From Acidimicrobiia bacterium (GTDB lineage Bacteria; Actinomycetota; Acidimicrobiia; Spongiisociales; ZC4RG35): DNA of 64,000 nt. The stretch covers positions 928,001 through 992,000 of the forward strand of contig CBDBCY010000004.1 of the NCBI GenBank assembly GCA_965203555.1, written 5' to 3'. Of the stretch, positions 1 through 64,000 are shown in pieces (the first letter of the stretch is position 1; each line of letters opens with the position of its first letter). The notes under the pieces are model-generated. The model was not told where the DNA came from. It worked only from the letters and a program-made list of their open reading frames with translations, and did not search any database. Position numbers and translations under genes: made by a program.

Positions 1-1027
1 TGTCAAGATCGGTGGGGCCTCCGTCCTGCCAATGGACAATGTGATGCGCTTGGCACCAGGAGGCTTTGGCGCCACAACCCACACAGTGCTTGTCTCGGGC
101 GACCAGGGCGGCCCGTTGCGACCCTGAAGCTGTCCGCCGGGCCCGCCCCAAATCCAAGGGTATGGAAGGACCCGAGAAGATGGCGGGAAGGATCTGCGCG
201 TCACATGCCAGGTGTCGCAGGGCGCCGACGGGAAGGGGGGTTCCGTTCTCCAGGCCAGGGTTGCCCAACTGCCCACTGACCGCGTCATAGTCGGCGATCA
301 CCAACAATCTCACGCCCTGGGAACGACCGTTTCCCTCCCGGGTCACCAGTTCGGCCAGGGCGTCAGCCATCCGTTGCCCCGCCGAAGCCCGATCGGTGGG
401 GTCTTCCTTGTGCCACAGTTCGTTCATCATCTGAGACACCGCCGTCTCAACCCGCGCACCCGTAATCGGATCGAAACGCCCGTACAACACAGTCATTCCA
501 TCATCTTGGTCGGTGGTGATCTTTGCGAACCGACGCGACCGCTGATGCTCCAACTTCGACACACCGTCATCCTGGGACCGCTGCTGTTCGTGTTTGCGGA
601 CGGTCCCGGCGAACTTGTCCGGCGACTGGCTTTTGGCATCGTCCAACAGTTCGTCTTCGTTGATGGTCCCCCTCTGGTTGGCGCCCGCCAAGATGCGGGC
701 GTTGTCAGGAGAGATATCTCCTTTTTGGAAACCCTCCCGCGTTTTGGGCAGTTCTTCCAGTTCTCGGGCGGTCTCTACTTCTGCTCGGGCCTTCCGTCGA
801 CCCAGCAGACCCTCTTCTCGTAATACTGTCTCGGCCACCTCCAACCCCGCCCGCCGCCGCAGTTCCGATATGGCTTCGGCACGAATGGCGGCGGCTTGGT
901 TGCGGACGCGGATGGTGGACCGGATCCGCTGCAGCAACTGCTCAGACGAAGCCTCGCCCGCGGGAAGGGTGGGTAACAGCCCACGCATCCGATTGGTGAC
1001 AACGGTGCCCGCGGTTTGCTTGTTCAT
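1..1027 (-). CDS. DUF222 domain / HNH endonuclease (13E12-like), 3' end runs off the window
   Basis: Manual translation from ATG 1027 (MNKQTAGTVV...RDKHCVGCGAKASWCQAHHIVHWQDGGPTDLD) is colinear and largely identical with the 3129..4352 protein. It is missing from the ORF track because no stop lies in the window. Confidence 0.88.
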   Translation of the reverse strand, partial: MNKQTAGTVVTNRMRGLLPTLPAGEASSEQLLQRIRSTIRVRNQAAAIRAEAISELRRRAGLEVAETVLREEGLLGRRKARAEVETARELEELPKTREGFQKGDISPDNARILAGANQRGTINEDELLDDAKSQSPDKFAGTVRKHEQQRSQDDGVSKLEHQRSRRFAKITTDQDDGMTVLYGRFDPITGARVETAVSQMMNELWHKEDPTDRASAGQRMADALAELVTREGNGRSQGVRLLVIADYDAVSGQLGNPGLENGTPLPVGALRHLACDAQILPAIFSGPSIPLDLGRARRTASGSQRAALVARDKHCVGCGAKASWCQAHHIVHWQDGGPTDLD

Positions 1028-1034
1028 GTCTACC

Positions 1035-1097
1035 AGTATGCACAGAGGGTGTGACAAAACATCCTGTATATCACTAAATTGTGAAAACAAACACTAA
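1035..1097 (-). promoter_or_regulatory. Conserved upstream element of DUF222-HNH copy 1: 19-bp block plus TGTCAC-N10-CATACT promoter-like motif
   Basis: The minus strand reads TTAGTGTTTGTTTTCACAA...TGTCAC ACCCTCTGTG CATACT GGTAGAC ATG, the same layout as 3060..3131. Confidence 0.6.
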
Positions 1098-1292
1098 GAG
1101 ATTCCCAGCGCCCGCCGCCCACAGGTCGGCGACGGACAAGAAGACCCCCACCCACCGTCATTGGCAACACCCAGTCGGTTTACGCACCTCTCGATGATGC
1201 GGGTAGGGGGCGGAGCGCCGGGCGCCGCACAACGCCGGTGTTCCGACCCATCCGGTCTCAGCTCCCTGTGCCCGGTTGGGTATTATGGCAGC

Positions 1293-1646
1293 ATGAGCCG
1301 GTCGGTTTCTGTTGCTGTGGACCATGACCCCCTGTTCTCCCAGATTGCCGAGGCTGTCAGACTTCATGCCAAAGGGGTGACAAAAGCACTGTTGTTTGGA
1401 TCCTTCGCCCGCGGAGAAGCCAAGAACGCCAGCGATATTGACATTCTGCTCGTATGGCCCGCCGACGTTGACGAGGACTCCCAGTGGGACGAAGCGATCG
1501 AAATGGCCCACCGCGTTGACAAGATCACCAATAGGGTCTGCCTTCCACTGATGTACACAGAGGACGAGTACCGGCAATTGCCTCAAAGGTATCCTCAACT
1601 GGCGGAGAACATCGCCCGAGATAGCATTGACCTTCTGAAAAGCTGA
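1293..1646 (+). CDS. Minimal nucleotidyltransferase (MNT) antitoxin
   Basis: Pol-beta NTase motif LFGSFARGEAKNASDIDILLV. Start chosen at ATG 1293, preceded by TATTAT-N6 (leaderless). Confidence 0.8.
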   Translation: MSRSVSVAVDHDPLFSQIAEAVRLHAKGVTKALLFGSFARGEAKNASDIDILLVWPADVDEDSQWDEAIEMAHRVDKITNRVCLPLMYTEDEYRQLPQRYPQLAENIARDSIDLLKS

Positions 1647-1651
1647 ACCGC

Positions 1652-2056
1652 ATGAGGCGGGTGCGGACGAAGAGGTGCGAAAGGCGACACTCAGCTGCCA
1701 GGTTGGAACATGCTTTGTCCTTTGCGGCCCTGGCGACTTTGGATCCATTCTCGAATCATGGCGCCACCCGGTCTGCCGCGGTGAGCAATGCAGTGCTCGC
1801 CGGGATAGCCGCTTCGGATGTCATTTGTTGCAGGCTGCTGGGGATGAGGTCCGCAAGTTGGGATCACCGCGATGCTTTGGCGCTATTGGAGTCGGTCCCT
1901 GATATAGGGAAACAAGTTGAAGGGCGGCTCCGGGTTCTCCTCATCATCAAGGACAGAGCCCAATACCAACATGACGATCCGACCGTCTCGGACGCATGAC
2001 GTTCGATCCGGGCTATGAACGCCTTGATCGCAATGGCCGAGGATTGCCTCCATTAG
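1652..2056 (+). pseudogene. HEPN-like partner of MNT, interrupted by TGA at 1997-1999
   Basis: Helical protein with AGIAASDVICCRLLG...DHRDALALL...KDRAQY, adjacent to MNT. The frame continues past the TGA as RSIRAMNALIAMAEDCLH*, which resembles the missing last helix. Confidence 0.6.
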
Positions 2057-2193
2057 CATCCGGTCAGCAGGCGAAGGCGTGTTCCCTGCGGCGCTTAGCG
2101 GTCCATCAAAGGGGTCCACATGTGGAGCGAGCGCGAGTCGCGCCACCGGCTGAACACCATTGAGGCCGTAAAGATACTGTCACATTGAGCAAT

Positions 2194-2427
2194 ATGAAGT
2201 CCATCCTGATACGAGAAGTCCCCGACGAAATCCACCTCCAACTCAAGGACCGGGCCAGAAGCACCGGCAAATCCCTTCAACAGTATCTGCTCGATGAACT
2301 GACCAGACTGGCTGAAAGACCCACCATGGAGGAGATTCTGGAGCGGATCGGAAGCCGCGACCCGGGACGAATCGATATGGAGACCGTCATTCGCGACTTG
2401 GATGAGGTACGCCGCGATCGGACGTGA
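2194..2427 (+). CDS. Ribbon-helix-helix antitoxin (FitA/VapB-like)
   Basis: MKSILIREVPDEIHLQLKDRARSTGKSLQQYL is a typical RHH antitoxin N-terminus; 77 aa. Confidence 0.75.
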   Translation: MKSILIREVPDEIHLQLKDRARSTGKSLQQYLLDELTRLAERPTMEEILERIGSRDPGRIDMETVIRDLDEVRRDRT

Positions 2428-2441
2428 TAGTCGCCGATGCG
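2424..2441 (+). pseudogene. Stub of a PIN/VapC toxin gene (first ~6 codons only)
   Basis: GTGA overlap with the antitoxin stop. It reads MIVADA (PIN proteins start MIVVDAS) and then loses PIN-like character. Confidence 0.4.
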
Positions 2442-3059
2442 TTGAGGACCTTTTGGCCATCCCCGGGGTGTAAACGGAGTCTTGTTTGCCTGTCTGGTTC
2501 GAGGGGAGGCATCTGGGTATTCATCCCGCTGCCTTAAGACACAAAACCGAAGAGGACATCGAGCGAGCGCTTCGCGCAAATTTCAGGGTTGATACCGAAG
2601 GCGCCCACGGGCGACAGGACATCGCGGCAGTGGCCAGCTGGGATATGAGAGGCCTGCCAACTCACCAGATGGACCTCAGCACGACCATGCCCCCACTGCT
2701 GCAGGCCCTTGTGGAGCACTTCGCAGTGGAGTGCTCCTAACACGACGAAATGGATCTCGTTGCCTCGGATTGGTCGAGCCATCACTTCGATGCATACGCC
2801 AGCAGTTGCGTGGCAAGCTTTGTAGCGTCACCGGCGCGGCGTTTGTATTTGCATCCGAGCCTGTACTACGCGAACTCGTTGACCACCCACCCGCGCGGCC
2901 TCTTGGGGCGTGTTCACATTATGTGGGATGCCGGCTGGTGGAGGTGATGTGAGGGAGCAATCTAACCGGCCGGGGGGCCGGTTTCTGTCACCAAGCGATT
3001 GTTGGCTCGGTGTCATTCGGTTGCCGTTTGAGCTGTGAGGTGGACGCTGGTGGAAAGTT

Positions 3060-3122
3060 TTAGTGTTTGTTTTCACAACTTGGTGATATGCGGGGTGTTT
3101 TGTCACACCCCCTTTGCATACT
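3060..3122 (+). promoter_or_regulatory. Conserved upstream element of DUF222-HNH copy 2; RecA-NDp/PafBC-like promoter motif
   Basis: TTAGTGTTTGTTTTCACAA at 3060-3078; TGTCAC (3101-3106)-N10-CATACT (3117-3122)-N6-ATG (3129). Confidence 0.6.
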
Positions 3123-3128
3123 GTAAGC

Positions 3129-4352
3129 ATGAATCAAGCAGTCAACACCCGGCGGTCCGCCAACCTGGCCAAGTTGCTGGCGCCCACCATCCCGGTCGTC
3201 GAGGTTACTTCCGAGCAGTTGCGGCAGCGTATACAGTCCACCATCCGCGTCCAGAACCAAGTGGCGGCGGTCCGCGCTGAGGCGGTGTCGGAGTTGCGCC
3301 GCCGCCAAGGGGCGGAGAAAGTGGAAACGATATTGCGAGAGGACGGTCTGCTGGGCCGTCGGAAGGCACGGTCGGAGGTGGAGACCGCCAAAGAACTGGA
3401 GGAACTGCCCAAAACGAGGGAGGGTTTCCAAAAGGGAGAGATCTCTGCTGACAACGCTCGTATCCTGGCGGGCGCCAACCAGAGGGGAACCATCGTAGAG
3501 GACGAATTGTTGGACGGTGCCCGTTCCCAGTCTCCTGACAAGTTCGCCCGTACGGTACGCAAACACGAACAACAACGCTCGAAGGATGATGGTGTGTCGA
3601 AGTTGGAGCATCAGCGTTCCCGGCGGTTCGCGAAGATCACCACCGACCAAGACGACGGAATGACCGTCCTTTATGGGCGTTTCGACCCGGTCACAGGCGC
3701 CCGGGTCGAAACGGCGGTGTCTCACATGATGAACCAACTCTGGCACAAAGAAGACCCCGCGAATCGGGCTACTGCGGGACAGCGGATGGTCGACGCCATA
3801 GCCGAACTGGTCACCCGCCAAGGAAAAGACGGTCAGTCTCAGGGGGTGAGGTTGTTGTTGATCGCCGATTATGACGCGGTCAGTGGACAGTTGGGCAACC
3901 CTCGCCTGGAGAACGGAACACCTTTCCCCGCGAAGACGCTACGCCAGTTGGCCTGCGACGCGCAAGTCCTCCCGGCGATCTTCTCGGGACCGTCGGTGCC
4001 GTTGGATTTGGGACGGGCCCGGCGGACGGCCAGCGGTTCCCAACGGGCCGCGCTGGTCGCCCGGGACAAACACTGCATCGGTTGCGGTACCAAGGCCTCC
4101 TGGTGCCAGGCGCATCACATTGTCCACTGGCAAGACGGGGGTGCCACGACCCTGGACAACATGTGTCTTTTGTGCAGCAGATGCCACCACAAAGTACACG
4201 ACAATGACTGGACCGTACACAAAACACCCACTGGAACATACACCCTCCGCAGACCACCAACCACCGACTGGAACCCACGTCGCCGTAACCCCAACCGCTA
4301 CAACCGCCCACCCGTCCGCAGACGCCGCCGCCCCGTCAAACAAAGAAAATGA
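3129..4352 (+). CDS. DUF222 domain / HNH endonuclease (13E12-like)
   Basis: LACDA...PLDLGRARRTASGSQRAALVARDKHCIGCG...CQAHHIVHWQDGGATTLDNMCLLCSRCHHKVH (Zn-finger HNH) and an Arg-rich tail. Confidence 0.92.
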   Translation: MNQAVNTRRSANLAKLLAPTIPVVEVTSEQLRQRIQSTIRVQNQVAAVRAEAVSELRRRQGAEKVETILREDGLLGRRKARSEVETAKELEELPKTREGFQKGEISADNARILAGANQRGTIVEDELLDGARSQSPDKFARTVRKHEQQRSKDDGVSKLEHQRSRRFAKITTDQDDGMTVLYGRFDPVTGARVETAVSHMMNQLWHKEDPANRATAGQRMVDAIAELVTRQGKDGQSQGVRLLLIADYDAVSGQLGNPRLENGTPFPAKTLRQLACDAQVLPAIFSGPSVPLDLGRARRTASGSQRAALVARDKHCIGCGTKASWCQAHHIVHWQDGGATTLDNMCLLCSRCHHKVHDNDWTVHKTPTGTYTLRRPPTTDWNPRRRNPNRYNRPPVRRRRRPVKQRK

Positions 4353-4475
4353 AGAAATCCGCCACCCAAGAGCGTCAACACATCCCAGTAGCTTCTGTCA
4401 AACGCCGCGTGGTGGAGGGAGATGTCCGCCGCTACCAACTCGACAATGATTGGCCCGCATCCGTACCCTTTTCGA

Positions 4476-4680
4476 CGCGCCAGTCGCCACCAGCACGCTG
4501 GACGCATTTACAGAAACGACATCTCCCTGTTCCAAAGAGACCCCGACATCCCGTTTGCGATTATGGCGGGTCTCAATTAACATTGGGTACCAGCCTGTCG
4601 GTCCGGCTAGTAGGCGTTGGCCGAATGCAGCCGCCATACCGCGGCGACGGGACCCCGGAACGCACGGGGTCCCTTTTTTT
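4476..4680 (+). ncRNA. Candidate structured RNA (attenuator/riboswitch-like leader of iscS, or a standalone sRNA)
   Basis: Several complementary segments: GAGACCC 4537-43 / GGGTCTC 4568-74; TATGGCGG 4562-69 / CCGCCATA 4631-38; TCCCGT 4549-54 / ACGGGA 4647-52. It ends in a terminator and has a possible -10 TACCCT at 4464-69. Family not recognised. Confidence 0.45.
4649..4680 (+). terminator. Rho-independent terminator
   Basis: Perfect 9-bp stem GGGACCCCG / CGGGGTCCC, 7-nt loop, followed by T7. Confidence 0.85.
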
Positions 4681-4738
4681 GTGGACAAACCGGGCCAGAA
4701 TAAGGCCGATAGACCGATAATTTGGTGTAACAGGTTCC

Positions 4739-5868
4739 ATGCTTTACCTCGACCATGCCGCCACCACTCCGATTCGTCCCCAGGTGTGGGAGGCGATGTC
4801 GGATCTGGTCGATCGCGGGTGGGGCAACCCGACCGGATTCCATGCCTCGGCTCGGGCGGCCAAGAATGCGCTGGAGGAAGCGCGGGAGAGGGTGGCGGAG
4901 GTGTTGGGATGCCGTCCTTTGGAGGTGGTGTTCACCAGCGGCGGCACCGAGTCGGACAATCTGGCGATCAAGGGAGCGGCGCTTGCGGGAAGTGGACGGG
5001 GAGGGGTGGTCACTTCCGCTGTCGAGCACGAGGCGGTGCTGAACGCGGCTCGCTTCTTGGAGGAATGGGGCTGTCCGGTAACGGTCGTCAGCGTGGATTC
5101 CGATGGCTTGGTGGATCCCTCAGAAATAGCGGAGGCCGTGACTCCGGGGACCGCAGTCGTCTCCGTCATGGCTGCGAACAACGAGACTGGCGCCGGCCAG
5201 CCGATACGGAAGATCGTCGAAGCGGTGCGGGACCGGACAGGGCTAAATGCCCTGGTCCACACCGACGCCGTACAATCATTCGTTTCCGATGACCTCAGAG
5301 TGGATGAACTGGGAGTGGACCTCTTGACCCTGGCGGGCCACAAATTCGGTGGACCGACGGGGGTAGGCGTTCTGTATGTGCGGGAGGGAGTCACTCTGGA
5401 ACCGGTATCGCATGGAGGAGGGCAGGAGTTGGGCCGGCGTTCCGGCACTCACCATGTCCTGGGAGCGGTGGGCATGGCCATGGCCATGGAACTGGCAGCT
5501 TCGGACCGGGCCCGTTTCAACAGGGACGTGAGGGAAGCCCGGCGCAGGTTCGAGACGGCTCTGAGCGAGAGAGTTCCCCGATTGCTGGTCACCTCGCACT
5601 CCGCCCGCACCGTTCATCACTCCCACCTGCGATTTCCGGGAGTCGCCAACCAGACCCTCCTTGTCCGTCTTGACCGGTTGGGCCTGGCTGCCTCGGCCGG
5701 GTCGTCCTGCCAGTCCGGGGCGGCGAAAGTGTCCCATGTCCTTTCGGCAATGGGCATCTGCGACACCGAAGCCCGTTCCAGCGTCCGATTCTCGTTCGGA
5801 TGGACCACTCGTGCCTCCGACGGCGACCGTGCTGCGGATCTGGTCCTGCAGGCATTGGAGGGTTTGTT

Positions 5869-5872
<4 letters not shown>
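4739..5872 (+). CDS. iscS: Cysteine desulfurase (IscS/NifS type)
   Basis: YLDHAATTP, FTSGGTESDN, HTDAVQ, GHKFGGP (PLP Lys), SAGSSC (catalytic Cys); directly upstream of mnmA. Confidence 0.93.
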
Positions 5873-8972
<3,100 letters not shown>

Positions 8973-9039
8973 AGTCTGTCGGCCAACCGACCCGCCTCTT
9001 CGCAGAGCAGAATCCCCGGCAAAGGGGTATGATTCAGGC

Positions 9040-11505
9040 ATGGCGCGTCCCGAACACCTCCGTCAGACTTTGGGGAACAGGATGGGGAAACGGAGAGGGC
9101 AGCACCGAATCGTCATCTCCGCAATCCTGCTGCTGGTGTTGTTCGCCGCCGCCTGCGGGGGCGACGATGTGGCCTCCTGGGACTCGGAGAGCGCCGTGAC
9201 TGGGGCGCCGGCCACGACCGCGGCGGCGCGTCCGGAGGCGACGATTGCTGCCTCCGCCTCCGCAACCCCGGAGGCGACAATGGCGGACGTGGCCGAGGAG
9301 CAGGCCATGGCGGCGCTGGATGAGGTCCAGATGGCTCTGGCGGAGGATGAACCGGCAGCAGTGGAAGCAGCCGAATCGGCGGCAATGGCAGCAGAGTCAG
9401 CGGAAGCAGAGATGGCGCTCGATGAAGCCATGGCCGAGGAGGCGCCGGCCGAAGGGGAGGCGGAGGCCGATGTCAGTTCCGTTGACGACAGCACCTCCGC
9501 AGCCAGAGTGGTAGAGTTGTCGACCGCCAACTCCCCGGCCGCCTTCGGGCGCGATGTCATCTATCGGGCCCGGGTTTCCGTGGAGGCGCCGGATGTGGCG
9601 GCCGCCACCAACGAGGCCATCTCCATCGTCCAGGGTCTGGGCGGGTTCGTGTTCGGTCAGCAGACGCGCTCCAGGCCGTCGGCCTACTCGGAGATCGTCT
9701 TCAAGGTGCTGCCGGAGGACTTCTCCGTGGCGCTGTCAAGGCTATCCCAGATAGGTGAACTGGTGGACCAGCAGATCAGCGCCGACGACGTGACCGAACG
9801 CATCGTCGACCTCCAAAGCCAGATCATCACCGCCGAAGCCAGCGTGGGCCGCCTGCGCAGCTTCCTGGAGACCGCCACCAACCTGGAAAACCTGGCCTTC
9901 TACGAGCGAGAACTGCTGATCAGGGAAACCGACCTGGAGAGGCTGCGAGGCCAGGTGCGCACCTTGCAGGATCAGGTTGCCCTGGCCACTATCACCCTGG
10001 CGATCAGCCAGTTGCCCGAGCGCCCCGTCATTCTTCCCAACACCGGGCTCGTGGTCACGGCCTGGGCTTCCACCGGCAACGAGGATCCCTGTCTGGGCGC
10101 CAAGGACCTCACGGTGGGACGTGACGACACGGTCAACTTCTGCGTGGAAGTGGCCAACGTGGGAGAGGTCACGCTCAACGACGTGGAACTCTCCTCGGAC
10201 GTCCTGCCCCTGGACGCCAACCCCTTCGTGATCGAACGAGGAAGCTTCGAGCGGATCGAGCCCGGGCAGTTCCTCACCGCCACGCTCACCGAGGAGGTGG
10301 TTAAGGGTCGCCTCGCCGATCGAATAGCGACCCGCGGCCTACCGGTACGCATCGAGTCCACCGCTTCTCCGGAGGGGGTGGAAGGCACTCCGGGAGTTAT
10401 CTCCGACACAACCCGAGTGGTCGTCACCGCCCAGGAGGTGATCCCCCACACCGCAGTCCTGGTTCATGCCTGGGTCTCCACCGACGATGACGACCCCTGC
10501 CTGGGCGCCAAGACCATCACGGTCGAGCCGGACGACGGGATCGTGAACCTCTGTGTGTTCGTGGGCAACCCCGGCGACGTCGCCATCACGGATGTACAAA
10601 TCCAATCCCCGGCCCTGGACCTGGACGCCAACCCGCTGGTCATCGAACACGGCAGTTTCGAGCGGATAGAAGCCAGGCAATTCCTCACCGCCACCCTCAC
10701 CGAGCGTGTCTCCAAGGGACGATTCAACGGACGGGTGGCCACCAGGGGTCTGGACATAGAGATCAGGTCGGTGGCAACTCCCGTGGACGCCGACGGCACC
10801 CCCCTGGAGAAGGTCGCCGACACCACCGGAGTCTCACTGACCGCCCAAGAAGTGCTTCCCGACACCCGCATGGTGGTATCAGCATGGGCCTCCGCCGGCA
10901 ATGACGACCCCTGCCTGGGATCGCAGACCATCTCTCTGGCGTCCGACGAGGACAAGGTGAACTTCTGTCTGGAGATAGGCAACCTGGGCGACACCGCTCT
11001 CACCGACATCAGGATCGGATCTCACAGCCTCCGTCTGGGCGAGAACCCCTTCGTACCCGAACACGGAGACTTCGATCGCATCGAGCCCGGGCAGTTCCTC
11101 ACCGCCACCCTCACCGAGTCCGTCGAGAACGGTCGCATGGCCGGTCGGCTCGCCATCCGCGGCATCAATGTGGCGGTCGAAGTCACGGCCACCCCGGTGG
11201 ACACCGAAGGCGCCGTCCTGGAAGACACTTCCGCCTTTGCCCCCGTCTCGGTGGATGTGCTGACCGGCCCACCGGACGATGGGCCACCTTCCGGGTTCGG
11301 TGACGCCCTCGGCGCCAGCATGGACGCGCTGGTTTCAGTTCTGGGTGGTCTGGCAGTGGTGGTCGGGGCTTTGATCCCGTTTTCGCCGTTCATCGCCCTG
11401 CTGCTGGCCATCTGGTGGTGGGTACGCCGACGCCAGGGCCGCAACCAGGCTTCCGGCCCACCGGCGCCAGCGGATTCGGCGCCTTCTTCCCCGGTTGACG
11501 AATAG
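9040..11505 (+). CDS. DUF4349-domain lipoprotein with three inserted ~137-aa repeats and a C-terminal TM anchor
   Basis: Lipobox FAAA-C; DUF4349-like core (DDVTERIVDL...ERLRGQVRTLQDQVALATITLAI); C-terminal hydrophobic helix ending WWWVRRR; TATGAT-N6-ATG start. Confidence 0.75.
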   Translation: MARPEHLRQTLGNRMGKRRGQHRIVISAILLLVLFAAACGGDDVASWDSESAVTGAPATTAAARPEATIAASASATPEATMADVAEEQAMAALDEVQMALAEDEPAAVEAAESAAMAAESAEAEMALDEAMAEEAPAEGEAEADVSSVDDSTSAARVVELSTANSPAAFGRDVIYRARVSVEAPDVAAATNEAISIVQGLGGFVFGQQTRSRPSAYSEIVFKVLPEDFSVALSRLSQIGELVDQQISADDVTERIVDLQSQIITAEASVGRLRSFLETATNLENLAFYERELLIRETDLERLRGQVRTLQDQVALATITLAISQLPERPVILPNTGLVVTAWASTGNEDPCLGAKDLTVGRDDTVNFCVEVANVGEVTLNDVELSSDVLPLDANPFVIERGSFERIEPGQFLTATLTEEVVKGRLADRIATRGLPVRIESTASPEGVEGTPGVISDTTRVVVTAQEVIPHTAVLVHAWVSTDDDDPCLGAKTITVEPDDGIVNLCVFVGNPGDVAITDVQIQSPALDLDANPLVIEHGSFERIEARQFLTATLTERVSKGRFNGRVATRGLDIEIRSVATPVDADGTPLEKVADTTGVSLTAQEVLPDTRMVVSAWASAGNDDPCLGSQTISLASDEDKVNFCLEIGNLGDTALTDIRIGSHSLRLGENPFVPEHGDFDRIEPGQFLTATLTESVENGRMAGRLAIRGINVAVEVTATPVDTEGAVLEDTSAFAPVSVDVLTGPPDDGPPSGFGDALGASMDALVSVLGGLAVVVGALIPFSPFIALLLAIWWWVRRRQGRNQASGPPAPADSAPSSPVDE
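10036..11262 (+). repeat. Three tandem intragenic domain repeats (~410 bp period)
   Basis: Each unit reads AWxSxxxxDPCLG...VNFC/VNLC...N.G...L/I.D...NPFV/NPLV.E.G.F.RIEPGQFLTATLTE...GR.A.RG; units start near 10036, 10444 and 10858. Confidence 0.9.
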
Positions 11506-11774
11506 GAAACCCCGGGGGAGGTTCCACCCTCAATAACCGATCCGGTCATTTCCGAGAGCCTTGTCCCTCGGCCGGACAGAACAGGATGGCTCGGCGTTCT
11601 TCGATAACACCCGACTCGACCCTGGACAGCATCTTCTCGTAACGGAAGACTGCCAGCGGAGAGACCGTTTTCCACCTTGGAGAACCCACAGAAATATCCC
11701 CCTCACATATACGGCCAACCTCCCTATAAAATTGTTGGCGCCGGGGGTCGTCTCCCTGGTAGAGAGGCAGATGA

Positions 11775-12617
11775 ATGCCAAGACTGCGTTTCCGGCGCCT
11801 TCGGGAAAGGAAGGGAGGTTGCCGGGCGCGACGCATCCTCCTGCCGGCCCTGATCGTTTTCGTTCTTCTCCTGCTTGGCGCTTGTGGAGGAAACGATGAG
11901 CCGCTCAACACCCCGCAAACGTCCGACACCTCTGCCGTCGCCCCCAAACCGGCATCTGCCGCCGAGGCCACCGATCAAGCGATGGACAACGCCCAGTCGG
12001 GCGCTGCTTCTTCAAGGGATGGGAGAATGCCCGACAACGGCATCACCCTGAAGGCTTCCGTGGCGGACAACGTCGATGAGGCCTGCGTCGGGGCCAAAGA
12101 GATAACAGTCGAACCCGACGCTCTTCTGTTCTTCTGCGTGCAGGTGGCCAACCAGGGCAGGATCCCACTAGCCGATGTCGAGATACTGTCCCAGGACCGG
12201 CATCTCGACCTGGGTACGTTCATCATTGCGGACGGTGACTCCACCAGGATCGATCCGGACGGATTGCTGATAGCGACCTTAGTCGAGCCCGTCGTGGACG
12301 GGCGGCTGGCGGGGCAGATAGCCAGGGACGGACTCGAAGTGTTGCTGGAGGCCAGTGCGATTCCGGTGAACGCCGACGGCGTGGAAATGGAGGAGCTCTT
12401 CGCCAATTCCAGAATCCTCGTCCAGGTCCAGGAAGATGACTCCCCAACGGGGTTCAGGACGGCGATGGGTGCAGGCGTCGACACGCTCTTGTCCTACGCA
12501 AACCGCTTCCCGTTGGTGCTGGGCTTCACTGTGCTGCTGCTGCCGGTCCTCGGTTTGGCGGTCGCCACGGTCTGTTGGGTTTGGGGTAGGCGCAAGGCTG
12601 GGAGGGCGCCCACCTAA
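11775..12617 (+). CDS. Lipoprotein paralog with a single copy of the same repeat and a C-terminal TM
   Basis: LLLLGA-C lipobox; EACVGAKEITVEPD..LFFCVQVANQG...RIDPDGLLIATLVE...GRLAGQIARDG matches the repeat. Confidence 0.75.
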   Translation: MPRLRFRRLRERKGGCRARRILLPALIVFVLLLLGACGGNDEPLNTPQTSDTSAVAPKPASAAEATDQAMDNAQSGAASSRDGRMPDNGITLKASVADNVDEACVGAKEITVEPDALLFFCVQVANQGRIPLADVEILSQDRHLDLGTFIIADGDSTRIDPDGLLIATLVEPVVDGRLAGQIARDGLEVLLEASAIPVNADGVEMEELFANSRILVQVQEDDSPTGFRTAMGAGVDTLLSYANRFPLVLGFTVLLLPVLGLAVATVCWVWGRRKAGRAPT

Positions 12618-12783
12618 CTGCTCAACGATTGCCGGGCTATGCCAATCAGAGTCAAGTGATCGCGATGCAGGGACCACATCGGTCCCCCACCTCGGATACC
12701 ACCTGCGTCTTGACGCCACCTGTGACAATAGGACCCAACGTTATTATCGTTTTGGCAACAAAACAATAATACTTGAGGTTCTT

Positions 12784-13965
12784 ATGGTCGTCCACGGCAA
12801 AAGACAACAACAATGGACAGCCGGAGTGACCAGAAGAACACTGCAGGGATATCGGGCGTTCTTTCCTGCAGCCTTGCCCGTTTCTCTCGACTATCCACAA
12901 CAGACAGTGAGAAAACTGGTGAACGCAACCGCGGCGCTCCACCGCTTGGAGGGTGTGGCGCAGGTACTTACATCGATTGAGATGCTCACTTCACCTTACA
13001 TTCGACTTGAAGCCGTCCTTAGTTCTCGGATCGAGGGAACCGTAACCACCGTTAACCAACTGCTTGAGTTCGAGGCAGCCGGCAACGTCAAGGCTTCCGA
13101 TGATCTCAGGGAGGTACTCAACCACGTCCGCGCCCTTGAACACGCCGTTCGTCGCCTGGTAGAGCTACCCGTCAGTACTCGGTTGATTCGGGAGTGTCAC
13201 CGCATATTGATGCAGGATGCGCGCGGCCACCACGCTACACCCGGTGACTATCGGACAACCCGGAATTGGATCGGCCGATTGGGCGCAACCTTGGAGACCG
13301 CCAGTTTCGTTCCACCACCGCCGTCGGAAGCAAAGGCTGCAATGGGCGAACTGGAGATCTTTCTTCACGACCGACAGTTGCCCGACCTGATCGCCATAGG
13401 CTTGGCGCACTACCAATTTGAGGTCATCCACCCCTTTGCAGACGGCAATGGTCGAATTGGGAGGCTGCTGCTCATTCTCATGTTGATCGAGAGGGGGATT
13501 CTGAGCCGTCCGGTGCTCTACCCCTCAGTTTTTTTCGAATAGCGCCGTGAGGACTATTACCGGCTCCTGGGACACACCAGCCAGACTTCCGACCCCTTTC
13601 CCTGGCTCAACTTCTTTCTCGATGGGCTGGCAGCGGTGGCTCGCGATGCTGCCAAAAGGGCTGAACGCCTTGTCGAACTCCAGCAAGACATTCGTGGGCA
13701 ACTCCTCGACGCACGGGCAACCTCAACAGCTCTCAGATTGGCTGAAATGTTGTACGCCCATCCCTTCACCAGCGTGGGGGGCGCCGCACACCGTCTCGGA
13801 GTCTCCTACGCCACTGCGCAGCGAGCCATAGACAACCTAACCGACGCCGGTCTCTTGGAGGAGATCACTGGCCGGCGTCGCAACCGCCTATACGCGGCGG
13901 AGAAGATACTCCACATCGCATTCAGCTTCGGCGACTTTCCCGTCGAGGACGATCAGGCATTCTGA
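12784..13965 (+). pseudogene. Fic family protein (Fic_N + Fic + C-terminal HTH) with an in-frame TAG at 13540-13542
   Basis: EAVLSSRIEGT and an intact HPFADGNGRIGR motif. The frame continues after the TAG (FFE*RREDYYRLL...) into the 13636..13965 HTH ORF. Confidence 0.85.
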
Positions 13966-14017
13966 ATCAGATGTAGGCGCAATGATCAACCTCGTGGGAA
14001 TGGCAGCAACTTTGCGA

Positions 14018-14896
14018 TCAGCCCACGACCAGGGGAACAATTTCCGATACCGGGTAGTCGACGGTGGACGAGGTATTTGGGATGCCGAGATTCCTTCGCC
14101 GGCTCCCCACCCGATACCAGCCCGACCACCTGAACGATGTCTCGATCCGGTAGGCGCCGATCTCGGCCCGGCACCGGGGCTTTGACTCCTCACAGCTCTT
14201 GGCCTGGTAGGTATGGCTCGCTACCCCGCTCGGATAGCCGGTGAGACCTGACAGATCCGAGCCGCGAAACCTCTGTCGGGGGCCGTCATCCCAGGCGATC
14301 ATCACCTCACGAACCCTGACCTCCGCCCAGAGCGACCTTCCCGTGTAAGGAGAGGTGGAAGAGTAGGTCCAAGGGGAAGGAACGTCCAATGCGGCAAACG
14401 TTTCAATCCCGACCATCCCCCGCGAAACGGGCGGATCGAGGGACACTTGGGGAGATTGATGGGTGTAGGCGCCGATCCTGCTCCACACATAGCCCTCGAT
14501 CTCCTCGGCCTCCACCCTTGTCCAGGAGCAAGGTCGAGCCGTACCGATCACGGTGTGCCCGCCCGGCCTCCCGTCAGGCGACCATCCGTACTCGAGTTGA
14601 CCGTCCTCGGTGTAGTCCAGTCTTACCCATCGGGTGGGCCGACTGCCGAAATAGAAGCACCCATTGGAGGCGATCTGCAAATGGGAAACGCCGGAGTCCC
14701 CCGAAATGGAGTACCCCGTCTCGGTGTGAATGCATTCGGTCACGGGTTCGAGTTCGTCTCCATTGAGCGGCATTTCAAAACTCACCGTGCAAACCGCCTC
14801 CGAGTAGGAACGGGAGTCGGCCAGGCCGGGTACCGCAACCGACAGCACCGCCAGGAAGGCGATCCCCATCCTCCCCCATCCACGGCTTCTCCTCAC
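14018..14896 (-). CDS. Secreted hypothetical protein, beta-rich with a PKD-like C-terminus
   Basis: Signal peptide; GMVGIETF..., WDDG, HTYQAKS, FRWSGWY, VSEIVPLV; start overlaps the stop of the upstream lipoprotein gene. Confidence 0.6.
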   Translation of the reverse strand: MRRSRGWGRMGIAFLAVLSVAVPGLADSRSYSEAVCTVSFEMPLNGDELEPVTECIHTETGYSISGDSGVSHLQIASNGCFYFGSRPTRWVRLDYTEDGQLEYGWSPDGRPGGHTVIGTARPCSWTRVEAEEIEGYVWSRIGAYTHQSPQVSLDPPVSRGMVGIETFAALDVPSPWTYSSTSPYTGRSLWAEVRVREVMIAWDDGPRQRFRGSDLSGLTGYPSGVASHTYQAKSCEESKPRCRAEIGAYRIETSFRWSGWYRVGSRRRNLGIPNTSSTVDYPVSEIVPLVVG

Positions 14897-15780
14897 GGGA
14901 ATTCAGGTCTCTCCGCAACAAAGCAGTTCTCCCACCACATTCCATAGATGATGGGCCACCCAAAAGAGACGTTTCGACGCCATCCATACTGCGGGTGAGG
15001 CCACAAGATCGTTATCCGTTCAATAAGACCGCTCTCTCGAAAAGAACTGATGTCCATCTGGTAGGCCGCCACCAGACAGTCGGGACGGTCGATATACAGT
15101 TCCAGGACCTCGACCTTCACGCCCTCCAAGGTCGGCGGAGCAATGAAGGTCATCCCCTCCATAGCCGTCAAACCTCTCTCGAATGCACGCTCTCTGGTCA
15201 CCGCTTCCCAGAGTGCCTCGGGATCTTTGCGATAGATACCGTCGTACCACTTGAAATAGACCTTTCTCAGCTGTTCTGCGGCGTAGAGCATCCGTTCGGG
15301 ATCATCCACCGGCGGGGTTGCGGGATCGGGCAACCCAAGATCCTCCCAGTAGTCATTGGCCATAACGGCGCCGGGCTCCGTAATCAGCCGCCCTTCCGCC
15401 TCCTGCGTCGTAGTAACGGCAATTGCTTCAACAGGCGCCTCGGAGAGTTTCTCGTTTGCCGTCAACGGATTCGATCCGGTTGAGGTCGCCGACGGACCGG
15501 CCGGGATGGTTGTCGGCACGGTCGGAGAGGCGATTGTGTTGACCGCCGCAGTGGTTACTGTTTCGACGATATTGGTGGTGACGATGTTGCCGGACACCGC
15601 CTCCTCCACAATGGAAGTGTCATCTCCGGGTCTGTCCTGGGTCCCGGAGGTTGAGGCGGGGACGGTGGATGTCCACTCGGGCCCGGAGGGAGAATCCGAA
15701 CTCCCACATCCACTGACCACCATGGCTGACAGTCCTCCTGCCATAAGTGCGGTTGTCAGCCGCTTCGTCCCAGCCTTCAT
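14893..15780 (-). CDS. Lipoprotein with Thr/Ser-rich linker, function unknown
   Basis: VVSG-C lipobox, low-complexity linker, globular C-terminal domain; SD GAGGAGG upstream. Confidence 0.7.
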   Translation of the reverse strand: MKAGTKRLTTALMAGGLSAMVVSGCGSSDSPSGPEWTSTVPASTSGTQDRPGDDTSIVEEAVSGNIVTTNIVETVTTAAVNTIASPTVPTTIPAGPSATSTGSNPLTANEKLSEAPVEAIAVTTTQEAEGRLITEPGAVMANDYWEDLGLPDPATPPVDDPERMLYAAEQLRKVYFKWYDGIYRKDPEALWEAVTRERAFERGLTAMEGMTFIAPPTLEGVKVEVLELYIDRPDCLVAAYQMDISSFRESGLIERITILWPHPQYGWRRNVSFGWPIIYGMWWENCFVAERPEFP

Positions 15781-15899
15781 GTGCCCTCCTCTCTGGTGGT
15801 GAAATAGAAATCTAACTGGATGTTGTCATTCTGTAATCACTATAACTATGGCGTTATATCGCGATCTTTTGTAAAAAATCGCGACTCAGTTGAAGGAGC

Positions 15900-17357
15900 T
15901 CAGTTTTCAGCCATCTGCGAAGCCAGTTGCACCAGGGTTCTCACTCCGAATCCGGTGGCACCCTCCGACAGGTAGTGGGCAGCTTTGCTGTTCTTGGCCG
16001 GCCCCGGAATATCCAGATGGGCCCACGGGAGATCGGAGGTGAACTCCTTCAGGATCAGCGCGGCGGTGATGGCCCCCGCCCACCGCCCACCGATATTTTT
16101 CATGTCGGCGACCGGAGAGTCAATCAGCTTGCGGTACTCCGGCGGAAGCGGCAGCGGCCAGACCTTCTCGCCTGCTGCTTCGGCTGCTTCCTGCACTGCC
16201 CGGCGAGCTTCCTCGGAGCCGAACAACCCCGCCCACTCCAGGCCCAACGCAACGGCGCAGGCACCGGTGAGAGTCGCCACATCGACCATCAGATCGGGTT
16301 CTCCCTCGGCGGCCAGGCTCAGCGCATCCGCCAGCACCAGCCGACCCTCGGCGTCGGTGTTCATCACCTCCACCGTCTTCCCGTTGCGAGCGGTGAAGAC
16401 ATCCCCCGGGCGGGATGCTCCCCCACCCGGCATGTTCTCGGCCAGGGCGGCCAGGACTTCCACCTGCACACCCAGGCCCAGGCGACTGATCGCCACCCCG
16501 GCCGCAGCCACCGCCGCCGCCCCTGACATGTCGTACTTCATAAACTCCATGCTCTTGGCTGGCTTGAGGGAAAGTCCGCCCGAATCGAAAGTGATACCCT
16601 TTCCCACCAGCGACAGTCGAGGACCCTCGCCCGGTCCCAAGAGCCTGACCAGGCGAGGCGGACGGTGAGATCCCCGACCGACGAAGAGAATCCCTTCCAT
16701 TCCTTCTTCTTCCAGGCGCTCCTCATCCCATATTTCCACTGTCATCCCCGCCTCGGACGCCGCCGCCGACATCAGAGCCGCCAGATCAGCCGGTCCCTGG
16801 TCAAGGGCAGGTTGGTTGATCCAGTCCCGCGCGGCCGCTACCGCCTCGGCCACTATCCTGGATCGTTCGACCTGTCCGGTCCAATCCGGTGGGACGGGAG
16901 CTGCCATTAGCACCTCGGGCAGAGGGTCCTCGGAGGGCTTGCTCCGGTAGGCGTCGTACCGGTAGCCGGCCAGAAGGGACCCCTCCACTGTGGCGGCCAA
17001 AGCCCCGGGCGTCGCCAACTGATGAAGAGTGGTGACCAGGCGCTCCGTTCGCGGAGCGGCCCGCAGACCGCTTGCTGAAGCCCGGCGCACTGTCTCGTGG
17101 TCCGGGTCATCGCCTATGCCTACCAAAACAACGAAGGCGTATGAAAGCGCTCCGGCCGTCGGAAGGACCGCCTGTTGGCCCGCCTCTCCGGAGAACCCCA
17201 CAGCTTCCAGGTGATCATCCACCCATGAGCCAAGTCCATCAAGTACGTATTGGGCGCCCGGCCCGGGCCGGCGATCAGATTTCATCGGAACCACCAGCAC
17301 CGGCGCCTCTCCGTCTGCGACGGCTGCCGCCGAACCAATATGTGGAAGTTTTGTCAT
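15900..17357 (-). CDS. pepA: Leucyl aminopeptidase (M17)
   Basis: VGKGITFDSGG, MKYDMSG, NTDAEGRLVLAD, ATLTGA, WAHLDI. Confidence 0.95.
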   Translation of the reverse strand: MTKLPHIGSAAAVADGEAPVLVVPMKSDRRPGPGAQYVLDGLGSWVDDHLEAVGFSGEAGQQAVLPTAGALSYAFVVLVGIGDDPDHETVRRASASGLRAAPRTERLVTTLHQLATPGALAATVEGSLLAGYRYDAYRSKPSEDPLPEVLMAAPVPPDWTGQVERSRIVAEAVAAARDWINQPALDQGPADLAALMSAAASEAGMTVEIWDEERLEEEGMEGILFVGRGSHRPPRLVRLLGPGEGPRLSLVGKGITFDSGGLSLKPAKSMEFMKYDMSGAAAVAAAGVAISRLGLGVQVEVLAALAENMPGGGASRPGDVFTARNGKTVEVMNTDAEGRLVLADALSLAAEGEPDLMVDVATLTGACAVALGLEWAGLFGSEEARRAVQEAAEAAGEKVWPLPLPPEYRKLIDSPVADMKNIGGRWAGAITAALILKEFTSDLPWAHLDIPGPAKNSKAAHYLSEGATGFGVRTLVQLASQMAEN

Positions 17358-17415
17358 ACGCTCACCTTACTCTTTTTTCCGTGCCGGTTGTGTGACTGTT
17401 CTGACCGGACAGCGA

Positions 17416-18609
17416 CTAACCGTACACCATCTGTTTGAGCCACCCACGGAGGGGACGCCAGGCCACCGCGGCCACCGCGGCTATGGCTGCAATCAGCAGA
17501 AAGGAGGAGCGAGGGCCGACTAGCCCGGTCATCAGGGATGCGGTGGGCGGTCCGATGACCTGGGAGACGCGGACTCCCGCCACCCAGGTGAGCACCACCA
17601 GCCCCCGATAGGTAATCGAAGCGGATGCAATGGCATCCCGCTGCGCCAAGGTCACCACCAGCCCGAACCCCGCTCCCGCCAGCGCCAGGCCCACAGAGAC
17701 CATGGCTGCAAACCCCGCCGAAAAGACCACCATCAGACCGATCGACATCAGCCAGAGACCGACCGTCATCAACCGGCTCGATATCCGTCCCTTGATGAAC
17801 CGCAAAACACCCAAAGCCGTGACTATGGCCCCGGCCTGGAAAGCGGAGACCACCAGGCCCCTTCCGGCGCTGCCGGTGCCGAATGCGTCATCCAGGATCA
17901 GGGGAACCGCCGTCATCGAGGCGCCTGCGTTCACCATTACCCCCAAGCCGGTGACAGCCATGAGGCCCAGCAGATCCACACCGGTCCGCCTCCGATGCAT
18001 GTCCTCCCGAGCCGATCGGACATGACGCAGGGGAGAGGAAGCCGCCCCCTTGGGCCGACCCGCCTTCAACCGCAGGGCCCACAACCCGATGGGCGCCCCA
18101 GCCAGATAGATGAGAAAAGGACGGAAAGCGCCCCCTTCCGCAATGATGCCCGACAGAGCCGGCATGACCATCTGCACCATGAAGACGAACGCAAGGTTCA
18201 TTCCCAAAAAGCGCATCCGGTCCTTTTCGTCCTCGAAGAGTTCGCCGATCAACGCGATGGAAAGGCCCATGAGCCCAGGAGTTCCCAGACCCTGCAGCAG
18301 CCGCAGACCGATCAACATCGGAAAGGAACTGGCAAAGAAGCCGGCCGCGCCGAACAGCGTGAACGTCGCCACGCAAACCACCACCACTCGCCTCCCCCCA
18401 AAACGATCAGCCAGGTAGCCGACCAGCACGGCGGTCAGGATCCCGGGAAAGGAGACCGCGCCCTGGACCCATCCAACCACGGTGACCGACACCCCCAGGG
18501 CCTCGGCCAACTCGGGAAGAGCCGGAGACAGAGCCGGCAGTGTGGTAGTGGTCAGGCAACTGACCGAAACCAGGAGGGCAAATTGCTCTTTCCGAGTCCT
18601 CAGGCTCAT
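17416..18609 (-). CDS. MFS transporter
   Basis: About 12 TM helices; motif A GYLADRFGGRR; LRLLQGLG. Confidence 0.9.
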   Translation of the reverse strand: MSLRTRKEQFALLVSVSCLTTTTLPALSPALPELAEALGVSVTVVGWVQGAVSFPGILTAVLVGYLADRFGGRRVVVVCVATFTLFGAAGFFASSFPMLIGLRLLQGLGTPGLMGLSIALIGELFEDEKDRMRFLGMNLAFVFMVQMVMPALSGIIAEGGAFRPFLIYLAGAPIGLWALRLKAGRPKGAASSPLRHVRSAREDMHRRRTGVDLLGLMAVTGLGVMVNAGASMTAVPLILDDAFGTGSAGRGLVVSAFQAGAIVTALGVLRFIKGRISSRLMTVGLWLMSIGLMVVFSAGFAAMVSVGLALAGAGFGLVVTLAQRDAIASASITYRGLVVLTWVAGVRVSQVIGPPTASLMTGLVGPRSSFLLIAAIAAVAAVAWRPLRGWLKQMVYG

Positions 18610-19535
18610 GTAAGACCCGAGCGAACCGGGCGCATGTTCACATCACCCGCAATGTTGGCGGCAACTCCCAGGGTGAGCAGAGCCAATCCCGATACGACTC
18701 CCAGTGTGAGTTGCTCATCCACCAACCACCACGAGGACAGCAGTCCCACCACGGGGGTAGCCATCAAGGACAGGTTGACTGAAATGGCCGGAAGGCGACG
18801 AAAGGCCTCCAACTGCCCCCACACCGCCACCGGAGTGGCCAGGGTTGTCTGGTACGCCACGATCAACACCACCCCCCAGGTCCACCGGATGTCAGGGATC
18901 CCCTCAACAATCACAGCCGCCACCAGAGCAGGAATCCCACCCGCCAGCAATTGCCAGGGAGTGGACGCCAGGGCGCTGGCGCCCCACTTGTGAGCCCGGA
19001 TGTAAACGGAAGTCCACGCCACAGACAGAGCGGCGCCCATCAACATGACGTAGCCCCAGATGATCCTGGGCTCGGACGCACTTATGGTCCCGGGATCCAA
19101 GACCATCACCAGTCCCGCCATCCCCACCGTCAATCCGGCCACCTGCATCCCTGACATCCTCTCTTTCAGAAAGACCATGGCGATCGGGACAGTCCACAGG
19201 GTGCCGGTCCAAACCAGGATGCCGGACCTACCGGGAGGAAGAAACTGAAGGGCGTAAAAGACCAGCACATAGATGACTCCCAACCGAAGAATGCCCAGTA
19301 TGGGAACGATCTTCCAGTCCTGGCGAGGAAAGGGAGCTCCCTGTCCGGCCAGCGCGTTCATAGCGAATCCCACCGCCGCCCCACCCCAGAAGCGAAAAGT
19401 CGCCAACCACAGGGGCGGGATGACGTCCACCCCCATGGCGATTACGGGCCAGTTGAAGCCCAGGCTGAGCACGACCGAACCCAAAAGCAAGTAATAGAAA
19501 AGCCGGGACGCCGAAGGTGAGGTGGCACTCAGCAT
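18606..19535 (-). CDS. DMT/EamA family transporter
   Basis: About 10 TM helices; GFNWP, PPLWLATFRF, FLKER, WQLLAGG; start chosen at ATG 19535. Confidence 0.88.
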   Translation of the reverse strand: MLSATSPSASRLFYYLLLGSVVLSLGFNWPVIAMGVDVIPPLWLATFRFWGGAAVGFAMNALAGQGAPFPRQDWKIVPILGILRLGVIYVLVFYALQFLPPGRSGILVWTGTLWTVPIAMVFLKERMSGMQVAGLTVGMAGLVMVLDPGTISASEPRIIWGYVMLMGAALSVAWTSVYIRAHKWGASALASTPWQLLAGGIPALVAAVIVEGIPDIRWTWGVVLIVAYQTTLATPVAVWGQLEAFRRLPAISVNLSLMATPVVGLLSSWWLVDEQLTLGVVSGLALLTLGVAANIAGDVNMRPVRSGLT

Positions 19536-19647
19536 CACCGGCGGACTCTCATCCAGATTACGATAGACACCCCGGCCTGACCGCCGCGAAAACCCACATC
19601 CGGGATGAGACGCCATAAGACCCCGGACACGGTACGGATCTCGGCGG

Positions 19648-19947
19648 GTGAACGGCGACCCTGATTCTTGTGCCCTCTCTTACCAGACCGGGCTCAGGAC
19701 TATCGATCAGCAGGTGGCCACTATCGAGGAGACTCGAGATCGAGCCGGGAAACTGCTTTCGGCCGCCACATTTGCAGTAAGCCTCTATCTCATCGCCCTG
19801 CAGAACTTCCGTGACGAGATCAACAACATCGACGCGCCGGGATACGTCGGAGGGGGCCTGGCAATAACAGGTTTCTTAGGCGTGGTAGTTGCGCTTGGAA
19901 CGCAATCCTTGCTGGATTGCCCGCAAACGTCGATTACCCGGCTTCCC
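19648..19947 (+). pseudogene. Fragment of a small 2-TM membrane protein
   Basis: A coiled N-terminus (RTIDQQVATIEETRDRAGKLLSAATF) and two hydrophobic segments, after which the ORF runs antisense into the MFS gene without its own stop. Confidence 0.3.
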
Positions 19948-21141
19948 TCACGAATAGACCAGCCTGCGCAGCCACCTCCGGAGAGGGCGCCAAGTCACGG
20001 CGGCGAGGGCGGTGATCAGCGCGGTGATCAGAAATGACGATCGAGGACCTACTACATCGGTGACAAGCGATGCAGCGGGAGGCCCGACCATTTGAGCGAT
20101 CCTCACTCCCGTCACCAAGGTCAGAAACACCAGTCCCCGATAGGCCAGGGAAACCGAGGCAATGGCGTCCCGCTGCGCCAGGGTGTAAACCAGCCCGAAC
20201 CCCGCGCCGCTGGCCCCCAGACCCGCGGCCACCACCGCAGGAGAACCCGCCGCGAACACCAGGGCAAGGCCGATGGACATCAACCAGATGCCAACGCTCA
20301 TCACCCGACCGGATATCCGTCCCGAAAACATCCGCACCACCACCAGGGTGGTAACTATGGCGCCCACCTGGAAGGCTGAGATCACCACCCCCCGCAGGGC
20401 GCTCCCCGTTCCGAACACCTCCTCCAGGAGCAATGGAATGGCAGTGAACGAAATCCCGTGGAGCACCACCATGGACAGGATGCTCACGGCTATCAATCCC
20501 AACGTATCCACTCCGGTTTGGCGACGGTGCATGTCTTGGCGAGCCTCCCGGGCGTGCCGGAAGGGAGAAGAGGCGGTTCCCTTGGGCCGTCCAATCGCCA
20601 ACCGGAGCGACCAGATACCGATGGGTACTCCCAGCAGGTAGAGCAGAAAAGGGCGAAAGACACCACCTGCGGCCAGGACACCCGAAGCGACGGGAATGAC
20701 CATCTGGATTATGTAGATCATGGCAAGGTTCAGCGCCAGCGCCCGGGTACGGTCCCTCTCGTCTTCCATCAGTTCGCCGATCAAAGCGATTGCCAACCCC
20801 AGAATCCCCGAGGTTCCCAATCCCTGCAACATCCGCAGCCCGAGCAGCACGGCAAAGGAGGAAGCGAAGAAACCCGCCGCCCCGAACACGGTGAAGAAGG
20901 TCAAGCAGGTGAGCACCACCCTCCTCGCTCCGAAACGGTCCGCCAGAAAACCGATCAGAGCCGAACAGAGTATCCCCGGAATCACCGCCGCACCCTGCAC
21001 CCAACCAATCGCGGCGACGGACACTTCCAACGCTTCGGCCAATTCGGGAAGGGCGGGCGGCAGCACGGACAGGTGAGTACTTCCGAAACAACTGAGGGTT
21101 ATCAGCAGAACCAGTTGTTCCCTCCGTGACCTCGGGCTCAT
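19948..21141 (-). CDS. MFS transporter (paralog of 17416..18609)
   Basis: Shared blocks PALPELAEAL, GWVQGA, GAAGFFASSF, AQRDAIAS, WRPLR.W. Confidence 0.9.
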   Translation of the reverse strand: MSPRSRREQLVLLITLSCFGSTHLSVLPPALPELAEALEVSVAAIGWVQGAAVIPGILCSALIGFLADRFGARRVVLTCLTFFTVFGAAGFFASSFAVLLGLRMLQGLGTSGILGLAIALIGELMEDERDRTRALALNLAMIYIIQMVIPVASGVLAAGGVFRPFLLYLLGVPIGIWSLRLAIGRPKGTASSPFRHAREARQDMHRRQTGVDTLGLIAVSILSMVVLHGISFTAIPLLLEEVFGTGSALRGVVISAFQVGAIVTTLVVVRMFSGRISGRVMSVGIWLMSIGLALVFAAGSPAVVAAGLGASGAGFGLVYTLAQRDAIASVSLAYRGLVFLTLVTGVRIAQMVGPPAASLVTDVVGPRSSFLITALITALAAVTWRPLRRWLRRLVYS

Positions 21142-21386
21142 CTCACACCGGACGCCCTCGTCAAACCCATCGCCAAGATCACGCGTCATCTGTCTTCCGG
21201 TAGGCCGGCGTCACCCCGACCATTATCCCGCCGACAAAGCGAGTCGATCAGTCACCGGCAAGCCTTCATCCCGCCCACAATAGACGCCCAGGCCGGAGCC
21301 CGGAAAGCAGTTGCTCACCCTGCGCCTGAAAGTCCCGAAGGCAGCCACCTCGGTAATCTTCCGCGCAAGCAGGTGAAGGATCGCGC

Positions 21387-22388
21387 TTGAAGGCTGTTGC
21401 AACTACGGGACCGGGACGGATTGGACTGGTGGAAGTGCCTTCGTCGCGGGTGGGAAACCGGACACTGGTACGCCTGGAAAGAGCGGGCATATGCGGAACG
21501 GACCTCAAAATCGTGGACGGGACCCCTGTGGTCGACTACCCGCGAGTGCTGGGGCATGAACTGGTGGGAACCGTTGCCGCAGCGGGGTCGGGCGGGAAAA
21601 TCCCCGCTGGAGCGAGGGTCCTGGTCAATCCGGGGATACACTGCGGGTCCTGCCATCTGTGTCTCAAGGACCTGGCCCACCTCTGCCACCGGGGCGGACT
21701 GCTGGGAAGGGACTTCGATGGAGTGTTCGCAGAAACCCTGGCAATCGACGAACATTTCCTGCACGTTGTTCCCGATCTCGTGGCAGCCGACGACGGTGGG
21801 CTCTTGCAGGTGTTGGGTACGGTGGTCCATGCCCAACAGACAGTTGCAGTCTCGACCGAAACGGTGGCGGTCGTGATCGGACTGGGTGTGTCCGGTTTGC
21901 TGCATCTCCAGCTTCTGGGCGAACGCGGCGCGGGCAGAGTGATCGGCGTTACCCGGTCCCGCTGGAAACTGGAGTTGGCCCGAAGCCTGGGGGCCTATGC
22001 CGTGGCACCTCCCGACGAGGCGGCGGAGGTGGTGGCCGAAGTGTCCGAAGGTAGAGGCGCCGATCTGGTCATCGAGTCGGTGGGGACGGAAGCAACAGTG
22101 GCCCAGGCGATTGAACTGGCCGGATCCGGCGGAGATGTGATCGTCTATGGCACAGTCACAGGCACCGGGAAAAGCATCCCCTACTACCAGCTGTATTTCA
22201 AGGAATTGACACTCCACAACCCGAGAGCCGCCCGACCCGGGGATTATGACACCGCCATCGGTCTGGCTGCGGAGGGGCAAATCCAACTGGGTCCGCTCGT
22301 TACCACCCGCTACCCGTTGGAGGAAGCCGCAGCGGCCTTCGCCGCCGCCCGCAGCGGCAACCATCTCAAGGTTCTTCTGACACCCTGA
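21387..22388 (+). CDS. Zinc-dependent medium-chain dehydrogenase
   Basis: GICGTD, LGHE, structural-Zn motif CGSCHLC...C, Rossmann GLGVSG. Confidence 0.9.
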   Translation: MKAVATTGPGRIGLVEVPSSRVGNRTLVRLERAGICGTDLKIVDGTPVVDYPRVLGHELVGTVAAAGSGGKIPAGARVLVNPGIHCGSCHLCLKDLAHLCHRGGLLGRDFDGVFAETLAIDEHFLHVVPDLVAADDGGLLQVLGTVVHAQQTVAVSTETVAVVIGLGVSGLLHLQLLGERGAGRVIGVTRSRWKLELARSLGAYAVAPPDEAAEVVAEVSEGRGADLVIESVGTEATVAQAIELAGSGGDVIVYGTVTGTGKSIPYYQLYFKELTLHNPRAARPGDYDTAIGLAAEGQIQLGPLVTTRYPLEEAAAAFAAARSGNHLKVLLTP

Positions 22389-22464
22389 TTGCAATTGCCC
22401 GACGGTCAGTCGATATCGTGCCCCACGGGTATGATTTCCCAGCAATCGAGCTAAGGAAAAGCGC

Positions 22465-23703
22465 ATGCGGGAAGCCTTCGGGGTATTGAGCACCGACTGG
22501 AAAGAAGGGATCAACTGGGACGCCGTCCGAAAGTGGCGATTGAAACGAGCCCACGAAGCGATGAAACGTTACGGACTCGGCGCCCTGTTGCTGTTCTACG
22601 ACGAGAACATGCGTTATGTCTCATCGACCCTCACCCCGGGCTGGAACCGACTCAAGCCCGGTCTTCGTTATGTGGTGCTGATCGAGGACCAGCCGCCGAT
22701 CGTGTACGAGCAGGGTGACCTGGGATTCCACCTGGAAGTCCACAATCCCTGGATCCCCAAGGAGAACATCCGCTACTCGTACGCATGGATCAAGGGCGCG
22801 GTGGGACCGGCCTCCACCCAGCAGGTGAACAAATTCACCAGGGCACTGATCGACGACCTCGAGGCAGCCGGAGTCAGGGACAAGCCTCTTGGCGTGGACT
22901 TCATCGACATCAATCTGATCAAGGTCTTCCAGCAGCAAGGCATCGAGTGGACCGACGGCATGACGCCGATGATGGAAGCTCGCGCCATCAAGAGTCCCGA
23001 CGAAGTGAAGGCATTTTCCATGGTGGGATCGATCTGCGATTACGTCCACTACGAGATCACCAACTTCATCAAGCCGGGGATGACCGAGAACCAGGTGGCG
23101 GCGTTCGGGTTCGAGAAACTGTATTCCATACCGGGCATGGAGGACGTGGAGGACGTGATCGTTTCGTCAGGGCCCAATGCCTGGCCCAACTGGCGTAACT
23201 TCTCCGACCGGATGATCCGCCCCGGCGAATTGGTGATCGTCGACCTGGCCGCCCTCACCTGGAACGGATTCAAGAGTTGCGTGTACCGCACCTACTGCGT
23301 GGGCGGCAGTCCGACCGATGAGATGCAGGCCGTGTACGACGAAGCGCACACTTGGCTGTGGGACTCGATCGAGGCCACCCGACCGGGGGTCAGCACCGCC
23401 GACGTGGCATCCAAGTGGCCGAGCGCCCGGGAGATCTGGGGATACGAGGAGGAGGACCAGGCGGCGGCCAACCTCTGGGGCCACGGTCTGGGCCTTGCTC
23501 AGTACGACCCACCGGTAATCTCCCGCATCTGGTCCCTGGATCATCCGGTGGAGATCCAACCCGGGATGACCTTCGCTCTGGAAACCCAGCACGGAAAACT
23601 CCACAGATTCGGGGTCCGTCTGGAGGAGATGCTGTACGTCACCGCCACGGGCATCGAAATGGTGTCCACCTATAAATCTCACGAGATAATCGTCGTGGAC
23701 TGA
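22465..23703 (+). CDS. M24 (pita-bread) family metallo-hydrolase, non-canonical, with Cys at the second Asp ligand position
   Basis: Creatinase-like N-domain; ARAIKSPDE, VDL...GFKSCVYRT, GHGLG, ALETQ, GVRLEEM. Confidence 0.85.
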   Translation: MREAFGVLSTDWKEGINWDAVRKWRLKRAHEAMKRYGLGALLLFYDENMRYVSSTLTPGWNRLKPGLRYVVLIEDQPPIVYEQGDLGFHLEVHNPWIPKENIRYSYAWIKGAVGPASTQQVNKFTRALIDDLEAAGVRDKPLGVDFIDINLIKVFQQQGIEWTDGMTPMMEARAIKSPDEVKAFSMVGSICDYVHYEITNFIKPGMTENQVAAFGFEKLYSIPGMEDVEDVIVSSGPNAWPNWRNFSDRMIRPGELVIVDLAALTWNGFKSCVYRTYCVGGSPTDEMQAVYDEAHTWLWDSIEATRPGVSTADVASKWPSAREIWGYEEEDQAAANLWGHGLGLAQYDPPVISRIWSLDHPVEIQPGMTFALETQHGKLHRFGVRLEEMLYVTATGIEMVSTYKSHEIIVVD

Positions 23704-23704
23704 C

Positions 23705-25408
23705 ATGCCGGAGGTGGCCCGCCTGGTCTGGCTCGACGAGGCGGACGCGCAGGACGCCGACTTGGTGGGAGCCAAGGCCAGTCGCTTGGCCACAGCCCGC
23801 GCCCGTGGTTTGCCGGTGCTCGACGGATTCGTGGTTCCGGTCGAAGTCTGCGTTCCGATCATCCGGGCAGGAGAAACCGTGCTCAGATCAACGAACAACT
23901 CCGGCGCGGCCAGATCGGCGGTCTATAACCATCCGCCACCCCCGCTGCTCCGGGATATTGCAGAAACGGCAAGGCAACTCGGCAATTCCCTGGTGGTGCG
24001 ATCATCGAGCCGGGCGGAAGCCGAGGGCATCTGGGCCGGGGCCTTCTCGTCATACCTGGGGATGGGACCCGAAGAACTTACTCAGGGGGTAATAGGCTGC
24101 TGGGCCTCGGTCTTCAGCCCTGGCACTCTGAAGCGGGGGGAGGTAACGGGGACCTCTCCACCCGAGATAGGAATGGCAGTGCTCATCCAGCCCGAGATTC
24201 GACCGACCTGGGGAGGAGTCGCCACCGCCGCAGATGACGGGAGGGTGAGGGTGGCCGGCGCTCGGGGACATCCCGCCGGCCTGGTGGCCGGTTGGGAGAG
24301 AGGGCACCTTGCCATCGTCAACGCCCGCGGTGACATCCCCGCAGATGGAGCACCTCTCGGTTCCCGGCTTCTCCGGGAGATCGCCGATCTGACCAGAGCC
24401 ACCGCGGAGAAGATCCAGTGCAATCACATCGAGTGGATAGAGGATCAAGAGGGAAGGCTCCATCTGGTCCAAGTTCAACCCAAGGTGGACTCCCGAGTCG
24501 ATCAGGTCAACCGCCCTCCACCCGACCCTGTCCAAGCGGCGGAGCCTTGGATGAGCGGTGCGCTCCGCATGATGATCCGGTACCCGGGCCCTGTGGGAGA
24601 GGAGCTTGTTTGGCCGTGGGCCGTCGGCCTCCAAGACCTCTCCCCCGCTCGGACCGGGCAAACCCGCAAGACCGTGGCAACTCTCATCAAGGACGTTCGG
24701 GAAGGGGCTGCCCTTCTGATGTCACAGCGTTGGGGTGGTACCGACTCCTCGACGAACCCTGACCGAGCCTGGTCGGCGTTGCGTCGCGGCGACTCCGCTC
24801 CACTCCGGGGCCTGATCTCCCGACATCGGTGGGTTGACCGGCGCTTCGCCGCCGAGCTTCTGAGCAATCTCCAGAAACTGGGGCAGGCACTTACCACTGT
24901 CGGTGTGATTCCCCACCCCGGCTGGATTTGGTACCTCGACCCGAGCAACTTGGACCAGCCGCCTCCTGACCGACATAGCCCCATGCGTCGGATCGGGACC
25001 ACGTTCTGGGACGCCTGGATGTATGGCGTGATAACTTCCCAAGATGAAAGCATCTCCGGAATCCCGGCGTCGCGGGGATGGGGTGTCGGCCGACTCAGAT
25101 TCATTGACAACGCCGATGGCGCCGCCTCGTTCTCTCCTCGAGAAGTCATCGCAACCTCGGCGCCGGTCGGCAACCTTGCCCCATTACTGTGGAACGCCGC
25201 CGGCCTCATCACGGCCGAGGGAAGCCCCGGAGCACACCTCTTCGAAGTGGCGGAGTGGCTTGCGGTTCCCGCCGTGTGTGGAGTTGACTTCAGGCACTGG
25301 CCCACGCCGGCCATGGGGCAATCACATGAAGGGGCGGATTTGATAGTGGCGGTGGACGGCGATCGTGGCCACATCACCCGGCTACCTTCAACACCTAAGC
25401 GGGCCTGA
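23705..25408 (+). CDS. PEP-utilising/dikinase-like protein (ATP-grasp, unknown middle domain, C-terminal phospho-His domain)
   Basis: VGAKA, LPVLDGFVV, VVRSS, CWAS, MAVLIQ, IEW at the N-terminus; GIPASRG...AAGLITAEGSPGAH...VPAVCGV at the C-terminus. Confidence 0.8.
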   Translation: MPEVARLVWLDEADAQDADLVGAKASRLATARARGLPVLDGFVVPVEVCVPIIRAGETVLRSTNNSGAARSAVYNHPPPPLLRDIAETARQLGNSLVVRSSSRAEAEGIWAGAFSSYLGMGPEELTQGVIGCWASVFSPGTLKRGEVTGTSPPEIGMAVLIQPEIRPTWGGVATAADDGRVRVAGARGHPAGLVAGWERGHLAIVNARGDIPADGAPLGSRLLREIADLTRATAEKIQCNHIEWIEDQEGRLHLVQVQPKVDSRVDQVNRPPPDPVQAAEPWMSGALRMMIRYPGPVGEELVWPWAVGLQDLSPARTGQTRKTVATLIKDVREGAALLMSQRWGGTDSSTNPDRAWSALRRGDSAPLRGLISRHRWVDRRFAAELLSNLQKLGQALTTVGVIPHPGWIWYLDPSNLDQPPPDRHSPMRRIGTTFWDAWMYGVITSQDESISGIPASRGWGVGRLRFIDNADGAASFSPREVIATSAPVGNLAPLLWNAAGLITAEGSPGAHLFEVAEWLAVPAVCGVDFRHWPTPAMGQSHEGADLIVAVDGDRGHITRLPSTPKRA

Positions 25409-25553
25409 GCATGGAAACCCGGAAGCAAAACCATCACCTGGTTTAGCGGGAAGAATCAGAGGATTCTGTCATCAAAAGAGGTTGTGGGCCAAGCATCGGT
25501 GGAACGCTACGGGTAGCCTCTACTGGAGGGCCTTACCAGGAGGGACCTGACAT

Positions 25554-26579
25554 ATGCCTGAGGACCAAGTAAGAATTTCGCTGGAAGAAGTCCATCGGCT
25601 CACGGCGGCGGCCCTACGGGTCCACGGAGCATCTCCCGAGAACGCAGATGCCGTAGCTCAGACCATCACCGCCGCCGAGCGAGACGACTGCAAAGCTCAC
25701 GGGCTCTTCCGAGTGCCCTTCTATGTGAAGGGCCTGACCGACGGCAAAGTGAACGGAACGGCGGTTCCCGAGGTCCAGGACGTCTCTTCCGGCTTGGCGA
25801 GGGTCGATGCGCGCCGGGGTTACGCCCCGTTGGCGATCCGAATCGGCATCGAAGAGCTGGTGGGCAAGGCGAAGGCCAGCGGGATTGCCGCCGTCGCCAT
25901 CGTCAACTGTTATCACGTAGCAGCGCTGTGGCCCGAAGTGGAATGGTTGGCCGAACGTGGCTTCGTATCTTTCGCGTTCACCCAATATCTGTCATTCGTG
26001 GCCCCGGCCGGCGGGACCCAACGGGTCTATGGCACCAATCCGATGGCCTTCGGGTGGCCCCGAGACGGCGCTCCACCGCTGGTGTTCGACCAGGCCTCCA
26101 GCGCCAGTTCCCGGGGTGACCTGCTCCTCCACAATCGTGACGGGAAACCAATACCCCTCGGGTGGGCGATCGACACGGACGGCAACCCCACCACCGACGC
26201 GGCGGAAGGTCTGAAAGGCGCCCAGATGCCGTTTGGAGGATACAAGGGCGCGGCGCTGGCCCTGATGGTCGAACTTCTTGCCGGCGCCCTGATCGGTGCC
26301 CCATTCAGCTTCGAGGCCACCGAGATGGATCCTCGCGAAGACATGCCGCCACTGGGTGGAGAGTTGATCATGGCGATAGACCCGACCCACTTCCACACCG
26401 ATCCCCAAGATCCCCTCATCCACTCCGAGAAACTCTTCGGACAGGTGCTGAGCCAGGAGGGAACTCGCCTGCCTTCCGACCGGCGTTACGCGGCGCGCCA
26501 AGAAACGATCAAGAATGGGGTGGTGGTGCCTGGCGCCTTCTACCAGGCGTTGCAGGACATGGCGGCCGGAGTCGCCTGA
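25554..26579 (+). CDS. Ldh_2 family oxidoreductase (DpkA / sulfolactate dehydrogenase-like)
   Basis: HGLFR, AALWPEVE, GTNPMAFG, PFGGYKGAALALMVELLAG; SD AGGAGG. Confidence 0.88.
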   Translation: MPEDQVRISLEEVHRLTAAALRVHGASPENADAVAQTITAAERDDCKAHGLFRVPFYVKGLTDGKVNGTAVPEVQDVSSGLARVDARRGYAPLAIRIGIEELVGKAKASGIAAVAIVNCYHVAALWPEVEWLAERGFVSFAFTQYLSFVAPAGGTQRVYGTNPMAFGWPRDGAPPLVFDQASSASSRGDLLLHNRDGKPIPLGWAIDTDGNPTTDAAEGLKGAQMPFGGYKGAALALMVELLAGALIGAPFSFEATEMDPREDMPPLGGELIMAIDPTHFHTDPQDPLIHSEKLFGQVLSQEGTRLPSDRRYAARQETIKNGVVVPGAFYQALQDMAAGVA

Positions 26580-26611
26580 CCGTCATTATTTCAAGCAGCC
26601 GGATGGAACGC

Positions 26612-27913
26612 CTACCGGTCTTCTGCGGTCGGGTGAAGGAGTTTGGGCGGAACGTGGACGCCGTCGCTGATCGTGCGGTCACCAAGCGGTCGGGACAGTT
26701 CGATGCTGACCGGAGTGGACGGATTGCCCTGGCAGGTGACCATCCGGTCGGAGGGCCGGATGGCCGCGAATGCGACCAGAACCGCGGTCTCGGTCTCCAC
26801 CACTTGGGGACCCACCAAGGCGTCGCCCATCTCCCGGCCGCTGGCGCAACCCACTTCGGTGACCATCAGGTGAATGGTGGTGCTGTCGGAACCGGGAAGC
26901 GAGTCCGGATCAAGGCGTACTTCGACCCGGCCGAGCCCGTCGGGAAGCGCCACGGTGGATTCGCAGGGAGGGCCCAGACCATACCCACTCAACCGCCACC
27001 CGTCGCCGCTGCGCTCGAACTGTGAGTAGCCGAATTCGTCCGGGAACAGGACCGCGAACGTGGCCCGGTCCTCATCGATGCTGATCACCACCCACCGTCC
27101 CCGTGGCAGCGGCTCGGGGCCCGGAGCGTCAAGTTCGGCGCGCAAGGCGTCCACCGCCGGATGGTCGACGTGGTCGATGGAGGGTGGCTCGACCAGTTGC
27201 GAGTAGCGCACCGGCGGTATATCTCGGCAGGTCACCAGAGGGTCCTCCACTTCCAGGTCGGGGATCACCCGCAGCGGCCCGCTGGGTGGCTCGGGAGTGT
27301 GGGAAACCGAAACGCATACGGCCCCCGGGTCCGGCACCAGCTCGGCGAGTTCGTCGAGGGTCCCCTCCGGTGGGTTCAGCAAGTCGACGCCCACCCGGTT
27401 CTGGGTAATGGACACCGTCGAGAACATCGACTCTGCGAAGTCCCGGCCGGCCACGGCGTCCATGACCTGCCCCTGGATCGCCTCCAGTTCTGCCTTGGTG
27501 TAACGCACCTGCACCACGTCGATCGTCACGTCCTCCGTAGACGGGAGCAAGGCCAGGATGGCATTCCGATGGGTGTCGGGATCGTCGGTGAACGCCACCA
27601 CGACCACCCGGTTGTCGCGGTCGATCCACCGCCCGCCGTAAGAGGCGGTGTGTTCATCGCGGTAGGCGCCCAGCACCTCCATAATGGCGTCAGGGTTCTG
27701 GCGGCCGCCGAGGTTGCCCTGCAAACCCGACGCCGCCGTTTCCACATCCTCGCAATGTTCAAGCCGCAACTCGTCCACCGACGCCACCCCCGCCGAGGAC
27801 CCTGACCCGGCAGCACCAGGATCAGGCTCGGTAGCGCAACCGGTGGCCAGCAACACCCCGGCCAGGAACATCACTGCAACCCTCACCTCAATCTTGCCAC
27901 CACCCGCCCGCAT
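26612..27913 (-). CDS. Hypothetical lipoprotein
   Basis: VLLATG-C lipobox; acidic multi-domain protein with a C-terminal CASG...CQGNP Cys pair; start uncertain. Confidence 0.65.
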   Translation of the reverse strand: MRAGGGKIEVRVAVMFLAGVLLATGCATEPDPGAAGSGSSAGVASVDELRLEHCEDVETAASGLQGNLGGRQNPDAIMEVLGAYRDEHTASYGGRWIDRDNRVVVVAFTDDPDTHRNAILALLPSTEDVTIDVVQVRYTKAELEAIQGQVMDAVAGRDFAESMFSTVSITQNRVGVDLLNPPEGTLDELAELVPDPGAVCVSVSHTPEPPSGPLRVIPDLEVEDPLVTCRDIPPVRYSQLVEPPSIDHVDHPAVDALRAELDAPGPEPLPRGRWVVISIDEDRATFAVLFPDEFGYSQFERSGDGWRLSGYGLGPPCESTVALPDGLGRVEVRLDPDSLPGSDSTTIHLMVTEVGCASGREMGDALVGPQVVETETAVLVAFAAIRPSDRMVTCQGNPSTPVSIELSRPLGDRTISDGVHVPPKLLHPTAEDR

Positions 27914-28035
27914 CAAGCCGGCCCGGCGCCATCCCGGCACAAATCGCGGCCGACCAGGTCCCCCCGGACGGCTTGATCCTTCGGCGCCAAGATTCACCTG
28001 ACATCCCCGCGCCAAACAGCAGACACAGTAATCGC

Positions 28036-28887
28036 TTAACGCGTTCCCTGTTCGAAGGTATCACGCAGGCGCGGATCCAGGACATCACGCCCCGCGTCTC
28101 CGAGGGTGTTCAGCGCCCAGACACTGACGAAGATCAGAACGCCGGGAAAGGTCACCAGCCACGGTGTGAGGCGGATATAGCTGTAGCCCACTTGGAGAAG
28201 CGTTCCCCAGGAGGCCGAAGGTGGCTGCACGCTGAGACCGAGAAAGCCCAGCGACGCCTCCGTCAGGATGGCTACCGCCAGACCGAATGACACCTGGACG
28301 ATAACCGGCGAAACGATGTTGGGAAGGATGGTCCGCCGGAGCAAGGTTCCGGTCCTCACGCCAAGCGCAGTCGATGAAACCACGTAGAGACGTTCTTTCT
28401 CGACAACGACGGCGTTTCGGACAACTCTGATCAAGTAAGGCACGGTCATCAGCGCAATGGCAATCATCAAGGTTGTCAACGATGCTCCAAACAGCGCCAC
28501 GACCACCAGGCCGATAAGGATTCCCGGGAACCCCAGAAGGGCATCGGTGGTACGCATGATGATGCTGTCGACGATGCCTCCCAGCAAGCCGGCAATCATT
28601 GCCAGCGGGATGCCCGAGAGCACCGCCAGTATCTCTGCCGCCACCGCGATACCCAACGAAATTCGGGCACCGTGCGCCAGCAGGGTGACCATGTCCCGCC
28701 CCGTGTCGTCGGTTCCCAGCCAGAACCGGGCTGATGGACCGCTCAGCGCCGCGTCGGCGTGGATTTCTCTGGGACCGTAAGGGCTGACGAACGGCCATAT
28801 CAGAGCAAACACCGCGATAAGACCCAGCGTGATAGCCGCGGCGAGCGCCACGCGGTCTCGATTAACCATGGTCTTCCAAAAATTCAT
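28036..28887 (-). CDS. Dpp/Opp ABC permease (DppC-like)
   Basis: LGTDDTGRD, GARISL, EASLGFLGL, PPSASWG. Confidence 0.92.
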   Translation of the reverse strand: MNFWKTMVNRDRVALAAAITLGLIAVFALIWPFVSPYGPREIHADAALSGPSARFWLGTDDTGRDMVTLLAHGARISLGIAVAAEILAVLSGIPLAMIAGLLGGIVDSIIMRTTDALLGFPGILIGLVVVALFGASLTTLMIAIALMTVPYLIRVVRNAVVVEKERLYVVSSTALGVRTGTLLRRTILPNIVSPVIVQVSFGLAVAILTEASLGFLGLSVQPPSASWGTLLQVGYSYIRLTPWLVTFPGVLIFVSVWALNTLGDAGRDVLDPRLRDTFEQGTR

Positions 28888-29828
28888 CTCAACCTCGGAT
28901 CGAGAATTCGATAAAGGACTTCAACGAGGAAATTGACCAGCAGGAATGCTGTCACGAAGAGAAGCAGGGCTGCCTGCAGGACCGGATAATCCCTCGCGGT
29001 AACGGCGTTGACCAGGAGCCACCCCAAACCCGGGAAGGCGAAGACCCATTCGATGAGCACAGCCCCGCCCATGAGGGTGCCGGCCTGCAAGCCAACGATG
29101 GTCAGAGCCGGCAGCAGAGCATTCCGCAATGAATGGACCCAGATGACCCGGCGACCGGACAGACCCTTGGCCCTCGCAACGTCGACGAACTGTTCCGAAA
29201 GCACGTCCAGCATGCTCGACCTCACGAACCTCATGGTGGGCGCTGCGAGGGTTATCGCAAGCGTCAGGGAAGGTAAGGCGATGTGCATGGCCCACTCACC
29301 GAGACCCTCGGTGGCTGAGACGTATCCGGACGCGGGAAAGATCTGAAACTGGATCGCTAGAACCAGAACCAATAGGATTCCCAGCCAAAACTGCGGTATC
29401 GCTATTCCCGCACTGACAAAACCGGTCAGGAACCTGTCGATCAGGCTTCCACGCCGAAGCGCCGCCAGCACCCCGCCCGGAACCGCGATGAAGACCGACA
29501 TGACCAGCGCCACGACCGCCAATTGCACCGAAGGCCAGATCTTCTCGGCAATGACCTGCTCGACAGGTAGCCCGTTCACCACCGAGTTTCCAAGCTCGCC
29601 TCTCACGATGTCGGTCAGCCAATTGCCGTACTGGACCAGGAGAGGATCGTTATAGCCGAGTCTCTCTCTGGCCGCGTCCAACTCTTCCATGGACACCCCG
29701 ATCTGACCGCCGTACATCGCCAGGACCGGGTCACCCGGCGCCAACCTCATCGCAAAGAAGAGAAGGGCCGACGCGATCAGCAGTACGGGAATCGCCTGGA
29801 GGAAACGCCGAACGGATGCCTTAAGAAT
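28884..29828 (-). CDS. Dpp/Opp ABC permease (DppB-like); probable non-canonical ATT start
   Basis: APGDP, ARAKGL, HSLRNALLP, IEWVFAFPGLG, RDYP, LDPRLR. The first TM (RRFLQAIPVLLIASALLFFA) lies upstream of ATG 29750. Confidence 0.88.
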   Translation of the reverse strand: MLKASVRRFLQAIPVLLIASALLFFAMRLAPGDPVLAMYGGQIGVSMEELDAARERLGYNDPLLVQYGNWLTDIVRGELGNSVVNGLPVEQVIAEKIWPSVQLAVVALVMSVFIAVPGGVLAALRRGSLIDRFLTGFVSAGIAIPQFWLGILLVLVLAIQFQIFPASGYVSATEGLGEWAMHIALPSLTLAITLAAPTMRFVRSSMLDVLSEQFVDVARAKGLSGRRVIWVHSLRNALLPALTIVGLQAGTLMGGAVLIEWVFAFPGLGWLLVNAVTARDYPVLQAALLLFVTAFLLVNFLVEVLYRILDPRLR

Positions 29829-29843
29829 CTTGACGCCGCCTTT

Positions 29844-31259
29844 CTAAGCGCCTGCAAAGCTTCCGTACAACTTGTCGCGCCCAGGCTGGCGGACCGTGTG
29901 CGGCCCAAGGTCCTGCCACATGCGCCGACCGATGCTCCACATCTCAAGCTCCTTTTCAGGAACCGATGCAATCTGGATACCGACCGGCAGGCCATCTCGA
30001 TGAAGGCGCATGGGAAGAGTCAGCGTCGGGTACTCGACCAGGTTGATCGGCGCGGTGTACCTGGTCTTCCTGGTCAGTAACGCTTCGACGTTGGACAGAT
30101 CGATCGGACTGCCCGACGTATCGTCCTCCTCGCATCGAGCGAAGGCGCGGGACCAGACGAGTGAATAGGGTCGGACCGGGGTGACGGGGGTTACGACCGC
30201 ATGGCAGTCGCTCAGTTCCTCCGCATATCGCTTCTTGAATTGGCGCCGGGCACTCAGCGCTCCCGAATAATCCTCCGGCGAGGTCGTGGGTCCATCGGTC
30301 AGCAGTTGGTGTGAGGGGGCTGACAGTACTTCTCTGGCCTCCTCTGTCAGGTGGGACTCGAGGGCGCGGGAGTACTCATAGGCAAATATCTTCCAGATCG
30401 CATCCCGGACCTGGCTCCCCAGACCCGGTAGGCGCACCCTTACCGTGGAGTAACCGCAATCTTGCGCCCAGGAGCGCACCTCTTCTTGCAGCACGGCGTG
30501 ATCGTCGTCCACTTCTTCGCCTTCGAGATCCAGAATCCCGATGCACAGGTCCCCCCGGCCGAAGTCGGAAGGCACCCGCGACCAGTCGTTCTCTTCCAAC
30601 TCACTTCGGCCGCCCGGGAATGGAACAGCCCGCCCCAGCAGATCCAGGTCCCGAGCCATGACCCCGATCGCGTCCAGGGTGGAGGGACCAGGCCAGACGC
30701 CATCCTTGTGCCAGGCGTGTTTCCCGGATGGCTTGTAGGAGAGGACACCGCAGAACTCCGCGGGAATCCGTACGGAACCGGCCGCATCCGTGCCCAGAGC
30801 CACATGGCACAGCGCTGCAGCAACCGCGGCCGCAGAGCCGCTGGAACTTCCTCCGGGAATCAGGGAGTGATTCCATGGATTCACCGCCGGCGGCAGGCCG
30901 CAGCCCGGAGCGCCGTAACCCAGTTCGTACATGTTGGTCTTGCCTTTGATCACAAACCCCTGGCGAACCAGCCACCTGACCCACGCCCCGGAGACCGATT
31001 CGTTGCTTTTGAGCACCGGCACCGCCAGACCCGCCGCCAAGGGGAATCCCTCTACCTGGATGTTGTCCTTGATGCCGGCCGTCGCCACCCGGTCGTCTCC
31101 GCAGGGGTAACCGGACTCCCGATCGGCCTCCCGCGGCGGCGGTGTTAGATCCTGACGGTTCGCAGGAAGATGGCGTACAACCACAAAGGCGTTTAATTCT
31201 CGGTTGGTGGCGTCGAATTCCTGACCGGTCCTCGGATAACGTAGATTCTTCTCACTCAT
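29844..31259 (-). CDS. Amidase signature family enzyme
   Basis: IKDNI, GKTNMYELG, PGGSSSGSAAAVAA, GTDAAGSVRIPA (Lys-Ser-Ser triad). Confidence 0.92.
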   Translation of the reverse strand: MSEKNLRYPRTGQEFDATNRELNAFVVVRHLPANRQDLTPPPREADRESGYPCGDDRVATAGIKDNIQVEGFPLAAGLAVPVLKSNESVSGAWVRWLVRQGFVIKGKTNMYELGYGAPGCGLPPAVNPWNHSLIPGGSSSGSAAAVAAALCHVALGTDAAGSVRIPAEFCGVLSYKPSGKHAWHKDGVWPGPSTLDAIGVMARDLDLLGRAVPFPGGRSELEENDWSRVPSDFGRGDLCIGILDLEGEEVDDDHAVLQEEVRSWAQDCGYSTVRVRLPGLGSQVRDAIWKIFAYEYSRALESHLTEEAREVLSAPSHQLLTDGPTTSPEDYSGALSARRQFKKRYAEELSDCHAVVTPVTPVRPYSLVWSRAFARCEEDDTSGSPIDLSNVEALLTRKTRYTAPINLVEYPTLTLPMRLHRDGLPVGIQIASVPEKELEMWSIGRRMWQDLGPHTVRQPGRDKLYGSFAGA

Positions 31260-31956
31260 CGGACAGTGTTCCTCTCGAGTTCAAGTGCCGTAGGATCGCC
31301 GCCTGGGCCTGTTCAAGATGGGTCTCAATCAGCCCGATTGCCCGGTCGGCATCCCTCCGGCGATAGGCCTCCAGAATCTCCTCGTGATGTCGCAGAGCCC
31401 GTCTGAGTTCGGCGACAGGAGCGCCGGCCTGCGTCCACTGATACCGTTCGCATATACCCAGCAACCTGTCATAGATCGAGAGCAAATGAGGCATTCCCGA
31501 GGGTTCATACATCGATCTGTGGAACCTGGTGTTGAGCCCTATCAGGGTCAGTCGATCCTCGTTCTCTGTTGCCACATGCATCTGTCCGAGCAGGGAATCC
31601 AAGAGGGTCATCACGGATTCATCGGCCCCCCTGATGCCCTCGGCCATGGCTATGGGTTCAATCGCCCCGCGCAGCGCATATAGCTCCTTCACTTCCTCCA
31701 GGCTCAATGGCCGCACTCGCATCGACGAGTGGGGTTGTAGCGTGACGTATCCACGCTCGGAGAGTCGCCTGAGAGCTTGTCGAATCGGCGTGCGGCTGAT
31801 TTGATAGGTGGCCTCGAGATCCTTTAGCAGGATGCGCTCTCCGGCCTTAAGTTCCCCCGACAAGATCGCTCCGCGGATGGTGCTGTAGGCAAAGTCCTCC
31901 AGTGTTCTGAACATGGGATCGTTGGACTGGGGCAACGACGTCAGTGGACGATTCAT
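31252..31956 (-). CDS. GntR family regulator (FCD domain)
   Basis: IRGAILSGELKAGERI...ISRTPIRQAL; NTRFH; HEEILEA. Confidence 0.92.
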   Translation of the reverse strand: MNRPLTSLPQSNDPMFRTLEDFAYSTIRGAILSGELKAGERILLKDLEATYQISRTPIRQALRRLSERGYVTLQPHSSMRVRPLSLEEVKELYALRGAIEPIAMAEGIRGADESVMTLLDSLLGQMHVATENEDRLTLIGLNTRFHRSMYEPSGMPHLLSIYDRLLGICERYQWTQAGAPVAELRRALRHHEEILEAYRRRDADRAIGLIETHLEQAQAAILRHLNSRGTLSDE

Positions 31957-33890
31957 ATCACTACCAAACTTGCTTGTATGAGTTCTCTCGTGTACTCGGT
32001 ATCCGGCCGGGTGAGCACTTGTTCCACGATGCCCGACTCGATGGTCTTGCCCTCTTTCATCACTATGACCCGGTCGGCAAGCATGTTCATCACTCCCAAG
32101 TCATGGGTTATGAAAACGAAGGCAAGTCCCTCTTGCTTGGCCAGCGAGGTCAGAAGCTCCAGTATCTGCGCCTGAATGCTGACATCCAATGCCGAGACCG
32201 GTTCGTCGCATATGAGCACCTGCGGCTCAACCGACAGCGCTCGAGCGATGGCAACTCTCTGGCGCTGTCCCCCTGACATCTGGTGTGGGTAACGCTCTGC
32301 GAAGGACGGATCCAAACCGACCCTCTCCAGCAATTGACCGGCTTGCTCCCAGGGAGAATCGGAAGAGTCAAGAGCGTGAGCCCGGGGTCCTTCCATCAGG
32401 AGATCAACAACCTTGCGTCGGGGGTTGAGGCTTCCGTAGGGATCTTGAAAGATGATCTGCGCTCTCCTCCGTATATCTCTGAGTGCGCTCTTGCCCAATT
32501 CGTCAAGATCGGCGCCAAGGATTTCTCGACGTCCCTCGACGAGAGCGTTACGTGGCTCGAGCCGTATCAGGGACAGAGCGACCGTTGACTTTCCACTCCC
32601 TGATTCTCCCACCACCGCCACCGTCTCCGCTCTCCTCAACTCGATGTTGAACTCCCGAACGGCTGGAGTGGCTTTGGTCCCATAAGAGACCAGGCGGCCC
32701 TCCCGGTAGGCCACCGACAATCCCGTAGCCCTGAGGATGACTTCATGGCTGCTCTCGGACTCCCCTCCAACTTCAGAAGAGAACGCGGCGGTCTTGAGAG
32801 AAAGCGGTGCTAATACCGGGGTTGGGTCCGTTAGTGTCCTGTCCGATCTCTCAGGTGCGTCATCGGCAAGTCCGTCTCCCAACGGATAGAAGCAGGCCGC
32901 ACTGTGCAGTCCACCGTAGTCTTCGAGCGGGGGAGAGTGGTTTCGGCACTTGTCGGCGGCTCGAGAACATCGCGGCGCGTAGACGCAATTGTCCCAGGTT
33001 GACTCCAGGGTGATCGGAGCGGTCCCGGTGATGGGCTGTACCTCGGTGCGGAAACCGCCCCTCAGGTCCAGTGGACAACTCTCGATGAGGCCTTTCGTGT
33101 AAGGGTGCCGAGGTTCAGAGAGCACGTTCGGTGTCCTACCCCTTTCGACCACGCGGCCGGAATAGAGCACCGCCAATCGATCCGAAACGCTGGCGATGAC
33201 CCCCACATCGTGGGTAACCAGCAACATGCTCAAACCCATGTCGTCCACCAGGGAACGAAGCAGTCTCAGGATTCGGGCCTGTGTTCGAACATCCAGAGCG
33301 GTTGTGGCCTCGTCGGCAATCAACAACAACGGGTCGCAGGCAATGGCCATGGCGATGGCGACTCTCTGCTGCTGCCCACCTGACAACTCATGTGGATAAC
33401 GGGAAAGGAAGCCCCTGTCGCCCCGAAGCCCCACAGCTTCCATCAATTCGACCACTCGTTGATCTCGATCACGCCTATTCAAAGTCAGATGTGCCTTGAT
33501 GACCTCGCGCACCTGAGTCCCCACTCTCATCACCGGGTTGAGGCTTGAAATGGGGTCTTGGAAGATCGTTCCAACCAGAACGCCCCGAACCTCTCGCCAG
33601 TTGACCCGATCAGATGTCAGGGCTTGCCCACCGAGACTGATCGAACCGCCCGTGACGTCGATTCCCCTGGGCAGGAGTCCCACGATGGCCTTGGCCGTCA
33701 GGCTCTTTCCCGCCCCGGACTCTCCAACCAGCCCCAGACATTGGCCTTGCTCGATTTCCAGGCTGACGCCCTTGACCAGGTCCAGGGGATCAGCGCCTCC
33801 TCCGTGCAGAGACAATGTCAAGTCCGTGATCTCAAGCGTCGGTGGGCGACTGCTGTCTTCGGATCTTCGTTCAGTCCCGGTCATGGCCAT
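31953..33890 (-). CDS. Fused DppD/DppF ABC ATPase
   Basis: Two Walker A motifs (GESGAGKS, GESGSGKS), two SGGQ signatures, oligo_HPY region. Confidence 0.94.
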   Translation of the reverse strand: MAMTGTERRSEDSSRPPTLEITDLTLSLHGGGADPLDLVKGVSLEIEQGQCLGLVGESGAGKSLTAKAIVGLLPRGIDVTGGSISLGGQALTSDRVNWREVRGVLVGTIFQDPISSLNPVMRVGTQVREVIKAHLTLNRRDRDQRVVELMEAVGLRGDRGFLSRYPHELSGGQQQRVAIAMAIACDPLLLIADEATTALDVRTQARILRLLRSLVDDMGLSMLLVTHDVGVIASVSDRLAVLYSGRVVERGRTPNVLSEPRHPYTKGLIESCPLDLRGGFRTEVQPITGTAPITLESTWDNCVYAPRCSRAADKCRNHSPPLEDYGGLHSAACFYPLGDGLADDAPERSDRTLTDPTPVLAPLSLKTAAFSSEVGGESESSHEVILRATGLSVAYREGRLVSYGTKATPAVREFNIELRRAETVAVVGESGSGKSTVALSLIRLEPRNALVEGRREILGADLDELGKSALRDIRRRAQIIFQDPYGSLNPRRKVVDLLMEGPRAHALDSSDSPWEQAGQLLERVGLDPSFAERYPHQMSGGQRQRVAIARALSVEPQVLICDEPVSALDVSIQAQILELLTSLAKQEGLAFVFITHDLGVMNMLADRVIVMKEGKTIESGIVEQVLTRPDTEYTRELIQASLVVI

Positions 33891-33905
33891 GGCAAATCCG
33901 ATTGT

Positions 33906-34820
33906 CTACGGTAGATCGAGAAGCCGGACCGGATTCTCATGGAAGATCGTGCGGAACTCCTGGTCACCGAACCCGACCCCTCGCAGAGAGTCGAAGAAGT
34001 CCGTGACGCAATAGGGGTAACCACCCCCGTCGAAGGCACGCAGATGTGACCGGAAGCACACATCGTTGGAAATCACGACCTGATCCAGGCAACCTCGCTC
34101 AGCCAGCCATGCCAAACCGGCGATGCGAACCTTGACGTCATACGGAAAGTGAGGCCTGACAGTGTCAAAGCCGAGAGTGACCCCCATTTCGAGCAACTCC
34201 GACCAGTACTCCTTCCGGGGAACCGTATCAGAGTGGCCTATGACTATCCGCTCGGGTGGAACACCCATTCTCAGCAGGATGTTGGCTTGCTCGATCCCCA
34301 CCGTGCTCCGGGCGGCGTGCGTGTATATCGCGACTCCGGTCTCCAGGTGCGCAAACCCCCCGGCACGCAACACTCGCTCCTCGGCGGGAGTCATCGGATT
34401 CCTGTACGCACCGATTTCTCCTATGATCCCCGGCCGTACTCCGCCCTCGGCAACCCCTTTGGTTATCTCTGATATCAGTATGTCCGCCAGACCGTCTGCG
34501 GTCGTCTCAAAGACCTGGCGCGGCAGGTAGGGGTCACGGTACCATCCACATCCGCCAACGATATTGAGCCCGGTGCTCAAGGCGATCCCTCGCAGAGTCT
34601 TGAGATCTCTACCCAGTCCGCCGCTCGTCACGTCCACCACGGTTCGCACCGGGGTAGATGCCAGGTGTCGAAGCTCGCTGATGGCAAGGTCAACATCATC
34701 GAGCAGATGGTCCGAATTGCCGGAGACCCGGTATAGGTCACACATGATGTGCTCGTGCATCAACACCGCGCCGATGTCCGTACTGGGTATTTCACCCGTC
34801 ACGGTCACGACGGAGCCCAT
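33906..34820 (-). CDS. Phosphotriesterase-homology (Php-type) amidohydrolase
   Basis: HEH, GIIGEIG (Glu bridge as in Php), YTHA, IGHSD, SND. Confidence 0.9.
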   Translation of the reverse strand: MGSVVTVTGEIPSTDIGAVLMHEHIMCDLYRVSGNSDHLLDDVDLAISELRHLASTPVRTVVDVTSGGLGRDLKTLRGIALSTGLNIVGGCGWYRDPYLPRQVFETTADGLADILISEITKGVAEGGVRPGIIGEIGAYRNPMTPAEERVLRAGGFAHLETGVAIYTHAARSTVGIEQANILLRMGVPPERIVIGHSDTVPRKEYWSELLEMGVTLGFDTVRPHFPYDVKVRIAGLAWLAERGCLDQVVISNDVCFRSHLRAFDGGGYPYCVTDFFDSLRGVGFGDQEFRTIFHENPVRLLDLP

Positions 34821-34830
34821 CAGCTCTCCT

Positions 34831-35901
34831 TCAACGGCCCAGCACACCGGCGAACGCTTCTATCACTCGTCCGAGATCGTGCTGCCTTGATTCACGATTG
34901 ACAACGAGACGAATGGACCGGGCAGACCGCGGCTTTGCCAGAACCCCCCTGGCGGCAAGTCGTCTACAGAACTGGGCGGCGGTCAGGTCCACAAGAACGT
35001 CGAAGAGAATGATGTTCGTCTGAGGGGCCGGAACGGCCAGTTCGGAATCGAAATGTTGGGTGAGCGACCGCGCCAAGTCTCTTGCTCCGCAATTGTCAAG
35101 GTATGGATGGTCCCGGTTGTTTTCCAGGGCCTCCAGCGCCATGGTCGCCAAGAGGCCTTCCTGGTGTATCGACGCAACTCCCAATTGACCTCGGAGACTC
35201 CTCACTCGGACGATGACATCTTCGGGACCTGCCAGCACGGCGCCGTACGGTGCTCCCAGACTCTTGTTGAGACTCAACGCCACTGTCGTCGCCGAAGCGC
35301 ACAGATCCCTTATTTCAACATCAAGGCCGGCTGCCGCATTGAAGATTCGCGCCCCGTCGACATGAATGCGGGCGCCACATTCGAACGCCAGGCTTGAGAC
35401 TCTCTTCATGTCAGACCGGCTCACCACCATTCCGCCCGCGTTGTTGTGGGTGTTCTCGACACAGATCAGGCCCACGGGCGGAAGTCCGAACAGAGACGAT
35501 CGCTCAGCAAACTCGACAACGGCGGCAGCGTCAACAACGCTGCCCGCTCTCGGCACCGGTACCAATTGGACGCCGCCTGTCACCGCGGCACTGTTTGCCT
35601 CCATCCACCGAATGTGCGAGTCGGCGTCGACAACCACGTTCTCGGCCGGTTTGGCAAGCGCCATCACCGCCAGTAGGTTCGCCGCACTGCAGGTAGGCAG
35701 GAACACGGCCGCTTCCTTGGCAGTCAGTTCGGACACCGCCTGCTCCAAGTCTTTGGTGTACCCTTCCGGACCGCCGTCTCGGGGAGATTCAACGGCGGAT
35801 CTCAAACGGTCCAGCATGCTGTGGGTGGGCAGGTTGTAGGTATCGCTGCGCAGGTCAACGAATCCGTCGGACAGTCCTTTCGACTCTCCCGCAGGCATCA
35901 T
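34831..35901 (-). CDS. Low-specificity threonine aldolase-like PLP enzyme (divergent)
   Basis: DLRSDT, CVENTHN, HVDGARIFNA, SLNKSLGAP (PLP Lys). Confidence 0.85.
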   Translation of the reverse strand: MMPAGESKGLSDGFVDLRSDTYNLPTHSMLDRLRSAVESPRDGGPEGYTKDLEQAVSELTAKEAAVFLPTCSAANLLAVMALAKPAENVVVDADSHIRWMEANSAAVTGGVQLVPVPRAGSVVDAAAVVEFAERSSLFGLPPVGLICVENTHNNAGGMVVSRSDMKRVSSLAFECGARIHVDGARIFNAAAGLDVEIRDLCASATTVALSLNKSLGAPYGAVLAGPEDVIVRVRSLRGQLGVASIHQEGLLATMALEALENNRDHPYLDNCGARDLARSLTQHFDSELAVPAPQTNIILFDVLVDLTAAQFCRRLAARGVLAKPRSARSIRLVVNRESRQHDLGRVIEAFAGVLGR

Positions 35902-37610
35902 CGGACCGGCCTTGAAACTGGCAGGGAGACGCTGCAAAGGTCGTCCGGTCCACTTAGAAGTGACTGCGTAGCCGGTACAAGACGAGCATCCGAGTAGGGG
36001 TCGGTCCCGAGATTGTGATTGCGGTCATAGTCCGGGAAGTCACTGCTGGAGATCTTCACCACCAGGCGAGACCCCTCCGCCAATCGGTAGACGGTCGGGC
36101 GACACCGGATCCGGATCGTCTCGGGCTTTCCCGGTTCCAGGAACTGTTCCTGATCGATCCCGTTGCGGTACCGAGCTCGAACAAAGCCGCTCGCAATGAG
36201 AATCGAGGCGCCGTCCTGGCGTTCTTCGGCAACCCATGCGCAGAAGTCTGTGTCGACCGCGCTGCTGGTCACCAACAGGTCCACAGTCACCGGTCCGCGG
36301 ATCTCAACCGGCTGGTCAACCGGCGCCGTGGCAAAGGACAGCACATCCGGTCGCATGTCCATGTAGCCGATGTCGAAAGGGCCGTAGTACGCGTCCTCGT
36401 CCACGGCCGAGGGAACCGGATCCCGGGGGTCGTATACATAGCTCCAGGTTGCGGTCTCCGTGGACGGGGACTCCGAGAGGGCGCCGCCACTGCTGCCTGA
36501 AGCGACAGAGGATGTGAGAAAAAGCCGCTGCGGGGCGCCGACCACCTCGGACCAGCGCTCGGCCTCCCTCCACTGGTTGGCGCCATCCCCCATCGCAAAA
36601 TATCGGATGGATGGTCCGGGGAACAAGTGTCCGGACTCTCCTTTCAGCACGAAGTCGGACCATTGGACGAGAACCTCCGGATAGGACCATTGGGCCGCTT
36701 CGCCGAAGTCGATCTCCCCCCGATGTCGGCTCAGATCGTATTTGGGATCCATGTGCTTCCAGGGCCCCACGATCAGATAGACGGGACATGACTCGCCCCG
36801 ACGGTTCCTCAACCTCTCATGGAGGTCGATCATGCTACCGACATCTATGTCGAACCAGCCGGTCAGGAGCAACACGGGCCCTTCAAACTCGTCACAACGC
36901 CTCATCCATGACAGATAGTCACCCGGCCTGCTCTCAAGCAGGCTTCGGTAATGCGGCGACAGGCCACCCAGCAGGTAGTCCGGCAGTTCCTTCCAGGGGA
37001 GGAACCACAACCACCGATTTCTTTCGACCGTTCGCCAGTTCCGGTAGGCAGACTGCTCGTCGAGAGAGCGGCCGCCCTGGTCGGCGCGTCTGCGAGAGTC
37101 AGGCCCCATGCGGCCGACATACCAAAGGATTCGTCTGGCCGGCCTCAAAACCGGCGAATCGAGGGCGCTCATCGGAAGGCCCGAGGGAAAGATGGCATCG
37201 GGTTTCTGGTCCCCGTCGATAGCCACTTTCCACTGGGTCCAAGCCCCGTAGGAATCACCCCACATTGCAACGGCGCCGTCGCACCATTGCTGGGCCCTGA
37301 TCCAGGACACGGTCGCTGCTCCGTCCCGTGCGTCACTGTCGGGATTCTCGTGAAACGGCACGAACTCGCCCTCCGATTCGAAGCGCCCGCGAAGATCCTG
37401 AATGGCCACCGCGTAGCCGGCCTCGACTGCTTCAGCAATGATCCGTGTGTAGATCATCTTGCCGTCTTCCACCCGGGTCTTGTCGTAAGGCGTTCGCATG
37501 AGCAGCGCCGGGTAGGACCCCCCGCTTCCGGATGGAAGGAAGATATCGGTTGCCAGCCGAACACCGTCCTCCATCCGAAGCGGGGTCGTGAACGATTCCA
37601 CGATTTTCAC
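35898..37610 (-). CDS. CocE/NonD family serine hydrolase
   Basis: RTPYDK, QDLRGRFESEG, GDSYG nucleophile, GWFD, GPWKH, PepX_C-like C-terminus. Confidence 0.92.
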   Translation of the reverse strand: MKIVESFTTPLRMEDGVRLATDIFLPSGSGGSYPALLMRTPYDKTRVEDGKMIYTRIIAEAVEAGYAVAIQDLRGRFESEGEFVPFHENPDSDARDGAATVSWIRAQQWCDGAVAMWGDSYGAWTQWKVAIDGDQKPDAIFPSGLPMSALDSPVLRPARRILWYVGRMGPDSRRRADQGGRSLDEQSAYRNWRTVERNRWLWFLPWKELPDYLLGGLSPHYRSLLESRPGDYLSWMRRCDEFEGPVLLLTGWFDIDVGSMIDLHERLRNRRGESCPVYLIVGPWKHMDPKYDLSRHRGEIDFGEAAQWSYPEVLVQWSDFVLKGESGHLFPGPSIRYFAMGDGANQWREAERWSEVVGAPQRLFLTSSVASGSSGGALSESPSTETATWSYVYDPRDPVPSAVDEDAYYGPFDIGYMDMRPDVLSFATAPVDQPVEIRGPVTVDLLVTSSAVDTDFCAWVAEERQDGASILIASGFVRARYRNGIDQEQFLEPGKPETIRIRCRPTVYRLAEGSRLVVKISSSDFPDYDRNHNLGTDPYSDARLVPATQSLLSGPDDLCSVSLPVSRPVR

Positions 37611-37620
37611 AGGCTACCGG

Positions 37621-39255
37621 TCACTTATCGGTCAGCCAGGTCTCCCTGTAGTCGAGGTCTCCGCTATTGAGGTGCTTGAGGTCCTGGACGCGGTCCCGCA
37701 CACCATGGAACCACCGGTCGAAGTACAGGATCGGAGTTGGAACTTCCGCGTTCCAGACTTCCTGAACCTCACCGTAGGCCGCTATGCGAGCATCCAGATC
37801 CAGTTCGGCCGCCGCATCCGCAAGCAACTGCGAGAACGCCTCGTCACCGAATCCCCACGGGTTGACGTCGGGGTGGGCGAGGTTCCACAGGAATGCAGGA
37901 TCGTAGTCGGGCAACGCCGCATTGGCCACGATGGCGCCGGGATCCGGGTGTGGCGTGAAGGCTTCGCTCCACCCGCCCAGTTCCGGCATCGAGACGTTCA
38001 ACTGTATCCCGATCTTTCCGAGGGACTGTTCCATCACCTCTCCGATGATCCGGGTCCACGGCACGATGTTGAGTCCCACATAGCTGAGTTCGGTGACTCC
38101 CACCTCTTCGAACAGCGCCTTGGCGCGGTCCAGGTCATATGGGTATTCGGTTAGACCGGGGGCCTCCGCCCAGTGACCCGGTGGCAGCAGGTTGTTGGTC
38201 GGCACCGGTATTCCCGTGTCGAAGAACGCCAGGGTGTTGATGGTGTCGAGATCCAGCGCGTGAAGCAGCGCTTGGCGAGCGCGAACATCGTCAAACGGCG
38301 GGGCGCCGTTGTAGATGCTCATGTACGTGACGACAGAAGAGCTGGGAGCAAAGAGCGTACGCAATTCGCCCTCCTTGGCGATCTGCTGAACGAACCGCGG
38401 CTCCAGCTGCCAGTAGATGTCGACGTCGCCGGCGCTCAATGCCGTGAACAGACTGGTTGTGTCGGGGTTCACTGTGACGTCCACTCCGTCGAGGTAGGGC
38501 AAGCCTTCCTCCCAGTAGTTCTCGTTCCGGGTCATGATGAGGCGCTCGTCGGCCACATAGTCGACCATCACGAAGGGACCTGTTCCGATGCCCTCCTGGG
38601 CAATGGTGTCGCCTGATCCCTCGGGAATGATCATGGCTCTCGCCAGCCCCGCCAGCAGGATCGCGGAAGGCGCAGACAGGTGCAAGATGACCGTGTGATC
38701 GTCAACCACCTCGACCTCTTGGATCGTGTTTACAGCTTCGGCGTAGACGCCTGCATTGGTGTCGGGGTGGAGCAACCTGTCGAGCGAGTACTTGACGTCG
38801 GCAGCCGTGAATGGCTGACCATCGTGGAACTGCACGTCCTCTCGCAGGTGGAACGTCCATGCCGTCCCTGACTCGTCAATGTCCCAGGACACAGCCAGAT
38901 CCGGAACCGGTTCGAGTTCCTCCGTATAACGGGTCAGGCCGCTGTAGAGACCTGGCCAAGCGTTGCGGTTGTTGTAGATCCCGAACTGATGGGGATCAAG
39001 CGTCTGTATCGGCTGCGGGGTTCCCAGTTGCAGGGTCCCGCCTCTCTTCTCCGCATCAGGGTCGACCGGCTCGGGCGCAGCAGTGGTCGCCGGCGCAGCA
39101 GTGGTCGCCGGGGCGGCCGTAGTGGGCGCAGGCTCCGGCTCATCTTCCGCGCACCCGGCAAGCAGCGACACAGCCAGACAGAATGTAAGCGCTACTTTCA
39201 GACCTAGCCACCTGCGTGGCGGCCCGTGACTATGAGGTTTCAAAACTGTCCTCAT
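37621..39255 (-). CDS. ABC substrate-binding lipoprotein, family 5
   Basis: LLAG-C lipobox, PATTAA linker repeats, TLDP, FHDG.PFTAADVKYS, GTGPF, VRARQAL. Confidence 0.93.
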   Translation of the reverse strand: MRTVLKPHSHGPPRRWLGLKVALTFCLAVSLLAGCAEDEPEPAPTTAAPATTAAPATTAAPEPVDPDAEKRGGTLQLGTPQPIQTLDPHQFGIYNNRNAWPGLYSGLTRYTEELEPVPDLAVSWDIDESGTAWTFHLREDVQFHDGQPFTAADVKYSLDRLLHPDTNAGVYAEAVNTIQEVEVVDDHTVILHLSAPSAILLAGLARAMIIPEGSGDTIAQEGIGTGPFVMVDYVADERLIMTRNENYWEEGLPYLDGVDVTVNPDTTSLFTALSAGDVDIYWQLEPRFVQQIAKEGELRTLFAPSSSVVTYMSIYNGAPPFDDVRARQALLHALDLDTINTLAFFDTGIPVPTNNLLPPGHWAEAPGLTEYPYDLDRAKALFEEVGVTELSYVGLNIVPWTRIIGEVMEQSLGKIGIQLNVSMPELGGWSEAFTPHPDPGAIVANAALPDYDPAFLWNLAHPDVNPWGFGDEAFSQLLADAAAELDLDARIAAYGEVQEVWNAEVPTPILYFDRWFHGVRDRVQDLKHLNSGDLDYRETWLTDK

Positions 39256-39282
39256 ACCAAACTCCTTTACTTCGGTTCAAGG

Positions 39283-39316
39283 TTGTCTGTGATATGTGAT
39301 CACAGATCACAGACAA
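39283..39316. promoter_or_regulatory. 34-bp near-perfect palindrome, probable GntR operator
   Basis: TTGTCTGTGATATGTGATCACAGATCACAGACAA has one mismatched pair and lies 28 bp upstream of the SBP start. Confidence 0.7.
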
Positions 39317-39423
39317 TACACCTGGAAGAGGTAGATGTCAACCGATACCCGGATATTGATTCGCGAAATACTGCACCCCTACCAGGACCGCGAGGCGGGA
39401 GGCCATTGCCCCTGGCTCCACTG

Positions 39424-39661
39424 GGAGGCTGCTGAAAATTTGATGGTGGGTGAGGGTGGTTGGAGGTGGGGTTTCCCGCTGTTTGGTGTGGTTGGTGCCC
39501 CTTTCGGTGGTGGTGAGGTGCAGTCCGAGGTTGATGAGCCTGCGCAGATTGATCGCGGCGACGCGGGTGTGCAGTTGTCGTCGGTTTCGAGTGGCGCCCC
39601 CGTAGCGGAGTTTGCGGTGACCGTTGGAGACGAGGTGAGCGATCAGCCGTTGGACCGTCAA
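39424..39661 (-). mobile_element. IS remnant (IS1182-like transposase C-terminus plus terminal IR-like sequence)
   Basis: VQRLIAHLVSNGHRKLRYGGATRNRRQLHTRVAAINLRRLINLGL matches the DDE C-terminal pattern; TTTTCAGCAGCCTCC at 39438-39424. Confidence 0.7.
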
Positions 39662-39959
39662 CAGAACCAGTCGCTACCGAAGTCCTTTCTACTTTGACCC
39701 CGTCGACCATTCCGACGAACACTCCCGCGGTGACCTGCCCCTCCGTGTAACTGTCCGCCGCGGCGGCGAGACGCCCGGCGACCTGTTGAGAGTCGAAGTC
39801 GTTCAGCATCAAGACGTCCACGTCGAACGACGCCCGGTGTTCAAGTTGCAGGGCGATAGCCGACCTGCCGACCATTACCCCTCCCAGAGGTTCGGTAACC
39901 GCGGCCACTTTTGGGAGGACCCTCTCGATCGCCTCCCGAGTGTGCTCCCAGCCCAACAT
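39662..39959 (-). pseudogene. AbiEii/AbiGii-type nucleotidyltransferase toxin, truncated
   Basis: MVGRSAIALQLEHRASFDVD matches the GGTA.AL...HR.S.D.D motif with a G>R change; it is cut after ~95 aa where the IS remnant begins. Confidence 0.65.
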
Positions 39960-40525
39960 CAGAAATCCCCCAAACGGTGTTTGATGCGTTCCACGACCGG
40001 TCCGTTCTGGTAGCCCCGCTTGCCCAACAGTTCCCGCAAAGCCTGAGAGGGTAGATGTTTCAGAGCCCACGTTTCGGCCAGGACATGCCGGGTGGATCCC
40101 TCGGGGACGAGCATGCGGGACGCCGCGTACACAGCGTCGTCGGGAAGGCGAAGATACATGGGGTCGATGCCCGACCAGAAAACCCACCACAGTCGGGGGG
40201 GTATGCGGTCCTGCTCCCGTGGGGCATCCTCGAAGGTCGGCATGGACTTTCCCAGGAACTCTCTCCGGGGTGTCTCTACCCACAGTTGCGCTTCTCGTTC
40301 CCGGTAGTACCAGGAGACCTTCTGTGGTTTGGGTTCGGCGAAGCCCCGTCTGTTCAAACGCCGCAGGGCCTGTTCGGCGTGACCGACGTTCAGGTGCGAC
40401 AGTTCGGCAACCCGGCGAGGTTCGGCGCCGGGTGCGTACGCTCGGAGGACGGCTAGGGCAGCGCCGACGCAAGAAGGCTCTGCTGCGAACGGCCCGTCTG
40501 GGGGGTAACGAACCCGGGCGGAGGG
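39959..40525 (-). pseudogene. wHTH-containing partner (antitoxin-like) of the AbiEii-type gene; 5' end disrupted
   Basis: The frame upstream of TTG 40357 reads ALAVLRAYAPGAEPRRVAELSHLNVGHAEQALRRLNRRG (HTH-like), bounded by TGA at 40528 with no canonical start. Its stop overlaps the toxin ATG. Confidence 0.5.
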
Positions 40526-40759
40526 TCAGCCGTTCCCGTCGGCGGGCACCCACAAGAGGCATCGGTCATCAGGGCTCAGACTAGCGGGGGTTACCGGTGC
40601 TGTCCATGTCCCCGATGACCGCCTCCCCCGCAGGCAGGAGGCGCTCAACTGTCGTTCGCCACCACCTCTCCCTTCTGGCCAGACCATCCAGGCGGAGCAG
40701 GCACAGAACCCCGGTCGAGGCGGGACACTCCAGATGTGGCTTCACCACCGGCTGTCTGA

Positions 40760-41680
40760 TCAGGTCCTTTCGAGCAGTCGGAGCGGGGTGTCCCAGAAGA
40801 TCATTTGGAACTCGCGGTCGCCGAACCCCACGCGGCGCAGAGAGTCCAGAAAGCCTGTGACGCAGTAGGAGTAACCCGCGCCTCCGAAGGCGCGAAGATG
40901 CGACCGGTAGCAGACGTCGTTGGAAACCACAACCTGATCGAGACACCCCCGCTCAGCCAGCCATGTCAGACCATCGATACGAATTCCCAGCTCATACGGG
41001 AAGTCAGGTCTTACCGTGTCGAAGCCGAGGGTGACGCCCATATCAAGCAGTTCCGACCAGTACGCTTTCCGGTTCCCGGGAATCGTATCGGCATGCCCGA
41101 TGACGATCCGCCCAGGTGGAACGCCGATGCTGATCAGTATCTTGGCTTGCTCGATCCCAACCGTACTCCGGGACGCATGCGTATAGATCGAGACCCCGGT
41201 CTCCAACTGCGCAAATCCACCGGCGCGCAACACTCGTTCCTCGGCGGGAGACATAGGACTCCTCTTGGCGCCGATCTCCCCGATAATTCCAGGCCGCACT
41301 CCCCCGTCCCGGGCCCCCTCACTGATTTCAGAGATCAAGATATCGGCCAGACCATCTGAAGTTGTCTCAAAGACCTCCCGTGGAAGAAAAGGGTCGCGGT
41401 ACCAACCACACCCGGCAACGATGTTGAGACCGGTGCGTAGAGCGATATCTCGAAGGCCCTTGAGGTCCCTGCCCAATCCGACACTCGTCGTTTCCACTAC
41501 CGTTTGCACCGAGGTGTCATCCAGGTAGCGGAGCTCCGCGGTAACAAGATCGGTGTCATCGAGCAAACGATTCAGATCATCGGAGACGCTGTAGAAATCA
41601 CACAGGATGTGCTCGTGCATCAAGACGGCGCCGAGTGCATCAATCGGCACTTCACCGGTCACTGTCAGGACAGAGCCCAT
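40760..41680 (-). CDS. Phosphotriesterase-homology amidohydrolase (close paralog of 33906..34820)
   Basis: Nearly colinear sequence: GAVLMHEH, GCGWYRDP, GVRPGIIGEIGA, SNDVC.RSHLRAF; TATAGT-N6-ATG start. Confidence 0.9.
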   Translation of the reverse strand: MGSVLTVTGEVPIDALGAVLMHEHILCDFYSVSDDLNRLLDDTDLVTAELRYLDDTSVQTVVETTSVGLGRDLKGLRDIALRTGLNIVAGCGWYRDPFLPREVFETTSDGLADILISEISEGARDGGVRPGIIGEIGAKRSPMSPAEERVLRAGGFAQLETGVSIYTHASRSTVGIEQAKILISIGVPPGRIVIGHADTIPGNRKAYWSELLDMGVTLGFDTVRPDFPYELGIRIDGLTWLAERGCLDQVVVSNDVCYRSHLRAFGGAGYSYCVTGFLDSLRRVGFGDREFQMIFWDTPLRLLERT

Positions 41681-41686
41681 ACCGAT

Positions 41687-41696
41687 ACTATATGAT
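41687..41696. promoter_or_regulatory. Overlapping divergent -10 elements
   Basis: TATAGT on the minus strand (41692-41687) and TATGAT on the plus strand (41691-41696) within a 58-bp divergent gap. Confidence 0.5.
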
Positions 41697-41738
41697 TCCT
41701 GGCAGGCTGACCTGAAGAACAGGAGAAGGGAACCTGTG

Positions 41739-42611
41739 ATGGATGCGGTTCGCTCGATGCTCTTCACCCCCGGGCATCGTCCCGATTTGATAGCCAAGGC
41801 TTGCGGGTCGGCGGCGGATGCCGTGATCGTGGACCTGGAAGATGCGGTGGCGACCAGCGCCAAGGACCAGGCCCGCTCCAACCTCGCCTCCCTCCCCGAC
41901 AGCGTCATTCCGGTTTTCGTCCGCGTCAACGGGTTTGAGACGGGGTTGACGTGGGAAGACATCGTGGCGGCCGTACACGCCGGCGTGGCAGGGGTGATCC
42001 TTCCCAAGGCCGAAGACCGAAACGTGTTACTGAAGATTTGCGGCGCCCTCAGCGCCTTGGAAACAGCCACCGGGCAACCGGAGGGCTCTATTGCCCTGAT
42101 CCCGATGATCGAGACCGCGGCGGGGGTGCAAAACGCCTTCGAGATTCTCGACGGATGCCCCCGAGTGGAGGCGGTGATGTTCGGCAGCGGTGAGCAGGGA
42201 GACCTGGTTGCCGACCTCGGCGTGCAGTGGGAGCCCGCCGGAACGGGTCTCCACTACTCCCGGTCGCGAGTGCTCCTGGCCGCTCGTGCGGCAGGCGTTC
42301 CCCACCCCATGGACGGCGTGTTCATGAACTTCCGGGACCAGGACGCTTTGCGTGTCGAGAGCCAACTTGCCCGTCGCATGGGCTACGTCGCCAAACTCGC
42401 CATCCACCCGGCCCAGGTGGGCGTCATCAACGAAGTCTTTACCCCCACTCCCGAGGAGGTGGCTCGCCACCGGGCAATCCTTGAGGAGTTCGAGAAAGCC
42501 GAGGCAGAGGGAACCGCCTCAATAGACGCCGACGGCCGGATGGTCGACTACGCAGTGGCAAGAACCGCCAGATCAGTGCTGGCCCGCGCCGAAGCTGCAC
42601 GGCGCCCGTAG
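41739..42611 (+). CDS. CitE/HpcH family CoA-ester lyase
   Basis: RSMLFTPG, VDLEDAVA, VRVNG, LPKAE, IETAAG, AIHPAQV, GRMVD. Confidence 0.92.
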   Translation: MDAVRSMLFTPGHRPDLIAKACGSAADAVIVDLEDAVATSAKDQARSNLASLPDSVIPVFVRVNGFETGLTWEDIVAAVHAGVAGVILPKAEDRNVLLKICGALSALETATGQPEGSIALIPMIETAAGVQNAFEILDGCPRVEAVMFGSGEQGDLVADLGVQWEPAGTGLHYSRSRVLLAARAAGVPHPMDGVFMNFRDQDALRVESQLARRMGYVAKLAIHPAQVGVINEVFTPTPEEVARHRAILEEFEKAEAEGTASIDADGRMVDYAVARTARSVLARAEAARRP

Positions 42612-42916
42612 AATCACCGCAACGACGGTGAAGTTCGGTGTTCTTTTCTCTAGGCTGTGAGACGTGACCTGTCCCAAAAAACGCAAATCTGACCTTTCGC
42701 GCCGGGATGGGTTCGGAGAGTACCTACTCACTGAAACCAAGGAGACAACCCTCGCCTCTGGCAGCAGTCCAGAAGGGAAGCCTGTCGGCGGTTTGGAGGT
42801 TCCCCTGAAGGGAGCATTCCGCGGCCAGGAACTGTTGAAGGCTTTGGCAGAAGACCGGGCGCTCGATCGCTATTGAAATATTCTCTCTAGAACCTTCAGC
42901 ACCGTGTCCGTCGCCT

Positions 42917-43339
42917 TCAGAGGCAAGCATTCACACATTCGATTTCTCTCCGACCTGACGCCCAACTCAAAGTCTTCCGATCAGATGTGACCATCCTCCG
43001 TCGGGTAACGATCGCAGTCGCGGTGATCAACTGGTCAGCGGGATCCGCATGGAACCCGTGGAGAGCCTTCAGCGATCCGGCCAGAATTGCGATCTCGGAG
43101 GTGACCGGAATCTCGTGAACTCCTTCCCCCAGCAGGTCTCGAAACCACCTTGCTGGTGCTCCAGGGAGATCGATTCTGTCGGCCCAATGAAGGCGAGTGG
43201 CTTCCAGCATCGATACAGCCGAGAATCTGACGGAACCTCCATCAGAAGCCTGGTCGATCACAACCCTGGCCCTGGCACCGAGTCGAGGGCTGCCTTGCGC
43301 CACCCAGATCAAAGCATCCGTATCCAGCAGGAGATCCAT
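42917..43339 (-). CDS. vapC: PIN domain toxin VapC
   Basis: LLLDTDALIW, SAVSMLE, HADPADQLITATA, VTSD. Confidence 0.9.
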   Translation of the reverse strand: MDLLLDTDALIWVAQGSPRLGARARVVIDQASDGGSVRFSAVSMLEATRLHWADRIDLPGAPARWFRDLLGEGVHEIPVTSEIAILAGSLKALHGFHADPADQLITATAIVTRRRMVTSDRKTLSWASGRREIECVNACL

Positions 43340-43349
43340 CTGAATCTCC

Positions 43350-43631
43350 TTATTCCTTGGGAATTCCAGTCAGGACTCTCTCAGGATCGGAGACAATATG
43401 CCAGTCCTCCGTGGGAATGGCTGGTTTCGTGAAGTCTTCGTCTATACGGATTCCCTTGCTCCATCCAAAGAGACTTCTCTTGGGCCGTTCCACCACCGGC
43501 ATCACCGCGGCGACAGGCCTCCCGTGTTTGGTAACGATCAGCCCCTCACCGGTGGCGTTCACCTCATCAATGAGCTTCAAACACTGATTGCGAAACTGTG
43601 TCGCTGGAATGGTTTTGGTAGTGACATTCAA
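43350..43631 (-). CDS. Phd/YefM family antitoxin
   Basis: IPATQFRNQCLKLIDEV...IVTKHGRPVA; directly upstream of vapC. Confidence 0.9.
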   Translation of the reverse strand: MNVTTKTIPATQFRNQCLKLIDEVNATGEGLIVTKHGRPVAAVMPVVERPKRSLFGWSKGIRIDEDFTKPAIPTEDWHIVSDPERVLTGIPKE

Positions 43632-43789
43632 TAGGATGCCCTCCTTGTTATGTACAGATTATAACGTCCATTTTTAACAAATGGCTTCGGTTACTTTCCA
43701 CCTCTTTGCAGAGAGACCCTCTCTGGCCCTCTGGCGACCCACCTTATTGAAGATGGAAGCCTGAAATTGGCATTGGGATGAAACGGGTC

Positions 43790-45064
43790 TCAGAAGTCGA
43801 TAACCGTGATCTCGTCGATCGGCCAGCGGGTTAGGACTTCGGCGCCGTTTTCGCGGACCACGATCATCTCTTCCACCCGCATACCTGAGTCACCGTCGGG
43901 TTCCTGGGTCTCCACTGCCATAACCATGCCTTCCTGGATCTCGATGGGATGGTCCACTGAGACTCCTCGCCAGATCAGCGGGCGTTCGTACAACTGGAGT
44001 CCCAAGCCGTGCGCCCACTGGTTGGTGGTCATCTGCCAGTAGTGCTGGGCGCCGTACCAGTCCATGTGCTCGCCGTCCCGGTCGGGGAACATCATGGCCA
44101 CCTCGCCGGTGGTCACGCCGGGGCGGATCGCTTCTATGGCGTCGTACAACCAGTCGCGGGCGCGTTGGTAGGCGTCGATGGAGCGTTGTTTGGGCTTGCC
44201 GATGGAGAAGGTCCGGTATACGCACGACCGGTAACCCTGGAACGTGGCGCTGTAGAAGTCGGCGTACATGATGTCTCCGGGGCGGAGCATCCGGTCGGTG
44301 GTGTTGGCCTGGTGCTTGGGCCAGGTGTTCGGGCCGCTGGTGAGATACCCGCCTTCCACCGTGCCTCCCCGGCGCAGGACCGCCTCCACCGCCGCTCCCC
44401 ATATCTCCTGCTCGAGCATCCCCGGCTCGGCGGTCTTCTTGATCGCCATGAACCCGGCCTCACAGATCGCCGAGAGAACCCGAAAACACTCGATCTCGTC
44501 CTTCGTCTTGGTCTGGCGGGCGGTGTGCAGGGCATCCGCCGCTCCTTCTCGGACATCCAGTCCCCGCTCCCGCAACTTGGCCGCCAGAGCCGGTTGAGTG
44601 GCGTCGATGCCGACCGGATCGCGGTGGACGTCATAGTCGTGAGCAGCTTCGACGATCAGATCCGCCATGGTGTTCAGCAGGAACTCCCGGGCCGAGGGCG
44701 AGCCGCTGGCGCGGGGCACGTTTCCCAAACCGGGCGCCGCGTAGCGAATGTCGGGCAGCCAGGGACAGTTGGCCCGCTCGTTGCTGGCGTGATCGGCGGT
44801 GTCCCAGTGCACTATGTCCCCTCCGGCGGTGAGGAAACTGTAGTGGTCGGCGCCGGAGCCGCCCAGCATGGCCAAGCCGGTGACGTACCGAATGTTGGGG
44901 TCGTCCAGCAAGAGCACCGAGCCCAGCCCCGCCTCGGCGATGTAATGCTGAGCCCGGGCTTTGCGCTCGTCGCGCATCCGGGCCATATTGATCCGCTCCT
45001 CCCAGTCCACGGCCATCGTCCCCAAGGTGCCCTCCATGTACGTCGGCTCGTAAAGGCTCATCAT
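43790..45064 (-). CDS. M24 family metallo-hydrolase, non-canonical Cys-type (second copy)
   Basis: VDWEERINMARM, SGPNTWP, ADFY...GYRSCVYRTF, AHGLG, AVETQ, GMRVEEM. Confidence 0.87.
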   Translation of the reverse strand: MMSLYEPTYMEGTLGTMAVDWEERINMARMRDERKARAQHYIAEAGLGSVLLLDDPNIRYVTGLAMLGGSGADHYSFLTAGGDIVHWDTADHASNERANCPWLPDIRYAAPGLGNVPRASGSPSAREFLLNTMADLIVEAAHDYDVHRDPVGIDATQPALAAKLRERGLDVREGAADALHTARQTKTKDEIECFRVLSAICEAGFMAIKKTAEPGMLEQEIWGAAVEAVLRRGGTVEGGYLTSGPNTWPKHQANTTDRMLRPGDIMYADFYSATFQGYRSCVYRTFSIGKPKQRSIDAYQRARDWLYDAIEAIRPGVTTGEVAMMFPDRDGEHMDWYGAQHYWQMTTNQWAHGLGLQLYERPLIWRGVSVDHPIEIQEGMVMAVETQEPDGDSGMRVEEMIVVRENGAEVLTRWPIDEITVIDF

Positions 45065-45092
45065 GCCCCCTTCGTTGCGTAGGTTTCAGATG

Positions 45093-46244
45093 TCATGTTG
45101 ATTGAAGAGACTCCAGTCGGGCTACGATGGCCGCCAGAAAAACGGCGCCCTCCATCCCGTCGAACACCCGGTGGTCTCCCGACAGGGTGAGTCGCACGGT
45201 GGGCGCCGCAGTCAGGCGCCCGTCCACCACGATCGGCCTGGGCTTCACCGCCCCGACCGCCAGGATGCCTGCCTCGGGTGGGTTGACCAGGGCAACGAAC
45301 TCGTCCACGCCCGCCCCTCCCAGATTGGAGACCGTGAACGTACCACCCTGTAGCTGGTCACCTCGCAATCTACCTCTCCGGACCGCGGCTTCGATCCGGC
45401 GACGTTCCGAGGCCATCTCCGCGAGGCTGAGAGCGGCGGCGTTACGGATCACCGGGACGATGAGCCCTTCATCGACCGCCACGGCCAACCCGAGATTGAC
45501 CTGGGAGTGAACTCGAACCGAGGGAGGGTCCTCATCGATCCAACTGGAGTTCACCGCCGGTGTCTGCTCAAGAGCCTGGGCCGTGGCCCAAAGCAGAATG
45601 TCGGTGTAACCGGCCTTCGGTCCCTTGCCGGAGTGTTCGAGCCGTTCCAGAACAACCTCTCGCATCAGTTGAAACTGCGGGACCGCGGCCGACTTGGACA
45701 TCTGCGCGGCAATGGCCCGCCGCATCCTCGACAGCTTCCGGTCTCCTTCCACCGGCGATCGGGCCTGCTCGTGGGCCCGCCCCACGTCATCGGCGGTGAC
45801 CCTCCCGCCGGGTCCCGTGCCTTCCACTTCCGCCAGGTCCACACCCAATTCGGCTGCCCGACGGCGGGCAAGAGGCGACACTGGTTTGCGGCGAGTCCTT
45901 CTCGCCACAGGCCTGGGCGCGCCTTCTCGGACGGCTGAGGCTGCTGGGCGCCCGTGATCGGAAGGATGTGGAACGGTCCGGGAGGGGGCGGAAGGCGGTT
46001 GACCGGCGGGATCGTCCGCGATCCAGGCGATCGGTTCTCCGGTGGCGGCTCTGCCGCCCGGATCCATCAGGACCGCCACGAGGAAACCTCCGGTGGGCGC
46101 CTCGAACGCCACTTCGGCCTTGTCCGTCTCGATAACCGCCAGGACCTCTCCCTCCCTGACCTCATCTCCCACCGACTTGAGCCACTCCACGATCACTCCC
46201 TCCTCCATGTCCTGGCCCAGTCGGGGCATCCTCACCAGCCGCAT
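45093..46244 (-). CDS. Dihydrolipoamide acyltransferase (E2)
   Basis: Lipoyl motif ETDKA, E3-binding SPLARR...GTGPGGR, catalytic DHRVFDG. Confidence 0.93.
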   Translation of the reverse strand: MRLVRMPRLGQDMEEGVIVEWLKSVGDEVREGEVLAVIETDKAEVAFEAPTGGFLVAVLMDPGGRAATGEPIAWIADDPAGQPPSAPSRTVPHPSDHGRPAASAVREGAPRPVARRTRRKPVSPLARRRAAELGVDLAEVEGTGPGGRVTADDVGRAHEQARSPVEGDRKLSRMRRAIAAQMSKSAAVPQFQLMREVVLERLEHSGKGPKAGYTDILLWATAQALEQTPAVNSSWIDEDPPSVRVHSQVNLGLAVAVDEGLIVPVIRNAAALSLAEMASERRRIEAAVRRGRLRGDQLQGGTFTVSNLGGAGVDEFVALVNPPEAGILAVGAVKPRPIVVDGRLTAAPTVRLTLSGDHRVFDGMEGAVFLAAIVARLESLQST

Positions 46245-46277
46245 GGTCTCCGGTCCTTCCGACTCCTTGACATGGCC

Positions 46278-47030
46278 CTAGTGCAGCGTCCAGCCGCCGT
46301 CGGCGGTGACTATCGCTCCGGTGACGAAGCTCGGGTCGTCCGAGGCCAGGAAGGCTATCACCGCCGCGATCTCTTCAGGCTCGCCGTGCCGGCCCATCGG
46401 CGTACCGGCCAGCATCTCCGACCAACTTTCCGGGTCCTCCCGCAGGTCGGCGTTCATTGCGGTGGCGATCACGCCCGGAGACACCGCGTTGACACGGATC
46501 CCGTACGGCGCGGTCTCGAACGCCGCCGAGCGTGTGAGCATGGTTATCGCCCCCTTGGAGGCGGTGTAGGCCACATGTCCACGGCCCGGAAGCACTGCTT
46601 CGATGGAGGCCACGTTCACTATCGCGCCGCCGATCCCGGCCTCGATCATGGATGCGACCACATCCCTGGACAGCAGAAACGGCGCCCTCAAGTTGACGTC
46701 GAACGTCAGATCCCAGGATTCCCGAGAGTGCTCCAGTGTCGCTTCGCGGATCAGGATCGCCGCTGCGTTGACCAGGATGTGAATCTGGTTGTCCCAGTGC
46801 CTGAGCGCCGCTGCCACGACCTTTTCACATGACGATGCGAGGCTCAGATCGGCAGTGAATCCGACATGGCCCGCACCCAGGGTGTCGACCACCTTTGCCA
46901 GACCCTCCTCGTCCCGATCCACGCAGAACAGGTTGGCGCCGTCCGCCGCCAACCTGACGGCGGTGGCTCTCCCGATTCCCGAGGCGACTCCGGTGACGAT
47001 GGCGTTCTTTCCTGAAAGCTTCCCACTCAT
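46278..47030 (-). CDS. SDR family oxidoreductase
   Basis: TGVASGIG, VNAA, YTASK, RVNAVSPG. Confidence 0.92.
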   Translation of the reverse strand: MSGKLSGKNAIVTGVASGIGRATAVRLAADGANLFCVDRDEEGLAKVVDTLGAGHVGFTADLSLASSCEKVVAAALRHWDNQIHILVNAAAILIREATLEHSRESWDLTFDVNLRAPFLLSRDVVASMIEAGIGGAIVNVASIEAVLPGRGHVAYTASKGAITMLTRSAAFETAPYGIRVNAVSPGVIATAMNADLREDPESWSEMLAGTPMGRHGEPEEIAAVIAFLASDDPSFVTGAIVTADGGWTLH

Positions 47031-47779
47031 TGCAGCATGTATCCCCCGTCGGCATACAGGGCTGTGCCGGTCACGAAAGCGGCGTCGTCACTGAGCAGGA
47101 AGAAGACGCAGGCGCCGATGTCCTCCGGCCTCCCCAACCGGCCGATGGGCATGAGTTCGGGGGCCTGTCGGCGGTACACATCTGGGGTCATCTCGGTATC
47201 CACCGAACCGGGGCTGACCGCGTTCACCCTGATTCCCAGCGGCCCCCACTCCAGCGCCAGAACCTTGGTCATGGAGAGGAGGCCTCCCTTCGAGGAGGCG
47301 TAGGGGACCTGGTCCGGATAGGCGATGGTGTCCTCGGCCGAACTGATATTGACGATCGCTCCGGTCAAGCCGTTCCCAACCCAGTGGTTCGCCGCGGCCT
47401 GGCAGAGGAAAAAGGGTGCGGTGAGATTGGTGGCGATCGTCTCGTCGAGGTTGCTCTCGGACTGGGTCCAGAAGGGAGCAAAGAAATTGACTGCCGCATT
47501 GTTGACCAATCCGTCCAGGCGTCCGAAGCTGTCAAGAGCGGCACGGAGCAACCGGGAGGGGGTTTGGGGATCCTTCAGGTCGGCCACTACCACCACCGCC
47601 GCCGAGCCTGCCTGTTCGACCAGTGCCCGGGTGGTCTCCAGGTCCTGGCGGGTGCGGGAGGTGATGACCAGGTTGTATCCCCGCTCGGCCAGCGTGGTCG
47701 CGATTCCCTTTCCGATTCCCCGTCCGGCGCCGGTGAGGATCGCAACCCGCTTTTCTCCTCGATGAACGGTCAACGTCAT
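47027..47779 (-). CDS. SDR family oxidoreductase
   Basis: TGAGRGIG, VNNA, YASSK; ATG 47779 overlaps the upstream stop. Confidence 0.92.
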   Translation of the reverse strand: MTLTVHRGEKRVAILTGAGRGIGKGIATTLAERGYNLVITSRTRQDLETTRALVEQAGSAAVVVVADLKDPQTPSRLLRAALDSFGRLDGLVNNAAVNFFAPFWTQSESNLDETIATNLTAPFFLCQAAANHWVGNGLTGAIVNISSAEDTIAYPDQVPYASSKGGLLSMTKVLALEWGPLGIRVNAVSPGSVDTEMTPDVYRRQAPELMPIGRLGRPEDIGACVFFLLSDDAAFVTGTALYADGGYMLQ

Positions 47780-49131
47780 GCCGCCATCCCCAGTACCGCG
47801 TCCAACGCCGTGGCCGACCGGTCGATGTCGGATTCGGTGTGGCCGTAACCCACCACCCCGGGATGGACCGGCGGCCAGAAGATCCCATGGGCGCACATAC
47901 CCAGCAGTACCGCGCTCAGCAGATCGTGGTCGCCCGCCAGAATCTCCCGGCGGTTGCGAGGCGGCGCCGCGGTGAAATGCAATTGGAATATCGAGCCGAA
48001 TCCGGTGATCTGTCCCATTCCATGCGAATCCAGCACCTCTTGCAGCGTGGACATCAATCTGGCGCCCAGGTAATCGACGTACTCCAGCACCGGTTCCCGG
48101 TCCACAATATCAAAGACCGCCATCCCGGCCGCCAACGACAGGGGATTGCCTGTGAAGGTACCGGAATGGAATATACGGGTCCCCTTGGCGATCGAATCGG
48201 GACCAAGCACCGCCTCCATGATGTCAGCCCGACCACCCAGGGCGGACAGTGGCAGACCTCCCCCGATCGCCTTCCCCAGGCAGGCCAAGTCCGGAGTCAC
48301 TCCCAGATACCCGGGCGCACCGGCGGTTCCCAGGCGCAAGCCCGTCACCACCTCGTCAAAGATCAACACGATCCCATTCTTGCCGGTGACCTCACGAACC
48401 GCCCTTGCGAAGTGGCGATCGGCAGCCACTCCGCCACCGGTTGAGAATGCCACGGGCTCCATCACCACGGCCGCCAGTTCTCCGGCATGTTCGGCAATGA
48501 GGGAGGCCGCGTTCTCCGCGTCGTTGTAGGGGAGCAACAGGACCTCTTCCGCAATCCGGGCCGGGACCCCGGCCGAGTCGAAAACCGGTTGGGGTCGATG
48601 GGGCGGCCCGGCCACCTGCCGAGACCCCGACGAGACCAGGAAATAGTCGTCGGACCCGTGATAATTCCCCTCGAACTTGCCGTAACGCGTCTTGCCGGTG
48701 ACTGCCCGCGCCGCTCGCAGGGCTGTTCGGACGGCCTCCGATCCGGTGTTGGCGAAGCGGACACGTTCCAGATAGGGCATCATTTCCCGCAACCGCTCCG
48801 CGAATCGCTGCTCGATGGGAGTTGGCGCCATCACCGTGGCCAACCGGCCGATCTGCTCCCGTACAGCCGCTATCACCGCGGGATGAGAATGGCCCAGCAG
48901 GGAAGAACCCGCGCCCATCAGGTAGTCGACATAGTCGTTTCCGTCAACGTCTGTCACATGCCCTCCCCGGCCGGAAGCCAGCACCACCGGATAGGGCTCA
49001 TAGAACTTGGCCGCCCCCGAAACGCCCATCGGCAGGACGCCGATGCTCTCTTCCCACAAAGCTCTCGAACCGGGCGTCCGCGCCCGGTAGAGGGCTTCGA
49101 TCTTCCCCCGAAACGGCGCCGGATCCCTCAT
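47776..49131 (-). CDS. Class III aminotransferase, GSA-aminomutase-like (not HemL)
   Basis: DVDGNDYVD, NTGSEA, FEGNYHG, FDEVVTG, LGKAIGGG, SGTFTGNP; lacks the HemL GGVNSPVR motif. Confidence 0.88.
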   Translation of the reverse strand: MRDPAPFRGKIEALYRARTPGSRALWEESIGVLPMGVSGAAKFYEPYPVVLASGRGGHVTDVDGNDYVDYLMGAGSSLLGHSHPAVIAAVREQIGRLATVMAPTPIEQRFAERLREMMPYLERVRFANTGSEAVRTALRAARAVTGKTRYGKFEGNYHGSDDYFLVSSGSRQVAGPPHRPQPVFDSAGVPARIAEEVLLLPYNDAENAASLIAEHAGELAAVVMEPVAFSTGGGVAADRHFARAVREVTGKNGIVLIFDEVVTGLRLGTAGAPGYLGVTPDLACLGKAIGGGLPLSALGGRADIMEAVLGPDSIAKGTRIFHSGTFTGNPLSLAAGMAVFDIVDREPVLEYVDYLGARLMSTLQEVLDSHGMGQITGFGSIFQLHFTAAPPRNRREILAGDHDLLSAVLLGMCAHGIFWPPVHPGVVGYGHTESDIDRSATALDAVLGMAA

Positions 49132-49464
49132 CCTCTGCGCACTCCCCGGACAAACTCGGCAGAAAGGCAACGACCAAGAACCCCCGGCTCGCGAAACCCC
49201 ACCGCTAAGTCGCGAAAACCGATCTTCTTCTCACCCTCAGGGCCCACCCCCGCCACCACCGCCGTCGGATGAAGGGCGCGATCCGGTGAGTGGGCCGGAG
49301 GGCTTCCTCCTGTATGAGTATGACCTCTCTTGGATATGGCGGTCTGAACGACGTCGGAACGGACCGGGAGGTGTTTTCGTGACAATGTCAGTGTGTATCG
49401 AAGGGGTGACGGTAACAACCCTTCGGGGCGTCTTTTTTTCGCGAACCGGTTCCCTGCCCTCATG

Positions 49465-51255
49465 TCAGCCGCCGTCTGCGCCTTCATCCCCGGCGCCGTC
49501 CCCCAGGACCCGGCGGCGGTCGAGGGTCGATTCCCGGTCGAGTGCTCCGTCATCGTCGAGCACCACCCCGTAGTCTTCGAAGGCGCTTCGGGCGGAGACG
49601 TAGCCGTACTCGACGTCGCGGACCACCGCCTCGGGGTCGCGCTCCAACGGATCACCGTATCCACCTCCCCCGGCCGTCTCCTGGCCGACCACCTGGTTGC
49701 GCTCCAAGGGGACCATCGACTTCTTGGCGCCGAACTCCGGGGCCGCCAATCGCTCCTGCGGCGTTCCGGGATCGAGCCGGTACCGGGCGGGCGCCCCGTG
49801 GTGGCCCCCGAACAGACCGTAGGGCGGGACCCGGACCCGGTTTCCTAGCACCGACAACTCCCCGGAAGGCGCAAGCAGCCGGTAATCACGCCTCACCGAC
49901 AAACCGCCCCGCCACTTGCCCGGCCCTCCCGAGTCCTGTCGAAGTTCGTAGCGGTCGATGCGGAGCGGGTACTTCATCTCGATCGCCTCCACGGGCAGGT
50001 TCCAGGTATTGCCCACTATCGAGTAGATGGCGCTCTGGCCGTCGCGGCCCTCGGCGCCGCCCCACCCGCCTTCGGGATACTCGTACAGGACGAAACGCTC
50101 CCCGTCGTCTCCAAAGCCGCTCAGGAACAGATTGTTGGAAGAACCCTGGTCGGCAGCCATCAAACGGACCGGGTTGGGGATGTCCCGGGGAATCTCGCCC
50201 AGAGCTCGATACACCGCGTTGTGGACCACCGACACGATCTCGTTGCCGCCCGTGCAGGCCGCCGGAAACCAGGGGTTGACGATGGTGCCCTCGGGAGCAA
50301 TAATCTCGACCGGGCGGTAACACCCCCCATTCGGAGGGATGGTGGGGTCGGTGCCGGCCTGAATGGTCATGTAGACCCCCGAGGCGGTGTAGCCCAGGAC
50401 ACTGTTCAACGGTCCCTCCACCTGCGGGTCGGTTCCGGTGAAGTCCACCACCACGCCGTCACCCCGCACCTTCACAGTTACCCGGACCGTGCGGGGAACA
50501 TCGGTTATACCGTCGTTATCCATGGAATCCTCGGCGTAGTAGTCACCGTCGGGCCATCCGGCGATGACCGAGCGAATTCGACGTTCCGAGTTGTCCATCT
50601 CTATCGCCATGCACTGTTCAACGGTTTCCAGTCCGTACCGTTCCACCAGTTCGATCAGGCGGCGGCGGGCGGTGAGATTGGCGGAAACCTGGCTCAAGAG
50701 GTCGGACCGCATGTTCTTGGGCAGCCGCACATTGGCCAGGATCATGTTCATGATCTCGTCGTCGATCTCCCCCTCTTTGATCAGCTTCACCGGCGGGATA
50801 CGCAAGCCCTCCTGGTAGTTCTCGCGCGCTTGGGCATAGAAGCTGCCGGGCACCGTGCCACCCACGTCCAGGTGATGGGCTCGGTTGGCGCCCCAGCCGA
50901 TCAACTGTCCCTGATAGAAAATGGGTGTCACCATCGTCACGTCCGGGAGGTGTGAACCACCGCGGAAGGGGTCGTTGAGAATGATCGAATCTCCGGGGCG
51001 GAACCGGTCGACACCTACTTCTTCGATGGAATAGTTCACCGAGTAGGGCAGGGACCCCAAATGGATGGGGAGGAACTCCCCGTGGCTCACCAGCTCGGTC
51101 TGGGCGTTGAAAATGCCGCAGGAATAGTCGTTTCCCTCATTGAAGATGGTGGAACTGGAGGTCTGGCGCATGGTGATGCCCATTTCCCGGGCGCCCGCGG
51201 CCAAGCCGCTGGTAACCACCTCGACGGTGACCGGATCAACCTGGTGGCGGGTCAC
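49465..51255 (-). CDS. Hydantoinase B / oxoprolinase family subunit
   Basis: DPVTVEV, DYSCG, NDPFRGGSHLPD, HHLDVGG, DSGGPGKWRGG, GGGGYGDP. Confidence 0.93.
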   Translation of the reverse strand: MTRHQVDPVTVEVVTSGLAAGAREMGITMRQTSSSTIFNEGNDYSCGIFNAQTELVSHGEFLPIHLGSLPYSVNYSIEEVGVDRFRPGDSIILNDPFRGGSHLPDVTMVTPIFYQGQLIGWGANRAHHLDVGGTVPGSFYAQARENYQEGLRIPPVKLIKEGEIDDEIMNMILANVRLPKNMRSDLLSQVSANLTARRRLIELVERYGLETVEQCMAIEMDNSERRIRSVIAGWPDGDYYAEDSMDNDGITDVPRTVRVTVKVRGDGVVVDFTGTDPQVEGPLNSVLGYTASGVYMTIQAGTDPTIPPNGGCYRPVEIIAPEGTIVNPWFPAACTGGNEIVSVVHNAVYRALGEIPRDIPNPVRLMAADQGSSNNLFLSGFGDDGERFVLYEYPEGGWGGAEGRDGQSAIYSIVGNTWNLPVEAIEMKYPLRIDRYELRQDSGGPGKWRGGLSVRRDYRLLAPSGELSVLGNRVRVPPYGLFGGHHGAPARYRLDPGTPQERLAAPEFGAKKSMVPLERNQVVGQETAGGGGYGDPLERDPEAVVRDVEYGYVSARSAFEDYGVVLDDDGALDRESTLDRRRVLGDGAGDEGADGG

Positions 51256-53282
51256 GGCAGATCCACCACTATGGCACCGGTGGCGTGCACTCGGGCTTCA
51301 CCGAACGGCAGGTAGGTTGTCGAATCCAACTGCTGGATGACCGAAGGGGTGACCAGGGTCTGTCCGGGCAGGAGGTCGGCCCGGCGATAGATCGGCGCCT
51401 TCGACTCTTCTCCGCTGACCGAGACCACCCTCCGGCGAGAGCGCGGCTCGGCCTCTCCCGCGACCGCGGCATCCCCACCCAGAAGCGGCTTGGGTGTGGC
51501 GCCCAGACCGGTGAGCCGCACGTTGACCAGGTCGACCAGGTCGTCTCCCAGGGCATGGCCGTAGCGGGTCTTGTGCGCCAGGTGAAAGTCGCCGATCGCC
51601 TGCGACAACGTGGCCGCGTCCGGCCGCAGCGATGCGAGCGGGACGTTGATCTCATAGGCCTGCCCGGCGTAGCGCAAGTCGAGGCTGGCTCGCAGAGTCC
51701 GCATCCGGGGAGGGATACCGTCTTGTTCCAACTCGCGCCGGGCCTCCTCGGCCATTACCGTCAACGACTCCTGCAAGTCCGCCGGGTCCAATCGGATCAT
51801 CCGGGATCGCAGCGTGGCCACCAGGTCATGCCGGACATCGGAAGCAAGAATCCCCAGCGCCGAGTTACAGCCGGGAATGGGAGGAATCACCACGCGGCGC
51901 AGGGCAAGTTCCTCGGCGATGTGCACTCCATGGGTGGGACCCGCCCCGCCGAACGGCACCAACGCAAAGTCCCGGGGATCCCGACCCCGTTCGATGGACA
52001 CGGTTCGCAGGGCGTGCATCATGTTGGCGTTGACCAACCGCACTATCCCCACCGCCGCATCGGTTACGGAAAGCCCCAGCGGTTTGCCTACGTGCCTTTC
52101 GATGGCCCGGGCGGCCAGGTCGAGGTCGGGATAGATCTCGCCCCCCATTTGGAAATCGGGGTCGTAGACACCCAACACGAGATTGGCGTCGGTGACGGTA
52201 GGCAACTCCCCTCCCCGACCGTAACATGCCGGGCCGGGATCGGAACCTGCCGAATCCGGGCCGACCGAGATCCTTCCGAAGTCGTCCACCTTGGCGATGC
52301 TTCCCCCGCCTGCGCCCACCGTGTGGATGTCGAGAGTGGGATAGGAGACCGCATAGCCGCCGACTTCGAAGTCGAGCCTCGTGTCCGGCTGCCCGTCCGT
52401 TATGCCGGCCACGTCACAACTCGTGCCGCCCATGTCCAGGGTGAGCAGATGGGTCTCACCGAGCAATTCTCCCAGATAGGCCGACGCCATCACCCCGCCG
52501 GCCGGGCCCGAGAGGAGGGTCAGGATCGGAAAGGACGCTGCCCGTTCGGGACGAACCAGACCTCCATTGGACTGCATCATCTGCAGCCAGGCGTAAAGCT
52601 TGCTCTCCTGCAGTTCGGCCCGGAGTCGGCGAAAATACCTCCTCACCAGAGGAGTCAGGTAGGCGTTCATCACGGTGGTGCTGGTGCGCTCGTACTCGCG
52701 GTGCAGGGGAAGAGCCTCCGACGAGATCGTTATGTCCTCGGACAGCTCCGGCAGTTCCTCCGCCAGGATCCGGCGGGTCCGCAACTCGTGGTCGGGGTTC
52801 ATAAAGGAAAAGAGGTAGGAAACGGCGATCGACTCCACCCCGGCCTGCCGGATGCAGCTCGCCGCGGTTCTCACCGCCTGCTCGTCCAGGGCCCGAACCT
52901 CGCTCCCGTCCGCCGCCGTCCGCTCGGGGATTTCGAACCGCAGAGGCCGGGGGACGATCGGGCGAGGAATCTTCTCGTATATGTCGAACAGGGTGGAACG
53001 GTGGGTGCGACGGATCTCCAGGACGTCCCTGAAACCTTCGGTGGTCAACAGGGCGGTCTTGGCGCCTGACTTGGTCAGGACCGCATTGGTGGCCAACGTG
53101 GTTCCGTAGCCGACCGTCTCCAGGGCGGACCGGTCGGTGGCTTTGGAGAGGGCCTTGAGAAAGCCGGGCGTGGGATCGGGGTAGGTGGTCAGCGACTTGG
53201 CCTGGATGAGTTCACCGGTGGACTCCTCAACAGTCACCACGTCGGTGAAGGTGCCGCCGATATCCACCGCCGCCCTGGTCAT
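51252..53282 (-). CDS. Hydantoinase A / oxoprolinase family subunit (ATP-binding)
   Basis: DIGGTFTD, GTTLATNA, SGPAGG, DMGGTSCD, GAGGGS, PGPACYG, FGGAGP. Confidence 0.93.
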   Translation of the reverse strand: MTRAAVDIGGTFTDVVTVEESTGELIQAKSLTTYPDPTPGFLKALSKATDRSALETVGYGTTLATNAVLTKSGAKTALLTTEGFRDVLEIRRTHRSTLFDIYEKIPRPIVPRPLRFEIPERTAADGSEVRALDEQAVRTAASCIRQAGVESIAVSYLFSFMNPDHELRTRRILAEELPELSEDITISSEALPLHREYERTSTTVMNAYLTPLVRRYFRRLRAELQESKLYAWLQMMQSNGGLVRPERAASFPILTLLSGPAGGVMASAYLGELLGETHLLTLDMGGTSCDVAGITDGQPDTRLDFEVGGYAVSYPTLDIHTVGAGGGSIAKVDDFGRISVGPDSAGSDPGPACYGRGGELPTVTDANLVLGVYDPDFQMGGEIYPDLDLAARAIERHVGKPLGLSVTDAAVGIVRLVNANMMHALRTVSIERGRDPRDFALVPFGGAGPTHGVHIAEELALRRVVIPPIPGCNSALGILASDVRHDLVATLRSRMIRLDPADLQESLTVMAEEARRELEQDGIPPRMRTLRASLDLRYAGQAYEINVPLASLRPDAATLSQAIGDFHLAHKTRYGHALGDDLVDLVNVRLTGLGATPKPLLGGDAAVAGEAEPRSRRRVVSVSGEESKAPIYRRADLLPGQTLVTPSVIQQLDSTTYLPFGEARVHATGAIVVDLP

Positions 53283-54274
53283 GCCGAGTACTCCACAAGG
53301 CCGAGACACTCCCGCACCCGCTGGGCGATAAGCCGTTCGTCGCAGATCATGACGGTTTCCAACTCCCGGGCGAACGGAATGGGAGTCGCCCTGCTCCCTG
53401 CCCGCAGCGGAGGCGCGTCCAGTTCATCAAACCCCTCCGCCACCACCCGGCTGATCAACTCCCCGGCCCAGCCTCCCCTCTCCACCGCTTCGTGGGCCAC
53501 GACCAGTTGATGGGTCCGCGACACAGACTCCAACACCAGGTCGACATCCATGGGAACCAGGGTGCGCAGGTCGATGACCTCGACCGATATCCCCTCCTCC
53601 TCCAGCTGCCGGGCAGCCACCAGCGCCTGATGGACCGACTTGCCGATAGCCGCCACCGTTATATCCTCCCCCCAACGTCTGACCACGCCCCGCCCAAGCG
53701 GTATCGGCGCCACGGGATCGGAGACCATCCCCTTGGTTCTGTACAAGGCCCGGTGCTCGATGAAGAGGACCGGATGGTCCAGAGCCACCGCGGTCTTGAA
53801 GAGCCCCTTCACGTCGTGGGGCACGGACGGCATCACCACCGCCAGGCCCGGAACGTGCAGGAACCAGCTTTCCAGGGTCTGAGAGTGCTGGGACCCGTGA
53901 TGGGTGCCGGAGCCCCCCTGGGTCCGGATCACCATCGGCGCCCGCAACTGGTCACCCGACATGTATCGCATCTTGGCGGCGTGATTGACGATGGCATCCA
54001 TCCCGCAGGCGATGAAGTCCATGAACATCACCTCCACGATGGGGCGCATCCCCATCACCGCCGCACCCACCCCCGCCCCCAGCATGGACTGCTCGGCGAT
54101 GGGCATGTCGCGAACCCGGTGGGCGCCGAATCTCTCCGCAAGGCCCTGCGTGGCGCGGAACACACCGCCGTATTCTCCGATCTCCTGGCCCATGATGAAA
54201 ACCCGGTCGTCGGCGGCCATGGCCTCCGCCTGCGCCTGGAGTACCGCCTCGATGAAGGTGATCTCCGCGGTCAC
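53279..54274 (-). CDS. 2-oxoacid/acetoin dehydrogenase E1 beta
   Basis: YGGVFRAT, DMPIAE, EVMFMDF, QHSQ, VIDLRTL. Confidence 0.93.
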   Translation of the reverse strand: MTAEITFIEAVLQAQAEAMAADDRVFIMGQEIGEYGGVFRATQGLAERFGAHRVRDMPIAEQSMLGAGVGAAVMGMRPIVEVMFMDFIACGMDAIVNHAAKMRYMSGDQLRAPMVIRTQGGSGTHHGSQHSQTLESWFLHVPGLAVVMPSVPHDVKGLFKTAVALDHPVLFIEHRALYRTKGMVSDPVAPIPLGRGVVRRWGEDITVAAIGKSVHQALVAARQLEEEGISVEVIDLRTLVPMDVDLVLESVSRTHQLVVAHEAVERGGWAGELISRVVAEGFDELDAPPLRAGSRATPIPFARELETVMICDERLIAQRVRECLGLVEYSA

Positions 54275-55383
54275 AGACTCCCCTCCAGGGCGGACCGTGG
54301 CTCGGGAGGGGGAGATTGGTCGGCGAACACGACTGCTTCCGCGATCTCCACCTCCACCGCCGCCTCGATCTCTGCCAGGGACTCGGGGGAAAGGCGCTCC
54401 GACGCGGCCGACCGGAATCTGTCGAGGGGATCGTCCCGCCGGGCTTTCTCCACTTCCTCACGCGGCCGGTAGAGATGCTCGGCATCTCCGAGATTGTGTC
54501 CTCTCCACCGGTAACACTTCGCCTCCAGCAAAGTCGGTCCACCGCCCGCCCTGGCCCTGTCAACCGCTTCCCTGGTGGCGGCGTACACCGCGAAGACATC
54601 TATCCCGTCCACCACCACGCCCGCAATCCCGTAGCCGTCCGCCCGGGAAGCGATGTCGGCGTTCAATTGCATCTGCTCGGCCCGGAAGGAATGGGCAAAT
54701 CCATTGTTCTCCACCACAAAAACCACCGGGAGCCTCCAGATGGCCGCCAGGTTGAGGGTTTCGTGGAAGACCCCCTGCCCCACTGCCCCGTCACCCATGA
54801 ACGACACCGCCACCCGCGATTCCCTGCCCAGATCGAAGGCCAGCGCTGCCCCGGTGGCCAGCAACTCGCTCCCGCCGATAATCGGACTCTGCCCCACAAA
54901 GCCGTGCGCCATGCTGACAATGTGCATCGAGCCGCCTTTTCCTCCGCAATACCCGGTGGATCGACCCCAAAGTTCAGCGCAGATCGGACCCAGCGCCGCG
55001 CCTTTGGCGATGGCGTGACCATGGCCGCGGTGAGTCGAAGTCACCACGTCATCGGCCTGCAGCGCCGAGCAAACCCCCACCGAGACAGCTTCCTGCCCCA
55101 TCGAAGAGTGGAACGGTCCGTAAAGGGCGCCGGCCAGATGGTTGCGCTCCATCACCACTTCAAAGCGGCGAATGGTGTACATGAGCCTGAACATCTCCAT
55201 CAGCCGAGCGTCACTCATCTCATCAATCCCTTCCGGCGAACAACCGTCGCCCGAAGGGAGTGTGTCGGGATCGGGGACTGCCGAGATGGCGTTCGTGCCG
55301 TTACTCACATTTCCACCGTTCGCCTTGCCGGGCCAATCCCCAACATTCTCCGCAAATGTCCGCATAGCAGACACTCTGTCCAC
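54271..55383 (-). CDS. 2-oxoacid/acetoin dehydrogenase E1 alpha (start uncertain, may be downstream)
   Basis: GQEA, THRGHGH, GKGGSMH, ThDP motif GDGA...ENN, YRWRGH. Confidence 0.92.
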   Translation of the reverse strand: MDRVSAMRTFAENVGDWPGKANGGNVSNGTNAISAVPDPDTLPSGDGCSPEGIDEMSDARLMEMFRLMYTIRRFEVVMERNHLAGALYGPFHSSMGQEAVSVGVCSALQADDVVTSTHRGHGHAIAKGAALGPICAELWGRSTGYCGGKGGSMHIVSMAHGFVGQSPIIGGSELLATGAALAFDLGRESRVAVSFMGDGAVGQGVFHETLNLAAIWRLPVVFVVENNGFAHSFRAEQMQLNADIASRADGYGIAGVVVDGIDVFAVYAATREAVDRARAGGGPTLLEAKCYRWRGHNLGDAEHLYRPREEVEKARRDDPLDRFRSAASERLSPESLAEIEAAVEVEIAEAVVFADQSPPPEPRSALEGSL

Positions 55384-55386
55384 ATT

Positions 55387-56601
55387 CTAAGACTCGCCTC
55401 GCCGACTCGCCCCGGTCCGCACCACCCCTCGGTCCTCCAAGTCTGCGATGGTCTCGGACGCGTAGGCAAGCTTGGCCGTCAACACCTCGGCGGTGTGCTC
55501 GCCCAGCATGGGAGCAGGCTCGGTGGGATGCCGCCAGTCGCTCCATTTCATGGGACTGGGCGGGTACGAGATTTCACCCAACCTGGGATGGCGGGACTGC
55601 TGGACCATCTCTCTCGCCCGGACCTGTGGGTCTGCAAACGCCTCCGCTATGTCATTGACCGGAGCGACGGGAAGATCGTACTTCTCCATCATCGCCATCC
55701 ATTCAGCCCTGGTGCGTTGGGCGAACGCCTCGGCCAGGATCTTTTCGACGAAAGCACGATTCTCCAGGCGGGCGGCGTTGTCCCTGGTGCGGGGATCATC
55801 CTTGAGTTCGGGACGACCGATGGCGTCGCACAGGTTTCTCCAGAATTTCTCCCCGCGAGCGGCAACCACCACGAAGCCGTCCTTTGCCTCCAGAGCCTGC
55901 CAGGGCACGATGTGGGCATGGGCCGTGCCTCGCCTTGCGATCCTGGCCCCGGTGTTCAAGTGGTCGAAGGCGTCGTAGGAAAGCATCGAGACCAATGCGT
56001 CCAACATTGAGATGTCGGCATGCTGACCTTCTCCGTGGAGTTCCCTTCCCACCAGGGCGCCCAGCACCGCCAGGCAGGCGAAGATCCCACCGCATATGTC
56101 GGCGATGGGAATCCCGACCCGCGCCGGGGGACCGTCGGCCGGGCCGGTCATATCCATCAGTCCGCTGTAGGCCTGCACCACCAGATCGAACGCCGGCCGA
56201 TCACGGGCCGGGCCGGTGGCGCCGAAGCCGGTGACGGAAACGGTGATGATCCGGTGGTTGTGTCTGCGTAGGCTGCGGCGGTCAATTCCCAGACGGTCCA
56301 TCACACCGGGCCGGAAGTTGTCGATCACCACGTCCGAGCAGGCGACCAGGGCGTAGAAGACCTCTCTACCCGACTCGCTCTTCAGGTCTAGGACCATACT
56401 CTTTTTGCCGCGATTCATCTGCAAGTGAATGGCGCTCTCCCCTCTCACGGGAGTTATCTTCGGGTTCCGGGCCGCATCGCCCCAGGGAGGTTCGATCTTG
56501 ATCACCTCGGCGCCCAGGTCGGCCAGGATCATGCCCCCATACGTGCCGGCGATCACCTGCCCCAATTCCAGGACCGTCACTCCCGATAGCATGCCCCTCA
56601 T
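55387..56601 (-). CDS. Family III CoA transferase (CaiB/BaiF)
   Basis: LADLGAEVIKIE, NRGKKS, NFRPG, GFGATGP, PIAD (catalytic Asp), APMLGEHT. Confidence 0.93.
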   Translation of the reverse strand: MRGMLSGVTVLELGQVIAGTYGGMILADLGAEVIKIEPPWGDAARNPKITPVRGESAIHLQMNRGKKSMVLDLKSESGREVFYALVACSDVVIDNFRPGVMDRLGIDRRSLRRHNHRIITVSVTGFGATGPARDRPAFDLVVQAYSGLMDMTGPADGPPARVGIPIADICGGIFACLAVLGALVGRELHGEGQHADISMLDALVSMLSYDAFDHLNTGARIARRGTAHAHIVPWQALEAKDGFVVVAARGEKFWRNLCDAIGRPELKDDPRTRDNAARLENRAFVEKILAEAFAQRTRAEWMAMMEKYDLPVAPVNDIAEAFADPQVRAREMVQQSRHPRLGEISYPPSPMKWSDWRHPTEPAPMLGEHTAEVLTAKLAYASETIADLEDRGVVRTGASRRGES

Positions 56602-56643
56602 GGCGCCGGCGGACCTTCAAAGTATCCCGCTGGGGTCAAGAGA

Positions 56644-57999
56644 TCAACTCTCCTTGATGGTCTCGAGCACGGCTTGGCAGACGTCCAGTACCTCGTCGAT
56701 CTCCGAGTCGCTCTGGGACGCGTTGGTAAAGCCCAGGTGATAGGGGGTGATATACACCCCATGGGCTACCAGGCCTAGATAGAAGGTCCCCGCCATCTCC
56801 CGGTCGCTTGCTAACACGTCGCGGATGCTGCGCACCGGTTCATCGGCAAAGTACACGCCGAAAATGGGTCCCTGCCCGGTGGCCTGGACGGGCAGACCCA
56901 GGTTGGCGCCCATCTTCTCTATCCCCTCGCGCACCCGGTCGCCAGTGTCGTTCAGCTTCTCGTACATGCCGGGCTTCTCCAGTTCCGACAGCATCGCCAT
57001 GCCGGCTGCCAACGACACCAGGTTGGTCTGGAAGGTCCCCGATTGGAAAATGGTAACCCGCTCATCGTCGGCGTCGCGGCGGGGAGTGACGACCTGTTCC
57101 ATGACGTCGCGCCGGCCTCCGAAGGCGCCCATGGGAAATCCGCCCCCGATAGTCTTGGCAAGCGCCACCAGGTCAGGGGTGACGCCCGTCACCGCGGTGC
57201 TGCCGCCCAGGGCGACCCTGAAACCGGTGATCACCTCGTCGAAGATCAGAAGAATTCCGTGGCGGGCGGTGACCTCCCGCAGGGCCTCCAAAAACCCCTG
57301 TTCGGCCACGATCCCGGCCAGCCACGTCCCTCCCACCGCCTCCACCACCACCCCGGCCAACTCGGAGGCGTGCTCGGAGATAAGCGCCACCGTGGCGTCG
57401 GTGTTGTTGAACGGCAGGACCACCGTGTCGTCCAGGACGCCCTGGGGAATGCCGGCCCCCTCGGGTAGCGCCAGCGGGCGTTCCTCGGGTCCCCCGTAGG
57501 AGGTCCCACTGATCAGCAGATTGTCGTAGCCTCCGTGGAAATTGCCTTCGAACTTTCCGATCTTCCGTCTGCCTGTGAAGGCGCGGGCCACCCGCATCGA
57601 CATGTGGACCGCCTCGGAACCGGTGTGGACGAAGCGAATCATCTCCATGTGAGGCATGTGCTTTCGAATAAGATCAGCCATGGCCAGGTTGTTGGGAGAC
57701 GGCGCGATCGTGCTGGTGCCCCTGGAGAGTTGCTTGGCGACGGCATTCATCACCGGGGGCGGCGAATGGCCCAGAATGTGGGGCCCGCCGCCGATAAGGG
57801 AATCGATGTACCGGTTGCCGTCGACATCCCACAGAAACGGCCCGCCGGCCCGTTCCACGTACAACGGGTAAGGGGGGCGGAAGCCGGCGTTGCCCGGAAC
57901 CCCGCCCGGCAAATGGTTTCTGGCCTCCTCGTAGAGTCGCAGGGACTCTGGCGTGCGTTGGGTGTAAAGGTCCACGAATCTCTTTCGGGCGTCTGTCAT
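56644..57999 (-). CDS. Class III aminotransferase, GSA-aminomutase-like (second copy, not HemL)
   Basis: DVDGNRYID, TGSEA, FEGNFHG, FDEVITGFR, LAKTIGGG, QSGTF. Confidence 0.88.
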   Translation of the reverse strand: MTDARKRFVDLYTQRTPESLRLYEEARNHLPGGVPGNAGFRPPYPLYVERAGGPFLWDVDGNRYIDSLIGGGPHILGHSPPPVMNAVAKQLSRGTSTIAPSPNNLAMADLIRKHMPHMEMIRFVHTGSEAVHMSMRVARAFTGRRKIGKFEGNFHGGYDNLLISGTSYGGPEERPLALPEGAGIPQGVLDDTVVLPFNNTDATVALISEHASELAGVVVEAVGGTWLAGIVAEQGFLEALREVTARHGILLIFDEVITGFRVALGGSTAVTGVTPDLVALAKTIGGGFPMGAFGGRRDVMEQVVTPRRDADDERVTIFQSGTFQTNLVSLAAGMAMLSELEKPGMYEKLNDTGDRVREGIEKMGANLGLPVQATGQGPIFGVYFADEPVRSIRDVLASDREMAGTFYLGLVAHGVYITPYHLGFTNASQSDSEIDEVLDVCQAVLETIKES

Positions 58000-59843
58000 G
58001 ATTGCTGCTCTCCTGTGTCAGATCGGGCGGCGCGCAGTTCGGCGCGCAAACTTTCGGTTGCATCGACATCTATCCGGTAGTCGAGAAGGTCGGCGTCCCG
58101 CACTTCGATCGCCACCCCGTAGTCGTTGCGGGCGGACTCGAGCGATATGTACCGGTCCATTACATCTTCCAGCACGGCCCCGGGATCCCGCTCCAGGGGA
58201 TCGCCGTACCCCCCGCCTCCCGAAGAGACGTGATAGAAGGTGCCGTGCCGGCCGACGAACTCGTCGGCGAAGTAGATGGGAAGGTCCTCCTCCCGGTCGG
58301 TACCAAGATTCTTGGCCACCCGGATGGGGATCCCGTCCTTCCCGCCGAACAGCCCGCGTGGACCGCCGGGGCCGTCCTCTCCCCGATCGGCGATGTAGGA
58401 GAGCCGCACGCCGCCGGCGTTCTCCGCTCGCAGCACCGACTCCAGTCCCGCCCCTCCCCTCCACTTTCCCGCTCCCATCGAGTCGGTGACCGGCGCCAGA
58501 CGGTCAAAGGTGACCGGCCACATCCTCTCGATCACCTCGCTCGACTGGTTGAGGATTCCCAGCCCGAAGATGGCGGCGCCGCAGTCCCGCCCGTCCGCGC
58601 CGTACTTGCCGCCCCAGCCGCCGGTGTGCCAGTGGTAGTAGACGAAGTAATTGTTGTGCCGGCCGGGACGGTCGTCCACCCCGCCGGCCACCACGTATTC
58701 CAGGTTGAAGTTGCCGGCAAAGGACCGCTGTGGCGCGACCTGCGCCCAAACCCTTTGCACGCAGGCCGTGGTCTTCTCATACGCTCCCGACACCTCCCCG
58801 CACACTGCGTAGGGACGGACCGCGTTGACCACGCTCGTCTCGGGAAAGACCGCCTTGATGATGCGCAGCCACCCCGCATTCATGAGAGGCTTGGGAAAGA
58901 TGTACTTGGTGCCGGCCACCAGGGCGCCGGTGGTCGACCCGCGGGTGCCGTTCATGCCCGATTGCACCGGCGGTCCCGACCCCGTCATGTCATAGATGAC
59001 CCTCGGAGGATCGTGCTGGATGGTCATCTTGAGAGAGACCTTCACCGGGCCATCCTCGGGCGCCTGGGGATCGTAGTCGATGTAGTCATCGGTCTCCCAT
59101 GTCCCCTCGGGGCACCGGAGGATCTCGGCGGCCAACTCCCGCTCGGAGTGGTCCAGGGTGCCCTTCATGGACCCCACGACGGTCTCCAGCCCGTACTTTG
59201 CTATCAGGGTGTGGAGCCGGGCCTCCCCCACCCGGGCGGCCTCGATGTGAGCGATCAGATCACCCGTGGAGTTGACGGGGATGCGGATGTTGGCCATGAT
59301 CAGGTTCTTCACGTCATGGCGCATCACCCCCCGTGAGACCACCTTGAGCGGAGGAATCACCAGACCCTCGGCATAGATGTCCGCCGCCAGGGCGTTCATG
59401 GAGCCCGGAGTGGCGCCGCCCACATCCGACCAGTGGCCCTTGGTTGCCGTGAATGCGATCAGCTCGTCCTGCCAGAAGATCGGGCTGATGAAGGTCATGT
59501 CGGGCAGGTGGGTTCCTCCCCGGTAGGGCTCGTTGAAGGCAAAGACGTCCCCTTCCTCCAAGCCTTCCTCCACGTCGACGAAGTCCTCGATCACCGACTG
59601 TGTGCTGGGTTGCAGGGCCCCGACATGGACCGCCACATCCCGGGTTCCCTGGGCGACCAGTTCCCCCCGGGCGTTCATCAGGCCGCCGCTGACATCCCCG
59701 CAGTAGATCACAAACGACAGACAGGAATCCCGAAGTGCCTCCACCATCTCGTCAACCAGGCTCACGAATGCGCTGGAGAGAATCGAGAAAGTCACCGGAT
59801 CGACCTGGTGAACCGGATCCGGCCGGGGCTGGTCGCCGCTCAT
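57996..59843 (-). CDS. Hydantoinase B / oxoprolinase family subunit (second copy)
   Basis: DPVTFSI, NEPYRGGTHLPD, GHWSDVGG, GAGKWRGG, GGGGYGDP; ATG 59843 overlaps the upstream stop. Confidence 0.92.
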   Translation of the reverse strand: MSGDQPRPDPVHQVDPVTFSILSSAFVSLVDEMVEALRDSCLSFVIYCGDVSGGLMNARGELVAQGTRDVAVHVGALQPSTQSVIEDFVDVEEGLEEGDVFAFNEPYRGGTHLPDMTFISPIFWQDELIAFTATKGHWSDVGGATPGSMNALAADIYAEGLVIPPLKVVSRGVMRHDVKNLIMANIRIPVNSTGDLIAHIEAARVGEARLHTLIAKYGLETVVGSMKGTLDHSERELAAEILRCPEGTWETDDYIDYDPQAPEDGPVKVSLKMTIQHDPPRVIYDMTGSGPPVQSGMNGTRGSTTGALVAGTKYIFPKPLMNAGWLRIIKAVFPETSVVNAVRPYAVCGEVSGAYEKTTACVQRVWAQVAPQRSFAGNFNLEYVVAGGVDDRPGRHNNYFVYYHWHTGGWGGKYGADGRDCGAAIFGLGILNQSSEVIERMWPVTFDRLAPVTDSMGAGKWRGGAGLESVLRAENAGGVRLSYIADRGEDGPGGPRGLFGGKDGIPIRVAKNLGTDREEDLPIYFADEFVGRHGTFYHVSSGGGGYGDPLERDPGAVLEDVMDRYISLESARNDYGVAIEVRDADLLDYRIDVDATESLRAELRAARSDTGEQQS

Positions 59844-61901
59844 TCTCCACCTCCGGCCCCGGTGGTGTCCACCACCAGATTGAGAAAGCGATCGACCGTC
59901 ATCGTCATCCCGGGCGGCACCAGAGTGGTCGAGTCCATCTGCTCGACCACCGCCGGACCCACCGTCCGGAAACCGACCGGCAGGGAGGGCCGCGACCACA
60001 CCGGGGTGTCCACCCATCCTCCGGCCTCCCGCCAGTGGACGGGACGCCGGTCCGGGGCGGCGGGCACGGTCGAAGTAGCTTCGACAGCACCCGGCCGGTA
60101 TTTGTCGGAAATTCCCGTGCCCGTCACCGCGATTCCGTGGATCTCGACTTCCCGTTCACCCAGGTCGAAGGTGAACCTCTTCAAATACAGACTCTTGAAC
60201 AGCTCCACGATATCCAACAGGCTCTGGGGGGTCATCCTGCCTGTCACCGGGATGGCGAACACCCTCCACTGCCCGGCGTAGCACATGTCGATGGTCCACT
60301 CCACGGACTGGCGCTCGGGCGGAATGCCCTCCCGGTCAAGGGCGGCCCGTACCCGGGCATCGAATTCCTCGAATTGATCATTCATCTCGTCGATGTCGAC
60401 CGCCGCCGCCTCCCCGTAGAACATGCTGGCGCCCAGGTCATGACGGATGTCGGCCATGAGACAACCCAGTGCCGAGGTGAGCCCCGGCCGGGGAGGCACC
60501 AACACGGTGGGAATGCTCATCTCGGCCGCCACCCGGGCGCCGTGGAACGGTCCGGCTCCGCCGAATGCCACCAAGGCGAAGTCGCGGGGATCCAGGCCTC
60601 GCCTCATGGTCGCCAACCTTATGGCATTGGCCATGTTCGCCTCCGCGACCGCCACAACCGCCGCCGCCGCGGAGACCGTGTCGCTGCCGAGCATGCGACC
60701 GATCCGGTCGCGGATCACCTTCTCGGCCAGCGCCGGGACGATCTCCATCGCCCCGCCCAGCATGGCGCCGGGCCGGAGGTTCCCCAGCACCACGTGCGCA
60801 TCGGTGTTGGTGGGCCGGTCGCCTCCCCTTCCGTAGCAGGCCGGGCCGGGGACCGCCCCCATACTGTGCGGTCCCGACCGGAGCTTTCCTCCCGGGTCGA
60901 ACCACGCCACCGATCCTCCCCCCGCCCCCACGGTGATAATGTCCACCGCCGGGAACATGATCGGATGGCCCCACTCCACCTCCCAGGTCTCGGTGGTCCT
61001 CAACCGGCCGTCCAGAGTCACCGAGACATCGGTGCTGGTTCCCTCCGATGTCAAGCCCGATTATGTTCTCAAAGCCCGCCAGTGCGCCTATCTCCCGGGC
61101 CGCTATCGCGCCCGCCGAAGGACCGGAATTGGCGGTCCGGACCGGGATGTTGGAGGTGGCCTCCACCCCCATCAGGCCTCCTGCCGACTGGACGATCAGC
61201 ACATCGCCCTGGTAGTCCCGGTCCCGCAGACCCTGCTCCAGGGCTTTCAGGTAATCGATCATCACCGGGATGAGCGCCACGTTGAGGATGGTGGTGGTGA
61301 ATCGCTCGTACTCGAGAATGCGGGGGATGGTCTCATGGGACGTGCGGACCAGCGCCTCCGGGTATTCCTCCAGGATGATCTCTTTCATTCTCCGCTCGTT
61401 GCGCCCGTTGGTGTAGGAGTGGAGGAAGCACACCGCGATGGTCCGGATGCCCCGACCCCGCAGGATCCGGGCCACGGCGCGCGCCTCCTCTTCGTCGAGG
61501 GGGGTACGGACCTGCCCGGAACTGAGGGTTCGCTCGGTGACTTCCAGGCGGTCGCGGGGCTTGACGATGGAGGGAAGGGGAGACTCGTGGTAGATGTCCC
61601 AGATGTCCTCCTTCGAGCCCCGGGCAGCCTGGGTCAGCACGGCGGTGACTCCCCTGGTGGTCACCATCCCCACCCGCGGCAGGCGCCTCTCTATCAAGGC
61701 GTTGGTCCCCAGGGTCGTCCCGTGAGCAAAGGAGCGGAACCTCTCTCCGCCGACTCCCGCCTCGTCCATGGCGTTGAACACCCCGGCGAAGCCATCCCGG
61801 GTGGTCGGTGTCTTGACGACCCGTACCTCTCCGTCGGGGTCCACCATCACCCAGTCGGTGAAGGTTCCTCCGATGTCTACCCCGATCCTGAACTCAGTCA
61901 T
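59840..61901 (-). pseudogene. Hydantoinase A / oxoprolinase subunit (second copy) with a +1 frameshift near 61040-61045
   Basis: The N-half (DIGGTFTD...SGPSAG...LDIGG) and C-half (TSTDVS...GAGGGS...PGPACYG) are in different frames. Removing one base from GGAGGGAACC restores DIGGTSTDV. Confidence 0.85.
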
Positions 61902-62605
61902 CAGATCCCCAGGTAGGCGCGTCGCACCAGATCACTTTCGAGCACGGCTCGGGTCTCGCCGCTCTCCACCACCGAGCCCGACTCCATCACATAGGCTTTC
62001 TTGGCGATCTCCAGCGCCAGAAAGGCGTTCTGTTCCACCAGCAGCACCGTCAGGCCCTGCTCGTTGAGGTCGAGGATGATTTCCGCCAAGTGGTCGACGA
62101 TGATGGGGGCCAGTCCTGCCGACGGCTCATCCAGCAGCAGCAGGCTGGGATTACCCATCAATGCCCTGGCGATGGCCAGCATCTGTTGCTCCCCGCCGCT
62201 GAGCGTGCCGGCTCGTTGACGCGCCCGCTCGGAAAGCCGCGGGAAGAAATCGAACGCCCTGGCGAGCCGATGCTGGTATTCGTCCTGCTCCTTGACCAGG
62301 TGGGCGCCCATTTCCAGGTTCTCTAGAACCGTCATGGCCGGGAAGAGTTCTTTGCCCTGCGGCACGTGACCCAGCCCCATTCCGACTATCTCGTGGGGTC
62401 TGAGGTTGTCGATTCGGTCCCCGTCGAAGGTGATCTCTCCCCCCATGGGTCGGAGCACCCCCGAGACGGTGAGGAGCAGGGTGGTCTTGCCTGCCCCGTT
62501 GGCGCCGATCACGGTCACCAGTTCGCCTTGGCCGACGCTGATCGAGACGTCGAACAGCACCTGCACCCGCCCGTAGGCCACATTCAAAGAACTGATTTCA
62601 AGCAC
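61901..62605 (-). CDS. livF: Branched-chain-type ABC ATPase LivF-like
   Basis: GANGAGKTT, LSGGEQQMLAIARAL, DEPSAGLAP, VEQNA. Confidence 0.9.
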   Translation of the reverse strand: MLEISSLNVAYGRVQVLFDVSISVGQGELVTVIGANGAGKTTLLLTVSGVLRPMGGEITFDGDRIDNLRPHEIVGMGLGHVPQGKELFPAMTVLENLEMGAHLVKEQDEYQHRLARAFDFFPRLSERARQRAGTLSGGEQQMLAIARALMGNPSLLLLDEPSAGLAPIIVDHLAEIILDLNEQGLTVLLVEQNAFLALEIAKKAYVMESGSVVESGETRAVLESDLVRRAYLGI

Positions 62606-63365
62606 CGCGACGCTTCCCCAGATAGGCGGTCACCACATCTTCGTCGCCAACTATCTCTTCGGGAGTGCCCTCTGCGATCTTGGCCCCGAAGTTGAGCACC
62701 GTAATCCTGGTGCAAATGTTGGTTATCAGACGCATGTTGTGCTCGACCAGCAACACCGTGACGCCCTTGTCTCGCAAGGTTCTGATCAGGTCCATCAGAA
62801 ACCCCGCTTCCTCGGGGTTCAACCCGGTGGCAGGCTCATCGAGCAGGAGCATCCGGGGTTTGGCGGCCAGCGCGATGGCGATCTCCAGGTACCGGTGTTC
62901 GCCGGCGGACAGGTCTCGAGCCACCGCCTCGATGCGTCCGTCCAGACCCACCGCCGCCAGTAGTTCCCGGACCCGCTCCTCCAGCACCGCACACTGCTTC
63001 CGGTATCTGCGGGACCGGGTCAGAGCTCCCAAAAGAGTGGTGGGATTGTTGAGATGGCGGCCGTGGAGAACATTGTCCCGAACCGTCAAGTTCTCGAACA
63101 AGGTGGTGATCTGGAATGTGCGGACCAGTCCCATCCGAGCCAGGTCGTGAGGCTGGGCGCCGGTGATGTTCTCTCCCTGATAGGTCACCACTCCCCCGGT
63201 GGGCTTGATAAAGCCCGTAATGAGATTCAGGGCGGTGGTCTTCCCGGAGCCGTTCGGGCCGATCAGACCCCGGATCTCCCCTTCCTCCACGGACAAATCC
63301 AACTCGTCGACCGCCGACAGGCCGCCGAACATTCTGGTGAGCCCGGTGGTCTCGAGGATCGGCAT
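62598..63365 (-). CDS. livG: Branched-chain-type ABC ATPase LivG-like
   Basis: FGGLSAV, GPNGSGKTT, RTFQ, DEPATGLNP, VEHNM, AYLG. Confidence 0.9.
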   Translation of the reverse strand: MPILETTGLTRMFGGLSAVDELDLSVEEGEIRGLIGPNGSGKTTALNLITGFIKPTGGVVTYQGENITGAQPHDLARMGLVRTFQITTLFENLTVRDNVLHGRHLNNPTTLLGALTRSRRYRKQCAVLEERVRELLAAVGLDGRIEAVARDLSAGEHRYLEIAIALAAKPRMLLLDEPATGLNPEEAGFLMDLIRTLRDKGVTVLLVEHNMRLITNICTRITVLNFGAKIAEGTPEEIVGDEDVVTAYLGKRRGA

Positions 63366-63368
63366 TCG

Positions 63369-64000
63369 CTACTCCACCCCCACCCCGTCCACGGCATGAT
63401 CTTCGCCGGCTACCGTGACCTCTTCTCCCGATTCCTCGCGTTTCCTCCGCCGCCGAAATGCTTTCTGGAGAGCGGGAAAGACCCCGATCGGCATGAAAAG
63501 CACCACCAGGAGCAACACCACACCGAAAATCACGAAACGATACTCCTGTAGGGCCCGGAGCCACTCACTCACCAGGACGAAAATCGCCGCACCGAAAACC
63601 GGACCCCACAGGGTCCCCGTCCCTCCCACCAGAACAACGATCAAGAAGATGAACATGTATTGGAGGCCCAACAGATTCGGGTTGACAAACCGGAAATGGT
63701 GAGCGTACAGGGCGCCGGAGAACCCCACCAGCGCGCAGGCGAACGAGAACGCCAGGACGTAATATCTGGTGGCCGCCACACCGATGGACTTGGCGAGGTC
63801 TTCGTTCTCGTGAATGCTGCGCACCGCCCTGCCGAAGCGGGACTCCCGCATCCTGGACAGGATGAAGACCACTCCCAGCAGCAACAACAGGGCGAAGTAG
63901 AAATAGGCCAACTCCGACCGTATTTCCCAGCCGAACAGACTGGGCGGGGGGACCTGGCGCAATCCCGACGGGCCGCCGGTGACCGGCCGCCACCGCAGGG
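63369..64000 (-). CDS. livM: Branched-chain-type ABC permease LivM-like (5' end outside the window)
   Basis: TGGPSG, SRFGRAVRSIHENE, GGTGTLWGPVFGA, PIG. Confidence 0.85.
   Translation of the reverse strand, partial: LRWRPVTGGPSGLRQVPPPSLFGWEIRSELAYFYFALLLLLGVVFILSRMRESRFGRAVRSIHENEDLAKSIGVAATRYYVLAFSFACALVGFSGALYAHHFRFVNPNLLGLQYMFIFLIVVLVGGTGTLWGPVFGAAIFVLVSEWLRALQEYRFVIFGVVLLLVVLFMPIGVFPALQKAFRRRRKREESGEEVTVAGEDHAVDGVGVE

Follow-up and report, generated by a model that had tools for sequence, protein, structure and literature searches.

Related systems and overview of the locus

In the caprolactam route, CapAB is accompanied by an omega-aminotransferase and a family III CoA-transferase (as outlined in PMC6061476). 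Lactamases of this type and carboxylases have a common fold and an Asp-His-Asp-His metal site, and caprolactamase itself needs bicarbonate (as summarized in PMC8453981). In sponge-microbiome papers, HyuA/HyuB genes have been assigned to creatinine catabolism as N-methylhydantoinase, and creatinase has been counted among the traits of symbionts (as outlined in PMC6742649).

A conserved 24-kb operon from a marine, probably sponge-associated actinobacterium contains two HyuAB pairs. We describe its gene content, conservation and modular history, the lactamase-type similarity of its HyuAB pairs and their intact catalytic motifs, within a window of 64,000 nt (the whole stretch of DNA analyzed) and its upstream extension; from family membership, we predict the reactions, their order and their substrates. 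The operon most likely imports ring-shaped amides, opens them with ATP, removes the amine and converts the carbon into acyl-CoA. Rather than being one unit, it arose by the merger of two.

Gene content of the operon

All genes from livM to M24 lie on the minus strand (ORF listing with Pfam and NCBIfam scans; Table 1), in the order given by an earlier note on this DNA. Gene junctions are mostly 1-8-nt overlaps or 3-42-nt gaps. The exception is the spacer of ~295 nt between HyuB1 and AT1, which found no match in an Rfam search and is variable among relatives, the HyuB1 and AT1 matches abutting in relative G008; it might serve as an internal promoter or in regulation. The two triplets of HyuA, HyuB and aminotransferase are as clearly diverged as the earlier note held, with 35-39% identity between HyuA1 and HyuA2, 35% between HyuB1 and HyuB2, and 42% between AT1 and AT2. 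Past position 64000, the operon continues with the remainder of livM, livH, an IclR regulator and, after a gap of ~900 nt, the Peripla_BP_6 binding protein whose presence there had been anticipated; the entire run has only one regulator and one importer. The E3 gene lies at another place in the genome (449.5 bits, above cut-off). The convergent CitE/RipC-like lyase adjoins the operon in 16/20 related loci and may act last in the CoA-transferase branch.

Table 1. Features of the operon and its surroundings. Positions refer to the window; for entries marked L001, L001 position + 62000 = window position.
Feature	Position	Strand	Profile and structure matches; remarks
Peripla_BP_6 binding protein	L001 5012-6283		
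IclR regulator	L001 3312-4112		
livH	L001 2393-3439		
livM-type ABC permease, C-terminal part	63369-64000	-	PF02653 95.9 bits; gene runs past window
livG-type ABC ATPase	62598-63365	-	PF00005, PF12399; LivG model 245 bits, below cut-off 362
livF-type ABC ATPase	61901-62605	-	PF00005; LivF model 259 bits, below cut-off 441
HyuA2, ATP-binding (ASKHA) subunit, lactamase pair 2	59840-61901	-	Hydantoinase_A profile split over two ORFs
HyuB2, metal-site subunit, lactamase pair 2	57996-59846	-	PF02538 447 bits; longest ORF extends to 60017, likely start Met at 59846
AT2, GSA-type class III aminotransferase	56644-57999	-	PF00202; GSAM subfamily model 388.8 bits, below cut-off 398
Family III CoA-transferase	55387-56601	-	PF02515 439.7 bits; best structures formyl-CoA transferase and SUGCT ~276 bits, YfdE 255 bits
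E1 alpha (TPP) of heterodimeric E1	54271-55383	-	PF00676 249 bits; PDH_E1_alph_y model 318 bits, below cut-off 394; best structure human PDH E1 alpha, 187 bits
E1 beta	53279-54274	-	PF02779, PF02780; NF006667 subfamily model 326.6 bits, above cut-off 321
HyuA1, ATP-binding subunit, lactamase pair 1	51252-53309	-	Three Hyu_A domains
HyuB1, metal-site subunit, lactamase pair 1	49465-51255	-	PF02538 602.7 bits
Non-coding spacer HyuB1/AT1	49171-49464	-	
AT1, GSA-type class III aminotransferase	47776-49170, likely start 49125	-	PF00202 226 bits
SDR1, classical short-chain dehydrogenase	47027-47896, likely start ~47779	-	PF13561/PF00106
SDR2, classical short-chain dehydrogenase	46278-47030	-	PF13561/PF00106; BudC model 206 bits, below cut-off 270
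E2 dihydrolipoyl acyltransferase	45093-46244	-	PF00364 lipoyl, PF02817 E3-binding, PF00198 catalytic; NCBIfam equivalog model 242 bits, cut-off 445
M24 'pita-bread' hydrolase, N-terminal creatinase/prolidase-type domain	43790-45064	-	PF00557
CitE/RipC-like acyl-CoA C-C lyase, convergent neighbour	41607-42611	+	PF03328; RipC/Ccl model 194 bits, below cut-off 375

One extra base at ~61039-61044, within the DxGGT phosphate-2 motif, divides HyuA2 between two reading frames, and the Hydantoinase_A profile match passes from one ORF to the other at position 88. The extra base is missing in 4/4 relatives and in 5/5 public contigs that bridge the site (from 4/4 runs), and is therefore probably an assembly error. 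The earlier note had rightly placed HyuA2 in the operon and had overlooked that the assembly lacks a single intact frame for it. In our weighing, the assembly's own frameshift was counted against the preferred explanation.

Conservation in close relatives

A HyuA1 orthologue (85-93% identity) is present in 15/16 congeners and in one further genome (G033); 14 genomes have another, uninterrupted HyuA at a distance of 8.5-8.7 kb from HyuA1 on the same contig. Synteny extends over the entire gene set, from the binding protein to M24, in 4/4 relatives inspected, at 66-98% protein identity. Among the 20 loci with AT1 of at least 77% identity, E2, both SDRs and M24 occur in 20/20, HyuB1 in 19/20, HyuA1 and E1 beta in 18/20, E1 alpha, the CoA-transferase and AT2 in 17/20, and HyuB2 in 16/20; the loci that lack a gene all belong to four short, contig-limited ones. 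M24, with 91-96% identity among relatives, is conserved more strongly than any other protein of the cluster. The co-conservation that the earlier note had named as a check is hence present, and its view of the run as one co-oriented unit agrees with a gene set kept together across relatives.

Two units of different origin

Outside these relatives, unit 1 stands alone. AT1-HyuA1-HyuB1-E1a-E1b-(E2 or M24)-SDR-SDR plus a hydrolase forms a single-module operon in Solirubrobacterales, Kribbella, Sphaerisporangium and a gammaproteobacterial MAG, with the order AT-HyuA-HyuB-E1a-E1b-E2-SDR-SDR in Kribbella, Sphaerisporangium and two MAGs. Kribbella sancticallisti and Sphaerisporangium rufum are cultured species that carry it. 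The downstream-extended AT1-type loci contain HyuB-E1a-E1b-(E2 or M24)-SDR-SDR in 4/4 cases. A HyuA1/B1-type gene accompanies the aminotransferase in 22/27 AT1-type loci of 48-62% identity (three of the five misses are contigs of at most 7.3 kb), and in 0/33 loci with an aminotransferase below 48% identity. None of the same 27 loci carries HyuB2, AT2 or the CoA-transferase with an identity of at least 60%, and HyuA2-HyuB2-AT2-CoA-transferase is linked to AT1 only in close Acidimicrobiia relatives (AT1 at least 77%). AT1, HyuA1B1, E1 alpha/beta, E2, the two SDRs and M24 thus appear, from this distribution, to be the old core. The occurrence of single-module operons in several lineages places E1/E2 and the two SDRs in module 1, and the earlier proposal, in which both modules supply a dedicated 2-oxoacid dehydrogenase, is not supported as it was worded.

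Every module version seen to its end includes a second hydrolase, represented by M24 or by a conserved alpha/beta hydrolase, and substrates of the hydantoin or diketopiperazine type therefore stay possible. In 7 loci, SDR2 is followed by the alpha/beta hydrolase, which shows 56-92% identity between lineages, and M24 holds the role in the remaining ones; one locus has both. M24 retains 4/5 metal ligands, and its best structures are DddP (74 bits) and prolidases (65-69 bits). E2 is absent from the M24-type single-module clusters, and a paralogous E1ab in the same genome lies beside an SDR without E2, which raises the possibility that E1 is no classical 2-oxoacid dehydrogenase in its action.

Lactamase-type HyuAB and predicted pathway

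The HyuAB pairs resemble lactamases. HyuA1 matches N-methylhydantoinase (7hk5) with 429 bits, caprolactamase (6yra_A) with 396 and carboxylases with 254-274, and HyuB1 scores 282 and 280 bits to N-methylhydantoinase and caprolactamase against 155 and 93 to carboxylases. CapA/CapB are the best NCBIfam models for all four subunits, below their equivalog cut-offs (CapA 537 vs 1000, CapB 327 vs 1000), and ApcC/ApcD score about half as high. Both pairs keep the ATP motifs and the CapB metal tetrad as named in PMC8453981: CapB D41/H99/D102/H124 align to HyuB1 D43/H102/D105/H127, and the alignment of HyuB2 to HyuB1 retains Asp/His/Asp/His. The earlier view of HyuAB as ATP-dependent openers of cyclic amides is thus favoured over a carboxylase role by sequence similarity; given the fold and metal site common to both groups, such scores are no proof of hydrolysis. 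The aminotransferases are GSA-type, as had been proposed, with GSAM as the best structure for AT1 (275 bits; 6k8h 243, D-phenylglycine aminotransferase 212, beta-transaminase 198) and the GSAM subfamily model matching AT2 just below its cut-off.

In the explanation that we prefer, with chances slightly better than even, the merged units form an IclR-controlled catabolic operon with Liv/HAAT-type import of small, probably neutral, cyclic amides. HyuA1B1 would couple ATP use to the opening of a lactam or ureide ring whose unaided hydrolysis would not be favourable, and the second hydrolase (M24 here, the alpha/beta hydrolase in other lineages) would cut a further amide or ester bond. The GSA-type aminotransferase would then take off the freed primary amine to leave a carbonyl compound, the two SDRs would oxidize one or more hydroxyl groups, and TPP-dependent E1ab with lipoyl-E2 and E3 would convert a putative 2-oxo acid (or acyloin or dione) into acyl-CoA. 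Transamination of the omega-amino acid released from a lactam yields an aldehyde or ketone, whereas E1/E2 normally takes a 2-oxo acid. Since domain scans of the window and upstream extension detected no aldehyde dehydrogenase in the cluster, the link between aminotransferase and E1 is chemically unexplained.

Alternative explanations

That link would become natural in a special case of the preferred explanation, possible though rather unlikely, in which the substrate is a ring with two amide bonds (a 5-substituted hydantoin, glycocyamidine, dihydropyrimidine or cyclic dipeptide). HyuAB would open the ring, M24 or the alpha/beta hydrolase would cut the N-carbamoyl or dipeptide intermediate to an alpha-amino acid, possibly D- or non-proteinogenic, and the aminotransferase would supply E1/E2 with its 2-oxo acid, following the logic of branched-chain amino-acid catabolism, in which an aminotransferase precedes E1ab/E2. 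The ubiquity of the second hydrolase, the metal ligands and the prolidase- and DddP-like character of M24, the D-phenylglycine aminotransferase among AT1 relatives, N-methylhydantoinase as top structural relative of HyuA1 and HyuB1, and the peptide importer of the Solirubrobacterales version all point this way. However, the clusters scanned contain no known carbamoylase family (nitrilase-type, M20) or hydantoin racemase, the two SDRs are left without a role, a dedicated aminotransferase and E1/E2 are unnecessary for ordinary amino acids, and we know of no description of ATP-dependent diketopiperazine opening by HyuAB. We consider it improbable that the HyuAB pairs are instead ATP-dependent carboxylases like acetone or acetophenone carboxylase, with aminotransferases and SDRs making a ketone from an amine or alcohol, HyuAB forming the beta-keto acid and the CoA-transferase activating it. 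Ethylbenzene/acetophenone degradation joins an SDR, a carboxylase and CoA activation in this manner, class III transaminases turn amines into ketones, and the common fold and metal site and the bicarbonate requirement of caprolactamase are compatible with it; against it stand the far lower carboxylase scores of HyuA1 and HyuB1, the absence of a conserved small gamma-subunit gene (the sole gap, HyuB1-AT1, is variable and missing in G008) and an E1/E2 without a role.

Little credence is given to chance neighbourhood, with importer, lactamase 2 and lactamase 1 with E1/E2 as co-oriented independent cassettes rather than a single pathway. The differing histories of the two units, the spacer dividing the run and an importer type not kept across lineages are in its favour, but the full order, including importer and regulator, recurs in the 4/4 relatives inspected and in full-length AT1 loci, a single regulator and importer cover the run, and most junctions overlap by 1-8 nt. 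Creatinine or creatine degradation, the usual reading of HyuA/HyuB and M24 genes in sponge microbiomes, is highly improbable and contradicted by gene content. N-methylhydantoinase is indeed the top-scoring structure for HyuA1 and HyuB1, and the Creatinase_N profile matches M24 weakly (E 0.00078, 20.4 bits, below cut-off 22), in line with the sponge-microbiome usage above. Yet domain scans of the cluster found no creatininase, cytosine/creatinine deaminase, N-carbamoylsarcosine amidase or sarcosine oxidase domain, the 20 chains that M24 matches at E <= 1e-8 include no creatinase, the pathway has no place for aminotransferases, E1/E2, SDRs or a CoA-transferase, and the core operon also occurs outside Acidimicrobiia, including Kribbella and Sphaerisporangium.

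Comparison with known systems

The gene combination most likely matches no described pathway; as the earlier note had supposed, no description of this gene set was found in the literature searched, mainly by listings. The importer is of the HAAT type here, a CUT2 sugar type in Kribbella and an Opp/Dpp type in Solirubrobacterales, so the substrate could differ between lineages too. The earlier idea of one substrate with two cyclic amide nitrogens is not supported for the two modules jointly and survives in part within a single module, via the second hydrolase; its alternative of two related lactams fits better, as unit 2 seems a separate branch. By analogy, this unit (HyuA2B2, AT2 and the family III CoA-transferase) looks like a caprolactam-like branch, which would lead from a lactam through an omega-amino acid, an oxo acid and a dicarboxylate to a CoA ester, and which the CitE/RipC-like lyase may finish. 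In another actinobacterium, a family III CoA-transferase likewise adjoins a gene distantly related to HyuB2 (42% identity), and unit 2 mirrors the caprolactam route in its HyuAB pair, its aminotransferase and its own family III CoA-transferase.

Layout and surroundings of the operon

Open reading frame listing and Pfam and NCBIfam scans of the window, extended to the flanking DNA beyond it, recover the gene order and the common minus strand that the earlier note had read from the sequence. Neighboring genes mostly overlap by 1-8 nt or are separated by gaps of 3-42 nt. Only HyuB1 and AT1 stand farther apart, with ~295 nt of non-coding sequence between them (window 49171-49464) that is lower in GC and matches no Rfam family; the corresponding gap measures 300-380 nt in two relatives (G003 and G009), and the two genes abut in a third (G008). 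Upstream of the window lie the rest of livM, livH, an IclR regulator and, after a gap of ~900 nt, a Peripla_BP_6 solute-binding protein, as anticipated by the prediction of a Liv binding protein just past position 64000. The whole unit spans ~24 kb, with one regulator and one importer. Among solved structures, the binding protein matches only distant Leu/Ile/Val-type and uncharacterized binding proteins (64 bits at best), and it therefore provides no hint of the ligand. Downstream of M24 are a PIN-domain gene, a convergent CitE/RipC-like acyl-CoA lyase gene and a phosphotriesterase-family gene. An Rfam scan of the entire window at gathering thresholds gave no matches, and terminator-like sites are not enriched over shuffled sequences (10 versus 10.1). 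Promoter-like sites number 7 versus 3.2 +/- 1.4 in shuffles, five of the seven lying on the non-coding plus strand, and yield nothing usable.

Genes of the operon within the window
Feature	Window position	Strand	Basis	Remark
livM	63369 to window end	minus	ORF, Pfam/NCBIfam	
livG	62598-63365	minus	ORF, Pfam/NCBIfam	
livF	61901-62605	minus	ORF, Pfam/NCBIfam	
HyuA2	59840-61901	minus	ORF, Pfam/NCBIfam	two frames in assembly
HyuB2	57996-59846	minus	ORF, Pfam/NCBIfam	
AT2	56644-57999	minus	ORF, Pfam/NCBIfam	
Family III CoA-transferase	55387-56601	minus	ORF, Pfam/NCBIfam	
E1 alpha	54271-55383	minus	ORF, Pfam/NCBIfam	
E1 beta	53279-54274	minus	ORF, Pfam/NCBIfam	
HyuA1	51252-53309	minus	ORF, Pfam/NCBIfam	
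HyuB1	49465-51255	minus	ORF, Pfam/NCBIfam	
AT1	47776-49170	minus	ORF, Pfam/NCBIfam	
Classical SDRs (two)	47027-47896, 46278-47030	minus	ORF, Pfam/NCBIfam	
E2	45093-46244	minus	ORF, Pfam/NCBIfam	lipoyl, E3-binding and catalytic domains
M24 hydrolase	43790-45064	minus	ORF, Pfam/NCBIfam	

The PIN-domain gene (VapC-like; window 42917-43339), situated between M24 and the CitE-like gene, is detected in six of 20 related loci (AT1 at least 77% identical) and is apparently split in two pieces in G008. A second catabolic island occupies window 26600-42100 on the minus strand; it comprises an Opp-type ABC importer (binding protein, two permeases and a fused ATPase), an amidase, a GntR regulator, two phosphotriesterase-family (lactonase-like) genes, a beta-eliminating lyase/threonine-aldolase-like gene, an S15 X-Pro dipeptidyl peptidase and proteins of 420 and 467 aa without a Pfam family. 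Two DUF222 genes stand on opposite strands at the window start (2-1090 and 3114-4352); proteins of this family frequently occur with HNH endonuclease domains. Outside the window, at ~71681-73759 in window numbering (9681-11759 of the extended stretch L001), a 692-aa protein combines OpuAC and SBP_bac_3/ligand-gated-channel binding domains with a potassium-channel-like pore (Ion_trans_2, Lig_chan); the protein has the appearance of a bacterial glutamate-receptor-like channel that carries an additional osmolyte-binding domain, and its gene adjoins a BCCT transporter and a second OpuAC protein.

Assignment of the HyuAB pairs

Both HyuAB pairs are of the lactamase kind by sequence, and ATP-dependent hydrolysis of cyclic amides is their predicted activity. 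Each consists of a HyuA with Hydant_A_N, Hydantoinase_A and Hydant_A_C domains and a Hydantoinase_B partner (Pfam; over two frames in HyuA2). Compared with solved structures, HyuA1 scores 429 bits with N-methylhydantoinase (7hk5), 396 bits with caprolactamase (6yra) and 254-274 bits with acetophenone and acetone carboxylases, the respective values for HyuB1 being 282, 280, and 155 and 93 bits; over the NCBIfam and structure comparisons, lactamase bit scores are ~1.5 to 3 times those of carboxylases. NCBIfam caprolactamase models are the top match for all four subunits, at a quarter to half of the cut-off: against the CapA/CapB equivalog threshold of 1000 bits (NF050156/NF050157), HyuA1 reaches 536.7, HyuB1 327.2, HyuA2 178.4 and 261.3, and HyuB2 244.8. 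The acetophenone carboxylase models are likewise not reached (ApcC, 275 of 1500; ApcD, 159 of 1500).

The catalytic motifs are intact. In the accessible text of PMC8453981, the ATP motifs of HyuA-type subunits are given as DxGGTxTD, DxGGT and GxxPGP, and the metal site of CapB as Asp-His-Asp-His (D41, H99, D102, H124). Translations read by eye contain VDIGGTFTD, LDMGGT and SDPGP in HyuA1, and VDIGGTFTD, LDIGG and T (parted by an extra base of the assembly) and AVPGP in HyuA2. Alignment to 6yra_B matches D43/H102/D105/H127 of HyuB1 to the CapB tetrad, and the same residues are kept in HyuB2. The source genome holds seven HyuAB loci, among which only the two pairs of the operon adjoin a GSA-type aminotransferase. 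Another of the seven (G000:C4:498681-505925) has one HyuA followed by three tandem HyuB paralogs, 27-32% identical to HyuB1/HyuB2.

The division of HyuA2 between two frames is probably, though not provenly, an assembly error. The Hydantoinase_A profile ends at position 88 in one open reading frame and restarts at 88 in the other, and the break consists of one extra base at ~61039-61044, within the DxGGT phosphate-2 motif. This base is absent in four of four relatives, and the counterpart of HyuA2 is read without a stop in 14 related genomes. Four public sequencing runs were also compared at the site, as assembled contigs rather than raw reads and at low depths (2.3-8.6); all five bridging contigs, from three studies (two from run X1 and one each from X2, X4 and X5), lack one letter there, and one X1 contig is otherwise identical over 106 bases.

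Conservation and distribution

The gene set delimited in the earlier note is syntenic in the four relatives inspected in full (G033, G008, G003 and G009), where all genes from the binding protein through M24 occur in the same order at protein identities of 66-98% and are followed by the CitE-like gene. With HyuA1 as query, an ortholog at 85-93% identity is present in 15 of 16 same-genus genomes, the exception with this query being G005 (94% complete), and also in G033, which is placed in another family of the order; the remaining 23 relatives, a tally that includes the unpublished genome G027 without any conclusion resting on it, have paralog-level HyuA matches of at most 46% or none.

An AT1 alignment was scanned against the genomes of 185,579 species, and 80 loci were kept. 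Twenty have an AT1 at least 77% identical and are labeled as Acidimicrobiia or unclassified MAGs, two of them as Candidatus Spongiisocius. E2, both SDRs and M24 are found in all 20, HyuB1 in 19, HyuA1 and E1 beta in 18, E1 alpha, the CoA-transferase and AT2 in 17 and HyuB2 in 16, the loci that lack genes all being among four shortened by contig ends. Near-identical pieces occur in runs labeled sponge metagenome and coral metagenome (e.g. 521 bases with 13 differences in X2 and 436 bases with 8 differences in X4).

Two joined units of differing history

The cluster is a merger of two units, one comprising AT1, HyuA1B1, the E1 alpha/beta pair (E1ab), E2, both SDRs and M24, and the other HyuA2B2, AT2 and the CoA-transferase. 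AT1-type genes at 48-62% identity occur in 27 loci, from Solirubrobacterales MAGs, Conexibacter, Kribbella sancticallisti, Sphaerisporangium rufum, other Actinomycetota MAGs and one gammaproteobacterial MAG. HyuA1/B1-type genes are linked in 22 of these, three of the five misses being contigs of at most 7.3 kb, and HyuAB is found in none of the 33 loci with an aminotransferase less than 48% identical to AT1; the AT1-HyuAB linkage is specific to the AT1 clade. In Kribbella, Sphaerisporangium and two MAGs, a divergent IclR gene precedes the order AT-HyuA-HyuB-E1a-E1b-E2-SDR-SDR-alpha/beta hydrolase, and one Solirubrobacteraceae locus reads AT-HyuA-HyuB-E1a-E1b-M24-SDR-SDR. Many Solirubrobacterales loci ended directly after HyuB; four were extended downstream, and E1a-E1b-(E2 or M24)-SDR-SDR continues in all four. 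These single-module forms therefore indicate that E1ab, the SDR pair and a hydrolase belong with module 1, and the earlier proposal that two modules feed one dedicated 2-oxoacid dehydrogenase is not supported in that form.

The second unit has a separate distribution. None of the 27 AT1-type loci has HyuB2, AT2 or the CoA-transferase at an identity of at least 60%. In a sample of 300 Actinomycetota, the nearest relatives of HyuB2 are in just three genomes, at 43-44% identity, and one of these three has a family III CoA-transferase gene directly upstream of HyuAB. HyuA2 is 35-39% identical to HyuA1, to which the other HyuA paralogs of the genome are 37-44% identical; since HyuA2 is no closer to HyuA1 than these paralogs, the second triplet did not arise from the first by recent duplication. 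The core operon is rare; in a sample of 400 other Actinomycetota, with only three candidates scored per genome, none was found to have a HyuB1-type gene at E 1e-190 or better. Importers differ by lineage (HAAT in the source genome, CUT2 sugar type in Kribbella, Opp/Dpp type in Solirubrobacterales), which is consistent with a small polar neutral molecule and also allows different substrates. In several Actinomycetota (loci L041, L042, L043, L048, L049 and L051), the single-module operon occurs together with an F420-dependent luciferase-like oxidoreductase (TIGR03619 family); this protein is 47-87% identical between loci and absent from the Acidimicrobiia version.

Aminotransferases, dehydrogenase components and hydrolases

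AT1 and AT2 are GSA-type enzymes that score below the HemL cut-offs (398 for NF000818; 527.3 for TIGR00713), at 388.8 and 367.8 for AT2 and 345 and 323.6 for AT1; three further GSA-like genes lie elsewhere in the source genome. After GSAM, the solved relatives of AT1 include 6k8h, D-phenylglycine aminotransferase and beta-transaminases. The CoA-transferase resembles formyl-CoA, succinate-hydroxymethylglutarate and YfdE-type transferases. Pfam identifies E1 alpha, E1 beta and an E2 with all three of its domains; E1 beta passes the NCBIfam subfamily model NF006667 (326.6 versus 321), and the pyruvate dehydrogenase (PDH) equivalog cut-offs are not reached by E1 alpha (318.2 versus 393.85) or E2 (242.3 versus 445). 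E3 is encoded outside the cluster, one gene scoring above the TIGR01350 cut-off (G000:C4:2424770-2426128). No Aldedh domain is detected by Pfam in the cluster or its flanks; a distant variant (L043) has one. Elsewhere in the source genome (G000:C4:626360-629426; L107 7360-10426), tryptophan-biosynthesis genes surround a further E1 alpha/E1 beta pair, paralogous to that of the cluster at 46-47% identity, together with an SDR and a xylose-isomerase-like TIM-barrel gene but no E2. The genome has six E1ab pairs as against only three E2-like genes.

No other protein of the cluster is as conserved as M24 (91-96% identity). Its full-length alignments to DddP structures and prolidases are weak (65-74 bits), and its ESM Atlas matches are restricted to generic 'M24 family metallopeptidase' clusters. 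In the alignment with 1pv9, the metal ligands of which we take to be D209, D220, H284, E313 and E327, four of the five pita-bread ligands are kept and the second Asp is replaced by Cys. This Cys (motif S-C-[VY]-Y-R-T) is conserved in three orthologs (L013, L040 and L043) and in a 33%-identical M24 paralog at window 22465-23703; a more distant M24 (L046) has Asp. Operon versions without M24 have a 300-residue alpha/beta hydrolase after SDR2, 56-92% identical across lineages, the best family match of which is partial and to a UilS-type lactonase. Both hydrolases are present in one locus.

Proposed route and alternative readings

The domain content suggests a route in which a small, probably uncharged ring amide would be imported by the HAAT-type transporter and opened by HyuA1B1 at the expense of ATP. 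M24 or the alpha/beta hydrolase would then cut a second bond, AT1 would take off the freed amine, the SDRs would oxidize hydroxyl groups and E1ab/E2 would form an acyl-CoA. HyuA2B2, AT2 and the CoA-transferase would constitute a parallel, caprolactam-like branch, with the CitE/RipC-like lyase perhaps providing the last step. The weak point is the link from aminotransferase to E1, because an omega-amino acid would yield an aldehyde or ketone instead of a 2-oxo acid, and the cluster has no aldehyde dehydrogenase gene. The ring may release an alpha-amino acid, as with 5-oxoproline-, hydantoin- or diketopiperazine-type substrates, an explanation favored by the constant presence of a second hydrolase. 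Alternatively, E1ab would cleave an acyloin or dione produced by the aminotransferase and SDRs; this carries some weight, given that E2 is absent from M24-type single-module clusters and that the paralogous E1ab occurs with an SDR and a TIM-barrel isomerase-like gene but no E2.

Other readings of the cluster fare less well. Ketone carboxylation by the HyuAB pairs, which are homologous to carboxylase subunits, agrees poorly with the lower scores and with the absence of a gamma subunit, for which no conserved small ORF was found in the cluster (by ORF listing, in relatives and in the HyuB1-AT1 gap). Degradation of creatinine or creatine is the customary reading in sponge microbiomes, such Hyu genes being counted towards it in the accessible text of PMC6742649. 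It fails for this cluster, in which no creatininase/creatinine deaminase, N-carbamoylsarcosine amidase or sarcosine oxidase domain is found; nor is any creatinase chain among the PDB matches of M24 at E 1e-8 or better. Against chance juxtaposition of cassettes stand the complete conservation of gene order in the relatives inspected and the presence of just one regulator and one importer.

A tentative and rather doubtful proposal is that the core, with E2 optional and either M24 or the alpha/beta hydrolase, is a self-contained new route from a widespread natural cyclic amide with a second hydrolysable bond (e.g. a hydroxylated lactam, a hydantoin- or glycocyamidine-type ureide or a diketopiperazine) to an acyl-CoA. 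In this route, the step that an aldehyde dehydrogenase performs in the caprolactam paradigm would instead be carried out by TPP/lipoyl cleavage. The second lactamase branch would have been added in marine Acidimicrobiia, with carriers that are probably sponge-associated, and would harvest host- or community-derived ring amides. Sequence singles out none of the candidate substrates considered, which comprise valerolactam/pyrrolidone, 6-oxopipecolate, lysine or ornithine lactams, hydroxylated lactams, hydantoins, dihydropyrimidines, diketopiperazines and ectoine-like rings.

Significance

To our knowledge, ATP-dependent lactamases form a large family with few known substrates (5-oxoproline, N-methylhydantoin, caprolactam and 5-substituted hydantoins). 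No paper describing this gene set was found in the accessible literature, in agreement with the earlier statement that no described pathway has it. The operon reveals a compact core, scattered over the phylogeny, in which ring opening is coupled to a TPP/lipoyl complex. Of particular interest are this coupling, the clear history of a core joined by an addition, and the existence of two carriers that bear culture-collection numbers (Kribbella sancticallisti JCM 14969 and Sphaerisporangium rufum NBRC 109079), through which the function is directly testable. Once found, the substrate would reveal a new lactam or ureide catabolic route and permit a sharper reading of symbiont metabolism. At least two of the seven HyuAB loci of the genome are in a context incompatible with the creatinine pathway; should the doubtful proposal of a self-contained core route prove true, much of the 'N-methylhydantoinase/creatinine degradation' signal in sponge microbiomes would represent other lactam substrates.

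Comparison with known systems

Acetone and acetophenone carboxylases (PDB 5m45, 5svb and 5l9w) have homologous subunits and the same metal site, but their similarity is much weaker and no gamma subunit gene is present here. Of the solved structures, N-methylhydantoinase (PDB 7hk5 and related) scores best with HyuA1 and HyuB1, and it has the same two-part architecture; however, the known enzyme is one fused chain of 1288 residues, and other creatinine-pathway genes are not in the cluster. PDH, BCKDH and AcoABCL share a TPP-dependent E1 alpha, an E1 beta and a three-domain E2 with the operon, for which E3 is supplied from elsewhere in the genome, and the association with SDRs is reminiscent of acetoin/2,3-butanediol systems. 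In contrast to these complexes, E1 alpha and E2 are below cut-off, the genes are embedded in a lactamase operon and E2 is dispensable in some operon versions. In ectoine degradation, DoeA is an M24 ring-opening hydrolase and DoeD a class III aminotransferase, so that, as here, a single catabolic cluster directed at a cyclic nitrogen compound contains both enzyme types. However, M24 scores 35-47 bits on ectoine-hydrolase models with cut-offs of 575-613, and equivalents of doeB and doeC are absent here.

The caprolactam route of Pseudomonas jessenii GO3, according to the accessible text of its descriptions, proceeds through CapAB, an omega-aminotransferase, 6-oxohexanoate dehydrogenase, a family III CoA-transferase and beta-oxidation (PMC6061476, PMC8453981). 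The aminotransferases of the present operon are GSA-type rather than Vibrio fluvialis omega-type, and the HyuAB scores are far below the CapA/CapB cut-offs. The operon also differs in having no semialdehyde dehydrogenase or beta-oxidation genes, unit 1 containing E1ab/E2 and two SDRs instead. Nevertheless, the ATP motifs and metal tetrad are conserved, and unit 2 has the same make-up as the P. jessenii precedent, in which lactamase is followed by class III aminotransferase and then by family III CoA-transferase (PMC6061476, accessible text).
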